Of a stretch of 41,061 nt of DNA, positions 1 to 41,061 are shown piece after piece; position 1 is the stretch's first letter, and each line of letters opens with the position of its first letter. Both the position numbers and the translations under genes were made by a program. Origin of the DNA: a virus. Lineage: Duplodnaviria > Heunggongvirae > Uroviricota > Caudoviricetes. Location of the stretch: IMG/VR virus record IMGVR_UViG_2770939580_000003, positions 1 through 41,061 of that record; one strand, given 5' to 3'. The notes beneath the pieces were generated by a model. The model had not been told where the DNA came from and did not search any database. It saw nothing but the letters and a program-made list of their open reading frames with translations.

Positions 1-219
1 TTACTGCTCTTCATTTAATTCACTTGGTTGATAAACAATGATGGCTGTATACTGTATCTCGTTAGTGCCTGGATGAGTTACAGTGCCCATTTCAATCCCG
101 CATACAAACATCAATGGGTAGGTGCTTAGCCATGTATTCATCATTCGTTCCAACTCAGCTGATATGGACGACTCAAACATTTTCACAGCCAGATCAGAAG
201 CATAGTTATTTACCTGCAT
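1..219 (-). CDS. small protein, Cse60/DUF2758-like
   Basis: 72-aa ORF overlapping the upstream gene by 10 nt; pattern VKMF..ELE..MN.WL....V..I.....YTAIIVY resembles the DUF2758 (Cse60) fold from memory. Confidence 0.4.
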   Translation of the reverse strand: MQVNNYASDLAVKMFESSISAELERMMNTWLSTYPLMFVCGIEMGTVTHPGTNEIQYTAIIVYQPSELNEEQ

Positions 220-650
220 GGCGTGTCATCCAGTACGGTGTTACAGGCTTCATCTCCATCATTTGATAAAGCTATTTTTTCATTGCTATCCGCAACCAAG
301 GACTCTTCTTCCTTCTTCTCATCAATGAGCTTGTTGAACTCTTCTTCGCTTAATTCAAACAGTTCCAGTTCAAATGCAGTTGTAAGAATATAACCCATAC
401 CATCGGTTAAATGAACATTAAAATACGTTTGTGGTTGTTCACTGAAATCCCCATCCTCATAGTTGAAACCAATGACGGCCTTTTCATAGCCAGCTACAAT
501 ACCTGCAAACCAAACGTTCGCTTTGGTCGTTGCTCCGGTAGGTGTTTGAACCTCATGAATATTAGTCGGTGCATGAACATACTTGCCAATCATACTTGCT
601 ACGATGGCTTCGGTTAATGTATCTGATTTTGCTTTAATAATTTGTGTCAT
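210..650 (-). CDS. hypothetical protein
   Basis: 146-aa ORF with GAGAGG RBS and an upstream ECF-type promoter motif (697-726); no family recognised. Confidence 0.75.
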   Translation of the reverse strand: MTQIIKAKSDTLTEAIVASMIGKYVHAPTNIHEVQTPTGATTKANVWFAGIVAGYEKAVIGFNYEDGDFSEQPQTYFNVHLTDGMGYILTTAFELELFELSEEEFNKLIDEKKEEESLVADSNEKIALSNDGDEACNTVLDDTPCR

Positions 651-696
651 GAGTACATTCCTCTCTTATCTTATTGGCGGTTCTTTGTGTTATAAG

Positions 697-726
697 CTCT
701 ATACGTAGAATTTCCTACAAAGTTAA
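697..726 (-). promoter_or_regulatory. ECF-type promoter motif TTAAC-N16-CGTATAG
   Basis: minus strand TTAAC TTTGTAGGAAATTCTA CGTATAGAG, about 50 nt upstream of the ATG at 650. Confidence 0.75.
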
Positions 727-747
727 GAGTGGGGTTCGAGACTGAAT

Positions 748-1107
748 CTAACTCTGACTTATTAGCATATAATGTTTCTGCATATGCTGGATGGCGCTGC
801 TCAATTCCACGACTTGTTTTGAAACAAATGAATCTATTAATGGCTCACTAGCTTGAACTCCCACACCCAGAATGAATTTATGTTGTTTGAATGCTTGATG
901 CATTACAACCACTTCCGTACACGAAAAGCCAGTCCTCTGGAGATTAACTAGAACAACATCCGCCTGATCAACCATCTTATCAACGATCAAGGCATACTCC
1001 CTGCCACTCAAGCTCGAAGAAGCTGAAGTATCAGGAAATGCCCAAGCAATCTCAGGAATATTCACAACGTCCTCCATCCGAAATCCCAATACTATAACAC
1101 TAAGCAT
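748..1107 (-). CDS. nucleoside 2-deoxyribosyltransferase-like (Rossmannoid) protein, probably degenerate
   Basis: start moved to ATG 1107 (GGAG RBS 9 nt upstream); motif ADVVLVNL...G...HQAFKQHKFILGV resembles NDT-like folds. Confidence 0.5.
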   Translation of the reverse strand: MLSVIVLGFRMEDVVNIPEIAWAFPDTSASSSLSGREYALIVDKMVDQADVVLVNLQRTGFSCTEVVVMHQAFKQHKFILGVGVQASEPLIDSFVSKQVVELSSAIQHMQKHYMLISQS

Positions 1108-1144
1108 GCTATATCGCTCCAATCTTTGCACAATGATACATTTT

Positions 1145-1172
1145 CTATACGAAATAAAAAACACCCTGTTAA
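1145..1172 (-). promoter_or_regulatory. ECF-type promoter motif TTAAC-N16-CGTATAG
   Basis: TTAAC AGGGTGTTTTTTATTT CGTATAG; the -35 element lies in the loop of terminator 1156-1179. Confidence 0.75.
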
Positions 1173-1179
1173 GGGTGTT
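1156..1179 (-). terminator. intrinsic terminator downstream of the sigma gene
   Basis: AACACCCT-TAAC-AGGGTGTT followed by TTTT. Confidence 0.8.
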
Positions 1180-1270
1180 GCTTGCTCATATGAAATATAT
1201 GTAGGTGTTCAATCTAAGGTTATTATTCCGTAAGGCTATGCAATCTAGGCTATTAATTGCCACTATGTAA

Positions 1271-1834
1271 TTAAAGCGCTTCGTATTTAATGCGAATCCC
1301 CTTCCATATTTGTGATATCCTCGCCTTGGATACCCCCATCAATGCTGCAATTTCTACAAATTCATACCCTGACGTTCGAAGTTTAAAAATCTCTTTCTCA
1401 CGTTCATTCATGCCCATATTTTCCATGATATCGGTAAGAAATTCGAAGTTCTCATAAGCAAATCCGGTATGCCCCAACACCAGAGCCATATCTCCCCCAT
1501 CACCTTCATCTCCACCATGATCCGTGGTTATAATCTGTGCCGCATTCACCACACTAAGGTTTTTCTCAGATGTACATTTACGATACATATCCTTGATTTT
1601 ATTATCAATTAAGTGATCTACAAAGGTTGACATTTTGGCTTTATCAGCATCGTACTTCTCTAACGAATGAACCAGTTTGATCAAAATTTCTTGAGTAACA
1701 TCCTCTTTCTCCATTCCAGCGAACGTTTTCCCTCGCAGCTTGTGACGACATTTCTCCTGTGCTTTGTTCAGGAACATATCAATATCCCCTATTTCAAATA
1801 AAGCATCAAACCCCATAGCAGTTGTAGCTGACAT
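1271..1834 (-). CDS. sigma-70 family RNA polymerase sigma factor (ECF/SigH-like, regions 2 and 4 only)
   Basis: region 2 EDVTQEILIKLVHSLEKYDADKAKMSTFVDHLIDNKIKD; region 4 HTH MNEREKEIFKLRTSGYEFVEIAALMGVSKARISQI; GGAGG RBS. Confidence 0.9.
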   Translation of the reverse strand: MSATTAMGFDALFEIGDIDMFLNKAQEKCRHKLRGKTFAGMEKEDVTQEILIKLVHSLEKYDADKAKMSTFVDHLIDNKIKDMYRKCTSEKNLSVVNAAQIITTDHGGDEGDGGDMALVLGHTGFAYENFEFLTDIMENMGMNEREKEIFKLRTSGYEFVEIAALMGVSKARISQIWKGIRIKYEAL

Positions 1835-2110
1835 TATATTTCTCCTCCAGTAACAAAATAATGATCAGAACATAAACTCGTTTTACCAATCTTCCTTCGG
1901 CAACCTAAAAAGATCTTCCCTGCTTCTACTGAACATATGTAGTTATTGCTACTCCTTAAAGTCAGGTCATGTCTAATCTAACAGCACTTGAATACAACCT
2001 TCGTTTGATCCGCCTCCCTCTGTCATGAAGTTACATTAAGGATAACAAATACGAACTAATGTTCGCAACTTATTTTTACTTGTGTATCTCTCAGTCTCTT
2101 TTACACTCTT

Positions 2111-2137
2111 TATACGAAATAAGATGTGTAAGGTAAA
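2111..2137 (-). promoter_or_regulatory. ECF-type promoter motif, variant TTTAC-N16-CGTATA (possible autoregulation)
   Basis: TTTAC CTTACACATCTTATTT CGTATA, about 280 nt upstream of the sigma ATG; one mismatch in -35. Confidence 0.5.
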
Positions 2138-2150
2138 GAGCTCCAGAATA

Positions 2151-2215
2151 AAACTAAAAAGACCAACACAGAGCGCACCACTGGAAAATACCAAAATGGT
2201 GGAATGTGTCGGTCT
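2151..2215 (-). terminator. long hairpin plus U-tract in the sigma gene leader (attenuator-like)
   Basis: AGACCGACACA pairs with TGTGTTGGTCT; inner CACCA/TGGTG stem; followed by TTTTAGTTTT. Confidence 0.6.
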
Positions 2216-2322
2216 TGGTCTGACTTCATATTTCGTTCCAATTACCGAGAGTATGGTCTTCATCGCATAAAAAGAATACAGGCTTCATCAAGATTATTAA
2301 TCTATCCAATCGCCATAAGGGT

Positions 2323-2352
2323 AGTATAAGGAAATATGTAGGATAATGTCAA
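2323..2352 (-). promoter_or_regulatory. SigA-type promoter TTGACA-N18-TATACT
   Basis: perfect -35 (2347-2352), 5/6 -10 (2323-2328), T-rich upstream tract. Confidence 0.75.
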
Positions 2353-2407
2353 CAAAAAAATGGTTCCCTAGTACCTGATTGCGATTATTTGAGCAACCTT
2401 GTAGTTC

Positions 2408-2824
2408 TCAGGGCATGTTTATCTCATCGTTTTTCAGCAAAACCTCAATATCTTTATTCATTTTGAAAACCGTCACTTGCTCCGTAAACTCAGGGCCAAA
2501 GAACGTCGTTTCGACTTCTTCAATGCTTAACCCCATATGAATAAAGGAGAAGACAGGATTGAAATTTTCCTTCATCATGAGCGCAAGCTTCATTTTATAA
2601 TCAGCGAAAACTTCGCTTTCATGTGAATGCATATGCTCCAGCATGAAGGTCTCCGGCTTGGTGAATTTTGCTGTAAACTTCAAGATGATGAAATGGTTCA
2701 TGATGGAAACCCTGGTGTCTACCGGCCCGCGTTCTGTAATGTTTTTTCTAACTCTCGATGTAAGTTTGGCGAGCTCTCTTTCCAAGTCCTTTATTTCAAT
2801 GTTTCCATCCCCCCCTTGCCTCAA
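2408..2824 (-). CDS. DUF2294 / MpsC-family protein
   Basis: motif KNITERGPVDTRVSIMNHFIILKFTAKFTKPE typical of DUF2294; start codon uncertain (TTG). Confidence 0.75.
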   Translation of the reverse strand: MRQGGDGNIEIKDLERELAKLTSRVRKNITERGPVDTRVSIMNHFIILKFTAKFTKPETFMLEHMHSHESEVFADYKMKLALMMKENFNPVFSFIHMGLSIEEVETTFFGPEFTEQVTVFKMNKDIEVLLKNDEINMP

Positions 2825-2939
2825 CTCCCGGCCTTGTACTGCCCCGAATACATGAATTCAACCTAATTTAATCAAAAGTCGTTATACAAGACAAGTTTCC
2901 TGTAAAATCATTAAACCAGCATCCACTCATCTTTAGATG

Positions 2940-2981
2940 AAAAAGGAATAGCCCCCAGATCTAGGCTGAGTTCTATCCCTT
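2940..2981 (-). terminator. two-part hairpin plus U-tract
   Basis: AAGGGATAG-AA-CTCAG-loop-CTGGG-GG-CTATTCCTT-TTT. Confidence 0.65.
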
Positions 2982-2999
2982 CTACATATGATTATTGTG

Positions 3000-3191
3000 T
3001 TATACGTCTCCTGAATCTTCCAGTTTCAATAAACTAAATGCTACCAGATGGAGAGCAGCCTGAGGACCATACTCGTGTTCAATCTGTTCCATTGCTTCTT
3101 CTGTTGCTCCCACCAGATCCTCCTTATCCGAAATCATTTCGGTGGTCACAATCTGCTCCTTATTCAGTGCGAAGGTCAGTCTGTACAGCAT
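3000..3191 (-). CDS. small hypothetical protein (63 aa)
   Basis: start moved to ATG 3191 with GGAGGTG RBS; overlaps the upstream gene. Confidence 0.7.
   Translation of the reverse strand: MLYRLTFALNKEQIVTTEMISDKEDLVGATEEAMEQIEHEYGPQAALHLVAFSLLKLEDSGDV
3001..3028 (-). promoter_or_regulatory. ECF-type promoter motif TGAAAC-N16-CGTATA (exact SigW consensus)
   Basis: TGAAAC TGGAAGATTCAGGAGA CGTATAA in the last codons of the 63-aa gene. Confidence 0.6.
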
Positions 3192-3483
3192 CAGTTTCCA
3201 CCTCCCTGGAGACCAGCTCAATATTCCGAATATCCGTCAAATCAATGATATGTACCATTTCAGTAGTATCTTCAAGCGTAATCGATTTACCTTCATTTTT
3301 ATGTTTAGTAAACAAACGACGGTACTCCTGCTTCACTTCATCTGCAGTTAGTGGAATTTCTCGAATGACCTTATCTGAATCCTTTTCTTTCTGTTGCAGT
3401 CGGGGATTATCCTCAATCCAGATAATTGATTTCTTTTTCCCGCTGCCTTTGAAATAAAAATGCGCTGTTAGTTCAATGTTCAT
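3160..3483 (-). CDS. hypothetical protein (107 aa)
   Basis: start moved to ATG 3483 with GAGGAGG RBS; upstream ECF-type motif. Confidence 0.75.
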   Translation of the reverse strand: MNIELTAHFYFKGSGKKKSIIWIEDNPRLQQKEKDSDKVIREIPLTADEVKQEYRRLFTKHKNEGKSITLEDTTEMVHIIDLTDIRNIELVSREVETDAVQTDLRTE

Positions 3484-3510
3484 TCTGTAATTCCTCCTCT
3501 TCACTACTCC

Positions 3511-3540
3511 CTCTATACGTAGAGCTCAAAATAAGGTTAA
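3511..3540 (-). promoter_or_regulatory. ECF-type promoter motif TTAAC-N16-CGTATAG
   Basis: TTAAC CTTATTTTGAGCTCTA CGTATAGAG; shares 13 nt (TCTACGTATAGAG) with the 697 site. Confidence 0.78.
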
Positions 3541-3544
3541 TAAG

Positions 3545-3569
3545 AAAAAGGATAGTTTGGACTATCCTT
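3545..3569 (-). terminator. intrinsic terminator ending the structural operon
   Basis: AAGGATAGT-CCAA-ACTATCCTT-TTT overlapping the stop codon at 3562. Confidence 0.8.
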
Positions 3570-4482
3570 GATATTTCTTTACAGCAATTCGATTCCCTAG
3601 TGAATCGTATATATAGCTAAATTTAGTCTGCATCGGCGTGGTTCCCATGGCGGTTATGGACTTGGCAACCATTCGGCCCTCCGTATCATATTGATAGATA
3701 ACATCTAGCAACCCCGGCAACTGAACAAACGCCTTACCATCAAATCGGTAAACCTCACCAACGGGAATGACCATTAATGAATCATTCTCTGCATAATCAT
3801 CTGTAGACGGTGGCAAAGTCCAAACCGGCTCTCTGACGGACTGCTCCGTGTAGTTGTCCGTGACCACTTGTCTTATAATTCTCCCCTGCTCGTCAAAAGC
3901 AAAATAAGTAAAAACATCTGCGTAATCCACTAAATCGCTATAAACTTCCCATGAATCTATGGAGCGAAGTTTGCTGCGCTCCTCTCTGGTCATGCTCACA
4001 TGATCCTTGCCATCAACAATCATATCAGCACTATGGATATCGGGATGTATATAGTGATTGGCGCTAGGCTCTATATTGGAGAGTTTTATTCGTTCTTCTC
4101 GAGTCATAACAACTCTAATGTTACCATCAGTCAACATATCAGCATCATGCGTATCTGGATGAGTATAAACCACTGTTTTGGTTCCGTTAAGAATGATGGC
4201 TCCATTTTCTGTATGATTAGATAACCGATCCCCACCAGCTTTAACATAAGCGAGACCATCATAAGTATATAGTGTTGGTTCATTTTGATTCCCAATGTCC
4301 TTTTGTACCATATACACTCGTCCATTATCACCTTTGGTTGGAAGCTCAGACTTTAACTTAACCGAAGCTACATTACCGATAGAAAGTGCTTCCATTCTGT
4401 TATCCAAAGTCATATAAGAATCTCTGGCTTCTCTGACTTCACGTTCTACTTTTGCGGCTTTGCTGTAAGAAACAATATCCAC
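3562..4482 (-). CDS. tail fibre-like minor tail protein with tandem HPxxH repeats and C-terminal YD-like hairpins
   Basis: EVREARDSYMTLDNRM motif; duplicated Y(T/I)HPD(T/I)H.ADM..DG....MTREER.KL; YQYDTEGR / YIYDSLGNR. Confidence 0.6.
   Translation of the reverse strand: MDIVSYSKAAKVEREVREARDSYMTLDNRMEALSIGNVASVKLKSELPTKGDNGRVYMVQKDIGNQNEPTLYTYDGLAYVKAGGDRLSNHTENGAIILNGTKTVVYTHPDTHDADMLTDGNIRVVMTREERIKLSNIEPSANHYIHPDIHSADMIVDGKDHVSMTREERSKLRSIDSWEVYSDLVDYADVFTYFAFDEQGRIIRQVVTDNYTEQSVREPVWTLPPSTDDYAENDSLMVIPVGEVYRFDGKAFVQLPGLLDVIYQYDTEGRMVAKSITAMGTTPMQTKFSYIYDSLGNRIAVKKYQG
3955..4167 (-). repeat. in-frame tandem duplication, period 114 nt (38 aa)
   Basis: copies start at 4167 and 4053 (YTHPDTHDADM... 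/ YIHPDIHSADM...). Confidence 0.85.
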
Positions 4483-4496
4483 GGAATTCCTCCTTT

Positions 4497-4892
4497 CTAC
4501 CTTGTCGTCAGACCAGTGACCTCTATATCGAAGTGCGATACATCTGTTCCTAAATTTTTCAACGACATATGAAGTGTCGAAGTTTCGTCTATGTCCGCGT
4601 ATGGAAGATCAATCATGTCATAGATACCCTCTATGAAATTCCCCGTAGAATACTGAGCATTGTTAAAATAAAGTACATCGGGGCTTGGTCCAGCACTGTT
4701 TAAAACTTGAACTTCTACATTGGTTTCCCTCGTTGGAACAACCCTGATCGTTTTGATCATAAATCGAGGGTGCTCCATAGGAATATGGATAAACGCCTTT
4801 GCTCCTCCATCAACATGCTCTACTTTTTGTACAAATGAAACGGGTAGCAGCACTTTTCTCATCTCCTCCATTAGCTCCCAGCTTCGATTCAA
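4497..4892 (-). CDS. small beta-rich hypothetical tail-associated protein
   Basis: 131-aa ORF coupled to its neighbours within the tail operon. Confidence 0.7.
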   Translation of the reverse strand: MNRSWELMEEMRKVLLPVSFVQKVEHVDGGAKAFIHIPMEHPRFMIKTIRVVPTRETNVEVQVLNSAGPSPDVLYFNNAQYSTGNFIEGIYDMIDLPYADIDETSTLHMSLKNLGTDVSHFDIEVTGLTTR

Positions 4893-5455
4893 GTTCCTTC
4901 CCTCCTAACAGGAATATGTGTATCCGGATAACGGCGCGGACGCAGATGCTTCATTGATCCGATCCCGCTACCATCATAGGACCAATCCCCCCATGTTTTG
5001 CCCTGCAATGCCACTTGCCTAACAGGTATTTTGACTTTAATGCACCAGTCCATGCCTGGATCATTCTGCTTCACTTTTACACCTTTTATCGCATTTCTAA
5101 TTACGCCTGTACCACTCGATTTAGTCGGTATTCTTTCGAGTAATATTTTGTTATTCTCGATAGCGCTTCCCGTCACTGTTCTCATGCCGTGTGCATACTG
5201 ATCAGAAACGTATCCAATTAACGGGTCCTCATGTGTGTCCATCACTCTCCATGTGCCCCACCGATAGTTATCTGAGGATATAGCTTTGGTGAACAGATTG
5301 CCTACAGAAGTTATGATCTCTTTGCCCTCATAAGCCGATGGAGCAGATTCCAGATCGTAACCGTTCTGGTACAAGTCCTCTGACTTACTTAGTGTGAATA
5401 GAGTACCACTTGCGGCAGGACCTGCGATTTTCCCCTCAAGCACACTCATGTCCAT
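4889..5455 (-). CDS. hypothetical tail-associated protein
   Basis: 188-aa ORF; 4-nt overlap with the downstream gene. Confidence 0.7.
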   Translation of the reverse strand: MDMSVLEGKIAGPAASGTLFTLSKSEDLYQNGYDLESAPSAYEGKEIITSVGNLFTKAISSDNYRWGTWRVMDTHEDPLIGYVSDQYAHGMRTVTGSAIENNKILLERIPTKSSGTGVIRNAIKGVKVKQNDPGMDWCIKVKIPVRQVALQGKTWGDWSYDGSGIGSMKHLRPRRYPDTHIPVRREGT

Positions 5456-5462
5456 TCACCGC

Positions 5463-6254
5463 CTAATCCATTAGAACTGAAACAGTGGCACCTGATAAGA
5501 AACTTTGACCACCAATAGACAGAGAATATACTTTATAGGTTTTAGTCCCTACCTTTATCTCATCCCCATGCGATACTCCCGCTGAAGGAACAGTAAAAAT
5601 ATCAATAAGCTCGCCCCTAGGACCTTCAACACCATTACACATAATCACTGGAGCCATATGATAGAGTGAACCCCAACCCGGGTTGACCGGCAGCATTACA
5701 GAATATGCATCATAGATGTTGTTCACCATTCGTTTATCTTTATCTCTTAACGTCTGTATGCCATTGTCACCGTTATAACTTAGCCCTACCCCTAGACTGG
5801 AGGAATCACTTTCTGCTGCATAACGATTCAGAATACCAAAATATCCAAGATTAGAAATACCAGTAACCGAGTTCACATCCCCCTGCAAATAGATAATGAT
5901 ACGATTCGGTTGCACTGAGACGTGATAATCAATTAAGAGATTTGTATCCACAGCTCTGGTATGACATAGAAAATCCTTTTTAATCTCTGATTTCCCGGCA
6001 GGAACGCTGCCATCCGATGCTACAACATCCTCTAACACACTGATAGTCAATTTATTTCCTGTCGTTTCTTTCGTATTTCCAACTTCAAGTCTAAAGAATA
6101 ACTTATCTGAACCGCTTGTTCCAACGGATTTCAAAATGATTGCACTAGCCCTTTCATAGTAAACAGACCACGGTGAGCCCGTAATCGTTTTAAAGCCTTG
6201 AACAATATTTGCAAATAACTCATTCATTTTTACCTTGCCCGCAAAATTCGCCAT
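5463..6254 (-). CDS. EGxRG-family structural protein, paralogue 5
   Basis: start ATG 6254 (GGAGGTG RBS); C-terminal APVIMCNGVEGPRGELIDIF..HGDEI shared with four other ORFs. Confidence 0.75.
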   Translation of the reverse strand: MANFAGKVKMNELFANIVQGFKTITGSPWSVYYERASAIILKSVGTSGSDKLFFRLEVGNTKETTGNKLTISVLEDVVASDGSVPAGKSEIKKDFLCHTRAVDTNLLIDYHVSVQPNRIIIYLQGDVNSVTGISNLGYFGILNRYAAESDSSSLGVGLSYNGDNGIQTLRDKDKRMVNNIYDAYSVMLPVNPGWGSLYHMAPVIMCNGVEGPRGELIDIFTVPSAGVSHGDEIKVGTKTYKVYSLSIGGQSFLSGATVSVLMD

Positions 6255-6269
6255 TTGTATCAACACCTC

Positions 6270-7223
6270 CTATATTTGAAAAAGCAATGCTCTCTGTCCT
6301 CCACCAAGCAGCTTGGCGCCATGGAAAAACTTAGGTCTCCCATAGACCGGTACCTGGTTCGTATTGTAATAATATCGACCGGTATCTGCATTGGGGTAGT
6401 CCTGATCCATAACATGGAATACATAATATTTCCCGTCTTGTCCCAAATCGAGAATAGATCCGTCCGGGTGCTGCACACTGTTTTTAAATACAATAGAACG
6501 TATGCCTTTGAGTTCTCCTCTTGCACCCTCTAATGGATGATAGACCATAAAAGGCGTGACATAATACCTGGAACCAACACCTGGAGAAGGAATAGATTCT
6601 GTGCCAAAGTTGTAAAGAGTGTATTCAGTACCATTCCGCGAGGCCATCACTACACCTCTTGGTGTATCATATTGATCGGCAGCGTTGTTATCTGAATAGG
6701 CAAAAGGCATATGTGGGAATACACCGTAAAATTTACTCGCAATAGCCGGATCCTCCTTTTCTATCGCTTCGCATTTGCCCAGGAAAATCCGAACGGGATA
6801 CGCTCTTTCAGGATAATTCAAGCTCTCCCCATGAATGAACACCATATCCTCATTTGTAATGACGGACCACTTGTAATTCACGTTGTACTGACCATTATGG
6901 CACATGAAGGGCGTTTCCAATAAAAATTTATCGATATCCGCAGGAGGATTTATAAATAGATCAGGCAAAGCAACACTGCCCCCTTGATTTTTCAGTCCCC
7001 AACGAACATTCACACCTCTGGCATGAGCCACCACACACATCGTAAACCGCATATATGAACTTTTCGTATTCGTTAATAGAACGTTTCCCCAATTCGCATA
7101 AGTCGTTTCGGCTGTATATAAAGTTTCCCAATACGGATCCAGTGCATTTTTAAGTGTGCTGGCCAGTGTCGTCGCAAAAACGCTCAAGGTGCAAGTAAAC
7201 TCGTATCTTCTGATCATCGTCAT
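6270..7223 (-). CDS. EGxRG-family structural protein, paralogue 4
   Basis: TPFMVYHPLEGARGELKGIR...PDGSILDLG. Confidence 0.75.
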   Translation of the reverse strand: MTMIRRYEFTCTLSVFATTLASTLKNALDPYWETLYTAETTYANWGNVLLTNTKSSYMRFTMCVVAHARGVNVRWGLKNQGGSVALPDLFINPPADIDKFLLETPFMCHNGQYNVNYKWSVITNEDMVFIHGESLNYPERAYPVRIFLGKCEAIEKEDPAIASKFYGVFPHMPFAYSDNNAADQYDTPRGVVMASRNGTEYTLYNFGTESIPSPGVGSRYYVTPFMVYHPLEGARGELKGIRSIVFKNSVQHPDGSILDLGQDGKYYVFHVMDQDYPNADTGRYYYNTNQVPVYGRPKFFHGAKLLGGGQRALLFQI

Positions 7224-7226
7224 CGA

Positions 7227-8309
7227 TCACACCTCCTTCTCTATTTCGAACAGCAGCACTCTTTGCCCACCACCGAGAAGAAGGGGAGAATCAAAGAAGT
7301 AAGGTTGGCCAGCGTATGCCGTACCATTCGTTGCATAGAATTGCTGATTAGCAGCAGGATGTGCTTGATTCAATGCATGAAAAATATAATATCTTTCATC
7401 TCCCAGATCTAATATCGACCCATCGGGATATTTGCTGGCATCACGGAGAACTGCAGTTCGTATACCGTGAAATTCCCCTCTTGCCCCCTCTGTCTCATGC
7501 CATACGTAAAATGGTGAGATAAAGAATCGGCCACCCACACCTGGTGAAGGAACCTGCGAACTTGTGGCAAAATGATATAACGCATTAGGTGTCCCATTTC
7601 GAGACGAACGCATGTATCCTCGTCCTGTCCGGAACTTTAACTCATCATCATTGTCAATCATGCCATGGGGAAAGTGTGAAAAAATCCCTACACTATCATC
7701 TGCAATCAACGGATCTTCTTCTTCAAATGCCTTAATCTTTCCTAAATACATTCGGAAGGGATAGGCCACATTCAGGTTGGTCTGAGGTTCACCGTAGATA
7801 AAGATATAATTCTCGGAGATAAACAAATTCCATTTCCAATAGACATTTACTGCTGTATGTACGCGTTGATAGTCTCCAGAATAAACAGAATTATAGTCCA
7901 TAGTGTGAAATGGGACTTCAGATATTGCACCAAGTTCCTTGTACAAATCAGGTATTATTGTTACTCCATTATTTTTTAGCCCTGTTCTTAAAACATAATT
8001 TTTTGAATATGCTCCCCGACTATTATCAGATGCATAAGTATAACTAGATGAATTCATAGAAATTGTGAAAAACAAATTAGAATCTCTTAAGTTTTTCGCG
8101 GTGATAGTTCCTTGATTAGCTATGCTGTTCAATCCAGTATTCCAAGATTTGGGCTGAGCATATGTATTAGTTGTACTATAAGTCCATTCCCAATGGATAT
8201 CTCCATACAAATCCTGTGTTACTGTATCATAGAATGTCTTGATAAACGTCGAACAATAGGAGTAAAACTCGTAACGACGCAAAGCGCCCAAAAGTATATT
8301 TTCAGCCAT
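7227..8309 (-). CDS. EGxRG-family structural protein, paralogue 3
   Basis: SPFYVWHETEGARGEFHGIR...PDGSILDLG; closely similar to 6270-7223, including the C-terminal LLGGGQR. Confidence 0.75.
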   Translation of the reverse strand: MAENILLGALRRYEFYSYCSTFIKTFYDTVTQDLYGDIHWEWTYSTTNTYAQPKSWNTGLNSIANQGTITAKNLRDSNLFFTISMNSSSYTYASDNSRGAYSKNYVLRTGLKNNGVTIIPDLYKELGAISEVPFHTMDYNSVYSGDYQRVHTAVNVYWKWNLFISENYIFIYGEPQTNLNVAYPFRMYLGKIKAFEEEDPLIADDSVGIFSHFPHGMIDNDDELKFRTGRGYMRSSRNGTPNALYHFATSSQVPSPGVGGRFFISPFYVWHETEGARGEFHGIRTAVLRDASKYPDGSILDLGDERYYIFHALNQAHPAANQQFYATNGTAYAGQPYFFDSPLLLGGGQRVLLFEIEKEV

Positions 8310-8320
8310 ACCCAGTCCCC

Positions 8321-8674
8321 CTATGCACCAAATCTCATTCTCATATCATTTAAAATATGTTCCTTGATTGCCGAGAGTAGAATAGCTTTGGTCATCTCAC
8401 TTCTCTCAACTAATTCATGATTTATCTCTTTTTTTTCCTCGTTGCCTAAGAATGTATCAACTGCTTGATCAGTCTCTGCGATTTCCTGAATCTCATGTAA
8501 TCCTTTTAATGAAGGCAAAAACTTATGCGCAACACTATCAAAAAGAATATGGCTTTCAAAAGCAAAAATCAGAGTCTCGATCTCTTCCGTACTAAATGGC
8601 TCTTCATGATTACCCACTAACTTATCCATAATGGCATGAAGTGCAAATTTTACATCCTGCACTGTTCTCGTCAT
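8321..8674 (-). CDS. acidic helical hypothetical protein (possible fibre chaperone)
   Basis: 117-aa ORF directly after a fibre-like gene; no hydrophobic segment; the chaperone role is inference from position. Confidence 0.6.
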   Translation of the reverse strand: MTRTVQDVKFALHAIMDKLVGNHEEPFSTEEIETLIFAFESHILFDSVAHKFLPSLKGLHEIQEIAETDQAVDTFLGNEEKKEINHELVERSEMTKAILLSAIKEHILNDMRMRFGA

Positions 8675-8675
8675 A

Positions 8676-10442
8676 TTAGATCACAACCTTTCTGATTTTT
8701 ACATGTTTAATATTACCGCTGCCGTCATACTCAAAAATTTTCTGGACACCCTGACCGTCATAGATCACCGTCTCAGTTTTCACTGTGCCGTCGGCATTAT
8801 AAATAAAAAGGTTTTTTTTCAACAGCTGCGGTGTTTCTTCGGCAGTGAATATTTCCTCCGACTCGACATCCCCATTCGGAAAATAACGATACACAACATC
8901 CAACTCTAGCCCTGTGCCTTCCAAAAAAGTTAGTCTTCGCCGCAGATCGGTATCATCAAACGTTGCGCCTCCTTGAAGTACATAATAATCAGCACCATTG
9001 TTAACTTCACGAAGTACTTTTCCGGCAACATCCCGTTGATATTCAATCGTTTTAACCTGCCCGCTACTTTCAGTAATTTCTTGCTTTTCAAGAAGACCCT
9101 CTGGAGTATAAAAGTGCTCAATTTTTCGATTGATCCCTCCATGAATCTGTTCCAGGTGTACCTTTCCGTCCGGATAATAAGTGTAGTCTGTTGTCGATGT
9201 CGTATTAATAATAGAACCTCTGCTAATGACAGTGACCCTTGCTTCCTTAGGCACATCGAAAGTAAATCGAATTACTGTATCACTGTATTCAATGTAGTCG
9301 TCTCCCACATCCATACGGATACCATCTAGAAAAACTTCGGTTGAATTCGCACCGATCACATACCTTGGAATCTGAAAATCTCTAACCATCGACAACCTAC
9401 TGTTAGGAGAAGAAGTGTAATGAAAAACAGATTGATGTTCTATCGTTCCGCGACTCTCAGCGAGTTCAAGACGACTTTGCATGTTATCCAGCCGATCCTT
9501 CAGAGCATCATAAACGACTCCGTTTTTATCTTGGCGTGATTGATTGACCTCTTCCGAAAACTTCTCCAGCTTTGGTTTCATTTCGTTAATTTTAGTTTCA
9601 TGTTTAGCCACATCGGAAACCTGATCAGCAACAGTCGTTTCAAGTTCTGACACTCGCCCTCCAAGCTCAGAAATATCCTGCTCGACCGAACCTTTGGTTA
9701 AAAAGTACCTGAAATCAAGAGTAGTAAGAGAGGTTGTAGGCGAAAGACCAATATCAAGCCCGCCGATAATAATCGCATCCAGAGGTTCTTTCTGATCTGT
9801 GCTATGCGAGAATGTTCCATTTTCATGCAAAAAAATATAATATGTTGTGTTCTCTGAAATATCGGAGATTATATAAGTTTGCGAGAACTGATCTACAATA
9901 ATTTTGTTAATACTGGCTCGCCCTGCATGAATGGTTACCTGTACACTATTGCTGCTACTAAGATAAACCGGATGAGATACACCCAGATCCTGAATAGATT
10001 GCTTGCCAGATAATTCAACTGAATTCTCCAAGGTATCTAAACGATGATGGAGAGAAGACTCTGCTCCCCGGGCCTCATCTATCTCTGTTTCAACCAGAGT
10101 TAATCTCTTCTCCTGATCCTTGTGATACTGGGCAAGTATGTTAATATCTGATCTTGCCATGAGAACATCCTGTTGAGCATCCTCCAGCCTTGTAGCATGG
10201 GATTTAACCTGGATTTCAACATCATGCAAACGCTGATCATGATTCGTTATCATCAACTGGTTCTCATTCGCAGATTTTTCTATAACACTAATTCGCTCGC
10301 CAATATCTACTGCTGAGCCTCTGGCTTTATCTAATTCTGCAAGATAAGAATCAATCTCATCATGAGTTCGAATCCCAATATCCACTAACTCCTTATGGCT
10401 CTTCGCAGATGATGTACGAGACTGGTTAATCCTTACTGACAT
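8676..10442 (-). CDS. coiled-coil tail fibre-like protein with YD-like beta-hairpin repeats
   Basis: long heptad regions; EIDEARG..SL..RLD motifs; tail-type beta module EVFLDG...VGDDYIE; repeated Y.PDG / YNADG / EYDGSG hairpins. Confidence 0.6.
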   Translation of the reverse strand: MSVRINQSRTSSAKSHKELVDIGIRTHDEIDSYLAELDKARGSAVDIGERISVIEKSANENQLMITNHDQRLHDVEIQVKSHATRLEDAQQDVLMARSDINILAQYHKDQEKRLTLVETEIDEARGAESSLHHRLDTLENSVELSGKQSIQDLGVSHPVYLSSSNSVQVTIHAGRASINKIIVDQFSQTYIISDISENTTYYIFLHENGTFSHSTDQKEPLDAIIIGGLDIGLSPTTSLTTLDFRYFLTKGSVEQDISELGGRVSELETTVADQVSDVAKHETKINEMKPKLEKFSEEVNQSRQDKNGVVYDALKDRLDNMQSRLELAESRGTIEHQSVFHYTSSPNSRLSMVRDFQIPRYVIGANSTEVFLDGIRMDVGDDYIEYSDTVIRFTFDVPKEARVTVISRGSIINTTSTTDYTYYPDGKVHLEQIHGGINRKIEHFYTPEGLLEKQEITESSGQVKTIEYQRDVAGKVLREVNNGADYYVLQGGATFDDTDLRRRLTFLEGTGLELDVVYRYFPNGDVESEEIFTAEETPQLLKKNLFIYNADGTVKTETVIYDGQGVQKIFEYDGSGNIKHVKIRKVVI

Positions 10443-10472
10443 TTGACCACCTCCATTCTTGCCTTATTGTAT

Positions 10473-10500
10473 CTATACGTTATTCAATAATGAAAATTAA
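10473..10500 (-). promoter_or_regulatory. ECF-type promoter motif, variant TTAAT-N16-CGTATAG
   Basis: the -35 element includes the TAA stop of the upstream gene; -10 is about 30 nt upstream of ATG 10442. Confidence 0.65.
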
Positions 10501-11630
10501 ACATATGTTGAGTACATCTGAAGGGAAAATTTAACCTGGGAAGTATATCTGTCCTGGGATTCTTCACGTTCCATCCGCAACCAAAACGAATATAACTCTC
10601 CCGGTAAAATCTTAAACGCAGTTACAGAATAGCTGAATGCTCCAGGCATTCCATCGACATCGGGTGCAATCTGTACCTTGTCCATCCCATTCATAAGCTT
10701 AAACGTTACGTCTCTAAACTCTCCGGAGGCCATCGGGTTTCTCGCATACATCCGCACTTCCTGTACTCTGGAACCCCCTGTTGTTAAATAACCAAGAAAA
10801 CGATCGGTGTTGGGATACAGAAGCACATCAAATTCTTCACCCGTTTCCGCGTTAATTTCCTTATAATACATGTCTGGTGTAACCTCAAATAACATTAGAT
10901 CACCCTTGTAAAGCTTCATGGAACCCTGTCCCAGATATTGATTTCCGTCGACGAGTTTAACTCTGAAACTGCCCTCTAAGGGATAAGGATAAGTATCCAT
11001 ATTAAACTGTACTTCCGTCGCACTGGATCGACATACTCTGCTTTCCAATACAATACCATTCGAATCAAGTAACTCCACTTGGGTACCACTGGTCAAATTA
11101 TCCAAATACACCGATGTGCTTCTATTAATTCGAACCTGTTCCACAATCATGGGATGGTCACCTTCACCTTTTAAGTAAAGACCAATCTTGGGAGCACCTG
11201 CTAGCTCGATAGAACCTATGATATGCCATACTAGACCATCATCTGACCAGTATGCAGAATAATAGTTATACTCTCGCATTAAGCGAATCCAGGGATAGCT
11301 CTTCAAGAGCGGTGTTGGTAGAGATGTATCCAAAAATTCTTCAATCTCCATGAAATTGTGCTCATCGATGAAAACAACAACACCACCGTAGCAGCCTTCC
11401 GTTTCGGGGTTATAATTGTTTTTGACATCCATTACGAATTGTTTTAACGCAGTCAATGGCTTGTAAAACATATATATCGGATCACTACCATGTTTAAGTG
11501 TTAGATGACCCTGCCCCGTTTCGTATCGACTGTCATCGCCAGGTAACACTTCCCAGTTCGCATCCAGACTATGACTTGTAAAAGAATCTTCGTATATTTT
11601 TCCAGATTCCTTTAGTCTCGCGACTCCCAT
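10497..11630 (-). CDS. concanavalin A-like (beta-xylosidase C-terminal type) lectin domain protein
   Basis: FTSHSLDANW...GHLTL...GGVVV...WIRLMR..NYYSAYWSDDG..WHIIG...KIGLY pattern of non-catalytic ConA-like domains. Confidence 0.65.
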   Translation of the reverse strand: MGVARLKESGKIYEDSFTSHSLDANWEVLPGDDSRYETGQGHLTLKHGSDPIYMFYKPLTALKQFVMDVKNNYNPETEGCYGGVVVFIDEHNFMEIEEFLDTSLPTPLLKSYPWIRLMREYNYYSAYWSDDGLVWHIIGSIELAGAPKIGLYLKGEGDHPMIVEQVRINRSTSVYLDNLTSGTQVELLDSNGIVLESRVCRSSATEVQFNMDTYPYPLEGSFRVKLVDGNQYLGQGSMKLYKGDLMLFEVTPDMYYKEINAETGEEFDVLLYPNTDRFLGYLTTGGSRVQEVRMYARNPMASGEFRDVTFKLMNGMDKVQIAPDVDGMPGAFSYSVTAFKILPGELYSFWLRMEREESQDRYTSQVKFSLQMYSTYV

Positions 11631-11646
11631 GCTTATCCTCCTCTCA

Positions 11647-14600
11647 TTACGTAAACAGCCATATTCGCTTGCCGATTACACACATTTTAGGCCTTGATTT
11701 CCATACTTCAAGTAAACATTTAATCAGTGCTTCTACGCACTGATCTCCGCCACCACCTTCACAGTAAGGAATGACATAAACATCATCGCATATCCAGTTG
11801 GTCAGCTCCATCCAGTCCAGATTGGCATACTCGTAGCTGCGTGTCCCTTCTTCCTGCATGGAAGTAAACACCCATTTGAATTCATGCTTACCTTTGGGTA
11901 CCGGATGTGAGAAGTTATAATACCCACCCTCCTTAGTGAAAGTTTGGATTAAGTTATTGTCGATGAAGAAATCAAGCTGACAATCAAAAGGCACAGGAAC
12001 CCATACCCACCGTTCATACGCTTTGAAGTCCTGCAGCCGGAAGGTAGTCAGATATGGCTTGCCAGTCACTTCGCTAATCTTTCCTTGCTGATCCGTAGTG
12101 ATCTCTACTTTATATTTACTATACGGTTTGGGTGATAGATCGTTTATTTCAAAACCACGAAAACCATGGCCATAATACTTTTCATCTAAAAACACTTTTC
12201 CATCTTCTCGGATGATTTTCACATGCATATTGCTATTATCGCAGCCCCCCATCCAGATCGGTTTGTTATTCCAGACCTCAAAGTGAGTTACTTCAGCCCA
12301 AGAAGGTGCAATTTTGATGATGTCCTCAATATGTAGTTTTCCTCCCCAGATCATGGCACCATCTCCCGGGCATCCTTGTACAAAGCGCACTTGAACTTCA
12401 TACTTTCGCTTCTCATCTGAGGTATTTTCCACTTCGATTGTAATCATCTGGTCCTCTTGATTCGTCACATCTCGAGAGTGTAGCAATCGCCCTTCTTCAT
12501 AGGTATCAATAACTATCTTCGTTCCTGAACATGCCCTGTTTGTATTCTTATATAATCGAATAACGTCGAGCCAAGCATGACTTCCACCATCTGGTGCTGT
12601 TGTGTCTGGTGGCGTCCAAGGCTCTGGCCCCGGGTGAGGGGAATTGCCTTCCGGGAACATGTTTCCATTAGCATCAGTACAGTAATTAGGCCAGCTCTCG
12701 TAAAAACTCCCCTCACTCAATGTAAAACCACCTGCACCAAGACCAGTCGCGCTTGTTGAGGTTTTATCTTTATGGAGTGTGTACACTACTTTATATTTGT
12801 GCTCCGGGATTAATGAAGAAGGACTGCTAATATATTCGCTAACTTTTTGACCATTTTTAACTTTTATTTGTATGGGATCGAACTTTCTGTTTGCTGTTAA
12901 ATCATACCACTGCACATTCACATAAGTCGTTTGATCAGAAGAAACTGGGTTAAGAAGCTTATTTTGATTGACACCATCCGGATCATCCGTCTTTACCGTA
13001 AGGCCTTTGACGGCTGCATAATAGTAATTACTTTTTTTCCCCCGTTCATATCCATTAATAGTATCAGTAAGACCTATAATCAATGTGTATTGCCCTGGTT
13101 TATCTACTGTTATTGTTTTAGAATACTTTTCTGCTTTAGTCCAATGTGTTGTACCAAGTTGCTTGCTGTTATATCCCTCGTTGTCTCCAACATTTATGGT
13201 CCGATCAAGAAATGTTACTGCTTTATCAGTATTATTTTTAGGGTGATATGCTATTCTAAATCTTCCAGCAAGTGTACCTTCAGTCAAATGACATAAGTAT
13301 TTAAGATCAATATCGAATGATTCAACACAATAGAAATCAAAAATTATCTTTTTGGTATCTGAGCCAAACAAACTATATTCAGGACTTTGAGGGTTGTTTC
13401 CAGAAACATCCAAAGAATAATAGTCTAATGTACCATTTGATTTGGAAATAGTCTCAGCGCCTATATATTGAGCACTTTTATTATTTAGCGTCCTCTTTAC
13501 AAGCACCCTCTTTTTGGTCACTGGATAGACTGTCAACAACTCAGAATAATGTAAATCTCCAATTTTAGGGGCTGTAAATGTACGAACAATTGTCGAGCTT
13601 TGCTTTGTAGTACCCACTTCGTCCGAAGAAATAAAATCACCTTTATTGGTTGCATCAAACTTAGCAGCTCGTGGCGAATGTCCACCATATAATTTTTGTG
13701 CGTATTGGATGTTATCTGTTTTTGACCCCCAGGTATAACACTTCACTCCGTATGGATCTGTCGTTGCCCCACCTTGCTGATCACTTCCCGTACCTGTTCC
13801 ACTGGAAGTTCCCGAACCGTTTCCAGAACCACCCTCTTCGTTATCTGGCGTATATTTTTTACCATCCCGGTATCTCCAGCGAAATTGATGGTTACCTGGT
13901 GGCAGAGGATACATACAATTGGTCCCTTCCAAGTCATTTGACTGGCTTCCAGTCCAAACCGAGATACCATCGATTTGAAGTTCAAGTTTTTCCCCTGGAT
14001 CAAATTGCCCTCCATATTGCCAACAGATGTAACCCGAATTGTCCAAGTGAGCTTCGAAATCACATATAAAATCCTGATCATGTCCCTGTGCCCACATGAC
14101 TCCATCACCGTTCACAATTTTTTTCCAAACCCAATTTCCAGAGAATCTTAATGATTCATGATATTGCCCTTCATCATTAAACAATTCTTCAAAAACCTTA
14201 AAATCTCTTGTGACCCCTGTGACCGGATTGTACGATGAATCCATCGCTGGGTAGATACGCATATGTTCTTGAATGCTAAATTTAGCACCGGGATTTAATT
14301 CTGCATTATATCGAATCGTATCCCCATTTCTTTCAGTTCTAGCACCTGCATCTGTTACATCCCATCCGCGTGTCACATCAACGTACGAACCTAACCTTGT
14401 TGTGGAACGATATGTATTTCCTGTATTGTTTCCATAGGTAAATAGTTTTTCCAAATTATCAATAAAAGGCTGTTCAGTGTAATAATCTCGAATATAAAAT
14501 TGGATGATATTTAAACCTTCCTCTAAAGGAATTCGTATCTGCTCCCCCTGGCTATGCATCGTTGAATAGTATTCAAGCATGCCATTTACAGTCACCTCGA

Positions 14601-16272
14601 ACGATTCCGTAGCTCGTAATTGGTGAGAATAACTAAACAAAAACCAACCCTCATCTTGCAAGTTCACTTCAGTTTGAGCAATCATATTCCCTTCTAGAGG
14701 TTCATCCAGCCTTAATACATTCCCTGATTTTACCCATGATGGACTGCCTGACATCTGCCATTGATAATTCCCAAGGCCCCGGCCATGGAGAGATTCTTTC
14801 CAATGATCAATCTCGTACGATGGACATACAACTTCAACTACTCCTTTTAGATCCACAGTGGTATCAGGGCCCGCTACAATTTCATATTCAATTTTGGCTT
14901 GATTGGTAGTTGTTTCGGAATATTCCTCATTGAGATTCCACTCTACACCGTGAACAGACTGAGCCTGACTATTATGACTGCTTTCTCCATGTTGAGTTCT
15001 GGATTTAAAAATATCATCAAAGAACAAATCATAATCTTTAATTGGATAAGATTCTTTGTCTATTCCCATGTAGTAAGCAAAAGAAACTGTAGCATCACAT
15101 TCATTATCCAAATTCATTTTCATCGTCTTACTTCGCTCTTCATCTGTAATGAACTGAGCTTGAAAGTGGGCTTGTGCAATACTTTGTGATGATTTTACAA
15201 CCCAATCACTGTCCCACTGCTCGCCATCCAGATCACGATCCAAAGGAGCAGGCGGCTTACGTGTATCCACAATTTCAACCACTTCAATATCCTTAATATA
15301 AATCCCATTGTTCTGCCACACTTCAGGCCGCATTTTGCGAATTAACCAGTCGAATTTGTACATTTGCCCCGGCTGTAATGTGAACGCTGCTTCCTGCCAG
15401 CTCGTATTTTCGCTCCATTCGCCACCAACCTGTTGCCCGTTAATATAGAACAACATGCCATTACCACGTTTAGCACTGACCATGTATTTAAACCGAATCT
15501 GACCATACCGTTTAACACGCCAGTTAAATGTGATCTTCGATGAATTGCCAATCTGCAGCAGGCCCAGATTAAGCTTCAATATCATTTCTGATCCAGACTG
15601 TTCATTTTTGCCTACAGAGTGCACAGTGCCCCATTCCTGATCCTCGGTCGATGAAACATATCTGAAGAAATCCGGAAATTTATTTGAAAATGGAACATCC
15701 TTTTTCATGGAGAACAAAGGAATTTCGTACACTTTGGCATCAAAATGATTGAAATAATTACCGCTAAAATGATGATAATACGGCGCAGGGCAGACCGGTA
15801 AAGAAACCCCATGATGGCTGCCGCCAGGCTTCTGGGCATTTTCCAGAATCTTGTGAATACAGTCTTTAATCATCTGCAATACACGCTGATACTGTGTTTT
15901 ATCGGGCGGTTGCTGCTGTTCTACCCACCACTCGATTCGCCGGTACATATTCCATAACGCCTCACGACATCGTACACTTGCATACCATGTTTTATCCTTT
16001 AAATACTGCTCAATCATCTGATCAATGCTGTTCTCCAGCGCATCCAGCTGAACCGTTTGCCATCGCCCAATCTGGCCATAGCCTGGGTCTCCTAAAATGG
16101 GATTATTTTCTTCTCCATATCGATCCGTTTCACTTCTGGGTGCATTGGGACTCTGTGGCAGATGAGCAGGATGATTAGGATTACCCGGACTCTTATCCGC
16201 AACCTTTGCTCGCATATTAGCAAATAGTACACCTTTTTGTGATTTGGAGAACAAACCAAATGTATGTCCCAC
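11647..16272 (-). CDS. large multi-beta-sandwich (CBM/jelly-roll-like) tail tip or adhesin protein
   Basis: start GTG 16272 after GGAGGTG; repeated modules such as LFYING, LELQIDG..LPPGNHQFRWRY, LDFFIDN..VPKGKHEFKWVF; Cys-rich C-terminus. Confidence 0.65.
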   Translation of the reverse strand: MGHTFGLFSKSQKGVLFANMRAKVADKSPGNPNHPAHLPQSPNAPRSETDRYGEENNPILGDPGYGQIGRWQTVQLDALENSIDQMIEQYLKDKTWYASVRCREALWNMYRRIEWWVEQQQPPDKTQYQRVLQMIKDCIHKILENAQKPGGSHHGVSLPVCPAPYYHHFSGNYFNHFDAKVYEIPLFSMKKDVPFSNKFPDFFRYVSSTEDQEWGTVHSVGKNEQSGSEMILKLNLGLLQIGNSSKITFNWRVKRYGQIRFKYMVSAKRGNGMLFYINGQQVGGEWSENTSWQEAAFTLQPGQMYKFDWLIRKMRPEVWQNNGIYIKDIEVVEIVDTRKPPAPLDRDLDGEQWDSDWVVKSSQSIAQAHFQAQFITDEERSKTMKMNLDNECDATVSFAYYMGIDKESYPIKDYDLFFDDIFKSRTQHGESSHNSQAQSVHGVEWNLNEEYSETTTNQAKIEYEIVAGPDTTVDLKGVVEVVCPSYEIDHWKESLHGRGLGNYQWQMSGSPSWVKSGNVLRLDEPLEGNMIAQTEVNLQDEGWFLFSYSHQLRATESFEVTVNGMLEYYSTMHSQGEQIRIPLEEGLNIIQFYIRDYYTEQPFIDNLEKLFTYGNNTGNTYRSTTRLGSYVDVTRGWDVTDAGARTERNGDTIRYNAELNPGAKFSIQEHMRIYPAMDSSYNPVTGVTRDFKVFEELFNDEGQYHESLRFSGNWVWKKIVNGDGVMWAQGHDQDFICDFEAHLDNSGYICWQYGGQFDPGEKLELQIDGISVWTGSQSNDLEGTNCMYPLPPGNHQFRWRYRDGKKYTPDNEEGGSGNGSGTSSGTGTGSDQQGGATTDPYGVKCYTWGSKTDNIQYAQKLYGGHSPRAAKFDATNKGDFISSDEVGTTKQSSTIVRTFTAPKIGDLHYSELLTVYPVTKKRVLVKRTLNNKSAQYIGAETISKSNGTLDYYSLDVSGNNPQSPEYSLFGSDTKKIIFDFYCVESFDIDLKYLCHLTEGTLAGRFRIAYHPKNNTDKAVTFLDRTINVGDNEGYNSKQLGTTHWTKAEKYSKTITVDKPGQYTLIIGLTDTINGYERGKKSNYYYAAVKGLTVKTDDPDGVNQNKLLNPVSSDQTTYVNVQWYDLTANRKFDPIQIKVKNGQKVSEYISSPSSLIPEHKYKVVYTLHKDKTSTSATGLGAGGFTLSEGSFYESWPNYCTDANGNMFPEGNSPHPGPEPWTPPDTTAPDGGSHAWLDVIRLYKNTNRACSGTKIVIDTYEEGRLLHSRDVTNQEDQMITIEVENTSDEKRKYEVQVRFVQGCPGDGAMIWGGKLHIEDIIKIAPSWAEVTHFEVWNNKPIWMGGCDNSNMHVKIIREDGKVFLDEKYYGHGFRGFEINDLSPKPYSKYKVEITTDQQGKISEVTGKPYLTTFRLQDFKAYERWVWVPVPFDCQLDFFIDNNLIQTFTKEGGYYNFSHPVPKGKHEFKWVFTSMQEEGTRSYEYANLDWMELTNWICDDVYVIPYCEGGGGDQCVEALIKCLLEVWKSRPKMCVIGKRIWLFT
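12119..12146 (-). promoter_or_regulatory. intragenic ECF-type motif TAAAC-N16-CGTATAG
   Basis: full match inside the 1541-aa CDS, about 490 nt upstream of ATG 11630; may be a chance match. Confidence 0.4.
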
Positions 16273-16293
16273 TCCAATCACCTCCCAATTACG

Positions 16294-16321
16294 CTATACG
16301 AAAAAAGGAGCACCGAGTTAA
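16294..16321 (-). promoter_or_regulatory. ECF-type promoter motif TTAAC-N16-CGTATAG
   Basis: TTAAC TCGGTGCTCCTTTTTT CGTATAG immediately upstream of the RBS of the 1541-aa gene. Confidence 0.78.
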
Positions 16322-16330
16322 TCGGTGCCC
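16301..16330 (-). terminator. intrinsic terminator after the 1901-aa gene
   Basis: GGGCACCGA-TTAAC-TCGGTGCTC-CTTTTTT. Confidence 0.8.
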
Positions 16331-19300
16331 GTTAAATCATATTGTAATTTTGAATCCGTATAAATTTGCAGCCGGTTCTCCATTACTGATACCGATAACA
16401 TATACCACTTCCCTTTTTCCCATTTAAAGGGCTGCATCGGAGATCCTACAGGCCGCACATTCCCTGCAACAACTTGATATAATTGCATGGGCGACCTCAT
16501 ATCCAAGTTATTCTCGCGATCTCCTCCATGTATCATAAACATCCAGTAGTTCTGATCATCAAGATATTTGAATAAGATACCAGCACCCTTGTCATCTGCA
16601 TCGGAATCTACTTTGAAATTGACTGAGAATTTATAAGTGTCAGCCAGAAAATTGTTGCGATACCATCCACTCATTTCCGCTGTCTCATTCTTAGAGTAAA
16701 ATTTCCCGAGAAGTTCATCTCGATCCCATATTCCTTTGCCAAATGATTTCCACTCATCGGTTTGAGATAGTTCCAAGGCATCCATATCTCTGGAGTATGG
16801 ATAGTATACATTAAAGGGATCATGTGGATCATACTCTTCAGGTACACCCATGCCCCCTTCCCAATCCTCAGGATTCATTCCTCGCTCAAGCAGATCATCC
16901 GAATAATCAAACATGAGTCCTTGTGCCATCGTATCCATTATAGGGAGATATGCATCCTCTGATTCCTGATGAGCAAATAAATGTTCTGTCACCTTAAAGC
17001 TATCATTCGGCTCCGTTTTTGCAAGATGATAATATTCCATGAGATGCGCTGTTCTTTCCGGAAGAAATGCGTACAGCTCCTGCAGATATTCTGATCTTTT
17101 TTCTGGCCTCTCGGCAAAAATGAAACCGGTAATAATCTGGGCGCACCGTTCTTCGAATGAAGCCACCAATGATTCTGGCTCTTCAATCTCGGATAGTCTT
17201 GCATTAGCTAGACCGAAACGCGTTTCTTGTTCGATACTAGACACGCGTTCTTCGGTTATCGCTTCACTCGTCATTTCATGAAGTCTACCCGAATCTGACA
17301 ATTTACTGCCAAATGTCTCTCCATCTTTAACAATATAACTTTGGTATGGAGCATTATCGGCGTAACTTGTTTCTTCATCAGAAGAGTCGGATAACCTTTC
17401 ACTTCTCATTGCAAATAATCCATCGTATCCTTGACTTCTGCGCTCTACTCCCTCTCCGTTGAAGAGCTTATGTGAATATGCATAACGATCCATTTTCCCT
17501 GCAATGATCTGTTCCAGTTCTAAGGTCACTTTTCTAGGTACAGCCATTCCCTCGTGCAGTTGATGATTATCCGCATAATAACTCATTCTTGAACCCGTAA
17601 CCAAGTTGCGATCAAGATGAGCTTCACGCTTCTCATTATCGCCAGTCACAATATGTATCACGTCGAATTGTTTGTACTGGAATCCAACAAGATCCGTACT
17701 CACTCTTGAGCCCTTACTTTCCTTATAGCTATCTAAAATAATGTTAATACTTTCTCCTTCAAGGAGCTTCATAGAGCCGCTGGTCATCTCGTGGGTATGA
17801 GCACTTCTCACACTTTTACTTGCGTAAAGTTTATCCATGAGATCCATCGACTTGAGCTCTTTGCTCAGATCCAGTATTTCAGTTATAACGGAACCTTTAT
17901 TATTTTTTAAGCCAGCAAGATTTTCTTCCCAATAACCATATTGCGGTTTGTCAGCGAACCAGATTTCTTCCACTTTACCCTCTTGGGGCTTTTCCGAAAA
18001 TAAAACTTCCTGCGTTTTTCCGTACTTCAGGTTAGTACCACCGACAAGTTCGATGGGTATATCTCCGTAATGAAGTCCAGTACCACCAATAGATTCAACT
18101 GGAATGTCACCATATTTCAGGTTAGTTCCACCGAGCGGCAGAATTAGATCAAGATTACCGTATTGAGGTTTGTCAGCAAGAAGTTGTTCCTCGAGTTGAA
18201 CCGTTTTCTCCTTCTCACTCTCTGTCGTCTCTTCATTGAATGCTGTTCTTGTTTCTTTAGACCCTGTAAGTAACGATTCTTCCAACTCTACTGCCTTGTT
18301 ATTTTTCATTGCATTTTCAATGGGTTCAACGAAATGAGTTTCTCTAATTTCATGATCTGCTAACCCGTATTCTTCATGCATCTGACCAAGGCGAAGCTTC
18401 ACAACTTCCGTCTCCATTTCGTGTATCCAAGCCTCTTTGCTTACTTTTATGAAAAGAAGCTCTTCAGACAGATCAGACGATAACTCCATGTTCTTCGCGA
18501 TGAACTGACTGTTCATTTCCCCATCATATGAGCTTGGCAGCGCTACTAACATCTCCATCATATTTGCATGTTGCAGAAATAATGCCCCAGCACTAAACTC
18601 ATCTTGTAACAAACCTGCCTCGCTATGCTTCACTGTTTCGAATAACGAGATACCCATATCAGATTGCAGTACTTGTCGTTCTCCCGTTTCAAATGTAATA
18701 TCAAATAAGGCATCTTTTGATTCATTAAAACTTAGGAAATATTCCACATCAGAGATGCCTTCTCTTGAAATAGAGTTACCTATAGAGTAATCATAATCGA
18801 GAACTGACGATCTCCATATCTCCGTACCTAACGGTTGTTCTAAAATCGTAATACCTTGCTCATGTTGAAGTGTACCTGCTGTATAGACATTGTTAAGGTA
18901 CAACTGTCTAATGTTTGCTGCACCTGTAGCGTATTCCCGATAAATTACAGTTTCTCGGTCCTGATTCGAACCCAGCCAGTCCGTATTCTGCAAATATGCT
19001 TCAGAAAGGTTGGATTCTCCTGTTAGAGAATCTTCATGGAGCATCATCTGTCGCAATTCCAAACGACCTGGATTGTGTGCTTCAAGTACAATCCCAGATC
19101 GATCACGATCCACTTTACCCATGTTCAACTCAATCATACGATCACTATTACGGCTTCGAACATTCCCTGCGATTTCTTCACTAAGTCGTTCTCCATTATG
19201 ATCGAGTCGCTGACCCGCAATTAATTCAGGCTCAGGTAAACCTTTCCTCTGAACATGACCTGTCTCATACGCAGGGTCATCCGGGAACTGGCCCACACCC

Positions 19301-22023
19301 GGAATCAAATATCCAAGCGGATCATCTGTCTCAATGGTAATCGGTCGTGTATTGTAATCTGCTCCATACGTGACCTCAGTAATTTCACCGTCCAGATTTT
19401 CTTTTACTTTAGTTCCTTCGAAATGATCTGTCTCCTTGGTAGCTCGATACTTCTCTACTTCTGCATAGGCGCTACTACTCTCATGGGACGAATCAGACAT
19501 TTTTTTGGATGCCTCAGAGGTTACAGTATCTATATGGCTTTGATACGTATTTTTCATGCCCTCCAAATTAAAGGAAAGTAGTTCTGACTGATGATCACTT
19601 TTGTTAGCAATTAGAAAGCCACACTCTATCAGCGCATCGATACGCTGCTGAATATCTGCCAGGTATTGCTCATTAATATACAGAGCATGATGTGGATCAT
19701 GAACAGCCTCTAATAGCATTTCCAGCAATACCGCTGGAGTATTGTTCATAATCTCTCCTACAATGAGCTCTTCATCAAGATATCCCGGATACGTTTTATT
19801 CCCCAGCCAACCTCCTCCAATGAACTTATCGAGAAGCTCGTCTCTAATTATTGCCGTACGTGCCTGCCCACGTATGGATTGAAGGACGGATTCCCTATTC
19901 ATTTTCATAGTAGTTCGACTAAATTTAACCGGTTGATCAGTAAGAAACATATTCTTTTGTTGATTATTTTTATTATAACTGTTTAATATTTGGATCAAGG
20001 TATGTCTGGTTTGTTCTTTGTTGCCCGTAACTGCCACAGCCTCAGGCAGCCACAGTTCTTGCAAAGATTTACGTTCAGCTTCTGTGACTTCAAGCAACTG
20101 ACTCTCAAATGATTTTTTTCGCTCTGCCTTTTCCTCGGATTCAGGAAGATAAAGCTCCCTGCCGCCTGTCTGTCCAATATAAAATTTTTCATTAACATAA
20201 GTGTCAAACTCACTTTTTCTTTCGCCTTTAGCGCTATCGCGAAGTAACTCCAGAGCCTTCGAAACCAAACGGTTTCCTATTTCAGCATCTCTTCTTACAT
20301 CTGCTTCCCTTTTATATACACGTTTACTTTCGTGCAAGTTTCTAAATACAAATCCATACTCTATATGCTCACGGTAGGCCTGTTCCACTTGATCATCAAT
20401 TAAACTGTGAACTACAAAAATACGTTTAGCTTCCAGTAGTTCATCATTCACGTGCAGCTGCTCCATAAAAATTCGCTGAGCTGTGGTTAAACCATTCACA
20501 TTGACCATATCGGCTGTTTGACTGCGAACAGATCCAAAAAAATGACGTTCCACTTCCGTTATTACTGATATCTCTCTCGAGGTATCAATAATTCCTGATT
20601 GCGTTAATGTGGGATGATTGTCTGTAATTCTGTTAGCTTGGTGCCAAGACGTTTCACTGGCATAAAAGACCGAACCATTTCGCCCGTAGTCCCTGCTGCT
20701 TTTTCTTAAATTATGGCTTAAATAAGTGTTCGTCATGACTTCCCGTTTCCCCCGAAAATCGGCATGAAGAACCGTCGGGTACTGACGATCTTTTAATTTG
20801 GCTAGCACATTCTCATGCAGTACTGCTCCCTGCTCAATAGAACGTTTAGCTTGATTCAGATGTGAAAAAAATATATTCTCCTTGATTTCTCTCATAGCTT
20901 GCGAAACATGGGGACTGGTTGTCGCATGAAATGTTTTTTCCCGTATGCTAGAGCCTAACGTTTGCAAGAGTTCAACCTGCGCTGCCTCATATTCTCGATG
21001 TGCTGAGGGCAACGTCGAATCAATGTGAAGATATTTAATTTCCTGAAAGAGACGATTCACTGCTATGGATACATCAGGTGGAATAACGATTTCCTTGTCT
21101 GAATTCACCCTTTTAGCGTTGATTAGATTGCTATGCGTGTATGTATCTTTTTCTTGCTCCCTGAAACCTAGTAAGTTCTCATATATGAGCTTTACCTCTT
21201 GTTGACTTATCTTCTGAGACTGAACACTCTGCACTAGTTCTGTGTCTCTGAATTGATTTTGGATTGCCTCGAGTAAATATGGATTCTCCGTCTGGCGTCC
21301 TATTATTTTGTTTACAGTATGGTAAACCTCTGTTACTTCCATATCGGGATAAGCTTGCCGGACAGCATCTATCCATTGCTCGATTATCAGTTCAGATTGG
21401 ATATCATGCTCTGCGCCAATCGCATAATCAGCAATCATGCCGAATTCACTAACTTTGAAGCTGATCTTACTAGGCTCCAATTTATCCAGATTGTTTACAA
21501 AGTTGCGAGTCAGTCCTAATTTCCTAAAAATTCTCAGTTCTTTATCGTTATCTACTCGCCAGCCTTCCGTCATCTCATCGTGGACAATGGAGTCTTTCCG
21601 TTCGTTAAACCGGTCACCTTGAGATGGATTATCCATCTCAAGGGCTTTAATTAAAGCAGAACGCTCCATATCCAACGAAAAATCCATAACGGTACCTTGC
21701 TTGATAGCCGAGTTTGATCCCTCCAATGAATGGTTCACGATCTCTGCTTTATCAGAATGTGATTCGCCCAAAACGATAAAACGTTCTTCACCTTCCAGAT
21801 CTTTTCGGATAGCTTCCACCAAATCCTGATTAAACCCGTTTGAAATAGAGCGAGCCATATAAAAATCAAGCATGAGCACGCTCGGGTAACGACTATAGGG
21901 CATATATATAAATCGATAATCCTCCGGTCTGCTACCTGTAGTTCCAACAGTGAACAAGTAACCGAACTGAGTGGTCGTATAATCGATGACAGTAAAATTG
22001 AATTGGTTGACTACTTGACTCAC
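16318..22023 (-). CDS. giant quasi-repetitive fibre-like protein with C-terminal ConA-like lectin domain
   Basis: 1901 aa, AAGGAGG RBS, roughly 15-17 aa periodicity; C-terminal YKFSVNFKVD..DDKGAGILFKYLDDQNYW...KWYMLSVSV..NRLQIYTD. Confidence 0.65.
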   Translation of the reverse strand: MSQVVNQFNFTVIDYTTTQFGYLFTVGTTGSRPEDYRFIYMPYSRYPSVLMLDFYMARSISNGFNQDLVEAIRKDLEGEERFIVLGESHSDKAEIVNHSLEGSNSAIKQGTVMDFSLDMERSALIKALEMDNPSQGDRFNERKDSIVHDEMTEGWRVDNDKELRIFRKLGLTRNFVNNLDKLEPSKISFKVSEFGMIADYAIGAEHDIQSELIIEQWIDAVRQAYPDMEVTEVYHTVNKIIGRQTENPYLLEAIQNQFRDTELVQSVQSQKISQQEVKLIYENLLGFREQEKDTYTHSNLINAKRVNSDKEIVIPPDVSIAVNRLFQEIKYLHIDSTLPSAHREYEAAQVELLQTLGSSIREKTFHATTSPHVSQAMREIKENIFFSHLNQAKRSIEQGAVLHENVLAKLKDRQYPTVLHADFRGKREVMTNTYLSHNLRKSSRDYGRNGSVFYASETSWHQANRITDNHPTLTQSGIIDTSREISVITEVERHFFGSVRSQTADMVNVNGLTTAQRIFMEQLHVNDELLEAKRIFVVHSLIDDQVEQAYREHIEYGFVFRNLHESKRVYKREADVRRDAEIGNRLVSKALELLRDSAKGERKSEFDTYVNEKFYIGQTGGRELYLPESEEKAERKKSFESQLLEVTEAERKSLQELWLPEAVAVTGNKEQTRHTLIQILNSYNKNNQQKNMFLTDQPVKFSRTTMKMNRESVLQSIRGQARTAIIRDELLDKFIGGGWLGNKTYPGYLDEELIVGEIMNNTPAVLLEMLLEAVHDPHHALYINEQYLADIQQRIDALIECGFLIANKSDHQSELLSFNLEGMKNTYQSHIDTVTSEASKKMSDSSHESSSAYAEVEKYRATKETDHFEGTKVKENLDGEITEVTYGADYNTRPITIETDDPLGYLIPGVGQFPDDPAYETGHVQRKGLPEPELIAGQRLDHNGERLSEEIAGNVRSRNSDRMIELNMGKVDRDRSGIVLEAHNPGRLELRQMMLHEDSLTGESNLSEAYLQNTDWLGSNQDRETVIYREYATGAANIRQLYLNNVYTAGTLQHEQGITILEQPLGTEIWRSSVLDYDYSIGNSISREGISDVEYFLSFNESKDALFDITFETGERQVLQSDMGISLFETVKHSEAGLLQDEFSAGALFLQHANMMEMLVALPSSYDGEMNSQFIAKNMELSSDLSEELLFIKVSKEAWIHEMETEVVKLRLGQMHEEYGLADHEIRETHFVEPIENAMKNNKAVELEESLLTGSKETRTAFNEETTESEKEKTVQLEEQLLADKPQYGNLDLILPLGGTNLKYGDIPVESIGGTGLHYGDIPIELVGGTNLKYGKTQEVLFSEKPQEGKVEEIWFADKPQYGYWEENLAGLKNNKGSVITEILDLSKELKSMDLMDKLYASKSVRSAHTHEMTSGSMKLLEGESINIILDSYKESKGSRVSTDLVGFQYKQFDVIHIVTGDNEKREAHLDRNLVTGSRMSYYADNHQLHEGMAVPRKVTLELEQIIAGKMDRYAYSHKLFNGEGVERRSQGYDGLFAMRSERLSDSSDEETSYADNAPYQSYIVKDGETFGSKLSDSGRLHEMTSEAITEERVSSIEQETRFGLANARLSEIEEPESLVASFEERCAQIITGFIFAERPEKRSEYLQELYAFLPERTAHLMEYYHLAKTEPNDSFKVTEHLFAHQESEDAYLPIMDTMAQGLMFDYSDDLLERGMNPEDWEGGMGVPEEYDPHDPFNVYYPYSRDMDALELSQTDEWKSFGKGIWDRDELLGKFYSKNETAEMSGWYRNNFLADTYKFSVNFKVDSDADDKGAGILFKYLDDQNYWMFMIHGGDRENNLDMRSPMQLYQVVAGNVRPVGSPMQPFKWEKGKWYMLSVSVMENRLQIYTDSKLQYDLTGTD
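17935..18177 (-). repeat. 14-16 aa tandem repeats (GGTNLKYG / ADKPQYG)
   Basis: ADKPQYG..GGTNLKYGDIPVESI GGTGLHYGDIPIELV GGTNLKYG..SEKPQEG..ADKPQYG. Confidence 0.85.
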
Positions 22024-22042
22024 TTCACGACCTCCTTCCGAT

Positions 22043-22084
22043 AAAAAAAGGGAACCCCCTGAGTGGAGTCTCAGAACGTTCCCT
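22043..22084 (-). terminator. two-part hairpin plus U-tract in the leader of the 1901-aa gene
   Basis: AGGGAAC-GTT-CTGAG-ACTCCA-CTCAG-GGG-GTTCCCT-TTTTTT, ending about 5 nt before the RBS. Confidence 0.75.
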
Positions 22085-22094
22085 CTTGCTGAAT

Positions 22095-22122
22095 CTATAC
22101 GACACAGCTTACATTCAGTTTA
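22095..22122 (-). promoter_or_regulatory. ECF-type promoter motif TAAAC-N16-CGTATAG
   Basis: TAAAC TGAATGTAAGCTGTGT CGTATAG, intergenic. Confidence 0.7.
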
Positions 22123-22124
22123 AT

Positions 22125-23261
22125 TTAGGCTGTATAGCGAACTTCTTTCAGGATCGCCACACCCATGCGTTGGTTAGCCGATAGATTCATAAAATTTTGA
22201 GCCGTATCTGTGTCAAAATAACGATATACCTCTTGATTCCAGGTTTTCCCTTCAACATCAATAATCAACTCATCGAGATGCAGGATATTATGTTTGGTAA
22301 CCGCAATGCAGTTATCAAATTGACCGCGATACCCTTCATATGGATGAACAACATAAATTGGAGACAAATGATATTTCGAAGTCCATTTTGAAGCCTGAAA
22401 GCCCTGCGGTTCCAATTCGAGACCAGTATCTCCTAATTCCGGATCTTGATAAGCTTTCCCTTTCGGTGGAGCCTGTGTAATAAAAGAAGGATAATGCTGC
22501 TGAAACTCAATGCCCGACTTGGTTTTTAACATCTGAAGTGTGTTGTTACCAGCAGAAGTATATTGCCCATAATAATAGGTCCCTGTCGACGCAATTTTAG
22601 AGATATCAGGCTCATCAATAACCGCACCAGCAGTCAGCATTACATTTCCATCCACATCATTCAGATTGTATTTAAACGGTTTAAGGGCACCGACGTACAG
22701 GAACGATTTTTTGTAATCCAGGAAGTTTACAGCCGGGTCGGCCACAAGAACCATAGCCAATCGGTTGTTCATAACATTTACATACATATATACAGGCTTT
22801 TCTTTATTTCGATCTGTCGGCGTGTAATTTTCCAGCGCCCATTGGTACAGTACAGGGTGACCTGTCAATTTGAATGTTGGACGAGTAGTGACTGGCAGCG
22901 CTGCTGGTTCACTGCCCTCCAAATCTTCAAGCAACTGAACAGTTAATGTACTATGTTCCTCGTAAGCTGGTACGGGAGCAACCTCACGTGGTACAAGCGC
23001 ATGATTAATAAAGCTCACATAAAAATGTTTTGTAATTGGGGTTGTCTGCGTTCCAATCGTCATAATGCCCCGCAAAATTAATTCCTGGATGCGATTGTTA
23101 CTGTCCTTCTCTTCGTAGAAGACTTTCCATTGATTTTGCTCTTGAGCTTCACCTGCAGTTGATTCGTAAGGATAATTTCCAAAGTCAGTAACTTCTTCCT
23201 TCAATTTAGTCAACAAGTCCTGAGAAGTAGTAATTGTTTCTACATATTTAAAATTTGTCAT
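22125..23261 (-). CDS. EGxRG-family structural protein, paralogue 2
   Basis: NNRLAMVLVAD...SPIYVVHPYEGYRGQFD...LDELIID. Confidence 0.75.
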   Translation of the reverse strand: MTNFKYVETITTSQDLLTKLKEEVTDFGNYPYESTAGEAQEQNQWKVFYEEKDSNNRIQELILRGIMTIGTQTTPITKHFYVSFINHALVPREVAPVPAYEEHSTLTVQLLEDLEGSEPAALPVTTRPTFKLTGHPVLYQWALENYTPTDRNKEKPVYMYVNVMNNRLAMVLVADPAVNFLDYKKSFLYVGALKPFKYNLNDVDGNVMLTAGAVIDEPDISKIASTGTYYYGQYTSAGNNTLQMLKTKSGIEFQQHYPSFITQAPPKGKAYQDPELGDTGLELEPQGFQASKWTSKYHLSPIYVVHPYEGYRGQFDNCIAVTKHNILHLDELIIDVEGKTWNQEVYRYFDTDTAQNFMNLSANQRMGVAILKEVRYTA

Positions 23262-23275
23262 TTGTATTTTTCCTC

Positions 23276-25231
23276 CTATTTTATCTCTTTTAAGAATGCA
23301 ATGGTGATGACATCTGGTGAAGGAGAATGCTTGAACAGATTAAGCGGGCTTTTAATGCTGAAAAATTTGTACACTTCTGTCCATGTTCCCAGCGACGGTT
23401 TGGAAGGGTCCTTCAGAATCTCGGTATCTACAATCAATTCATCGCGATTCACCAGATTATGGTCATAGATCGCAACCACACCGTCCATATACCCCCGATA
23501 ACCTTCTGCCTGATGAACCAGATAGATTGGACTTGCATGATACTTTCCAGTCCACAGTGACTTTTGGAAGCCTGCCGAATCTACAATTAACTTGGAGAGA
23601 CCTGAAGGAAGTTTCCCTACAGAAGGATAATTCGGCAGATGCGAGATAAATGCTGGATAATAGCGTTGGAACAACACGTTGCTTCTTGTTTTCAACATAG
23701 ACATGGAATCCATACCATTAGAGGTGTACTCCCCATACTGGGCATAAACATCTGGATTAAGATCCGTCAGAATATCATTTTTGGTATAACCCGTCATATC
23801 CGTCCGAAGATCTCCCATTCCTACGGTTACGCCAAAATTCCCTCCGTGATCAAACTCATTAAACGGTACAATTTTACCTATGTATCCAAAACTTCGATAA
23901 TAGCTGTGAATATTAGGGGAAGGGTCTCCTTCAAGTACCAGGACAACGCGATCGTTATTCACTGAAAGAGTATACGATACTAAATAATCCGGTCTTCTTT
24001 TTTTATTAGGAAGCCATGATGTTGTAGAATTACGACCATGGAAAAAACGTGCAGCCGGGCTAACAATTTCTGTTTTCTCGTCATAATCCAGTTTCCATTT
24101 CGTGGATGGTGGAACAAATGGTTTAAGTGCCTCAGGATCATTCCATACAAGATACATATAATGCGCTTTTAGCTGGTCAATGACAGTTGGTGATTTCCCC
24201 AATGTAATGCTATCCGGATCACAGATCCCGTCATACGTTTTACTTTCACTGCCTTGCTCATTTTTGCCTTCAAAACCTTCTCCATAGTAAACATTAATAT
24301 AATTCCAATCATTAGCAGGCTGCTCAAGCATGACATAATAATCACGACTCTGGATGCCCGAAGGAACCGTAGGTGTTGCTTTGACAACCGTTTGGGCAGT
24401 TGCATAATTCAGAACATCAGCTGTGTAGTAGAGTTCATCAAATTTGTAGGTTTGTTTAACAGGTTCGTAATAACTATCAACAATACTGGCCCAATCCCAG
24501 TAAGGGGATGAATATTGTGATACTACTCTTCTGGTAAAGTTATACTGATACTTCCCCTTTGGAGTAAGCTGGATTGCATAAGCCCAATCCGTAGGCATCT
24601 CTGTAATGATCTCAAATTGATTCCATTCCGCAGATGGTTTTGTTGTTCCATCCAGATTGCCAATAACCTGGCGTACAAGATAAGCTCGGTACCCCTCAGA
24701 AACCGAACTATCCTGAACTACTGTTACTAGACATCCAGGAACATCCACATATACTGTTTCTTTCGTAAGATTATCCTGATAGCTGAATTGAACAACCTGA
24801 ATTTTTCTTCCTGTCTTATAGTTTCCATAAGTTGTACCCACATTGGACGAGTTTGGATTAGGCTTGCCTTCAATTTTCTCATCGTAGTAAATCGACCCTA
24901 CTTCCCAAAGACAACCATCTGCATCTAGTGCTGAATCCCCGGTGTGACTTTTAGCCCCTGTCCAATCCGGAATTTTGTACACCCCATATTGCTTTCCATC
25001 CGAATGAGCATACATGCCAACGATACCTTTATGATAATTCTTACTGTAGGTGACCCATTTCGCTCCATCAGACTCATACACCTTTTTCCAGCGATTAGCG
25101 TCAAGGCCACCTTCAGCTCTGGGAATATCAGCATTCACAATCTCATCCGCCAAAGTATTAATCAGTTTTTGTGCTTCCGATTCTCCGTCCAGATATGCGG
25201 CAAAATTCGTTAGCGGTTTTTGCAGTGCCAT
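23276..25231 (-). CDS. EGxRG-family structural protein, paralogue 1 (with large insertion)
   Basis: start ATG 25231; NDRVVLVLEGD...SPIYLVHQAEGYRGYMD...RDELIVD. Confidence 0.75.
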   Translation of the reverse strand: MALQKPLTNFAAYLDGESEAQKLINTLADEIVNADIPRAEGGLDANRWKKVYESDGAKWVTYSKNYHKGIVGMYAHSDGKQYGVYKIPDWTGAKSHTGDSALDADGCLWEVGSIYYDEKIEGKPNPNSSNVGTTYGNYKTGRKIQVVQFSYQDNLTKETVYVDVPGCLVTVVQDSSVSEGYRAYLVRQVIGNLDGTTKPSAEWNQFEIITEMPTDWAYAIQLTPKGKYQYNFTRRVVSQYSSPYWDWASIVDSYYEPVKQTYKFDELYYTADVLNYATAQTVVKATPTVPSGIQSRDYYVMLEQPANDWNYINVYYGEGFEGKNEQGSESKTYDGICDPDSITLGKSPTVIDQLKAHYMYLVWNDPEALKPFVPPSTKWKLDYDEKTEIVSPAARFFHGRNSTTSWLPNKKRRPDYLVSYTLSVNNDRVVLVLEGDPSPNIHSYYRSFGYIGKIVPFNEFDHGGNFGVTVGMGDLRTDMTGYTKNDILTDLNPDVYAQYGEYTSNGMDSMSMLKTRSNVLFQRYYPAFISHLPNYPSVGKLPSGLSKLIVDSAGFQKSLWTGKYHASPIYLVHQAEGYRGYMDGVVAIYDHNLVNRDELIVDTEILKDPSKPSLGTWTEVYKFFSIKSPLNLFKHSPSPDVITIAFLKEIK

Positions 25232-25242
25232 CGTCACCCTCC

Positions 25243-25653
25243 TTATTTCAAAAATTTGATGTTGTACCAGACCGTTTTGGCCTCAGGCACTACGCTTACG
25301 AAGTCGAACTTGATTGTGGTTCCAGCCGGGATCGGGTAAACAATACCGAAGCTGTTCCCCATCGATACCGATTCGGGAAGTTCCTTCGTATAAATCGTAT
25401 TGCAAATTCTCTCTTTCCCGATGGTCAGTTCCCAATAATCACCCACGCAATATTGACTTGCTGCAAACGCAATGCTAAGGAACTCCGTGTCATACGCCAG
25501 AGTGAACGTATCCGACTTCGTGGTCTTCGCCGCTGGAATATCCAACATCTGTCCCCGAATGAACGGGATTGTTTTTTTGCTGAAGTGTGGGTACGGCAGC
25601 TCGCGCACTTTGTCGATGACGCCACCCGCGATATAGGATACGTTAAATGCCAT
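25243..25653 (-). CDS. small beta-sandwich hypothetical tail protein
   Basis: 136-aa ORF with AGGAGG RBS and an upstream ECF motif. Confidence 0.75.
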   Translation of the reverse strand: MAFNVSYIAGGVIDKVRELPYPHFSKKTIPFIRGQMLDIPAAKTTKSDTFTLAYDTEFLSIAFAASQYCVGDYWELTIGKERICNTIYTKELPESVSMGNSFGIVYPIPAGTTIKFDFVSVVPEAKTVWYNIKFLK

Positions 25654-25671
25654 GAAACCACCTCCTGTAGG

Positions 25672-26088
25672 TTATATACGATGTACATTTGTACCAGTTA
25701 AGCGTCCTTCGTCATCATAATTCAGAGCAATATTATAGGTAAACATGGCTTCTCCTTCTGCATCAAACGTTCGGGCCGTTACCTGGGTTAAACGGTAGTA
25801 CCTGTAATATTCATAATCTGGATGGTCATAGCCTACACTTGAAGGAAAATCATCCTCGTCTTCTGACCCGAATTGGAGCCAGATGGATACCTTCCATTGG
25901 GATTCATAGATAAGATCTGCCCCAGTGACACGGTCCGGGTCCTTTATATGTTCTCGATACAAGGTTACAGAAGGCTCGCCTTCCAGCGGTGAAACGCTAG
26001 ATGAATTTGTACTGCTGAATTTTCGAAGCTCTCGGTGAATCAAATCCAGCACGGGAAATACGATATTTTCGTTGACAATGCCCGCCAT
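25672..26088 (-). CDS. hypothetical tail protein with terminal YD-like hairpin
   Basis: 138 aa; overlaps the hub gene stop by 1 nt; ends LNYDDEGRLTG. Confidence 0.7.
   Translation of the reverse strand: MAGIVNENIVFPVLDLIHRELRKFSSTNSSSVSPLEGEPSVTLYREHIKDPDRVTGADLIYESQWKVSIWLQFGSEDEDDFPSSVGYDHPDYEYYRYYRLTQVTARTFDAEGEAMFTYNIALNYDDEGRLTGTNVHRI
25675..25701 (-). promoter_or_regulatory. ECF-type promoter motif TTAAC-N16-CGTATA
   Basis: TTAAC TGGTACAAATGTACAT CGTATA in the last codons of the upstream gene, just before the next RBS. Confidence 0.72.
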
Positions 26089-29000
26089 TACACCATCACT
26101 CCCTTTCTAGCCCACATCAAATCAATAACTTGAAGCATGCCACGATCCACCGTAAATGTGGTCTTGATACTCTTAATCGTATAAATGGCTCGTGTCGTCG
26201 TTGTTTTATCTGTCACGATGACATTATCCAGCAGATCAAGCGCCGGATTGGCAGGTATGGATACCTGCAATGTACGGCACATACGCTTCATATCAAAAAA
26301 AGCTCGCTCCGCCACTTGTCTTTTGGCTTCTACCGTTTTCGCCCACGGCACATTAAGCACCATAGTTCGAATTTCCCCTTTGAGCTCCAGCAGAATCTCC
26401 TTGTCTACAAAGCTGCTCTGTCCCTGATTTGCATCTACAACGACAATGTGACTCCGCCCTCTGGACCAATCGGTTGATTTGGTAATGGAAATCAGATTGT
26501 CATATTCAGAAAATTCGGCAACAACAGGTTTGTCGTAATTCAACCGTTCCAGGCGATAGGTTCCATAACGATCACAGTAACTGCGATAAGGAATTTCCGA
26601 GATCACTTCTTGCACCGCTTCTGTCACTTTGGTGGACCATTGTTCAAATGTTCTCCCATATTCCTCAGTGAACGGATTTAACCACCCGTTTGGAGTCAGA
26701 ATGGTGCTTGCATCCTTCACTTCAAATTCGCCTTCCTGACCAGGTACAGGAACAATAACCCTGCCTGTTTTCTGGTTCACCTCGATCAGGTACGTCTCAT
26801 CAATAACATAATCGGGATAAGAACGATCTTCACTGGTTGCTCTCCAGCCCACCAGACCTGCATGCTTGATGAGATCAAGCACAACCGTTGACTTCACCCA
26901 GGCTACCTTCTCAAATTCAACAGGCTGGGAAGCTGCAGGCGCAGCACTTGCAGCAGTAGGAGCTGTGATAGTCCAGCTTCCCGGGTCTGCCAGCATCTCC
27001 TGATAATACATCCACACTTTATCCACCCAGTTCGTCTCATCCTCACTCCAAACCATAGGCGCGATATCTCCACCCCTGTGGAAATAAAGGACATCCGCCT
27101 TGGAGGTTACTTTTTTGCCCTTGGATGCCAGAGCTCTGGACATGCGTTCTGCACCACGTTTCATCTGCTCCTGAATGCCACTATACTTCTTGTCAGGGAT
27201 GCCATATCCGAGAATGAAACCGCCACTAGCTTCTCTGCCTCTGCCCTGCGTACCCATGACCGTCTCGTGTCTGCAGATGGCCAGCAGGAACTTGTGATCC
27301 GGGACACCGTAAGCTGCAGCTTGTACTTGTGCGGCTTGAATGATGGTTGAAGTCCTGTCCGTCTGAACAGCCGATGCCGGAACCGGATCGGGAACGTTAT
27401 CTATATCATCAACTTCAGGATAAGCCTTCTTCTCTGAAATGACTTTTTCAATAACTCGTTTGTACATATCCCTCGCCGTAATCTCAAGTGTGGAATCCTC
27501 ACCATTAATATCTACCTTATCAATCAATCCTGTAAAAACACGCATCATATGTTGACCATATCCCATATAGATGCGTATCGGTGTATTCTCACTCAGGACA
27601 CCTACATGAAAACCATTGGCAAAATACGACCAGGGTGAAGGTGTTCCTTCTAGTTCGGGAAAATAAGCTGGATTGTAATCCGGGGAAAAGTAACCTCTAG
27701 GATTGGAAATTGTCAGTCTTGCTTCCCTTGCTTCAGCATCAAAAACATCATCAATCTCCGCTGCAATAATATTAGGAAGCACCTGAGTATCCATATAAAC
27801 AAAAGATCCAACCTGGATTACATCCGTTTCCTGCCGGTTATTCATCACAAAGCTCTCATAGCTGTTCGTCTGATAATAACCTTCAGATGGGTCGAGTCCT
27901 TCCTCCGCCTTCTGATTTTTTAAAGGAGCTGGAAGCAGTTCCTGGATGCGAATATAGTCGATGGCAAGCTTCTTGAATTTATTGTTCGTCTTGCCTGCTG
28001 AACCCGATGAAGCAGCCGAATTGACTTTCCCGCCGTAGGTCACTTTAACCTGGATACGTTTGGACTTGGCTGGAATCACAATGTTTTTTAATTCCGTAAG
28101 TTTCGTCAGATCATAATCTCCGGAAAATGAGTTTATGTACGCATACGTCTTTCCATCAATGACTATCGTAAAAGAGTCACCTTCTGATCCACTAAAATTA
28201 GTACCTAATCCAATACTAAGCAGCCCTAATGTAGGCATGCTAAGCTTGGTAACATCGATCTCAAACTCTACCACTACCGCTTCTCCGCCAAATGTATACA
28301 GCAGCTTGCCACCAGAATCGGCCAAAGTCCAGCCGGATTCAATCTTGGCGTAATCGCCAAACTTCAGTCCAGTCTTGTACACACCCTTCTCGTACCAGTT
28401 GCGTTTGTCAAACTTCTCATTCAGCTTGATCTCTCCAGGATAGCCTCCAACATCTACTGGTCTAACGTCACGAAATGTGGTCTCTGCATTACCGTGTAAT
28501 TTTCGCTTGCCTTCCAGATACAGCTTGGGATTAACCGCCTTCCCGCCTTCTCCGGTTTTGGTCGTTGGATTAACCCCCTCCCATATTTCAAAATGTAGAT
28601 GTCGTCCTCGGCCAGCTGCTCGCTCAGCAGCAGAAACTTTATGCCCATTCGTATAGACACCGCCTGTATTGCCAAGCGTTCCAATAACGTCGCCTTGTGC
28701 TACTTCATCATCTACTGAACAAAGAATATCCTTGAGATGAAAATATTTTGTAATAATGCCACCAGCATGCCTTATATTCACGGCATTTCCCGCGCCCTCT
28801 GTCTTGCTTCTAGTTATTCGTACAACTTTGCCTGACCATGCAGACAAGATTGGAGTCCCTATCTCATCCCATAGATCAATTCCTCGGTGTGACCGACCAT
28901 TCGATCTGGCAGCACCGAATTTATCTGTAACTTTAATCGTATTTATCGTCTTGCCCTTTACCGGAAAACAAATGTCCTGCGCGTTTACTTTTGTTGAACC

Positions 29001-29210
29001 GTTATATATACCGTTCGCCGTTTCATCTACCCATACGGATTGTGTATTCATGACCGGGACTGCTTCGGAAACTATATGTCTGAACTCCTCGGTTCGTCCC
29101 GGAATAAAAGCCAGCCTGTCCACTTCGACCCGAATGTTGGGAAGAGCATATTCACCGAGCTTTAATCGCTCAGATAGCACACGTAGAACTTCATCTGAAA
29201 TTGGAATCAT
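26088..29210 (-). CDS. baseplate hub / tail-associated lysin (Tal-like) with M23 peptidase and lysozyme-like domains
   Basis: M23 motifs HRGID and HLHFEI; hub motifs ARLTISNP..IRIYMGY..VFTGLIDKV..LEITARD and YRSYCDRYG..TLQVSIPANPALD; inserted LLAICRHET module. Confidence 0.85.
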   Translation of the reverse strand: MIPISDEVLRVLSERLKLGEYALPNIRVEVDRLAFIPGRTEEFRHIVSEAVPVMNTQSVWVDETANGIYNGSTKVNAQDICFPVKGKTINTIKVTDKFGAARSNGRSHRGIDLWDEIGTPILSAWSGKVVRITRSKTEGAGNAVNIRHAGGIITKYFHLKDILCSVDDEVAQGDVIGTLGNTGGVYTNGHKVSAAERAAGRGRHLHFEIWEGVNPTTKTGEGGKAVNPKLYLEGKRKLHGNAETTFRDVRPVDVGGYPGEIKLNEKFDKRNWYEKGVYKTGLKFGDYAKIESGWTLADSGGKLLYTFGGEAVVVEFEIDVTKLSMPTLGLLSIGLGTNFSGSEGDSFTIVIDGKTYAYINSFSGDYDLTKLTELKNIVIPAKSKRIQVKVTYGGKVNSAASSGSAGKTNNKFKKLAIDYIRIQELLPAPLKNQKAEEGLDPSEGYYQTNSYESFVMNNRQETDVIQVGSFVYMDTQVLPNIIAAEIDDVFDAEAREARLTISNPRGYFSPDYNPAYFPELEGTPSPWSYFANGFHVGVLSENTPIRIYMGYGQHMMRVFTGLIDKVDINGEDSTLEITARDMYKRVIEKVISEKKAYPEVDDIDNVPDPVPASAVQTDRTSTIIQAAQVQAAAYGVPDHKFLLAICRHETVMGTQGRGREASGGFILGYGIPDKKYSGIQEQMKRGAERMSRALASKGKKVTSKADVLYFHRGGDIAPMVWSEDETNWVDKVWMYYQEMLADPGSWTITAPTAASAAPAASQPVEFEKVAWVKSTVVLDLIKHAGLVGWRATSEDRSYPDYVIDETYLIEVNQKTGRVIVPVPGQEGEFEVKDASTILTPNGWLNPFTEEYGRTFEQWSTKVTEAVQEVISEIPYRSYCDRYGTYRLERLNYDKPVVAEFSEYDNLISITKSTDWSRGRSHIVVVDANQGQSSFVDKEILLELKGEIRTMVLNVPWAKTVEAKRQVAERAFFDMKRMCRTLQVSIPANPALDLLDNVIVTDKTTTTRAIYTIKSIKTTFTVDRGMLQVIDLMWARKGVMV

Positions 29211-29225
29211 ATGCACTCGCCTCCT

Positions 29226-30629
29226 CTACTTGAATCGTTCAATCGTCCATTTTATGAAGCGGTCCAGAAAAGCTGCAGCCTCGGCACGGGTCATCGCTGA
29301 ATTACCCAAAAACCAAATTTCTTCGGGATCAATCCCGTTTACAGGCCGCCCCATATCGGTCACAACTGCCGCACCATCTAACTTTTTTTTCACGGGAATG
29401 CCCATAATCAGTGGATCATTGTTGGAGAATGTCTCATCCTCCATTTCGGACACAGCTACCTTCCAGAAGGAATCCTTGGTCTGCTCAACACGTTCACCCT
29501 TGTTTTGATAATATATAGCAGACTCCTTACCGACATCCGCAAATCTTTCACTTACACCTTTCTCATAAAAGAAATGAACCTCATCGCCTTCCGATAAAGG
29601 GCCATTAAACACAACCGTATGATTATCAATCTCGGTGTAACCTGGAACTGTATCTTTTTTGTTTTTCAACTCCACATCCACTTTTAGCTTCTTCGCCCCA
29701 TACGGGTAATTCCCATTCAACCTGAAGACTCGTTGGCCTTGAAAAGCTGTAATTTTCTGATCGACACCCTTCGTAGGTGCTTCCATATCTGTGAATCGGG
29801 CATAAAACACTTTTCGCAATTTATTTATCAGATGGAATGCTTCTCCACGCTGAATGATTGCATTGGGAAAAAAACAATTGTTGTAGGATGGGTTGTCTGA
29901 TTTTGCCTTAATATCCTCACTCTTGAATTTAAAAGCCCCGCCGCTCGTTTTGGTCCAATAATTAAACTTGCATGTAACACCATTGAGATTAAAAGGCAGA
30001 AACACCGAGCCTCCCGGGCTTACACAATATACATCTGTACGATACCCGATCGCCTTGGTGGCTATCTTGGTTACTGCCGCTGCATCTCCCATGCTATCCG
30101 CCCATATTTCAGAAGGAATACTGAGTCTGCGAAGAGGCTGTCCACCTGCATACATATACTCCTGATGACTCCGGCTAAAAGGATCATAGAAGTATGTTGT
30201 TGCAGCACCCAAAATAGCTCTCGGCAAACTACCAGTCCAGGAAACAGGCGGCCTTTTCCATTTTTCATCTAGCAGTGGTTCTCCATAGCTGCAAAATGAC
30301 ACAACCTGGCCTGCTTTTACACCTGTGTATAACTCAATATCCGTTAAATTTTTGTTGTTCTTCTCTGCTGATTTATAGATCGTCTGCACACCATCAATGA
30401 AAACATATAACGGATTATCATCAGTCGGCTCAATCAGAACCGGTAAACTAAACGAAGTTTGTCCCGATGTTGCCTTAATCTCTTCGTAAACAAAAGGCTT
30501 TCCCTCCTTAAACTTGTTGTAATTAATCCCGGCCACAAACACTTCACCATCTTCGAGCACCATATTGGTTGCTTCCATCACGTCGTTATAGAACCAGTCG
30601 CCTTCATTGACATCCACCCATTTACGCAT
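29226..30629 (-). CDS. tail-associated protein with two interrupted SLH motifs
   Basis: start ATG 30629; WVDVNEGDWFY ... FFPNAIIQRGEA; FADVG..FWK..V ... GNSAMTRAEAAAFLDRF; inserted GQTSF/VFIDG tail-type modules. Confidence 0.75.
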   Translation of the reverse strand: MRKWVDVNEGDWFYNDVMEATNMVLEDGEVFVAGINYNKFKEGKPFVYEEIKATSGQTSFSLPVLIEPTDDNPLYVFIDGVQTIYKSAEKNNKNLTDIELYTGVKAGQVVSFCSYGEPLLDEKWKRPPVSWTGSLPRAILGAATTYFYDPFSRSHQEYMYAGGQPLRRLSIPSEIWADSMGDAAAVTKIATKAIGYRTDVYCVSPGGSVFLPFNLNGVTCKFNYWTKTSGGAFKFKSEDIKAKSDNPSYNNCFFPNAIIQRGEAFHLINKLRKVFYARFTDMEAPTKGVDQKITAFQGQRVFRLNGNYPYGAKKLKVDVELKNKKDTVPGYTEIDNHTVVFNGPLSEGDEVHFFYEKGVSERFADVGKESAIYYQNKGERVEQTKDSFWKVAVSEMEDETFSNNDPLIMGIPVKKKLDGAAVVTDMGRPVNGIDPEEIWFLGNSAMTRAEAAAFLDRFIKWTIERFK

Positions 30630-30660
30630 GACATACACCTCCTGTATTTAGAATAGACAG

Positions 30661-30685
30661 AAAAAAGAGTAGGTTACCCTACTCT
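30661..30685 (-). terminator. intrinsic terminator (GNRA loop) between the two SLH genes
   Basis: AGAGTAGG-GTAA-CCTACTCT-TTTTT overlapping the stop codon at 30679. Confidence 0.8.
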
Positions 30686-31329
30686 CGAATTGTTCGTTCT
30701 AACAGACGTTTGGTGCGCATCAGAAACGTAACAAATTCTGCTCTGGTAATGTAATCCTCCGGACGGAAGTACAAAATTGGCGTGCCGTCTAATTGCGTAA
30801 CCACGGTCAAACCCAGATCACCCAAACGTTCAATGGAATTTCTGGCCCAATGATCTTTACCTTCTGTCGTCTGCAAATCCTGAAACTGCACCTTACTTTT
30901 GCGGTCATATCCATCCTTTTTGATGAGTGTCATGGTCAATTCGACCTTATATCCCTTTTGATCCTTGTCCATCGTATCCTGATGATAGAAGATCGGATCA
31001 ACCTTAATGGACTCGACCACGCCCACATAGATATTTCCTTTTTCATCATAAAATTTATGTGTCCAACCCACGTACATCACATAATCGTGATAAGACTTTT
31101 TGTCTCGGAACAGTACATTAATAATTGCTTTATAAGAAGACACACCCATCTGATGAAAATGAGAAGGAGCATTAATCATTTTAATCTCTCTTACCTGAGG
31201 ATTGGGTGAAGGGGATGAATATGGATCAATGATCCGCCCCTCCACGGGCTCAAATTTCATGCCCGTATCTACAAAGAGTGCTCTTTTGTATCGGTCATTC
31301 ACTAGACCAAACGGGTCTCGTTGAGGCAT
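30679..31329 (-). CDS. distal-tail (Dit)-position protein with C-terminal SLH domain
   Basis: directly after the TMP; FQDL...HWARNSIERL..LG...FRPEDYITRAEFVTFL is a clear SLH motif; the Dit role is inferred from synteny. Confidence 0.75.
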   Translation of the reverse strand: MPQRDPFGLVNDRYKRALFVDTGMKFEPVEGRIIDPYSSPSPNPQVREIKMINAPSHFHQMGVSSYKAIINVLFRDKKSYHDYVMYVGWTHKFYDEKGNIYVGVVESIKVDPIFYHQDTMDKDQKGYKVELTMTLIKKDGYDRKSKVQFQDLQTTEGKDHWARNSIERLGDLGLTVVTQLDGTPILYFRPEDYITRAEFVTFLMRTKRLLERTIRE

Positions 31330-31362
31330 AGCTGAATCCCTCCTTTTTTCATTCTGAATTGT

Positions 31363-34300
31363 TTATCTTGGACCATACATGCTTCCCATCCCTGCACCAA
31401 CATTACCTGCCATACGATTTGATATCCCTGGCGTATTCTTTCTTAATGTTCGATCCAGAGCCGAAGTGAGCTTCTCCACATCTTTTGTGCTGCCTGTCAT
31501 ATTATCAATATTGACATGAACCGTGACATCTCCCGAACCCACCATTACACTTTTATGGGTGTTGCCAGCAGTCATATAATCAAAATAATCCAGCACTTTA
31601 AGGCCTGTTGGCAGATTAAACGTCGAGATGGGTTTGTCCATCTTTTTGCTGATTTCTGCCAGATTTTTGGACTGTTCGACCCCGATGGAGCTTAATTCCT
31701 TGAGAATCGTCATATATTCATCGGAATTGACATTGAATCCCCCGTTTTTCAGCAACTCGTTCCATTGCTGTTTGTATAAATCCATCTTGAGATTCATATC
31801 TCTAGCCCGAGCCTTGTTCAATGCGATCACTTCAGATGAATCTTCCTTGCCGCCATTAGCAGCCAATAGATCATACATGCGTTTATCGTAATCCATCTGA
31901 GTCAATTCCAGTTGATCGCTCATCTTACGCTTCAATTCATCAATCTTGCTGTTTTTCACACTGTTTAGTTCCAACTCGGATTGTGCTTTTTGTTGTTTCT
32001 TCTCATTGATCTCCATGCCAAGCTCATCTTTTTCCTTACCCTCAGCTAACTTATCGTATGTTTTCTGCAAGCTTGCAATAGCTTTGTCAAAAAATTTGAT
32101 GTTCTCTTGTAAGTATTTCTCCATCAGTGCACGCATCTGACCAGAGTCCTCACGAACGCCACTAATCAGAAGTCGGGAACGTGTCACCTGGTAATTTGTT
32201 TCATTGTTACTGGTCGAGGTGCTAAGCTGACGGTTAACCTTGGCAATTAACTCATCAATACCGTCATGTTTTGGCTGAGCTAACGCGGCATTAGCAGCTG
32301 AGCCTACAATTCCCGCTCCGGGAATATATTGCATGGGTGCAGGTATGTATTGCATCTGTGGCTGGGTGTACTGAACCTGTGGCTGATTTCCTTTTTCAGG
32401 GGTTTTACCCGCCTCTTTATCCATCTGAAGTTGAGACTCTTTTTTCTCCTTCTCATAGTTGTATTCTTTTGCCAGCTTCTTCTCTACGGCCGAACCATCT
32501 TTCTCGGTCCATAAAGCTGTGAACCCATCTAAATAATCTCCAAACTTGTTATTGGTAGCACTGTTTCCAAAAAGAGAACTCATCGTTCCCGATACAACAG
32601 CATCCATGCCCAGATTGAAGCCTTTCCACACCTTGCCTACGAATGAGGATTCCTTCATATCTTTGAACTCTTTAGCCAGCTCTTCCTTATTCGTAGCCCG
32701 AATGTTTTGTTTCTCCGCTTCCGATTTCCCTATATTGCTTAGCGGGTCAACCAAACCCGAGATTACGTCCATGGCAACCATCGCTTGTCCAAGAGCGGGT
32801 ACAGCTTTCAGTGGTCTTAACATGCGGGAACCAAATTTCACAAGTTTCGATAGTTTCCCTGGTGCTTTAATTCCTCTGGCTGCACGCTCCGCATTGATCT
32901 CATGCTCTGTAATTACTTTTCCATGTCTATCTTTTAAGATATCTCCATCCTTATTTCGCATAGGTGCATGTTTATTAAAAAAGGCTTTTCGATTACCCGT
33001 TTCACGCATATCCTTGACCCGCGAAAAGAGACCTCTCTTTTTAACTTTATTATCCTTCTTCCCGTAATCTACCCCATCCATAATGGCATCCTTCATGACA
33101 TCTTTGATCAGATCTTCATGGCGGGCTACAAACGGCTTGATACCTGAATCTTTCTTCTCTTCCTTTCCGGACGAGGCTCCTGTACCAGGAGCAACCGTCA
33201 TTCCTCCGTTCATCATCATTCCGAGCTGCAGTTTTTCAAGTTCTTTCAATTTAATGATATATGCAGAAGCATCAACCAAACCTTTTCTGAAAGAAACGTT
33301 TAACTCATTTACTTCATTTCTCAGCTTGGTCAGAGTTGCTTTCAATAGGTCAGACTGTTTGCGAAGCTTATTCAGATCAGACTCATAACGCTGGACATCT
33401 GTGGCACCAAATTGAAACTCGTTGTTCAGATGGTACAGCTTATTGCGAAGTTCAACCGTCTCCAGATCCATTTTATTCATCGTCATCAACCATAATCTGG
33501 ATTGATGCTCAAGCTGCAGTATGGATGTCCCTGTATGATCGACTTCACGGCTTAGAAACTCAAGGTTTCGTTTCGTCTTTGCTATTTGGGCATCCAGTGT
33601 ATCCATCTCTTCTCGGAGCAAAAAAAGCTCTCTAGCGACTCTTCTGACATTTTTCTCTGCCTCGTCCCGCTCTGATGCATGTAATGAGGCTGCCATACCA
33701 TTGTTCTGAGCTACTGCTAAATCGTATTTTTCCTTGTGAACATCCCTGCTCTTCTCCGTCTTCGTCAGCTCTGATCGCTTATCTGCTGTCTTATCTGCCA
33801 GTTCAGTTCTTTGCTGATTAAACTGCTGTAGGCGATATTGCTGTTGCTTCATCTCCTGAACCACACCTGCACGCTGAATATCAAAACCACGGACTGGTGT
33901 TATCTTAGGCGACTGAGCATTATTGTCATAAATCAAGCTCTCGGATTCTTTTTTTCCATATCGCTTCTGTTTCGCTTGATCCATCACCTGACCAACCTTC
34001 TCCCATGCCACCTGAACGCCCACATCATCCATAATGCGGTTGAGCAGTTCCAGATGATTAACCATATCACTTGTTTGATTACCGATTAAACGCAGCACAG
34101 CATGCAAATGATTTCCGAATGCTGAAAATTCCGCTCTCAAACCTTGCATCACCCGATGTGTCGAAATTTGAAAAATCGTCTCCATTTTCTTTTGCTGCAG
34201 CTGTATTTCGTCTTTTGGCTCCATATGAGACGGTCGTGACTTATTGTCCACAGAAGTTTTTAACTGCTCTGCCAGAAGCTCAGTTCTAACTCGATTCGAC

Positions 34301-35175
34301 GTGCCGGTAAGGTTATGCTCGACGCCTGAGCTAGTTTGAACGGATAAAGCAGCCTGACTGATCCAGTTCGCCAAACGATCTTCAATGCCCGTATCTGCTT
34401 CAGAGCTGGTTGATCCCCGTTCTGTTTGCTCGAGACTACTCATTAAGTCTTGAAGACTTATGTTAAGTAACGAGGAAGCATGTACTAACATATTCGTCAT
34501 TTGAGATAGTTCTGTATTTTCGCTTGACCACATGGATGCCAGCGAACCAAGGCTCGTTGCCACTCCCTCCACGTCACGATGACCATTGGCATGCACCTTT
34601 GCGACTTCTGCTGCAAAGTTCACTGCTTCAGATGGATTGTTATATTGTCGTGAACCAATACGATAGGCCAGTCCGACATCCTCCTGATTCATACCGCGCT
34701 GCACAGCAATTTGCTGTAATTGATGTACTGTATCTTGTTCTGATTCCGATCCAGTCGCATGATGCTTTGCAGTAGATTGGATTGCAAAATTTTGCCCTGC
34801 TCTCTCTACCTGCTCCTCCAGCTGACGAGCAGACTCCAAAGACCGCTTGAGCATCTCTGGGGAGTATCCTTTTGCCTTGCCCATTGATAAATACTTCATC
34901 ATCTGAGCTACGGAATCAACAAGTTCCTCCGGCTTGGTTGAAGAAAGCTTTTCTAGTTCATGAAATGCCCCACGATAGAAATGTTCAAGATCCTGTGCCA
35001 ATGATTCAATCCATTGCCCCTGCATCGTATCCCTCATCACTTGAACATGATGGATCAACGTACTTATACCAGAAACAGGCTGCTGATTTAACACAATATC
35101 CATCCCCGACTCCAGCTTTAACTGTTCTGCAATCTGTTGTTTTAAAGAATTGGTTGTCTTTAGTTGTTCATTCAT
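31363..35175 (-). CDS. phage tail tape measure protein
   Basis: start ATG 35175; 1270 aa, mostly helical or coiled-coil; N-terminal PhageMin_Tail-like segment; follows the tube and chaperone genes. Confidence 0.85.
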   Translation of the reverse strand: MNEQLKTTNSLKQQIAEQLKLESGMDIVLNQQPVSGISTLIHHVQVMRDTMQGQWIESLAQDLEHFYRGAFHELEKLSSTKPEELVDSVAQMMKYLSMGKAKGYSPEMLKRSLESARQLEEQVERAGQNFAIQSTAKHHATGSESEQDTVHQLQQIAVQRGMNQEDVGLAYRIGSRQYNNPSEAVNFAAEVAKVHANGHRDVEGVATSLGSLASMWSSENTELSQMTNMLVHASSLLNISLQDLMSSLEQTERGSTSSEADTGIEDRLANWISQAALSVQTSSGVEHNLTGTSNRVRTELLAEQLKTSVDNKSRPSHMEPKDEIQLQQKKMETIFQISTHRVMQGLRAEFSAFGNHLHAVLRLIGNQTSDMVNHLELLNRIMDDVGVQVAWEKVGQVMDQAKQKRYGKKESESLIYDNNAQSPKITPVRGFDIQRAGVVQEMKQQQYRLQQFNQQRTELADKTADKRSELTKTEKSRDVHKEKYDLAVAQNNGMAASLHASERDEAEKNVRRVARELFLLREEMDTLDAQIAKTKRNLEFLSREVDHTGTSILQLEHQSRLWLMTMNKMDLETVELRNKLYHLNNEFQFGATDVQRYESDLNKLRKQSDLLKATLTKLRNEVNELNVSFRKGLVDASAYIIKLKELEKLQLGMMMNGGMTVAPGTGASSGKEEKKDSGIKPFVARHEDLIKDVMKDAIMDGVDYGKKDNKVKKRGLFSRVKDMRETGNRKAFFNKHAPMRNKDGDILKDRHGKVITEHEINAERAARGIKAPGKLSKLVKFGSRMLRPLKAVPALGQAMVAMDVISGLVDPLSNIGKSEAEKQNIRATNKEELAKEFKDMKESSFVGKVWKGFNLGMDAVVSGTMSSLFGNSATNNKFGDYLDGFTALWTEKDGSAVEKKLAKEYNYEKEKKESQLQMDKEAGKTPEKGNQPQVQYTQPQMQYIPAPMQYIPGAGIVGSAANAALAQPKHDGIDELIAKVNRQLSTSTSNNETNYQVTRSRLLISGVREDSGQMRALMEKYLQENIKFFDKAIASLQKTYDKLAEGKEKDELGMEINEKKQQKAQSELELNSVKNSKIDELKRKMSDQLELTQMDYDKRMYDLLAANGGKEDSSEVIALNKARARDMNLKMDLYKQQWNELLKNGGFNVNSDEYMTILKELSSIGVEQSKNLAEISKKMDKPISTFNLPTGLKVLDYFDYMTAGNTHKSVMVGSGDVTVHVNIDNMTGSTKDVEKLTSALDRTLRKNTPGISNRMAGNVGAGMGSMYGPR

Positions 35176-35196
35176 TCTCTTCACCGCCTTCTATGC

Positions 35197-35233
35197 ATAA
35201 ATCCCGTTCCACCTTCACAAAGGCAAAACGGGA
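35197..35233 (-). terminator. hairpin between chaperone and TMP genes
   Basis: TCCCGTTTTGCCTT-TGTG-AAGGTGGAACGGGA-TTTAT (14-bp stem, 3 G-U pairs, short U-tract). Confidence 0.55.
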
Positions 35234-35243
35234 AGTTTCAGTT

Positions 35244-35579
35244 CTATCCTCCAAGCGCTTGCGCAAGCAATCCGATATCCTCTTCCGATATTTCGGTGTA
35301 CTCCTCATCCTCAAAAGTCCTCGTTTGTCTAACCGTACCATCTTCTCCAGCTTCCTCACCTCCAACACTACCGAACATGCGCAGAGGCGCTGTCATAAGT
35401 TCAACCTCGAATTGAATATATTTCTCGGCTGACTTACATAATTCCGCTACCTGAGGGAGTGTGTACTCCCAAATATCCCACTTGTTTAATCCACAATGCT
35501 TATGGAGGGTGAAAAAGATTTCTCCCCAGTGCACGGGTTCCTGTGTTTCCGTATCACGGATTTCGGTTCCCTCCAGCAT
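35244..35579 (-). CDS. tail assembly chaperone, C-terminal (gpT-like) frame, reached by -1 frameshift
   Basis: frame is open from the slippery site to this ATG; W.EIF..L...CGLNKWDIWEYTLPQ pattern typical of gpT-like segments. Confidence 0.75.
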   Translation of the reverse strand: MLEGTEIRDTETQEPVHWGEIFFTLHKHCGLNKWDIWEYTLPQVAELCKSAEKYIQFEVELMTAPLRMFGSVGGEEAGEDGTVRQTRTFEDEEYTEISEEDIGLLAQALGG

Positions 35580-35596
35580 CTCCCCCTCGGTGCGCT

Positions 35597-36076
35597 CTAC
35601 TTTTTTAGACCGTTGAGTCCAATCATGAGATCAATCACTTTACGAGCGGTATTTAAGTCCAGGTACTCATCCAGGTATTCACGATTAATGATGTATTCCC
35701 CTTGATCATCCTTTGTTACAATGTGGGGGTAATTTTTGAAAGCAATGCCCAGTACATCAAACAAATCCTGCTGTCGCTGTTGATCAAGTTCATCATCATC
35801 CGTAGGTATAAAATTCAGAATAATGGCATCAATGTTTACTGTCTTTAACAATTTCATCAAACGTCGGGCATCCTTCAGGCTGCATGGCGGAATTCTGTAT
35901 TTACGCCGATCCCTTAGTGTAACGATCTCATCATCTTCAAAAAAAGCTCGCTCTGCTGCCTCGATTTCTTCAGGTGTCACCTTTTTGTTCTCGGAATTAT
36001 GCTTGAATCTGCTTGCCGCTTCTTCATTCAGGCGCTCCGCAAGCTCACGCTCAGCCCGTTCTTGATCCGTTTCCAT
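35597..36076 (-). CDS. tail assembly chaperone (gpG-like)
   Basis: 159-aa acidic ORF between tube and TMP, ending in a slippery site. Confidence 0.8.
   Translation of the reverse strand: METDQERAERELAERLNEEAASRFKHNSENKKVTPEEIEAAERAFFEDDEIVTLRDRRKYRIPPCSLKDARRLMKLLKTVNIDAIILNFIPTDDDELDQQRQQDLFDVLGIAFKNYPHIVTKDDQGEYIINREYLDEYLDLNTARKVIDLMIGLNGLKK
35600..35606 (-). other. programmed -1 ribosomal frameshift slippery heptamer A AAA AAG
   Basis: CTA AAA AAG TAG at the end of the chaperone; the -1 frame reads V-E-R-T-E-G-E-M into the next ORF. Confidence 0.8.
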
Positions 36077-36110
36077 CAGTCACACACTCCCTCAGTTCAT
36101 TCTTATCCCC

Positions 36111-36185
36111 GAAAAGTAAAAATGCCTGACAAGGCAAGGCACTGTGAAGGGGAGAACACAGCCACCATTGAAATACCTTGCCAGG
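36111..36185 (-). terminator. long hairpin plus U-rich tract after the tube gene
   Basis: CCTGGCAAGG/CCTTGTCAGG outer stem; inner GCTGTG/CACAGT stem; followed by CATTTTTACTTTT. Confidence 0.6.
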
Positions 36186-36206
36186 AACAACCAACACCAG
36201 TCTGAA

Positions 36207-37028
36207 TTAAATTTTGCTTGTTGCGCTGAAGCGTTTAATGCTGCCGATTTTTCCATCCGGGCGTTCCGGATCGAGGATTTGCAAGGAGATTGCAGAAGCA
36301 GATGCCGCTGCACGTTGAGCATTAATACTGAACGTTCCTTTGGCACGGCACATATACAGCTCGGTTTCAACACCTGCAAATGTCCCGTCTTTTTGCTGGA
36401 ATGTACCGTGATGAATGACAGAGATCGGGAATGGTACTTCATCCACCAGCAGATCAACCATGTCTACGACTTCATCACGTTTGTAATTCATTACGATTTC
36501 TTTATCAATATGTACAGCATTAAGAACTACAAGGCCGTTAGCTGCGTCATAGAAAAACTCGTCCGCTTTAACAGCTGAACCTTTGGATGGTAGTTGTTTC
36601 AGCAGTGTATTGGAATCCTTGAGACGAACAGCAATACCTGCATCTTTCTCATAAATGGTGCTTCCAAAGGCTGGCTTCACTTCAGCAAAACCGGAGTTGG
36701 CTGTGCCCGTTGTGGCAACCGCCTGTTCGTTCAGCACCCATACGTAGGACTTCACTTGCTCTTGAACGGTTGACCCCATCATCAACTGGATTGCATCCAG
36801 ATCAAACTTGGCATCTGTAGCAGACACTTCAATGGATTTGGACTTCACGAGTACATCAATAGCGAACAGACCATCACCACCAAAAATATCTTCCAATTCC
36901 ACGTTCAGATCAATTTTCAAATCCTGAAGTGTCCCCAAAGTAACGACTTCAATCGCTCCCATTGGGTCTGTTGGATAACGTTTAGCCATAAATGTGCCTA
37001 CACCTTTAATAATCATTTTTTTTGCCAT
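36207..37028 (-). CDS. major tail tube protein (siphovirus-type)
   Basis: start ATG 37028 (AAGGAG RBS); LQDLKIDLNVELEDIFGGDGLFAIDVLVKSKSIEVSATDAKFD and position before chaperone and TMP. Confidence 0.75.
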   Translation of the reverse strand: MAKKMIIKGVGTFMAKRYPTDPMGAIEVVTLGTLQDLKIDLNVELEDIFGGDGLFAIDVLVKSKSIEVSATDAKFDLDAIQLMMGSTVQEQVKSYVWVLNEQAVATTGTANSGFAEVKPAFGSTIYEKDAGIAVRLKDSNTLLKQLPSKGSAVKADEFFYDAANGLVVLNAVHIDKEIVMNYKRDEVVDMVDLLVDEVPFPISVIHHGTFQQKDGTFAGVETELYMCRAKGTFSINAQRAAASASAISLQILDPERPDGKIGSIKRFSATSKI

Positions 37029-37071
37029 GAATTTGTCCACTCCTTCAATTGATATATAATTTATAGTTACG

Positions 37072-37153
37072 GAGACATGAATAGGCTATCGCCAAGTTGC
37101 ACTATCATGGTCTGGAGATCCTTGCTGCAACCTGACAAGCTACTCATCCTCTC
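37072..37153 (-). ncRNA. candidate structured RNA hairpin upstream of the tube gene
   Basis: GAGAGGATGAGTAG/CTATTCATGTCTC and TGTCAGGTTGCA/TGCAACTTGGCG stems with several G-U pairs; no known family recognised. Confidence 0.45.
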
Positions 37154-37218
37154 TGTGTTCCTAGTCTAGAACCAGATCATTATTCCCTAACACCTATATA
37201 TAAAAAATGATCCCTCCA

Positions 37219-37857
37219 TTACATCAGAGGGACAGGTCTATTCGGTAATTGATCAATAATGCCCGCAATTTGTTCCGCACGCTCGCGTAGTTCATATTCC
37301 TCAGCAGTTATCAGGTGAATATGTGAACAATATCGACCATGCTCGTAGATTCGCTCCGGCGTTATGAAGACCACATCCGCAATAGCTTCCATCGCATGCT
37401 TTTGCTTTTCATACTGATCCGGATCAGTCAACGAATCATAAACGACAAGATCCGGATACGCCGCCTCCACCGAGCTAGTTAATCGACTATCGTTTACCCA
37501 ATATACAATGCGATTCTGGCCAAATAAGGCGCGTACATTCTGACCTGCCCGGGCAACGACAAAATGCGGGAGAAGGGAGTATGGGTACTCCAGATCATCA
37601 ACCTGATAATATTCATCATTCGAGTTAATATAGATAATGTTATATCCGATTTCAGCAAGTGCCTTTAACAACCTCTGCGGACGTTTTGCAAATCGTTCAC
37701 TATGAAAATCAATGGCTGGCAAATAAACAATGGTTGTATTCTTATAAGGCACATATGATTGGGAAAAATCATATTCCTGCTCAATAAATTGTTGTTGTAC
37801 CTCCTCCATTGCAGCAGTTTCCCTTGTGCCAAACAATCGTCTAAACATTTTTTTCAT
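37219..37857 (-). CDS. glycosyltransferase N-terminal-domain-only protein (half GT-B)
   Basis: TIVYLPAIDF..RPQRLLKAL..IVYW...VVYDSLTD aligns with the N-domain of the adjacent GT; the C-domain is missing. Confidence 0.65.
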   Translation of the reverse strand: MKKMFRRLFGTRETAAMEEVQQQFIEQEYDFSQSYVPYKNTTIVYLPAIDFHSERFAKRPQRLLKALAEIGYNIIYINSNDEYYQVDDLEYPYSLLPHFVVARAGQNVRALFGQNRIVYWVNDSRLTSSVEAAYPDLVVYDSLTDPDQYEKQKHAMEAIADVVFITPERIYEHGRYCSHIHLITAEEYELRERAEQIAGIIDQLPNRPVPLM

Positions 37858-38936
37858 CGTCCATTATCCCCCATCACCTGATTAATCTTCTTTATTGCAT
37901 CCATCGCTCTGGCATCCCAACTATTGGCTCTGGCGACCTGTGTGCGGGCCCTGATTTTGGAGGTATCATTCTCATTAATTGCTTTCTCCAGCATCTTGCC
38001 GCAATTGTACCGATCCATAAAATAAGTCACATGAGCATATTTATGTACAATCTCTTCCATGCGGGTGGTCAGAACAGGTTTACCCGCTGCTAAATACTCG
38101 TAGTATTTGATCGGATCACATCCACGAATCATCTCTGTAAGCTTGAAGGGCACGATGCACACATCAAATTGAGCAATATATGCAGGCAGCACCCTGTAAT
38201 CCTTATGTGGTAAACATGTAACATTGGGATGCAGAATTCTTTTTTGATACAACGCATTGTTACCAATTAGAACTACCTGATAACCGAGATCTGCAATTTG
38301 AGTAATAAGTGAATAATCGACCCAGGAAGCCATCGCTCCGTGGAACCCCACCACTCGTTTTCCTTCAGGTATTTTAGGAAAATCTGAAGGTCGAGTAAGC
38401 GTGGTCTGCGCTTTCTCAAAGTGTTCATAATCCGCACCATTCGGACACATAAAGATTGGCTTTCCTTCCTTTTGATGTGCTTCATACATAATCCTTGCGG
38501 TAGTTGAGATCAGGTCCGCCCGTTCAAAACATTTAGGGATATACTCCTTCCAAACGGCAAATTCATCTGCTGAATTATCTAAATAATCAAAAACGGTAAA
38601 ATCGAATTGCTTTCCATCCGCATAGTCATATTGTGCAGGGCTAGAAAACCAGAGTACCTTCTTCCCTTTGATCAAATGATCATAATGGATTCCCCGTCTC
38701 ACAAGAAACAAATCCTCATTTAGCTTCTCAATTGGACGCTCCTGAGCACGATACGTTTCCGGATTAATGAAAATTGCTCTTACACCAGGAATTCTGGAGA
38801 ATGCCGTCATTAATTGTTGCGGACGCTGAAATAACAGATTCCAATCCAGGGCTGGGGGATAAATTATGGTCATTTCAATACTTTGGAATACCTGATCCGC
38901 TTTTGCTTTCTTCTTAGGACGCAGCCAATTCAGCAA
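37854..38936 (-). CDS. GT-B glycosyltransferase (GT4-like)
   Basis: start moved to TTG 38936 (AAGGAG RBS); PNGADYEHF, FDVCIVPF, PIKYYEYLAAGKPVL, NSWDARA motifs. Confidence 0.88.
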   Translation of the reverse strand: MLNWLRPKKKAKADQVFQSIEMTIIYPPALDWNLLFQRPQQLMTAFSRIPGVRAIFINPETYRAQERPIEKLNEDLFLVRRGIHYDHLIKGKKVLWFSSPAQYDYADGKQFDFTVFDYLDNSADEFAVWKEYIPKCFERADLISTTARIMYEAHQKEGKPIFMCPNGADYEHFEKAQTTLTRPSDFPKIPEGKRVVGFHGAMASWVDYSLITQIADLGYQVVLIGNNALYQKRILHPNVTCLPHKDYRVLPAYIAQFDVCIVPFKLTEMIRGCDPIKYYEYLAAGKPVLTTRMEEIVHKYAHVTYFMDRYNCGKMLEKAINENDTSKIRARTQVARANSWDARAMDAIKKINQVMGDNGR

Positions 38937-39573
38937 CGAGCTCAACTCCTTCCGCGTAGACATGCACAGGCCGTAATCCCGTGTCCACAAACAGATCAAA
39001 ACCAAGTGCTCTGGCATGCTCACAGAACGCTGCATCCTCACCTGAAGTATGTTCGGCATATCGAACCCCGGCTGCAATAACCTCACGTTTGATCAGATAC
39101 ACCGCACCTGTCCAATCTACCGGGATCACACCTTTACTGAATTCCGGAACATGTCGTCCTTGAATAAGTGCATTATGTGCTTTGATCTGCGGATGATTTC
39201 GAATCAACATGGCACAGATATGCTTGTCGTTATTGATGAGTTGCTGCAGGCTATGTGGTGGAATTACGATGTCTGTATCTACAGAGAACAAGTACTCACA
39301 GTCAGACTTTAGAAACTCTTCCAATAACCGATTTCTAAGCTTTGCCAGATGCGCGTAGGAATATTGTCCCCGCAAGTGTCCATGGGCTGTTCCCATATCA
39401 TGAGATACATAAGGGATATGATGATTCTGCAGGATGATTTCAGTCTGATCCTCACTATCGTTCAGAATATATTTGAATTGTTTCTGAACCGCCTGTTGAT
39501 GTAGGGAGTGCAGATGCCTTTCGAGCACCCAAGCACGATTTCTCACAGGACTGCCAATGAATACGTTATTCAC
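38914..39573 (-). CDS. GT-A glycosyltransferase (GT2-like)
   Basis: IGSPVRN, ILNDSED, LRNRLL, YLFSVDTD (DxD), WTGAVYLI, GED motifs. Confidence 0.85.
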   Translation of the reverse strand: MNNVFIGSPVRNRAWVLERHLHSLHQQAVQKQFKYILNDSEDQTEIILQNHHIPYVSHDMGTAHGHLRGQYSYAHLAKLRNRLLEEFLKSDCEYLFSVDTDIVIPPHSLQQLINNDKHICAMLIRNHPQIKAHNALIQGRHVPEFSKGVIPVDWTGAVYLIKREVIAAGVRYAEHTSGEDAAFCEHARALGFDLFVDTGLRPVHVYAEGVELVAELAAS

Positions 39574-39704
39574 GGTTCATCCCCTCTCTCTTTTTTTACT
39601 TAGTGTAGACCGAATCTGTATTCTCTCTACATCTCGCTATCAAACACCTTTTCCAATAAATAGAGAGAGAAAAGCACATTCCTCCTATTCTAGAGTTAAA
39701 AGGT

Positions 39705-40508
39705 GTGAACAGGACAACTGCTCCTGCTTCGCCTTATAACGTTGGAGAAGAAGGTGAGGCTTTGCTAGGAAGCATAGATCTAATCCGCAGTTGGTATCAG
39801 AAAGCCGTTGACGGAGAGGCACATGCCACTATTCGATTCGGGGATGCGTCCAACACGATTTTGGCCCATGACGCCGTGTTAACCATGGACTTTATTAAAT
39901 CTCATTATGGTTGGGTGAATGATCCTACATATTGTGGAATTACGTTACCGCATGCAAACGCGCGAGAGACCCTCGTTCATTGCTTGAGACAAGCAGATTA
40001 CGTAGGATATTTAACACAGACGGAGCATTGGTATTTCAAACCGCTATTTGACATGTGTCTGGCATATTACAAGGTAGAGCCCCTTGAGACGTTCTATGCT
40101 TTTGAAAATAACTACATTGCCCGCTACCCGTTATTTTACGAGTTGTTCAGGACAATTCCCGTTCTCATTTGCGGAGCAAAAGCTGATGTATACCGAGAAG
40201 TGTTAGAGCGAAGATATGGCTGGGAACATATCGTAGGAACTGTGGATTGTGCCTCCTGGGCCCAGGTTGATACAGCCACTGTGGAGATGGAGAAACTTTA
40301 TCAGCAATCCCCTTGGAAGCTCGCACTTGTATGCGCAGGTGCTCCTGGCAAAGTGCTCACGGTCAAAGCCAAGGATCTGAATACTGTAGGTGTGGATTTC
40401 GGCTCTGGTGCAGATGTTGCAATTCAGGCTGACAAGGAAAATCTTGACGCCTGGGAATATGATGGCTTTCCTGATTATTGGGAGGGAAGGCCTCAGAAAA
40501 GACCCTGA
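39705..40508 (+). CDS. GT-D fold (DUF1792-like) glycosyltransferase
   Basis: TIRFGDA..., GITLP..NARETL..CLRQADYVG, LALVCAGAPGKV, VDFGSGAD. Confidence 0.75.
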   Translation: MNRTTAPASPYNVGEEGEALLGSIDLIRSWYQKAVDGEAHATIRFGDASNTILAHDAVLTMDFIKSHYGWVNDPTYCGITLPHANARETLVHCLRQADYVGYLTQTEHWYFKPLFDMCLAYYKVEPLETFYAFENNYIARYPLFYELFRTIPVLICGAKADVYREVLERRYGWEHIVGTVDCASWAQVDTATVEMEKLYQQSPWKLALVCAGAPGKVLTVKAKDLNTVGVDFGSGADVAIQADKENLDAWEYDGFPDYWEGRPQKRP

Positions 40509-40523
40509 TAAGGGTCTTTTTTT
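40499..40523 (+). terminator. intrinsic terminator after the GT-D gene
   Basis: AAGACCCT-GATA-AGGGTCTT-TTTTT. Confidence 0.85.
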
Positions 40524-40570
40524 CTTTCTTTTTACGCTGATGTACGCCTGTCTCTTCTGACTCGGAGCTG

Positions 40571-40599
40571 TTGATAAAATAAAGTATCTGCCTTATTAT
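40571..40599 (+). promoter_or_regulatory. SigA-type promoter TTGATA-N17-TATTAT
   Basis: 5/6 matches at both boxes, 17-nt spacer, upstream of ORF 40687. Confidence 0.55.
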
Positions 40600-40686
40600 T
40601 GATTAGATAACTCCTGAACTAACTTGAGATATACCTGCATACTGAGGAGCTCTGCTAAGATATTCGAACTGTTGGAGGGAAATAGA

Positions 40687-40956
40687 ATGACGTACTCGAA
40701 GTCAAAAACTGAGACCGTAGCAAAGCATTTAAGGACACGATTTATGGAAGGGCATGTAGAGGGACACGAGATCGTCGTTGCTTTGATTAGTATGGTAAAA
40801 GCCGAAAAAATTGAATTGCACGAAGTTGCTCCGATCCTTCGTACCGTTTTTTTTGATCAACCTCAAGGCATTTGGGTAGCTCTCGAAAAAGCAAGTACAC
40901 TGATGGATGATCAGTTAATTGATTCTATCCTTCAGGAAGTTAACGAGCAGGTTTAA
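40687..40956 (+). CDS. small helical hypothetical protein (89 aa)
   Basis: start moved to ATG 40687 with GGAGG RBS. Confidence 0.7.
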   Translation: MTYSKSKTETVAKHLRTRFMEGHVEGHEIVVALISMVKAEKIELHEVAPILRTVFFDQPQGIWVALEKASTLMDDQLIDSILQEVNEQV

Positions 40957-41061
40957 TTCTACATACTCCATTCTCATATTAGCGAAAAATTCACGTTCTA
41001 TACATCCAAAGAATAGCAACCATCATTAACAACATGTTAGTTTTATTTCTCTCCGGCTTAC

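Follow-up and report, generated by a model that had tools for sequence, protein, structure and literature searches.

A recurring TTAAC-N16-CGTATA motif and a two-domain sigma factor in a headless phage remnant of Paenibacillus

Comparable systems and the element

The Brevibacillus phages Jenst and SecTim467 carry a two-part motif, present about 20 times upstream of genes and absent from the host genome, which was attributed to a phage sigma factor (Berg et al. 2016, PMC4909266). Gene order is alike as well, with helicase loader, helicase, primase, small sigma and DNA polymerase in the same order and, further along, a transglycosylase, a DNA-binding protein and a large sigma. In our own scan the Jenst consensus reads GCAACT, about 16 nt, then CGACCATAAAGAGTGTAAGG; the AAC...CG geometry and a AGAGTGTAAGG-like downstream tail are common to it and the motif described here. 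The boxes are GCAAC-N17-CGAC in Jenst and TTAAC-N16-CGTA in the element, and identity between the two small sigmas is only 23%. At 126–130 kb both Brevibacillus phages are free-living siphoviruses, whereas here the motif appears to serve a 45-kb headless chromosomal remnant and, unlike in those phages, additionally heads tail-fibre genes.

The sigma factors gp36 of phage phiEco32 and that of Salmonella phage 7-11 redirect the host core RNA polymerase to phage-specific middle/late promoters (PMC8948821, PMC4331800). The present locus is similar in having a phage-encoded small sigma and a putative phage-specific promoter class, but those phages are lytic and infect Gram-negative hosts, their sigmas are unrelated in sequence and their consensus is different. 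The prophage PBSX has heads and, essentially, a single late operon with structural and lysis genes, which is activated by the positive control factor Xpf. This small sigma2-sigma4 protein controls particle production by the defective prophage of B. subtilis (PMC10141391). Compared by description rather than by sequence, the element also holds a small two-domain sigma from a defective chromosomal prophage; unlike PBSX it is headless and has at least eight dispersed putative promoters and a second sigma.

The motif shares the -35 AAC, the -10 CGTA and the 16-nt spacer with the promoters of SigW, for which the B. subtilis consensus, as commonly given, is TGAAAC-N16-CGTA(TA). A variant promoter lies upstream of the element's sigma gene, as with autoregulated ECF sigmas. 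Unlike in the SigW system, the -35 has T instead of G, the sigma is no clear group-4 member and has no recognisable anti-sigma, and the putative regulon consists of phage structural genes and not of envelope functions. A sigma factor with its own promoter set is most likely what is found here, a strategy well known from phages but met in an as yet unstudied lineage of them.

The element of ~45 kb (C2 ~184,980–229,650) lies in a Paenibacillus chromosome between the host genes dacB and ytfJ, and it adjoins dacB in 13 of 13 species. Neither head nor replication genes were found in it. The locus is a domesticated ~45-kb remnant of a ~112-kb phage, and it encodes phage tail parts, so that the word "production" in a first-pass annotation, suggestive of a biosynthetic cluster, does not apply.

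The motif and its sites

The window, i.e. the whole stretch of DNA analysed, comprises 41,061 nt. Ten copies of a T(T/A)AAC-N16-CGTATA(G) motif had been listed in it, and all of them were recovered to within 1–3 nt. They are given below as P1 to P10, together with a block that lacks the motif.

P1, 700–726, minus strand: TTAAC-N16-CGTATAGAG, before a 146-aa ORF (210–650); 13 of 13 genus genomes and G378, with divergent spacers
P2, 1146–1172, minus strand: putative motif promoter immediately 3' of the 187-aa sigma gene; conserved in G054 and G126, where the spacer is N17
P3, 2111–2137, minus strand: variant TTTAC-N16-CGTATA(T/A)AG, with the sigma start 276 nt downstream; TTTAC in 13 of 13 genus genomes
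P4, 3001–3028, minus strand: TGAAAC-N16-CGTATA, a perfect SigW-type match with a terminator directly after it
P5, 3514–3540, minus strand: putative motif promoter right after terminator 3548–3569, before a 114-aa ORF with a likely start at ATG 3483; 13 of 13 genomes, 13 distinct sequences
P6, 10474–10500, minus strand: TTAAT-N16-CGTATAGAT before a 588-aa gene (8676–10442); 13 of 13 genomes, 13 distinct spacers, the -35 alternating between TTAAT, TTAAC and TAAAC
P7, 12120–12146, minus strand: exact match within a 1544-aa ORF; G000 only
P8, 16295–16321, minus strand: putative motif promoter before the 1544-aa gene; 13 of 13 genomes, G378 and G402
P9, 22096–22122, minus strand: TAAAC-N16-CGTATAGATTCAG, flanked by the stop codon of a 378-aa gene and by a strong terminator (~22044–22085) preceding a 1901-aa gene; 13 of 13 genomes, with -35 TAAAC or, in two genomes, TGAAC
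P10, 25675–25701, minus strand: putative motif promoter before the gene of a 136-aa virion protein (25243–25653); 13 of 13 genomes, G378, G170 and G402
Motif-free block, 25702–39573, minus strand: ~14 kb; the motif is likewise missing from this block in the 113-kb relative G402

The motif is two-part with a fixed spacer, CGTATA standing at N16 in all listed sites. The -35 of the conserved sites is TTAAC, TAAAC or TTAAT, and the TTTAC of P3 retains only the AC. The strict pattern T[TA]AAC-N16-CGTATA matches the window exactly at seven places, each of them on the minus strand, where 100 dinucleotide shuffles give an expectation of 0.02 +/- 0.14. These seven are half of the 14 matches in the whole 6.26-Mb genome and fall within 0.66% of it; two further matches lie just beyond the window end, and three of the five outside the element fall within ORFs. 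Spacer variants N15 and N17 show no enrichment (six genome-wide matches each, none in the window). When the ten listed sites were turned into a position weight matrix, seven of them came out as its top seven matches in the genome. The element likewise holds 11 of 14 strict matches in G378, 6 of 11 in G054 and 5 of 14 in G126, and the element-free G025 and G041 have nine and four scattered matches, which is background level. The strict-pattern and weight-matrix scans of the genome revealed no cluster of host genes with the element's motif. Taken with the element-free genomes and the relatives, they indicate that the motif is confined to the phage and the element, without a host regulon.

The motif always points in the direction of the genes and lies 21–72 nt upstream of ribosome-binding sites or start codons, P3 with its 276 nt excepted. 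The earlier count of six -10 boxes within 20–50 nt of a start codon agrees with P1, P2, P5, P6, P8 and P10, at 21–49 nt. The absence of plus-strand copies holds inside the window, but one such copy (C2:228041) lies ~400 nt past its end and is kept in position in three other genomes. Contrary to the earlier description, the regulon does not cover the whole locus: no copy is present between 25,701 and 39,573 or in front of the lysis (holin-amidase) genes. Besides two glycosyltransferases, the motif-free block has an ORF of 212 aa and two that are chaperone-like. Its remaining genes are a tube-like one (277 aa), a tape-measure-like one (1273 aa), two of 216 and 470 aa, and one for an M23-peptidase hub (1042 aa).

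In 13 Paenibacillus species, eight of the ten sites are found at identical gene junctions; for P2 the comparison covered three genomes. Seven junctions retain the motif in 13 of 13 species, while the spacers and flanks differ by 38–43% pairwise. Conservation extends outside the search pattern to GAG after CGTATA (2–10% difference) and to GTA ~8 nt downstream. P4 is absent at the orthologous position in the aligned G054, G126, G378 and G374, and P7 (12119–12146) is absent in all 12 other genus genomes scanned; both are probably chance or strain-specific matches.

In full-size relatives (~112–125 kb) the motif occurs 11–20 times and the reversed-pattern control not at all. Two ~112-kb proviruses whose sigma is 74% identical have 20 and 18 copies, and 11 are present in a 125-kb relative whose sigma is 44% identical; in G402 every copy was confirmed to be co-oriented with its genes. 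TTAAC-N16-CGTATA is kept by relatives at 44–100% sigma identity. The sigma gene and the motif travel together across relatives, with the exceptions of G404 (sigma 42% identical), which has no match to the TTAAC-N16-CGTATA pattern, and of a relative with a 38%-identical sigma, where CGTATATA is kept and the -35 is different. The fixed spacer, orientation, placement, conservation and copies in full-size relatives lend strong sequence support to the earlier proposal that the sites are promoters, and T(T/A)AAC-N16-CGTATA(G)AG is probably a promoter class of a phage lineage.

Several of these putative promoters are merged with the preceding gene's terminator: the loop of the hairpin contains the -35, and its T-run serves as the spacer. 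The TTAAC of P2 is the loop of hairpin 1160–1179, whose T-run is the spacer, and that of P8 is the loop of hairpin 16308–16330. Each such unit would halt incoming transcripts and restart only with the sigma. P9 points straight into a strong terminator. The ORF downstream of P2 likely starts at an ATG near 1106, and the operon behind P1 continues to an SLT gene and a second sigma gene just left of the window.

Sigma factors and the reader of the motif

The features that bear on the reader are the following.

187-aa sigma factor, 1271–1834, minus strand: sigma2 and sigma4 domains only (Pfam Sigma70_r2 and r4)
SigmaA-type promoter, 2323–2352, minus strand: TTGACA-N18-TATACT, 11 of 12 consensus matches, predicted to drive a non-coding RNA
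Non-coding RNA or leader of ~160 nt, 2156–2316, minus strand: conserved, between the sigmaA-type promoter and P3
Second sigmaA-like promoter with extended -10, 2866–2894, minus strand: TTGTCT-N17 then TGATTAAAT, boxes as assigned here; conserved, before an MpsC-like gene (2408–2824)
Second-class box, 37162–37170, minus strand: GTTAG-N18-TCTAnACTA, conserved, ahead of the tube-like gene, with a similar one at G402:43281

The 187-aa sigma passes the cut-off of only one general model, TIGR02937 (58.9 bits, cut-off 42.9). In its AF2 model a disordered linker (residues 91–130) connects two helical domains, and the region 4.2 helix is near-invariant among homologues at 34–100% identity. SigH-type proteins are the nearest among solved sequences and also give the best structural match, within a mixed set of sigma groups, and the highest scores of region 4 come from FliA/WhiG models. 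No anti-sigma match was obtained for the neighbouring 138-aa ORF or the MpsC-like/DUF2294 protein in Pfam, NCBIfam or PHROGs. The two-domain architecture fits the description of this sigma as ECF-like, but with its SigH-like or mixed neighbours and no recognisable anti-sigma its place in the ECF group is tentative.

Promoters read by two-domain sigmas have the AAC / CGT / 16-nt geometry, and the features expected of ECF promoters were found: an AAC-containing -35, a CGT-initial -10 at N16 and a same-type promoter upstream of the sigma gene. That geometry, the two-domain build and the near-invariant region 4.2 suggest that the 187-aa sigma reads the motif, as do the conserved sigmaA promoter and the self-type promoter upstream of its gene; we regard it as the probable reader. 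P3 may serve in autoregulation of the sigma. G378 and Brevibacillus, and likewise G401 and G402, have a canonical TTAAC promoter at the corresponding position, ahead of primase and sigma. Both hexamers at 2323–2352 are retained in the 13 genus genomes and G378 and read TTGACT...TATAAT in Brevibacillus. The leader, present in the same 14 genomes and in Brevibacillus (L004:8443–8603), ends in a long intrinsic terminator and has no Rfam match.

The earlier proposal of a locus-encoded reader thus remains the best reading, one inferred from sequence, but a second sigma accompanies the first. This 279-aa SigB/F/G-like (SigF/G-like) protein (L001:18401–19240), just left of the window, is intact and ~80% conserved in 13 of 13 species, and it stands alongside the 187-aa sigma in every checked relative not cut off at that position, so that co-occurrence cannot separate the two as reader. 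The sites might then be promoters for the 279-aa sigma, the 187-aa sigma reading another class. A second conserved set of boxes that the other sigma could read does exist: boxes similar to that at 37162–37170 lie at 39601–39609 upstream of the first glycosyltransferase and before the holin, and GTTAG-N18-TCTAnACTA is a candidate second promoter class. However, we know of no AAC...CGT promoters for the SigB/F/G group. The 279-aa gene, moreover, ends a motif-headed operon with no other conserved promoter before it, and the only route to it is from P1 and P2, past terminators. The reader of the motif must therefore pre-exist the 279-aa sigma, which as reader would be needed for its own first expression. 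The phage SigF/G-like sigmas studied so far target host sporulation genes, and SP10 g120, the sole one tested by deletion, is dispensable for virulence (PMC9429907). We consider the 279-aa sigma unlikely to be the reader.

That a host SigW-type ECF sigma reads the sites, so that envelope stress would switch the element on, had also been proposed. In its favour are the likeness of the motif to the SigW consensus of B. subtilis, a true SigW encoded by the host and the perfect SigW-type match at P4, and a host sigma would remove the bootstrap problem. The 17 TGAAAC-N16-CGTA sites of the host genome are scattered, however, and carry GAAAC, not TTAAC. T replaces G at the key -35 position throughout the 13 species, except for the TGAAC of P9 in two genomes, and the sole perfect site is found in this strain only. 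With the motif on no host genes and at background counts in element-free relatives, this reading is very improbable. The overlap of several copies with terminator hairpins, and the terminators directly after P9 and P4, could instead point to repressor or activator binding sites or 3'-end RNA structures. Yet the motif has no dyad symmetry, its boxes stay 16 nt apart though the spacer sequence varies, and its co-orientation and its distance of 21–72 nt to ribosome-binding sites or start codons (276 nt for P3) are constant. The hairpin-free copies P1, P6 and P10 are equally conserved, and a non-promoter role is extremely unlikely.

A possible cascade and its consequences

With the 187-aa sigma as reader, the reader's identity, the activity of the sites and the bootstrap route all being inferred, the conserved sigmaA promoter (2323–2352) would make the ~160-nt leader, normally ending at its own terminator. 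The sigma gene lies behind this terminator, and its first expression is proposed to need read-through or low activity of the variant P3. The sigma would then guide host core RNA polymerase to P3, closing a positive feedback, and to P1, P2, P5, P6, P8, P9, P10 and the plus-strand site. The genes turned on by these TTAAC-N16-CGTATAG stop-and-restart cassettes would be those of the fibre and distal tail, small ones of unknown function and the operon ending in the 279-aa sigma. In a more speculative extension the sigmaA promoter would be constitutive and the read-through conditional, and in a second step the 279-aa sigma would read the second box class, covering glycosyltransferase, tube, hub and lysis genes, with lysis as the final stage. 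That at least 13 Paenibacillus species keep the element as a headless tail-particle machine, passed on vertically and run by such a self-contained two-step sigma cascade, is a tentative and rather doubtful reading.

For an uncharacterised ~112-kb phage lineage of Paenibacillus and Brevibacillus, and for its domesticated headless derivative, the analysis yields a map of operons together with a likely master switch. The terminator-loop/-35 fusions would be a compact design that makes gene blocks strictly sigma-dependent. If the 187-aa sigma is the reader, its expression alone should activate the fibre and distal-tail genes, a simple route to the product and role of the element. Since the motif is on no host genes, the sigma/promoter pair appears to be insulated from the host, and it may offer an orthogonal expression switch in Bacillales.

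Promoter motif in the window and in related genomes

The candidate promoter motif T(T/A)AAC-N16-CGTATA(G) is far more frequent in the window than genomic background would give. A pattern scan for its strict form, T[TA]AAC-N16-CGTATA, yields seven matches in the 41,061 bases, all on the minus strand, against 0.02 ± 0.14 expected from dinucleotide-preserving shuffles, and the looser AAC-N16-CGTA yields ten against 2.5 expected, eight of the ten on the minus strand. The source genome (6.26 Mb, 47% GC), in which the window is C2:186582-227642, contains 14 strict matches, seven of which are inside the window and two more no further than 900 nt beyond its right end. Versions with a 15-nt or a 17-nt spacer each occur six times genome-wide and not at all in the window.

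The ten sites reported in the first-pass annotation, here P1–P10 from left to right, were all found where it had placed them: P1 (700–726), P2 (1146–1172), P3 (2111–2137), P4 (3001–3028), P5 (3514–3540), P6 (10474–10500), P7 (12119–12146), P8 (16295–16321), P9 (22096–22122) and P10 (25675–25701). A genome scan with a weight matrix derived from these ten sites themselves returned seven of them as its top seven matches. The proximity of six sites to start codons was also borne out, as 21–49 nt lie between the ends of P1, P2, P5, P6, P8 and P10 and a start codon that has a good ribosome-binding site.

In 13 genus genomes, those of the source strain (G000) and 12 other Paenibacillus species, the motif matches at all seven junctions represented by P10, P9, P8, P6, P5, P3 and P1, and its copies are all co-oriented, with 0–1 matches on the opposite strand per 40-kb stretch. 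The invariance of the boxes is partly by construction, because the search pattern fixes both of them; independent of the pattern are the survival of a match at every one of the seven junctions in every genome (n=13) and the conservation of GAG after CGTATA (2–10% difference) and of GTA about 8 nt further on (8–18%). The spacers and upstream flanks show 38–43% pairwise difference, and P1, P3, P5 and P6 are each represented by 13 different sequences. P2 is kept in both of the relatives compared for it (G054 and G126), where its spacer is 17 nt. The TGAAAC site P4 and the intragenic site P7 are not conserved in the relatives compared.

The element accounts for 11 of 14 strict matches genome-wide in G378, a Paenibacillus with a longer version of it, for 6 of 11 in G054 and for 5 of 14 in G126, and the element-free genomes G025 and G041 contain 9 and 4 scattered matches, no more than a reversed-pattern control. 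Two proviruses of ~112 kb (G401 and G402) carry 20 and 18 copies versus 0 for the reversed-pattern control; in G402 each copy is co-oriented with its genes, heading the replication, fibre and leftward gene blocks. A 125-kb relative, whose sigma is 44% identical, has 11 copies, with CGTATAAGT as the -10 box.

The regulon is not locus-wide, contrary to the earlier claim, since the pattern scan finds no motif between 25,701 and 39,573 or upstream of the holin. These regions carry a second family of conserved boxes, GTTAG-N18-TCTAnACTA / CGCCTAACCTAnACAT, which may be promoters that a different sigma reads:

37162–37170, minus strand: conserved box upstream of the tube-like gene
39601–39609, minus strand: conserved box upstream of the first glycosyltransferase gene
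near 1958 in the right flank (L002), minus strand: conserved box upstream of the holin gene

The box ahead of the tube gene is also kept within an ORF of the 113-kb relative G402. SigmaA-type promoter sequences are no commoner in the structural block than expected (40 matches against 44.9).

The earlier statement that no copy lies on the plus strand holds within the window but not beyond it, as a plus-strand copy is present at C2:228041-228067, ~400 nt outside the window on its right, and G054, G126 and G378 have it in the corresponding position. This copy faces the convergent genes for amidase and holin from their 3' side. Its equivalent in the 113-kb relative heads a gene for a 619-aa protein, which is missing in the window's element, where the copy may produce antisense transcripts across the lysis genes.

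Gene content and relatives of the element

Every gene from 1 to 39,573 of the window is on the minus strand, and matches to phage virion and tail families were found among the window proteins. The features with family matches are:

1271–1834: two-domain sigma factor (187 aa)
within a 1042-aa protein: M23 peptidase domain
37,854–39,573, minus strand: glycosyltransferase
39,705–40,508, plus strand: glycosyltransferase

Just outside the window lies one further feature:

L002:709–1919 (right flank): holin-amidase pair

The left flank of the window contains the genes for a transglycosylase and for a 279-aa SigB/F/G-like sigma, followed by host dacB, spmAB and the res operon; to the right are the amidase, the holin and the host sporulation gene ytfJ. 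Bounded by the host genes dacB and ytfJ, the element extends over ~C2:184,980-229,650 (~45 kb) and lacks genes for head, terminase, portal, integrase and replication. The large serine recombinase after ytfJ opens a separate SPbeta-like prophage, which the related genomes lack. The structural genes are distantly related to ORF132 of Bacillus phage 0305phi8-36 and to the Brevibacillus phages Jenst and SecTim467, and the phage collection gave no match when searched for the nearest phage by DNA or by the 187-aa sigma protein. The element appears to be a domesticated locus for tail particles, equipped with its own holin and amidase.

Of 59 other species of the genus, 14 have a close homologue of the 187-aa sigma (83–90% identity), and remoter ones are present in other Paenibacillus, Brevibacillus laterosporus and Peribacillus. 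The element directly adjoins dacB in the 13 genus genomes and is placed between dacB and ytfJ in the source genome. Across these genomes its proteins are 78–95% identical to those of the window, with 41–75% for the fast-evolving fibre genes, and host DacB is 80–85% identical; the element has diverged about as much as the host genes beside it, which fits vertical inheritance. The fibre-region genes 3562–4482 and 10497–11630 fall into two allele groups in the 13 species, with 41–57% vs 67–75% identity to the source genome, and the neighbouring genes are 80–95% identical; such a sequence pattern would be expected for the exchange of receptor-binding modules.

No integrase, replication or head genes were seen in the genus copies whose gene content was compared (G000, G054 and G126), and the other ten have the same length and layout. 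In the longer version of G378 (Paenibacillus sp. D2_2), an insertion of helicase, primase and polymerase genes separates the tail genes from the sigma. G401 and G402 (IMG/VR, Brevibacillus) combine these tail genes with a complete head module, a replication block and a terminal serine recombinase. Of the 11 proteins encoded in the head block of G402 (G402:33,400-43,700), ten have no match in the source genome, and the eleventh is the tube protein. The window therefore represents what remains of such a phage without its head and replication genes.

Candidate readers of the motif

The motif is probably not read by a host sigma that controls many genes, because only five strict matches lie outside the element and three of these are inside ORFs. 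The host genome does encode a genuine SigW and contains 17 TGAAAC-N16-CGTA sites, but the conserved sites of the element carry T where SigW-type promoters carry G, the exception being TGAAC at P9 in two genomes. As 0305phi8-36, a distant relative, encodes a phage RNA polymerase of the single-subunit or YonO type (PMC2147016), such an enzyme was weighed as reader and rejected: no element ORF has an RNA-polymerase match in Pfam, the PHROGs transcription families are matched only by the sigma, and the motif is bipartite with a variable spacer. A third sigma (212 aa, SigK/E-like, L002:12644-13282) is encoded not by the element but by the SPbeta-like prophage next to it, which has no motif copies.

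The two sigmas of the element cannot be separated by comparative genomics. Both are encoded by every relative checked whose sequence extends to that position, the ~112-kb provirus type included; the 279-aa sigma is apparently absent from G401 because that contig ends ~2 kb short of its expected position. Both are also far diverged from their counterparts in phage Jenst (23% identity for the 187-aa sigma and 29% for the other).

The 187-aa sigma is nevertheless the favoured reader. An AAC / CGT geometry with 16 nt between is a hallmark of promoters read by two-domain sigmas, and this protein has sigma2 and sigma4 only. Its region 4.2 helix is almost invariant among homologues of 34–100% identity, which matches the stable -35 box, and its gene is preceded by a conserved sigmaA promoter and by a promoter of its own type, while the 279-aa sigma can be reached only via motif promoters and past terminators. 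Moreover, the phage SigF/G-like sigmas studied so far target host sporulation genes, and SP10 g120, the only one of them with a deletion test, was dispensable for virulence (PMC9429907). The predicted structure of the 187-aa sigma shows two confident domains joined by a disordered linker, its fold matches come from several sigma groups, and membership of group 4 is not established.

Site anatomy, leader and comparison with known systems

Several sites are fused to terminators. At P2 and P8 the -35 TTAAC forms the loop of the terminator hairpin of the upstream gene and the T-run forms the spacer, P5 lies 8 nt after a terminator, and at P9 and the unconserved P4 a terminator comes between the site and the next gene. 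At 22044–22122 (minus strand) the conserved P9 would fire straight into a strong conserved terminator before the gene for a 1901-aa protein. An inverted repeat, CTGAAT/ATTCAG, brackets its -10 box and is kept at a different position in a second allele group; the layout could serve a small RNA, tuned read-through or antitermination.

A conserved leader lies ahead of the sigma gene:

2156–2352, minus strand: sigmaA-type promoter with a ~160-nt non-coding RNA or leader and a long terminator, conserved

Its promoter, read from the sequence as TTGACA-N18-TATACT, is located between an MpsC-like gene and P3. The promoter-leader-terminator arrangement is found in each of the 13 genus genomes as well as in G378 and Brevibacillus (where the promoter is TTGACT...TATAAT), always just ahead of the motif promoter leading to the sigma. 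Rfam shows no family over the whole window, nor in a sensitive scan of 1800–3000, and sequence variation in the leader is too low for covariation. Conditional read-through of the leader terminator would be a plausible trigger for the first 187-aa sigma. A 75-aa ORF overlapping the leader (2036–2263) is probably spurious. In relatives from Paenibacillus and Brevibacillus the MpsC-like (DUF2294) gene (2408–2824) always comes before leader and sigma, and a conserved sigmaA-like promoter of its own lies at 2866–2894; its product might regulate the sigma.

In Jenst and SecTim467 a promoter-like motif that occurs ~20 times and is absent from the host was attributed to a phage sigma (Berg et al. 2016, PMC4909266). 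The gene order around the small sigma of Jenst is the same as in the lineage of the element, but the boxes differ, as our own scan gives GCAACT, ~16 nt and CGACCATAAAGAGTGTAAGG for Jenst, which makes this a sister promoter class. PBSX Xpf, phiEco32 gp36 and the SPO1 sigmas are functional analogues. The promoter-motif finding is solid at the sequence level. A phage sigma with its promoter set is of a known kind, while the set of this lineage is new; what adds interest is that the host element is headless and apparently domesticated, that promoters are fused to terminators and that the leader is conserved.

What the first reader, a model, noticed from the sequence alone, without database searches (positions are those of the whole stretch)
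3562..40508. Headless, sheathless, lysis-free phage-tail apparatus with SLH domains, glycosyltransferases and its own sigma factor
Seen: tube, frameshifting chaperone, TMP, Dit-position, hub and many fibre/lectin genes in canonical siphovirus order, all with intact frames and RBSs. Glycosyltransferases occupy the position upstream of the tube where head, connector and terminator genes normally sit. No capsid, portal, terminase, sheath, gpJ, integrase, repressor, holin or endolysin was recognised. Established: F-type pyocins and Listeria monocins are headless non-contractile tails, but they carry lysis genes and are much smaller. Inference: a distinct domesticated tail machine, either a large F-type tailocin released without its own lysis cassette (for example by mother-cell lysis) or a cell-wall-tethered appendage.
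Basis: partly seen in the sequence, partly recalled or inferred. Interest (0 to 1): 0.92.

Follow-up and report, generated by a model that had tools for sequence, protein, structure and literature searches.

The report
Headless phage-tail weapon island in Paenibacillus
A 45-kb chromosomal island in a group of Paenibacillus species keeps only the tail half of a large SPbeta/Jenst-type phage, together with its own DNA-damage switch and cell-lysis genes. It is most likely an undescribed, unusually large phage-tail bacteriocin (F-type tailocin) rather than a prophage or a wall-tethered appendage.

Summary
The tail genes are real. They comprise a YomU-family tube, a G/GT chaperone with a conserved A_AAA_AAG slip site, a tape measure, a tube-fold protein with an SLH domain, an M23-peptidase hub and many fibre genes. 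All are syntenic with the tail module of the Brevibacillus siphophage Jenst.

No head, portal, terminase, connector, integrase or replication gene belongs to the island. Homology to real phages starts exactly at the tube gene.

"Lysis-free" is wrong. A holin and an amidase lie 0.7-1.9 kb beyond the window end and belong to the island.

The island is 44.6 kb (G000:C2:184982-229561). It sits between ytfJ and dacB and is flanked by 18-40-bp direct repeats of the ytfJ terminator. It is intact and syntenic in 21 of 93 species of the genus and co-diverges with the chromosome. Core genes have dN/dS of 0.02-0.1 with saturated dS. At least 13 gains or losses are needed, most simply losses; the fibre modules are swapped between lineages.

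A perfect, conserved LexA box precedes an ECF-type sigma gene. A shared late-promoter-like motif heads the tail, glycosyltransferase and lysis operons.

Best reading (about 0.7): an SOS-induced F-type tailocin, independently domesticated from an SPbeta/Jenst-type phage. No particle or killing data exist. Other notes from this scan on this genome gave leads.

The parts
1..219 (-). Small 72-aa ORF upstream of the island's lytic transglycosylase (SLT) and SigF/G-like sigma gene. Those two genes lie just left of the window (C2:185859-186554 and 184982-185821) and form the island's left end.
   Evidence: ORF list. SLT and sigma domains. Both genes are absent from the empty sites of G041, G004 and G007.
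210..650 (-). 146-aa protein with no detectable family, conserved in carrier species.
   Evidence: 72-80% identity and dN/dS 0.05-0.11 across five species. No Pfam, PHROG or NCBIfam hit.
748..1164 (-). 138-aa protein with no detectable family, fast-evolving.
   Evidence: 45-61% identity and dN/dS 0.09-0.20.
1271..1834 (-). ECF-type sigma-70 family factor (187 aa), the candidate late-gene activator.
   Evidence: Sigma70_r2 and r4. TIGR02937 at 58.9 bits, above its cut-off. 82-90% identity and dN/dS 0.04-0.05. Retained in the G006 deletion remnant.
2052..2065 (.). Perfect LexA (Cheo) box, CGAAC-N4-GTTCG. It overlaps a TTGCGA / TGnTATCCT promoter about 220 nt upstream of the sigma gene.
   Evidence: One of only 2 perfect boxes in the 6.26-Mb genome. 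Both half-sites are invariant in 6 species; only the N4 spacer varies.
2130..2360 (-). Conserved TTGACA-N17-TATACT promoter, about 170 nt of highly conserved leader or small RNA, and an intrinsic terminator.
   Evidence: Near-invariant in 6 species. No Rfam family. Fold z-score only -0.9.
2408..2824 (-). MpsC/DUF2294-like 138-aa protein, a possible regulator.
   Evidence: PF10057, E 2.2e-7. 76-89% identity. Retained in the G006 remnant.
3160..3504 (-). 114-aa ORF with no detectable family, between the tail operon and the regulators.
   Evidence: ORF list. No family hit.
3562..11630 (-). Distal fibre/receptor-binding module of nine genes: 306, 131, 188, 267, 317, 360, 117, 588 and 377 aa. It behaves as an exchangeable cassette.
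   Evidence: phrog_9130 paralogues, phrog_7317 and Jenst gp146 homology. 57-88% identity to distant carriers G002, G003 and G027, but only 27-57% to the closest carrier G037.
11647..22023 (-). Two giant fibre-like proteins (1544 and 1901 aa).
   Evidence: Intact in all carriers. The 1901-aa protein is only 31-54% identical between species, next to a 378-aa neighbour at 86-94%. No Pfam, PHROG or PDB sequence hit. Weak lectin-like leads only.
22125..25237 (-). Two baseplate/fibre proteins (378 and 653 aa), homologous to Jenst virion structural proteins gp148/gp150.
   Evidence: phrog_11431 and phrog_9485. tblastn against Jenst.
25243..26088 (-). Two small baseplate proteins (136 and 138 aa). The 136-aa one is a Jenst gp151 homologue.
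   Evidence: phrog_5955, E 2e-35. tblastn 36% identity to gp151. dN/dS 0.06-0.09.
26088..29216 (-). Tail hub/tip protein (1042 aa) with an N-terminal M23 peptidoglycan endopeptidase domain.
   Evidence: PF01551, E 4e-21. phrog_36429 and the tail protein family phrog_1887. Sequence matches to lysostaphin- and zoocin-type M23 structures. HxxxD and HxH motifs present. Syntenic with Jenst gp153.
29226..30638 (-). 470-aa baseplate protein, homologue of Jenst gp154.
   Evidence: phrog_29574. tblastn hits. 82-93% identity and dN/dS about 0.02.
30679..31329 (-). Distal-tail (Dit-position) protein of 216 aa: an N-terminal tail-tube-like fold plus a C-terminal SLH domain.
   Evidence: SLH at E 0.0044 in this copy. 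PF00395 is carried by its homologues. The model's best matches are tail-tube-fold proteins, including lambda and monocin tube and tip chains, but the scores are weak: E 3e-3 to 1e-1 from a model of pLDDT 66. 91-96% identity.
31363..35184 (-). Tape measure protein (1273 aa). By the usual rule of about 1.5 A per residue this predicts a tail of roughly 190 nm.
   Evidence: Position and size. Weak homology to the TMPs of Jenst and L053. The orthologue in Paenibacillus sp. D2_2 carries PhageMin_Tail. Length is conserved while identity is only about 60%.
35244..36076 (-). Tail assembly chaperone pair: G (159 aa, 35597-36076) and T (111 aa, 35244-35579). The -1 slippery heptamer A_AAA_AAG lies at 35600-35606, immediately before the G stop codon.
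   Evidence: The -1 frame is open from the slip site into T. The heptamer plus TAG is identical in 20 of 20 species while neighbouring codons vary. Homology to Jenst gp158/gp157.
36207..37040 (-). Major tail tube protein (277 aa), SPbeta YomU family.
   Evidence: phrog_2729. PF27173 YomU_Tube on its homologues. Profile hits to PDB tail tube proteins at E about 9e-4. Foldseek probability 1.0 to 8xkn, 8ygm and 9jgh. 84-94% identity in 20 other species.
37163..37188 (-). Late-promoter-like motif AGGGAAT-N10-TTCTAGACT upstream of the tube operon.
   Evidence: Conserved in the aligned carriers. The same motif class precedes GT-A, GT-D and the holin.
37219..37857 (-). 212-aa island-specific protein of unknown function. 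It could be a half-size GT-B-like protein or a cap.
   Evidence: Close homologues occur only in carrier Paenibacillus genomes. Distant 34% matches lie inside open frames of about 350 aa in another genus. No family or PDB hit.
37854..39573 (-). Glycosyltransferase pair: GT2-like/Anp1-like (219 aa, 38914-39573) followed by GT4 (GT-B fold, 410 aa as listed, 37854-39086).
   Evidence: Pfam hits. A paralogous pair at 28% identity lies next to the YomU-type tube gene of the resident SPbeta-like prophage. dN/dS 0.05-0.09.
39601..39696 (.). Divergent promoter region with one late-promoter-like motif on each strand: AGAGAAT-N9-GTCTACACT towards GT-A and TCTAGAGT towards GT-D.
39705..40956 (+). Divergent operon: a GT-D-fold glycosyltransferase (267 aa) and a 110-aa ORF, followed just beyond the window by a 96-aa ORF. 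Further right, outside the window, lie the amidase (C2:228351-229139), the holin (C2:229136-229561), the right-hand direct repeat, and ytfJ.
   Evidence: PF22882, E 4e-49. Synteny in 5 species. Amidase_2 and Phage_holin_4_1. TIGR01593 holin. Direct repeats.

Best explanation
The window holds most of a 44.6-kb chromosomal island, G000:C2:184982-229561. The island is the domesticated tail half of a large SPbeta/Jenst-lineage siphophage and most likely makes an F-type (flexible, non-contractile) tailocin.

Proposed working:
1. DNA damage removes LexA from a box over the promoter of an ECF-type sigma gene. The box is shown; the regulation is inferred.
2. That sigma factor, possibly together with the island's second, SigF/G-like sigma, switches on four units that share a late-promoter-like motif: the 33-kb tube-to-fibre operon, the GT2/GT4 operon, the GT-D operon, and holin-amidase. 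The motif is shown; the sigma-promoter assignment is inferred.
3. Tails of roughly 190 nm assemble around the 1273-aa tape measure with the help of the frameshifting G/GT chaperones. They may be glycosylated by the adjacent transferases.
4. Holin and amidase lyse the producer and release the particles.
5. The hypervariable fibres and the SLH-bearing distal ring bind cell-wall polymers of related strains. The M23 hub cuts peptidoglycan, and the tip or tape measure damages the membrane and kills the target. This step is inferred by analogy with monocin and F-pyocin.

The island entered at the ytfJ terminator, lost its head, connector, integrase and replication genes, has since co-diverged with its hosts, and is often lost by deletion between its flanking direct repeats.
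For: Tail identity and phage ancestry:
- Synteny gene by gene with Jenst gp159-gp146.
- Tube fold and YomU family.
- Conserved slip site.
- M23 hub.

Headlessness:
- Against a 65%-identical phage relative, homology starts exactly at the tube gene. None of the nine upstream portal-to-connector genes has any match in the genome.
- Jenst terminase, portal and capsid have no match.
- The complete carrier genome G002 has no hit to PF03354, PF03237 or PF05065. No hit to the terminase or presumed capsid protein of the resident SPbeta-like prophage was found in five carriers.
- The flanks in relatives are ordinary host genes.

It is an island, not core genome:
- ytfJ and dacB are adjacent, about 100 bp apart, in G041, G004 and G007.
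- Direct repeats of 18-40 bp of the ytfJ terminator flank the island, and the empty site has one copy.

Long-term function:
- 21 of 93 species carry it.
- Every gene is intact in the 5 other carrier species compared in full.
- Core genes have dN/dS 0.02-0.1 with dS above 1, as in the flanking host genes.
- The island tree and the flank tree of 20 carriers share all major clades, with similar branch lengths.

Weapon-like dynamics:
- At least 13 gains or losses on the flank tree of 50 species, with sister species differing.
- G006 is a deletion remnant.
- Fibre cassettes are exchanged independently of the core.

Regulation and release:
- Conserved perfect LexA box.
- Shared late motif at four operon heads.
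- Holin and amidase inside the island.

Precedent:
- Monocin combines regulators, tail genes and holin-lysin (PMC11830787).
- The F-pyocin cap is encoded outside its cluster and is dispensable for killing (bioRxiv 10.64898/2026.02.24.707460).
Against: - No particle, expression or killing data exist for any carrier.
- No tail terminator or cap was recognised in the island.
- The structure models are of medium quality (pLDDT 62-66).
- The LexA box lies about 220 nt from the sigma gene, and its promoter is only a consensus match.
- The sigma-to-motif link is untested.
- The island is dispensable: 72 of 93 species of the genus lack it, including the closest relative G041.
- The flank used for the 'host' tree is physically linked to the island. 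Co-transfer by homologous recombination could therefore mimic co-divergence.
- At 44.6 kb with more than 30 genes, it is far larger than any characterised F-type tailocin. Some genes may serve another purpose.
Confidence: 0.7

Rival explanations
1. It is an ordinary large prophage whose head and packaging genes lie outside the window.
For: The nearest phage relatives are complete 112-130-kb phages. A 161-kb SPbeta-like prophage with its own terminase-, portal- and capsid-size genes starts only 2.5 kb beyond the window. att-like direct repeats flank the island.
Against: That neighbouring prophage is a separate insertion inside ytfJ, seen in none of the five other carriers or four non-carriers examined at this locus. 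It has its own YomU-type tube, chaperones and a 1739-aa tape-measure-size ORF. The island's two ends abut host genes in five other species. No integrase, replication, head or connector gene lies between the repeats.
Confidence: 0.02
2. It is an inert prophage remnant that is decaying and has no present function.
For: Head, integrase and replication genes are lost. The island is absent from most species and has been lost repeatedly. One carrier outside the genus has an IS insertion and a split tape measure.
Against: More than 30 ORFs are intact in every carrier compared in full. dN/dS is 0.02-0.1 over divergences where synonymous sites are saturated, the same as in the flanking housekeeping genes. 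The programmed frameshift site is invariant in 20 species. Regulatory motifs are conserved.
Confidence: 0.05
3. It makes a tail-like structure with a non-bactericidal role. One option is a surface- or cell-wall-associated appendage or adhesin held by the SLH domain. Another is a particle aimed at something other than related bacteria.
For: An SLH domain sits in the distal ring. There are four glycosylation-type genes and giant fibre proteins with weak lectin-like leads. The holin belongs to the 'toxin secretion/phage lysis' subfamily. The island lies among sporulation genes.
Against: The SLH-bearing protein is inherited unchanged in architecture from free phages, where it cannot tether anything to the producer. 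The LexA box together with holin and amidase points to lytic release after DNA damage. The sporulation neighbourhood is explained by insertion at the ytfJ terminator. Fibre-cassette swapping is the pattern of strain-specific targeting.
Confidence: 0.12
4. It is a tail donor. Its tails are joined to heads made by co-resident or infecting Jenst/SPbeta-type phages, changing their host range. This would be the mirror image of capsid-forming satellites.
For: The tube is 55-68% identical to tubes of such phages. The island lacks its own terminator and connector genes. G000 also carries an SPbeta-like prophage with a tube of the same PHROG family.
Against: The island has no packaging signal genes, replication or integrase, so it would gain no transfer. 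It persists in a genome without detectable head genes of the five types searched. It has its own lysis and regulatory genes.
Confidence: 0.05

Closest known systems
[quoted passage not shown]
   Same: Gram-positive host. Chromosomal and headless. Non-contractile tube, G/GT chaperones, tape measure, distal tail protein, hub and side fibres. Own regulators and a holin-lysin cassette. The island's 216-aa protein weakly matches monocin tube-fold chains in fold.
   Different: Monocin has 18 genes, derives from TP901-1-like phages, and encodes its terminator FtbF next to the tube. This island has more than 30 genes in 44.6 kb and derives from the SPbeta/Jenst lineage (YomU tube). No terminator was recognised. 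It adds three to four glycosyltransferases, an SLH-bearing distal ring, an M23 hub, two sigma factors and an SLT. No sequence homology to monocin proteins was seen.
F-type pyocins of Pseudomonas aeruginosa (bioRxiv 10.64898/2026.02.24.707460)
   Same: Headless flexible tail at a fixed chromosomal locus. Induced by DNA damage and released by a lysis cassette. Variable fibres set the specificity. The cap is not encoded in the cluster and is dispensable for killing, so a missing terminator gene is no obstacle.
   Different: F-pyocins are lambda-like, occur in a Gram-negative host, and are about a third of the size. As I recall, they are controlled by the PrtR/PrtN repressor-activator pair rather than a LexA-sigma cascade. 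They have no glycosyltransferases and no peptidoglycan hydrolase in the hub.
Brevibacillus phage Jenst (NC_028805) and related 110-130-kb phages or phage-plasmids of Paenibacillaceae/Bacillaceae; more distantly SPbeta (YomU tube family)
   Same: The order and homology of the tail module are the same: tube, G, T, TMP, SLH protein, 470-aa protein, M23 hub, small baseplate proteins, fibres. Both also have SigF/G-like sigma factors and a transglycosylase.
   Different: The phages have terminase, portal, capsid and five connector genes directly upstream of the tube, plus replication, partition and integrase genes. The island has none of these. Its tube-proximal genes are glycosyltransferases instead.
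PBSX-type defective prophages and R-type particles of Bacillus/Brevibacillus (PMC9406221)
   Same: Chromosomal, SOS-inducible, phage-derived killing particles of spore-formers, with a dedicated late sigma factor and a holin-amidase pair (sigma and SOS control recalled for PBSX).
   Different: PBSX-type elements are contractile (sheath XkdK) and keep heads and terminase. No sheath or head gene is present here.
Efagins of Enterococcus faecalis (bioRxiv 10.64898/2025.12.13.693970)
   Same: Recently described chromosomally encoded phage-related particles of a Gram-positive bacterium that recognise cell-wall carbohydrate receptors, with an exchangeable targeting domain.
   Different: A different host and an independent origin. 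Efagins are reported in all E. faecalis genomes, whereas this island is present in 21 of 93 species of its genus. I did not compare sequences.

Membership tests
F-type tailocin (non-contractile phage-tail-like bacteriocin) | Complete set of siphovirus tail genes: tube, G/GT chaperones, tape measure, distal tail protein, hub, fibres | tested here: met
F-type tailocin (non-contractile phage-tail-like bacteriocin) | No capsid, portal, terminase or DNA-packaging genes in the element | tested here: met
   Flanks in relatives. Whole-genome searches of carriers.
F-type tailocin (non-contractile phage-tail-like bacteriocin) | No tail sheath | tested here: met
   No sheath family appeared in the Pfam or PHROG scans of all ORFs. 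The relatives are siphophages.
F-type tailocin (non-contractile phage-tail-like bacteriocin) | Own lysis cassette for release | tested here: met
   Phage_holin_4_1 and Amidase_2 lie inside the island, just beyond the window.
F-type tailocin (non-contractile phage-tail-like bacteriocin) | Stress (SOS) induction through dedicated regulators | tested here: inconclusive
   A conserved perfect LexA box lies upstream of an ECF-type sigma gene, and four operons share a late motif. No expression data could be obtained.
F-type tailocin (non-contractile phage-tail-like bacteriocin) | Tail terminator or cap protein | tested here: not met
   No homologue of the connector or terminator genes of Jenst or L053. 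The 212-aa gene upstream of the tube has no detectable family. The cap is not encoded in the F-pyocin cluster either, and is dispensable there (bioRxiv 10.64898/2026.02.24.707460), so this is not strictly defining.
F-type tailocin (non-contractile phage-tail-like bacteriocin) | Particles are produced and kill related bacteria without replicating | not testable with these tools
   Needs induction, electron microscopy and killing assays.
Intact SPbeta/Jenst-type prophage | Head, packaging, replication and integration modules between the att sites | tested here: not met
   att-like repeats are present, but none of these modules lies between them.
SPbeta YomU tail-tube family (PF27173) | Sequence membership of the tube protein | tested here: met
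   Precomputed PF27173 'YomU_Tube' on all 120 listed homologues, including the window's own protein. The family is not in the local Pfam copy. The fold matches SPR and other tail-tube structures.
Gene transfer agent / PBSX-like defective phage | Small heads that package host DNA; a terminase is present | tested here: not met
   No terminase or capsid in the island or, for G002, anywhere in the genome with five queries.

The most novel reading that the evidence does not exclude
This is a previously unrecognised class of giant, glycosylated F-type tailocin. It was domesticated independently from the SPbeta/Jenst phage lineage and is maintained across a Paenibacillus clade. It is fired by a LexA-to-sigma-factor cascade. 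Its SLH-bearing distal ring and M23 hub are specialised for the Gram-positive secondary cell-wall polymer and peptidoglycan. Its glycosyltransferase island either decorates the tube and fibres or modifies the producer's wall for self-immunity. Its flanking terminator repeats make it a frequently lost 'weapon cassette'.
Probability: 0.3. Interest if true: 0.8.

Novelty: new variant of a known kind. Interest (0 to 1): 0.68.

Why it matters
- Very few F-type tailocins are characterised. In Gram-positive bacteria monocin is the best-studied, and how non-contractile tails kill is still open.
- This island would be an independent domestication from a different and much larger phage lineage. It has features not described for tailocins: glycosyltransferases in the structural region, an SLH domain in the distal ring, a hub-borne M23 peptidase, and a sigma cascade under a LexA box.
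- It is a clean natural experiment. Sister species with and without the island, exchangeable fibre cassettes and a remnant allele allow tests of receptor specificity, self-immunity and the cost and benefit of such weapons in soil and plant-associated Paenibacillus.
- It could also serve as a chassis for narrow-spectrum agents against Gram-positive spore-formers.

Tried and rejected
- Pfam is nearly blind to this module: only the GTs, M23, sigma and a weak SLH hit appeared. PHROGs and the comparison with phage Jenst were needed.
- DNA repeats between the window and the rest of the genome: none. I therefore rejected an inversion or split-prophage model linking the window to the SPbeta-like prophage.
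- That model came from Jenst gp143-139 homologues at C2:379-388 kb. Those genes belong to the separate prophage. The 'integrase' and 'sigma' hits at 404-409 kb are host genes.
- Giant fibre proteins: no PDB sequence hits. Language-model hits were below the informative score.
- 212-aa protein: no family, PDB or atlas assignment. It has no similarity to the 323-aa gene that follows the GT pair in the SPbeta-like prophage. I therefore did not spend a fold on it.
- Tape measure and the 470-aa protein: no PDB sequence hit.
- Rfam: no family in the window. The conserved leader does not fold better than shuffled sequence.
- RNA-seq: no RNA holder was listed for the window sequence, so expression could not be examined and read laying was not used.
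- PF27173 could not be searched because it is absent from the local library.
- Literature: no paper in the held library describes a non-contractile tailocin of Paenibacillus or one derived from SPbeta-type phages. The Brevibacillus laterosporus particle is PBSX-like and contractile.
- No complex prediction was run.

Full report
**What is in the window**

The minus strand carries an almost uninterrupted run of ORFs from 39573 down to 3562. Regulatory genes follow below it, and a short divergent plus-strand operon lies at 39705-40956.

Pfam recognises little:
- a GT-D-fold glycosyltransferase, a GT2-like/Anp1-like gene and a GT4 gene;
- an M23 peptidase domain in a 1042-aa protein;
- a sub-threshold SLH domain in a 216-aa protein;
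- a sigma-70 family protein at 1271-1834.

PHROGs places the 277-aa, 136-aa, 653-aa, 378-aa, 267-aa and other proteins in families of virion structural proteins.

**Phage ancestry**

tblastn against phage records finds the 126-kb Brevibacillus siphophage Jenst and its kin. The Jenst annotation shows the same gene order: virion protein gp159, gp158, gp157, tape measure, an SLH-domain protein, gp154, an M23 peptidase, gp152, gp151, then a series of virion structural proteins. Window homologues exist for gp159 through gp146.

**Identity of the key parts**

- *Tube.* All 120 listed homologues of the 277-aa protein carry the new Pfam family PF27173, named YomU_Tube, which is the SPbeta tube family. 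A profile of 32 homologues hits solved tail-tube proteins at E about 9e-4. The AlphaFold model (pLDDT 62.5) matches tail-tube structures 8xkn, 8ygm and 9jgh at Foldseek probability 1.0 and TM 0.55-0.68.
- *Chaperones.* The 159-aa ORF ends in CTA AAA AAG TAG. The -1 frame is open from there into the 111-aa ORF, which is the classic G/GT arrangement. The heptamer and stop are identical in all 20 species examined, while adjacent codons vary.
- *Distal ring.* The 216-aa protein after the tape measure folds into a tail-tube-like N-terminal domain plus a helical C-terminus. Its best matches are weak but uniformly tail-tube-fold proteins, including lambda and monocin tube and tip chains. Its homologues are annotated as SLH-domain proteins.
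- *Hub.* The M23 domain matches lysostaphin- and zoocin-type structures and keeps the HxxxD and HxH motifs.

**Where the heads are: nowhere**

Just right of the window lie an Amidase_2 gene, a Phage_holin_4_1 gene, a truncated ytfJ, a large serine recombinase, and then DNA polymerase III alpha and ParM-like genes. I tested this. In the complete genome G002, ytfJ is whole, and the genes beyond it map to C2:391 kb and onward in G000. A separate SPbeta-like prophage of about 161 kb therefore occupies C2:230.1-391 kb. It was seen in none of the five other carriers or four non-carriers examined at this locus. It has its own terminase-, portal- and capsid-size genes, a YomU-type tube (phrog_2729), chaperones and a 1739-aa tape-measure-size ORF. 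It shares no DNA with the window.

The island itself contains no head gene:
- Jenst terminase, portal, capsid and gp160-167 have no match anywhere in the genome.
- I also used a closer relative, a 112-kb phage-like contig whose tube is 65% identical and which carries portal-to-connector genes directly upstream of the tube. Homology begins exactly at the tube gene. None of the nine upstream genes has any match at E below 0.01.
- G002 has no hit to TerL_ATPase, Terminase_6N or the HK97 capsid family. Five carriers have no hit to the terminase or presumed capsid protein of the SPbeta-like prophage.

**The island and its boundaries**

Orthologues of the tube at 84-94% identity, all 277-278 aa and without stops, occur in 20 of the 92 other species of the genus. 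About 14 further species have 34-41% matches in longer, phage-like proteins.

In four of the carriers (G002, G003, G027, G059) the whole stretch is syntenic and intact. It runs from a SigF/G-like sigma gene and an SLT gene next to dacB, through the window, to the amidase, the holin and ytfJ. G037 was used with these four for the selection analysis.

In non-carriers G041 (the closest relative of G000), G004 and G007, ytfJ and dacB are about 100 bp apart. The island is therefore C2:184982-229561, 44.6 kb, and it includes the lysis cassette and both sigma genes.

It is flanked by direct repeats made of the ytfJ terminator. The repeats are 18 bp in G000 and about 35-40 bp in G002, G003 and G027. 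The empty site has a single copy.

G006 holds a remnant: both sigma genes, the MpsC-like gene, small ORFs and a 26-aa amidase fragment, with all tail genes deleted.

Close homologues of an island-specific 212-aa protein occur only in this genus, plus one genome of a second genus. That genome is probably Paenibacillus sp. D2_2, which has the same headless layout with an IS insertion.

**Evolution**

- Between G000 and five carriers, synonymous sites are saturated (dS mostly above 1). Core island genes have dN/dS of 0.02-0.1, like the flanking housekeeping genes.
- A tree of the tube locus and a tree of the 6.7-kb host flank, for the same 20 carriers, share all major clades and have similar branch lengths.
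- On a flank tree of 50 species, presence of the island needs at least 13 changes, and several sister pairs differ. Together with the G006 remnant and the flanking repeats, this fits old acquisition, vertical descent and frequent loss. The caveat is that the flank is physically linked to the island.
- The fibre region behaves differently. Genes at 3562-11630, 16318-22023 and 23276-25237 are only 27-57% identical to the closest carrier, G037, but 51-88% identical to more distant carriers. Neighbouring core genes stay at 82-96%. This indicates cassette exchange.

**Regulation**

Phylogenetic footprinting and pattern counts show two things.
- A perfect LexA box (CGAAC-N4-GTTCG) lies at 2052-2065. 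It overlaps a promoter-like site upstream of the 187-aa ECF-type sigma gene, is conserved in six species, and is one of only two perfect boxes in the genome.
- A motif of the form AGRGAAT, about ten bases, then TCTA(C/G)ACT lies upstream of the tube (37163-37188), of GT-A (about 39601-39626) and, in a looser form (AAGGAAG-N15-CCTAGACA), of the holin; upstream of GT-D on the other strand only the TCTAGAGT half (39689-39696) is found.

A first-reader note on another genome (e1-5441730) describes a similar motif before the structural operons of a related phage. I did not check that note.

The second sigma gene is a divergent SigB/F/G-family member like those of Jenst.

**Glycosyltransferases**

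A paralogous GT-A/GT-B pair (28% identity) sits directly after the YomU-type tube gene of the SPbeta-like prophage (lead from note e1-5412129). Such pairs therefore travel with this tube family in head-bearing phages. The phage-like contig and Jenst lack them. Whether they glycosylate the tube or fibres, or the producer's wall, is open.

**Interpretation and comparison**

The combination points to an F-type tailocin:
- a complete non-contractile tail module;
- no head, packaging, replication or integration genes;
- its own SOS-linked regulators and a holin-amidase pair;
- one fixed locus;
- long purifying selection;
- swapped fibres;
- frequent loss.

Monocin has the same logic in 18 genes (PMC11830787). 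The F-pyocin cap is encoded outside its cluster and is dispensable for killing (bioRxiv 10.64898/2026.02.24.707460), so the missing terminator here is not disqualifying.

The island differs from both in lineage, size, glycosyltransferases, the SLH ring, the M23 hub and the sigma cascade. I found no description of such an element in the held literature.

'Lysis-free' and the wall-tethered alternative do not, because the lysis genes sit just past the window and the SLH protein is inherited from free phages. Function remains unproven: no expression data could be obtained, and no particle data exist.

Noticed in passing
G000:C2:230166-391000 (starts about 2.5 kb beyond the window end; loci L001, L043-L045): A separate SPbeta-like prophage of about 161 kb is inserted in ytfJ by a large serine recombinase. 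It was seen in none of the five other carriers or four non-carriers examined at this locus. It has its own YomU-type tube followed by a GT-A/GT-B pair. A tyrosine-integrase-like gene (333 aa, phrog_1) sits inside its tail operon, between the chaperones and the tape measure.
   Followed up: partly
window 2130-2360, minus strand: Between the MpsC-like gene and the LexA box lie a strong consensus promoter, about 170 nt that are almost invariant in six species, and an intrinsic terminator. This may be a small RNA or a regulatory leader. It has no Rfam family and no unusual folding energy.
   Followed up: partly
G000:C2:184890-184925 and 229640-229680, outside the window on both sides: The two terminator-derived repeats flanking the island resemble each other within a genome more than they resemble their orthologues in other species (G002, G003, G027). 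This suggests gene conversion between copies 45 kb apart.
   Followed up: partly
L049 (G006:C1:6357000-6373000): A natural deletion allele keeps both sigma genes, the MpsC-like gene and small ORFs but has lost all tail, GT and lysis genes. The regulators may have a life of their own, or the deletion is recent.
   Followed up: no
window 25171-25701, plus strand: This 176-aa ORF, antisense to the 136/138-aa baseplate genes, shows apparent dN/dS of 2.6-4.4 with dS about 0.05. That is the signature of a non-coding frame overlapping real genes, so it is not a gene.
   Followed up: yes
window 37854-39573: As listed, the GT2-like and GT4 ORFs overlap by 173 nt. Orthologue alignments begin about 10 residues into the GT4 ORF, so its true start is probably downstream of the listed GTG.
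   Followed up: no
L054 (Paenibacillus sp. D2_2, CP133605.1:3491677-3512504): A copy of the island in a second genus carries an IS (rve transposase) between the lysis genes and GT-D. Its tape measure is called as two ORFs (1392 + 389 aa), so this copy is possibly starting to decay.
   Followed up: no

Follow-up and report, generated by a model that had tools for sequence, protein, structure and literature searches.

The window analysed here, a stretch of 41,061 nucleotides, carries the tail genes of an element in a Paenibacillus chromosome, and at its tail tip two genes, p216 and p470, lie between the gene of a tape measure protein and that of a hub-like protein, p1042 (Table 1). Both carry S-layer homology (SLH) motifs: p216, a distal tail protein (Dit), has one complete motif at its C-terminus, and p470 has two that are split by inserts. 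In sets of three, SLH motifs attach bacterial surface proteins to the wall, and SLH domains are a standard anchor of surface proteins in Gram-positive and in many diderm bacteria.

Table 1. Features of the tail tip and lysis genes of the element (window coordinates, except those prefixed L084)
Feature	Coordinates	Strand	Basis or match
Tape measure protein, 1273 aa	31363..35184	-	size; place after chaperone-like pair
p216, 216 aa, Dit ring domain and one C-terminal SLH motif	30679..31329	-	phrog_32188
Tail-tube/Dit N-terminal ring fold, p216 residues 8-143	30901..31308	-	VIA-align, Foldseek
SLH motif, complete, p216 residues 147-216	30682..30891	-	F-x-D, HW, G...DG-x-P, F-x-P, ITRAEF, long core helix
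p470, tail-tip protein, 470 aa, two SLH motifs interrupted by inserts, two beta-sandwiches of phage-fibre type	29226..30638	-	phrog_29574
SLH-A N-terminal half, p470 residues 5-40 (W-V-D-V...D-W-F...G-I)	30519..30626	-	HMM N-half 9-26 = model positions 7-24
Insert inside SLH-A, ~210-215 aa: beta-sandwich 43-120 and second mixed domain 121-250	29889..30512	-	structure alignment of 43-120
SLH-A C-terminal half, p470 residues 253-283 (FFP-x-x-I-[TQ]-R-[AG]-E and core helix)	29790..29882	-	HMM C-half 255-273 = model positions 34-52
Second beta-sandwich, p470 residues 289-360, between SLH-A and SLH-B	29559..29774	-	structure alignment
SLH-B, p470 residues 364-470, two short inserts	29229..29549	-	HMM N-half 364-377, C-half 443-462
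p1042, hub/Tal-like protein with M23 peptidase	26088..29216	-	Peptidase_M23 4e-21; phrog_36429, phrog_1887
Amidase_2, lysis gene of element	L084:709-1497		beyond window end
Phage_holin_4_1, lysis gene of element	L084:1494-1919		beyond window end

The element and its relation to phage Jenst

The tail genes belong to a chromosomal module of ~43 kb, new in this analysis, which is headless, has its own holin and amidase, and is distinct from the prophage that adjoins it. It is flanked on the left by the host genes resB/resC/dacB, and on the right by the holin and the amidase, followed by the separate prophage. The element is not free of lysis genes, as holin and amidase are present 0.7-1.9 kb past the window end, and both keep their place beside the tail module in relatives without the prophage. 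The idea that the window is part of a large SPbeta-like prophage was rejected: relatives share the tail module, the amidase, the holin and the sequence as far as L084:2467, but not the serine integrase, which starts at L084:2524.

Among the known systems closest to the p216-p470 pair is that of Brevibacillus phage Jenst (Jenstvirus; also SecTim467 and Bacillus phage EZ-2018a), which has, in the same gene order as the window, a tape measure protein (gp156), a Dit-like protein with one SLH motif (gp155), a protein with two (gp154) and an M23 hub (gp153). Jenst, a siphovirus of 126 kb, possesses head genes, whereas the element is headless: no head-type family (capsid, portal or terminase) was found in any ORF of the window, and neither the Jenst major head protein nor those of its head-module genes that were compared have a homologue in the whole host genome. 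PHROGs of the generic "virion structural protein" kind are matched in the window and correspond to genes that lie, in Jenst, past the tail tip on its downstream side. The C-terminus of the tape measure protein shows weak similarity to that of Jenst, and the C-terminus of p1042 accounts for its two PHROG matches ("tail protein"). The element looks domesticated as well as headless, and is plausibly an F-type tailocin; it resembles the Listeria monocin (an F-type tailocin) in being a headless, chromosomal cluster of siphovirus type with its own lysis genes and in a Dit-like fold match (9j1k).

SLH motifs in p216 and p470

The gene p216 starts 34 nt past the tape measure stop codon and is assigned to the Dit position because it directly follows the tape measure gene, a synteny shared by Jenst and the 29 scored genome loci. 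Its ring domain aligns (VIA-align) with the Dit of lactococcal phage p2 (2wzp_P, Z 8.0 over 106 aa, rmsd 3.5) and those of 80alpha (Z 7.0), SPP1 (2x8k_A, Z 6.5) and TP901-1 (Z 6.2), with tail-tip or baseplate chains of Douge (8zdo_m, Z 7.7) and Bxb1 (9d93_Ma, Z 7.6), and with the monocin tip (9j1k, Z 6.9); Foldseek also returned tube and tip proteins, among them lambda gpV and the monocin tip, at probabilities of 0.98-1.0. A C-terminal galectin-like domain is lacking in p216, which past residue 143 has only the 70-residue SLH motif. The protein is in this way shown to be a minimal Dit, in which a single SLH motif stands in place of the usual outer lectin-like domain.

A reading of this DNA made earlier from the sequence only had described one complete SLH motif (ITRAEF) on the Dit-position protein and two further motifs, each split, on the next protein. 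Both descriptions hold when the proteins are scored with an HMM built from 52 SLH motifs of the host genome, with 2000 shuffles as controls. p216, with ITRAEF at residues 194-199, scores 25.6 bits, a value reached by none of the shuffles (best 7.8); its score for Pfam SLH (PF00395; PROSITE PS51272), 17.4 bits, is under the gathering cut-off of 20.8, and Pfam SLH is found (E<0.01) in 25 of 29 family members. In p470 the same HMM finds four pieces in the order N-C-N-C, which together score 20.0 bits (0 of 2000 shuffles as high, best 4.1), while of the module's other proteins three large ones score at most -0.3 and the remainder give no match. p1042 and its orthologues in relatives have no significant match to this HMM. 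The 46 homologues found for p216 are in their majority named SLH proteins (Jenst gp155, at 33% identity, is annotated "S-layer homology domain-containing protein"), and the 39 homologues of p470 are mainly "hypothetical". Pfam SLH has no match in p470 at E<1 and matches 3 of 37 members of its family (E<0.01); the inserts conceal the SLH motifs of p470 from Pfam, which is why nearly all annotations of the protein read "hypothetical".

Residue conservation was counted over 29 sequences of the p216 family and 37 of the p470 family, with Trp13, Gly29 (of GIIxG) and Arg43 (of TRAE) as SLH reference positions (PMC6081394). Equivalents of these three signature residues are traceable in all three motifs: that of p216, SLH-A and SLH-B. 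In p216, G173, G182, F188 and P190 are invariant, T195 is found in 28 of 29 sequences and W161 in 23. In the N-terminal half of SLH-A, D9 and W15 are invariant and G37 is present in 30 of 37 sequences, and the AlphaFold2 model has a helix at residues 17-24; in the C-terminal half F256, F257, P258 and E266 are invariant and a helix spans 264-282, the window's own sequence being IIQRGE, not ITRAE. SLH-B follows the pattern F-x-D-V, aromatic-W, L-I-x-G, F-x-x-x-x-x-M-T-R-A-E-A and a terminal core helix; D368 and G413 are invariant, and position 391 is W, F or Y in 37/37.

The interruption of ~215 aa that had been described in the first p470 motif is confirmed, from about residue 40 to 253. Its first part, the sandwich at 43-120, is of fibre type and aligns with domains of phage tail fibres and tailspikes that are N-terminal or serve in docking (9efk_AE, Z 7.9; CBA120 TSP4, 7rfv_A, Z 7.4), and the second beta-sandwich aligns with domains at the N-terminus of T7-like tail fibres (8ck1_B, Z 6.7; 7boz_a, Z 5.3). 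The latter domain recurs in many long fibre-like proteins and is missing in short-form homologues; Jenst gp154, which shares 30% identity with p470 residues 3-298, is such a short form (347 aa), whereas p470 is long and split. In short forms, gp154 among them, SLH-B is unsplit and scores 26-37 bits. The translation of p470 probably starts at the ATG at 30629, giving 467 aa, because homologue P0047 and the ESM Atlas record start at residue 4. A cryptic third motif was also considered inside p470, where residues 176-197 show a weak N-half-like W...IG pattern (locus L027); it was rejected because no TRAE half follows and only two-thirds of an SLH domain aligns.

The AlphaFold2 model of p470 (pLDDT 88.7, pTM 0.76) brings the four half-motifs together. 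Aligned by VIA-align, its discontinuous residues 2-467 match SpaA (6cwc_A, Z 4.9 over 110 aa, chain 28-137) and Sap (6bt4_A, Z 4.9 over 117 aa, chain 90-209) at rmsd 2.5-3.5; these two alignments, and that with a third SLH-domain structure, 6qvm_A, each lie on two adjacent motifs of the three. A Z of 4.9 is modest and alone could come from a common helical arrangement. The match was seen only with VIA-align over all representatives: Foldseek with the whole model returned multi-domain noise only, profile searches of the p216 and p470 families against PDB sequences gave nothing significant, and an ESM Atlas feature search stayed in the noise range (scores <=0.76), with one listed cluster carrying SLH. 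In the monomer model the split motifs come together as two-thirds of an SLH domain, at this modest Z, with the fibre-type beta-sandwiches in its loops. The lone motif of p216 has a pLDDT of ~45-65 in its monomer model, a low value that is expected where a piece needs partners.

SpaA of Paenibacillus alvei (6CWC) and Sap of Bacillus anthracis (3PYW/6BT4) have the same Trp13, Gly29 and Arg43 signature and probably the same three-helix-bundle core; in both, three tandem motifs lie in one chain, whereas in the window one and two motifs are divided over two proteins, and two of them are interrupted by inserts of 20 to 215 aa.

Conservation of the 1+2 arrangement and its hosts

One motif in the Dit and two in the next tail protein were found at all 29 scorable genome loci, in hosts from Paenibacillus to the Clostridia class, and in phage Jenst. 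The split is kept across deeply diverged relatives (~30% sequence identity) and never appears as 3+0 or 1+3. A third SLH motif is absent from the full-length members of the p470 family (~60 representative clusters), SLH was never found in the hub protein across the scored loci, and a weak search for natural Dit-p470 fusions or longer forms found none. The group concerned is large and little studied, and comprises phages of the Jenst type, phage-plasmids, and derivatives that lack heads and reside in chromosomes, all from Paenibacillus, Brevibacillus and their relatives.

The host genome has 86 SLH motif hits, with one PS_pyruv_trans (CsaB-like) gene among the SLH genes, and four of five other hosts examined are SLH-rich. 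The arrangement is also kept in a relative from Bacillus pumilus, whose host genome is without any other SLH match. The TRAE arginines of the three motifs are invariant in the aligned sequences (R196 in 29/29; R264 and R451 in 37/37); in the one B. pumilus relative aligned, two of the three are lysine, a pattern consistent with selection on the arginines, linked to the ligand, in hosts of the SLH type. In some metagenomic lineages the SLH-B arginine is lost and the core helix kept, and the most conserved feature in all lineages is this long core helix (...LNR[FT]R[RK]..ER..), which is terminal in both proteins. The helix bundle is accordingly more conserved than the binding signature, given the persistence in B. 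pumilus and the losses of the SLH-B arginine. The residues by which SpaA binds its ligand (PMC6081394) are conserved in p216 and p470; the TRAE motif is required for folding of the SLH trimer too (PMC6081394), so that conservation does not tell whether the residues serve ligand binding or structure alone.

The novelty that had been suggested for SLH at the Dit position of tailocins has to be qualified. The label is already there, on Jenst gp155 in RefSeq and in many NCBI records, and what is unannotated is the cryptic motif pair in the next protein. No paper was found that links SLH to a tailocin or a phage tail. Searches of open-access papers for SLH together with the distal tail protein, phage tails, tailocins or receptor-binding proteins found none that describes the arrangement, and SLH is absent from the Jenst paper, the RefSeq label on gp155 being its sole mention for that phage.

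Assembly and possible function at the tail tip

Described SLH layouts are of two kinds, three tandem motifs in one chain or three identical chains. A trefoil assembled from both tail proteins, as the sequence-only reading had suggested, fits the motif, fold, 1+2 and residue evidence, and we hypothesize that the two chains form one SLH domain with a double role, docking p470 to the ring of Dit subunits and binding wall polysaccharide that is pyruvylated, an explanation drawn from the motif count and the monomer model which we judge to have about an even chance of being right. The lone motif of one Dit subunit would supply the third helix pair lacking in p470, such that each Dit-p470 pair would make one full three-motif domain at the tip's rim, with as many as six around a hexameric ring. 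Such a domain would have two jobs: to fasten p470 and its cargo to the Dit ring, and, through grooves drawing on residues of all three motifs, to bind the pyruvylated secondary cell-wall polysaccharide (SCWP) that the walls of Paenibacillus and Brevibacillus display. The tip would be held on the wall while p1042, the M23 and lysozyme-like hub, cuts the peptidoglycan; the specificity for the target would come from the large downstream fibre proteins, not from a generic SLH anchor. If this is true, the conserved 2+1 division between unlike tail-tip proteins would add a third manner of building an SLH domain, and would be a clear case of a phage tail adopting the host's wall-anchor fold as an adsorption device; the receptor hypothesis that follows from the two-chain reading is pyruvylated SCWP made through csaB.

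The next most probable reading, though rather doubtful, is that the two-chain three-helix bundle is a structural joint only, which docks p470 on the Dit ring and binds no wall polymer. The conservation of the terminal core helix above all else, its retention in several lineages without the SLH-B arginine, the persistence of the arrangement in B. pumilus and the part of TRAE in trimer folding (PMC6081394) all agree with such a joint, and the likeness of the inserted beta-sandwiches to fibre-docking domains fits an adaptor protein. Against it, each sequence from an SLH-rich host retains equivalents of Trp13, Gly29 and Arg43 throughout the three motifs, when even genuine S-layer anchors seldom retain all three sets (SpaA has TVEE and TRAQ; PMC6081394), and the change from arginine to lysine in the relative whose host has no other SLH match also speaks against it.

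Less likely again, the motifs of the two proteins may belong to separate assemblies: those of three neighbouring Dits would form a homotrimer, two per hexamer, the p470 motifs would stand alone or pair between copies, and the 1+2 count would be a coincidence of ancestry. A precedent exists in the stalked porins of the OmpM/SlpA type, where an SLH domain is made from three one-motif chains (PMC10628300); OmpM, as a homotrimer, has three identical grooves, whereas the domain proposed here would be a 2+1 heteromer on a six-fold ring. Neighbours related by three-fold symmetry are available in Dit rings, and AlphaFold2 folds both p470 motifs confidently without a third. A chain with two motifs, however, needs a third partner if a three-fold domain is to close; in the p470 model one trefoil position stays empty (110-117 of ~165 residues aligned), and the strict co-occurrence of one and two motifs at ~30% identity is what complementation predicts.

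Also improbable, and to a similar degree, is a more specific version of the two-chain domain in which the tip domains would bind the very SCWP residues that hold the target's S-layer, compete with it and locally loosen it, so that the tip is fastened to the wall and the hub reaches the peptidoglycan; the host's anchor would in that case have been copied and split between two proteins, and be active only after tip assembly.

The least probable option by some distance is that the SLH units keep new tail particles on the wall or S-layer of the producer, before or after lysis, a tethering that the sequence-only reading had offered and that no result favours in particular: the producer does have an SLH-type wall and the element its domesticated, headless look, but the same 1+2 arrangement occurs in the free siphovirus Jenst and in phage-like contigs of ~110-120 kb, whose obvious use for it is to adsorb to a target, the assembly of particles takes place in the cytoplasm, at a distance from the wall polymer, and the motifs sit at the tail tip beside wall-cutting enzymes.

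A two-chain SLH domain at the tip would have a functional parallel in the "evolved" Dits of siphophages of lactic acid bacteria, in which a module on the Dit is reported to bind host wall glycans and to aid adsorption (PMC7291167, PMC10688798, PMC7533335). There, a whole carbohydrate-binding module lies within the C-terminal galectin-like domain, whereas p216 lacks such a domain and has, appended, only a third of a binding domain, which would need a second protein.

SLH motifs on two adjacent tail-tip proteins

Every gene of the region lies on the minus strand, in an order (see the table) identical to that of the Brevibacillus phage Jenst, a 126-kb siphovirus in which the tape measure is followed by a protein with one S-layer homology (SLH) motif, a 347-aa protein, and an M23 hub. 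The closest relatives of the Dit-position protein (p216) and the next tail-tip protein (p470) are Jenst gp155 and gp154, respectively.

Coordinates of the tail-tip genes and of neighboring features (G000, host genome; C2, its contig; L083 and L084, left and right flank loci; L031, Bacillus pumilus locus; other positions are those of the window)
Feature	Coordinates	Strand	Position
Tube-like protein, 277 aa		minus	first in listed order
Chaperone-like pair		minus	between tube-like protein and tape measure
Tape measure, 1273 aa	31363-35184	minus	
p216, 216 aa	30679-31329	minus	after tape measure
p216 C-terminal helix	30682-30744		
p470, 470 aa	29226-30638	minus	after p216
p470 beta-sandwich, residues 43-120	30279-30512		
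p470 beta-sandwich, residues 289-360	29559-29774		
p470 C-terminal helix	29229-29288		
Hub with M23 peptidase, 1042 aa	26088-29216	minus	after p470
Smaller structural proteins and two giant fibre-like proteins		minus	after hub
Two glycosyltransferases	37854-39573		upstream of tube gene
Glycosyltransferase paralogues	G000:C2:354501-356214		adjoining tube gene of neighboring large prophage
Sigma-70-family (ECF-like) factor	1271-1834		distal end of tail operon
Amidase_2 endolysin and Phage_holin_4_1 holin	L084:709-1919 (G000:C2:228351-229561)	as tail operon	0.7-1.9 kb past the window's end
Serine integrase and DnaE-like polymerase	L084:2467-4011 onward (G000:C2 from ~230.1 kb)		beyond holin and endolysin
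Collagen-repeat protein, 1227 aa	L083:4165-7848 (G000:C2:170746-174429)		left host flank
B. pumilus GM3FR locus (L031)	6001-7699 of the GM3FR contig		

The N-terminal 140 residues of p216 adopt the tail-tube/Dit ring fold by structure comparison of the model, with Foldseek probabilities of 0.98-1.0 and VIA-align Z scores of 8.0 (lactococcal p2 Dit), 7.0 (80alpha Dit) and 6.5 (SPP1 Dit), the monocin tip and lambda gpM being among the matches listed. Residues 160-199 give a single Pfam SLH match of 17.4 bits, slightly below the 20.8 cut-off; against a profile built from 52 SLH motifs of the host itself the score is 25.6 bits, versus 7.8 for the best of 2000 shuffles. Among 29 aligned homologues, 25 of which have a Pfam SLH match, the motif has its canonical form (F-x-D, HW, G-L, D-G-x-P, F-x-P, I-T-R-A-E-F, long helix), with G173, G182, F188, P190 and R196 invariant. 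The complete motif that the sequence-only reading had placed on the Dit-position protein is therefore real, and, because it follows a ring fold, p216 is a Dit with one SLH motif in place of the usual outer galectin-like domain.

The same reading had assigned p470 two interrupted SLH motifs, the first split by about 215 residues, and both the motifs and the insert size proved accurate. Pfam finds no SLH in p470, and only 3 of 37 relatives have a match, but the host-derived profile recovers N- and C-halves in alternation, four pieces in all (N 9-26, C 255-273, N 364-377, C 443-462), summing to 20.0 bits against 4.1 for the best shuffle. The family consensus opens with W-V-D-V..D-W-F-Y...G-I, resumes past the insert with N-R-F-F-P-N-A-x-I-T-R-A-E-A, and ends with R-F-x-D-V-G ... 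W-W ... L-I-x-G ... F-M-P-x-T-x-L-T-R-A-E-A. The identity of the second motif (SLH-B) is fixed by homology, since short-form relatives (345-367 aa, including Jenst gp154) carry it contiguously at 26-37 bits. The listed GTG start of p470 (30629-30638) is probably too early: the homologue P0047 and an Atlas record both begin at residue 4, an ATG at 30629 that gives 467 aa.

Compared with 48,161 PDB representatives, the AlphaFold2 model of p470 (mean pLDDT 88.7) aligned, over discontinuous residues 2-467, with three independent SLH domains: SpaA (6cwc_A, Z 4.9, rmsd 2.5, 110 residues aligned, chain 28-137), Sap (6bt4_A, Z 4.9, rmsd 3.5, 117 residues, chain 90-209) and 6qvm_A (Z 4.8, rmsd 3.6, 91 residues, chain 98-192). 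These alignments span two adjacent motifs of three, so that the split motifs are predicted to fold as two-thirds of an SLH domain. Inserts 43-120 and 289-360 are beta-sandwiches that align at Z 6.7-7.9 with N-terminal docking domains from the tail fibres of podoviruses and from CBA120 TSP4, and they resemble T7-like fibre docking domains and the CBA120 TSP4 XD domains; copies of the 289-360 module, often several per protein, occur in hundreds of long fibre-like proteins of the representative library.

A constant one-plus-two arrangement

A p216 profile retrieved 80 loci, 30 of them encoding full-length relatives, in Paenibacillus, Brevibacillus, Aneurinibacillus, Bacillus, Anaerovirgula and Desulfocucumis. 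All 29 scorable loci have a Dit with exactly one SLH motif and a split-plus-terminal pair on the next tail protein (next but one in a single locus), and none has an SLH motif on the M23 hub. An exhaustive p470 family search (65 representative clusters at E<1e-30, 345 to 723 aa) revealed no third motif in any full-length member; most clusters retain both motifs, one being eroded in some divergent lineages. No fused Dit-p470 protein was found, in a search that is weak evidence. The arrangement spans ~30% sequence identity and, together with the empty trefoil position in the monomer model, is what complementation between Dit and p470 would predict, short of proof; we somewhat favor a two-chain SLH domain formed by p216 and p470. 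The terminal helices of both proteins have in common an extended post-TRAE pattern, F-L-N-R-[TF]-R-[RK]-..-E-R-.., and this core helix, longer than the canonical SLH helix, suggests that the two proteins' motifs share an ancestor and an elongated bundle.

As a multi-chain SLH domain, the closest structural precedent is OmpM, which is built from three identical chains (PMC10628300); in function, the closest analogues are the 'evolved' Dits of phages of lactic acid bacteria, which carry whole carbohydrate-binding modules. We class p216 and p470 as a variation on the SLH domain and the adhesion-bearing Dit. No paper describing SLH units in phage tail-tip proteins or tailocins was found; RefSeq already labels Jenst gp155 'S-layer homology domain-containing protein'.

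Ligand residues and host cell walls

The sequence-only reading also proposed that the two proteins, or their ring oligomers, assemble a functional SLH trefoil that tethers the tail to the producer's wall or recognises SLH-type walls of related competitors. This is partly supported, by the motifs themselves, by the two-thirds fold and by the constant arrangement; the putative two-chain domain would then bind secondary cell-wall polysaccharide (SCWP). In SpaA every groove draws on three motifs: one provides Arg43, which holds the pyruvate, the next provides Gly29 and the third Trp13 (PMC6081394). All three TRAE arginines (R196 of p216; R264 and R451 of p470) are invariant in our alignments, as are G182, G413 and W15, and 23 of 29 sequences have W161. 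The TRAE motif matters for SLH folding too (PMC6081394), and for this reason the units could conceivably be purely structural. In the host genome there are 86 SLH motif hits, and its one CsaB-like pyruvyl transferase gene is located among SLH genes; 25-48 hits occur in each of four other host genomes out of five, and the fifth, that of Bacillus pumilus, matches SLH nowhere but in the element's own Dit. In B. pumilus the p470-like protein has lysine in place of both TRAE arginines (S-K-G-E, T-K-A-E) with the helices retained, and the Dit keeps SRAQ; the substitution may mean that the ligand has changed or been lost where the host lacks SLH-type anchoring. Two divergent metagenomic lineages have an SLH-B without the arginine and a Dit motif still with R-A-E. 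We read the helix-bundle joint as the probable constant feature, with the pyruvate-binding signature apparently retained where the host wall is SLH-type.

The chromosomal element and its neighbors

Jenst homologues in the host genome are confined to tail genes, the major head protein and the tested adjacent head-module genes having none. Host genes (resB, resC, a histidine kinase, dacB) flank the element on the left, and endolysin and holin genes, syntenic with the tail module in relatives, lie just past the right end of the window. Beyond them, a separate SPbeta-like prophage begins with a serine integrase (Resolvase, Recombinase and Zn_ribbon_recom domains) and a DnaE-like polymerase. In three related Paenibacillus chromosomes the amidase and holin recur, as does the sequence as far as L084:2467, at equal distance from the Dit gene, and the integrase is missing; as these chromosomes match only up to this point, the large prophage is an insertion beside the tail element and no part of it. 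Since the tested head genes have no homologue, the left flank is host DNA and the lysis genes are shared by integrase-less relatives, the tail module is an independent element of ~43 kb, headless and sheathless, with its own lysis genes. Among members of the P. amylolyticus group it is conserved at a single place in the chromosome (p216 identity 91-96%), and it is a candidate F-type tailocin that would descend from a Jenst-like phage. Relatives on ~100-120 kb contigs, one labelled plasmid, look like complete phages or phage-plasmids, and hence the one-plus-two device is older than domestication.

Paralogues of the element's two glycosyltransferases, 28% identical to them, lie in the neighboring prophage, and the element's tail proteins have no paralogues in the host genome. 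In the left flank, the protein with collagen repeats, two CBM_5_12 domains and a BclA C-terminal domain resembles an exosporium-filament protein. The small sigma factor at the distal end of the operon may be the element's own regulator.
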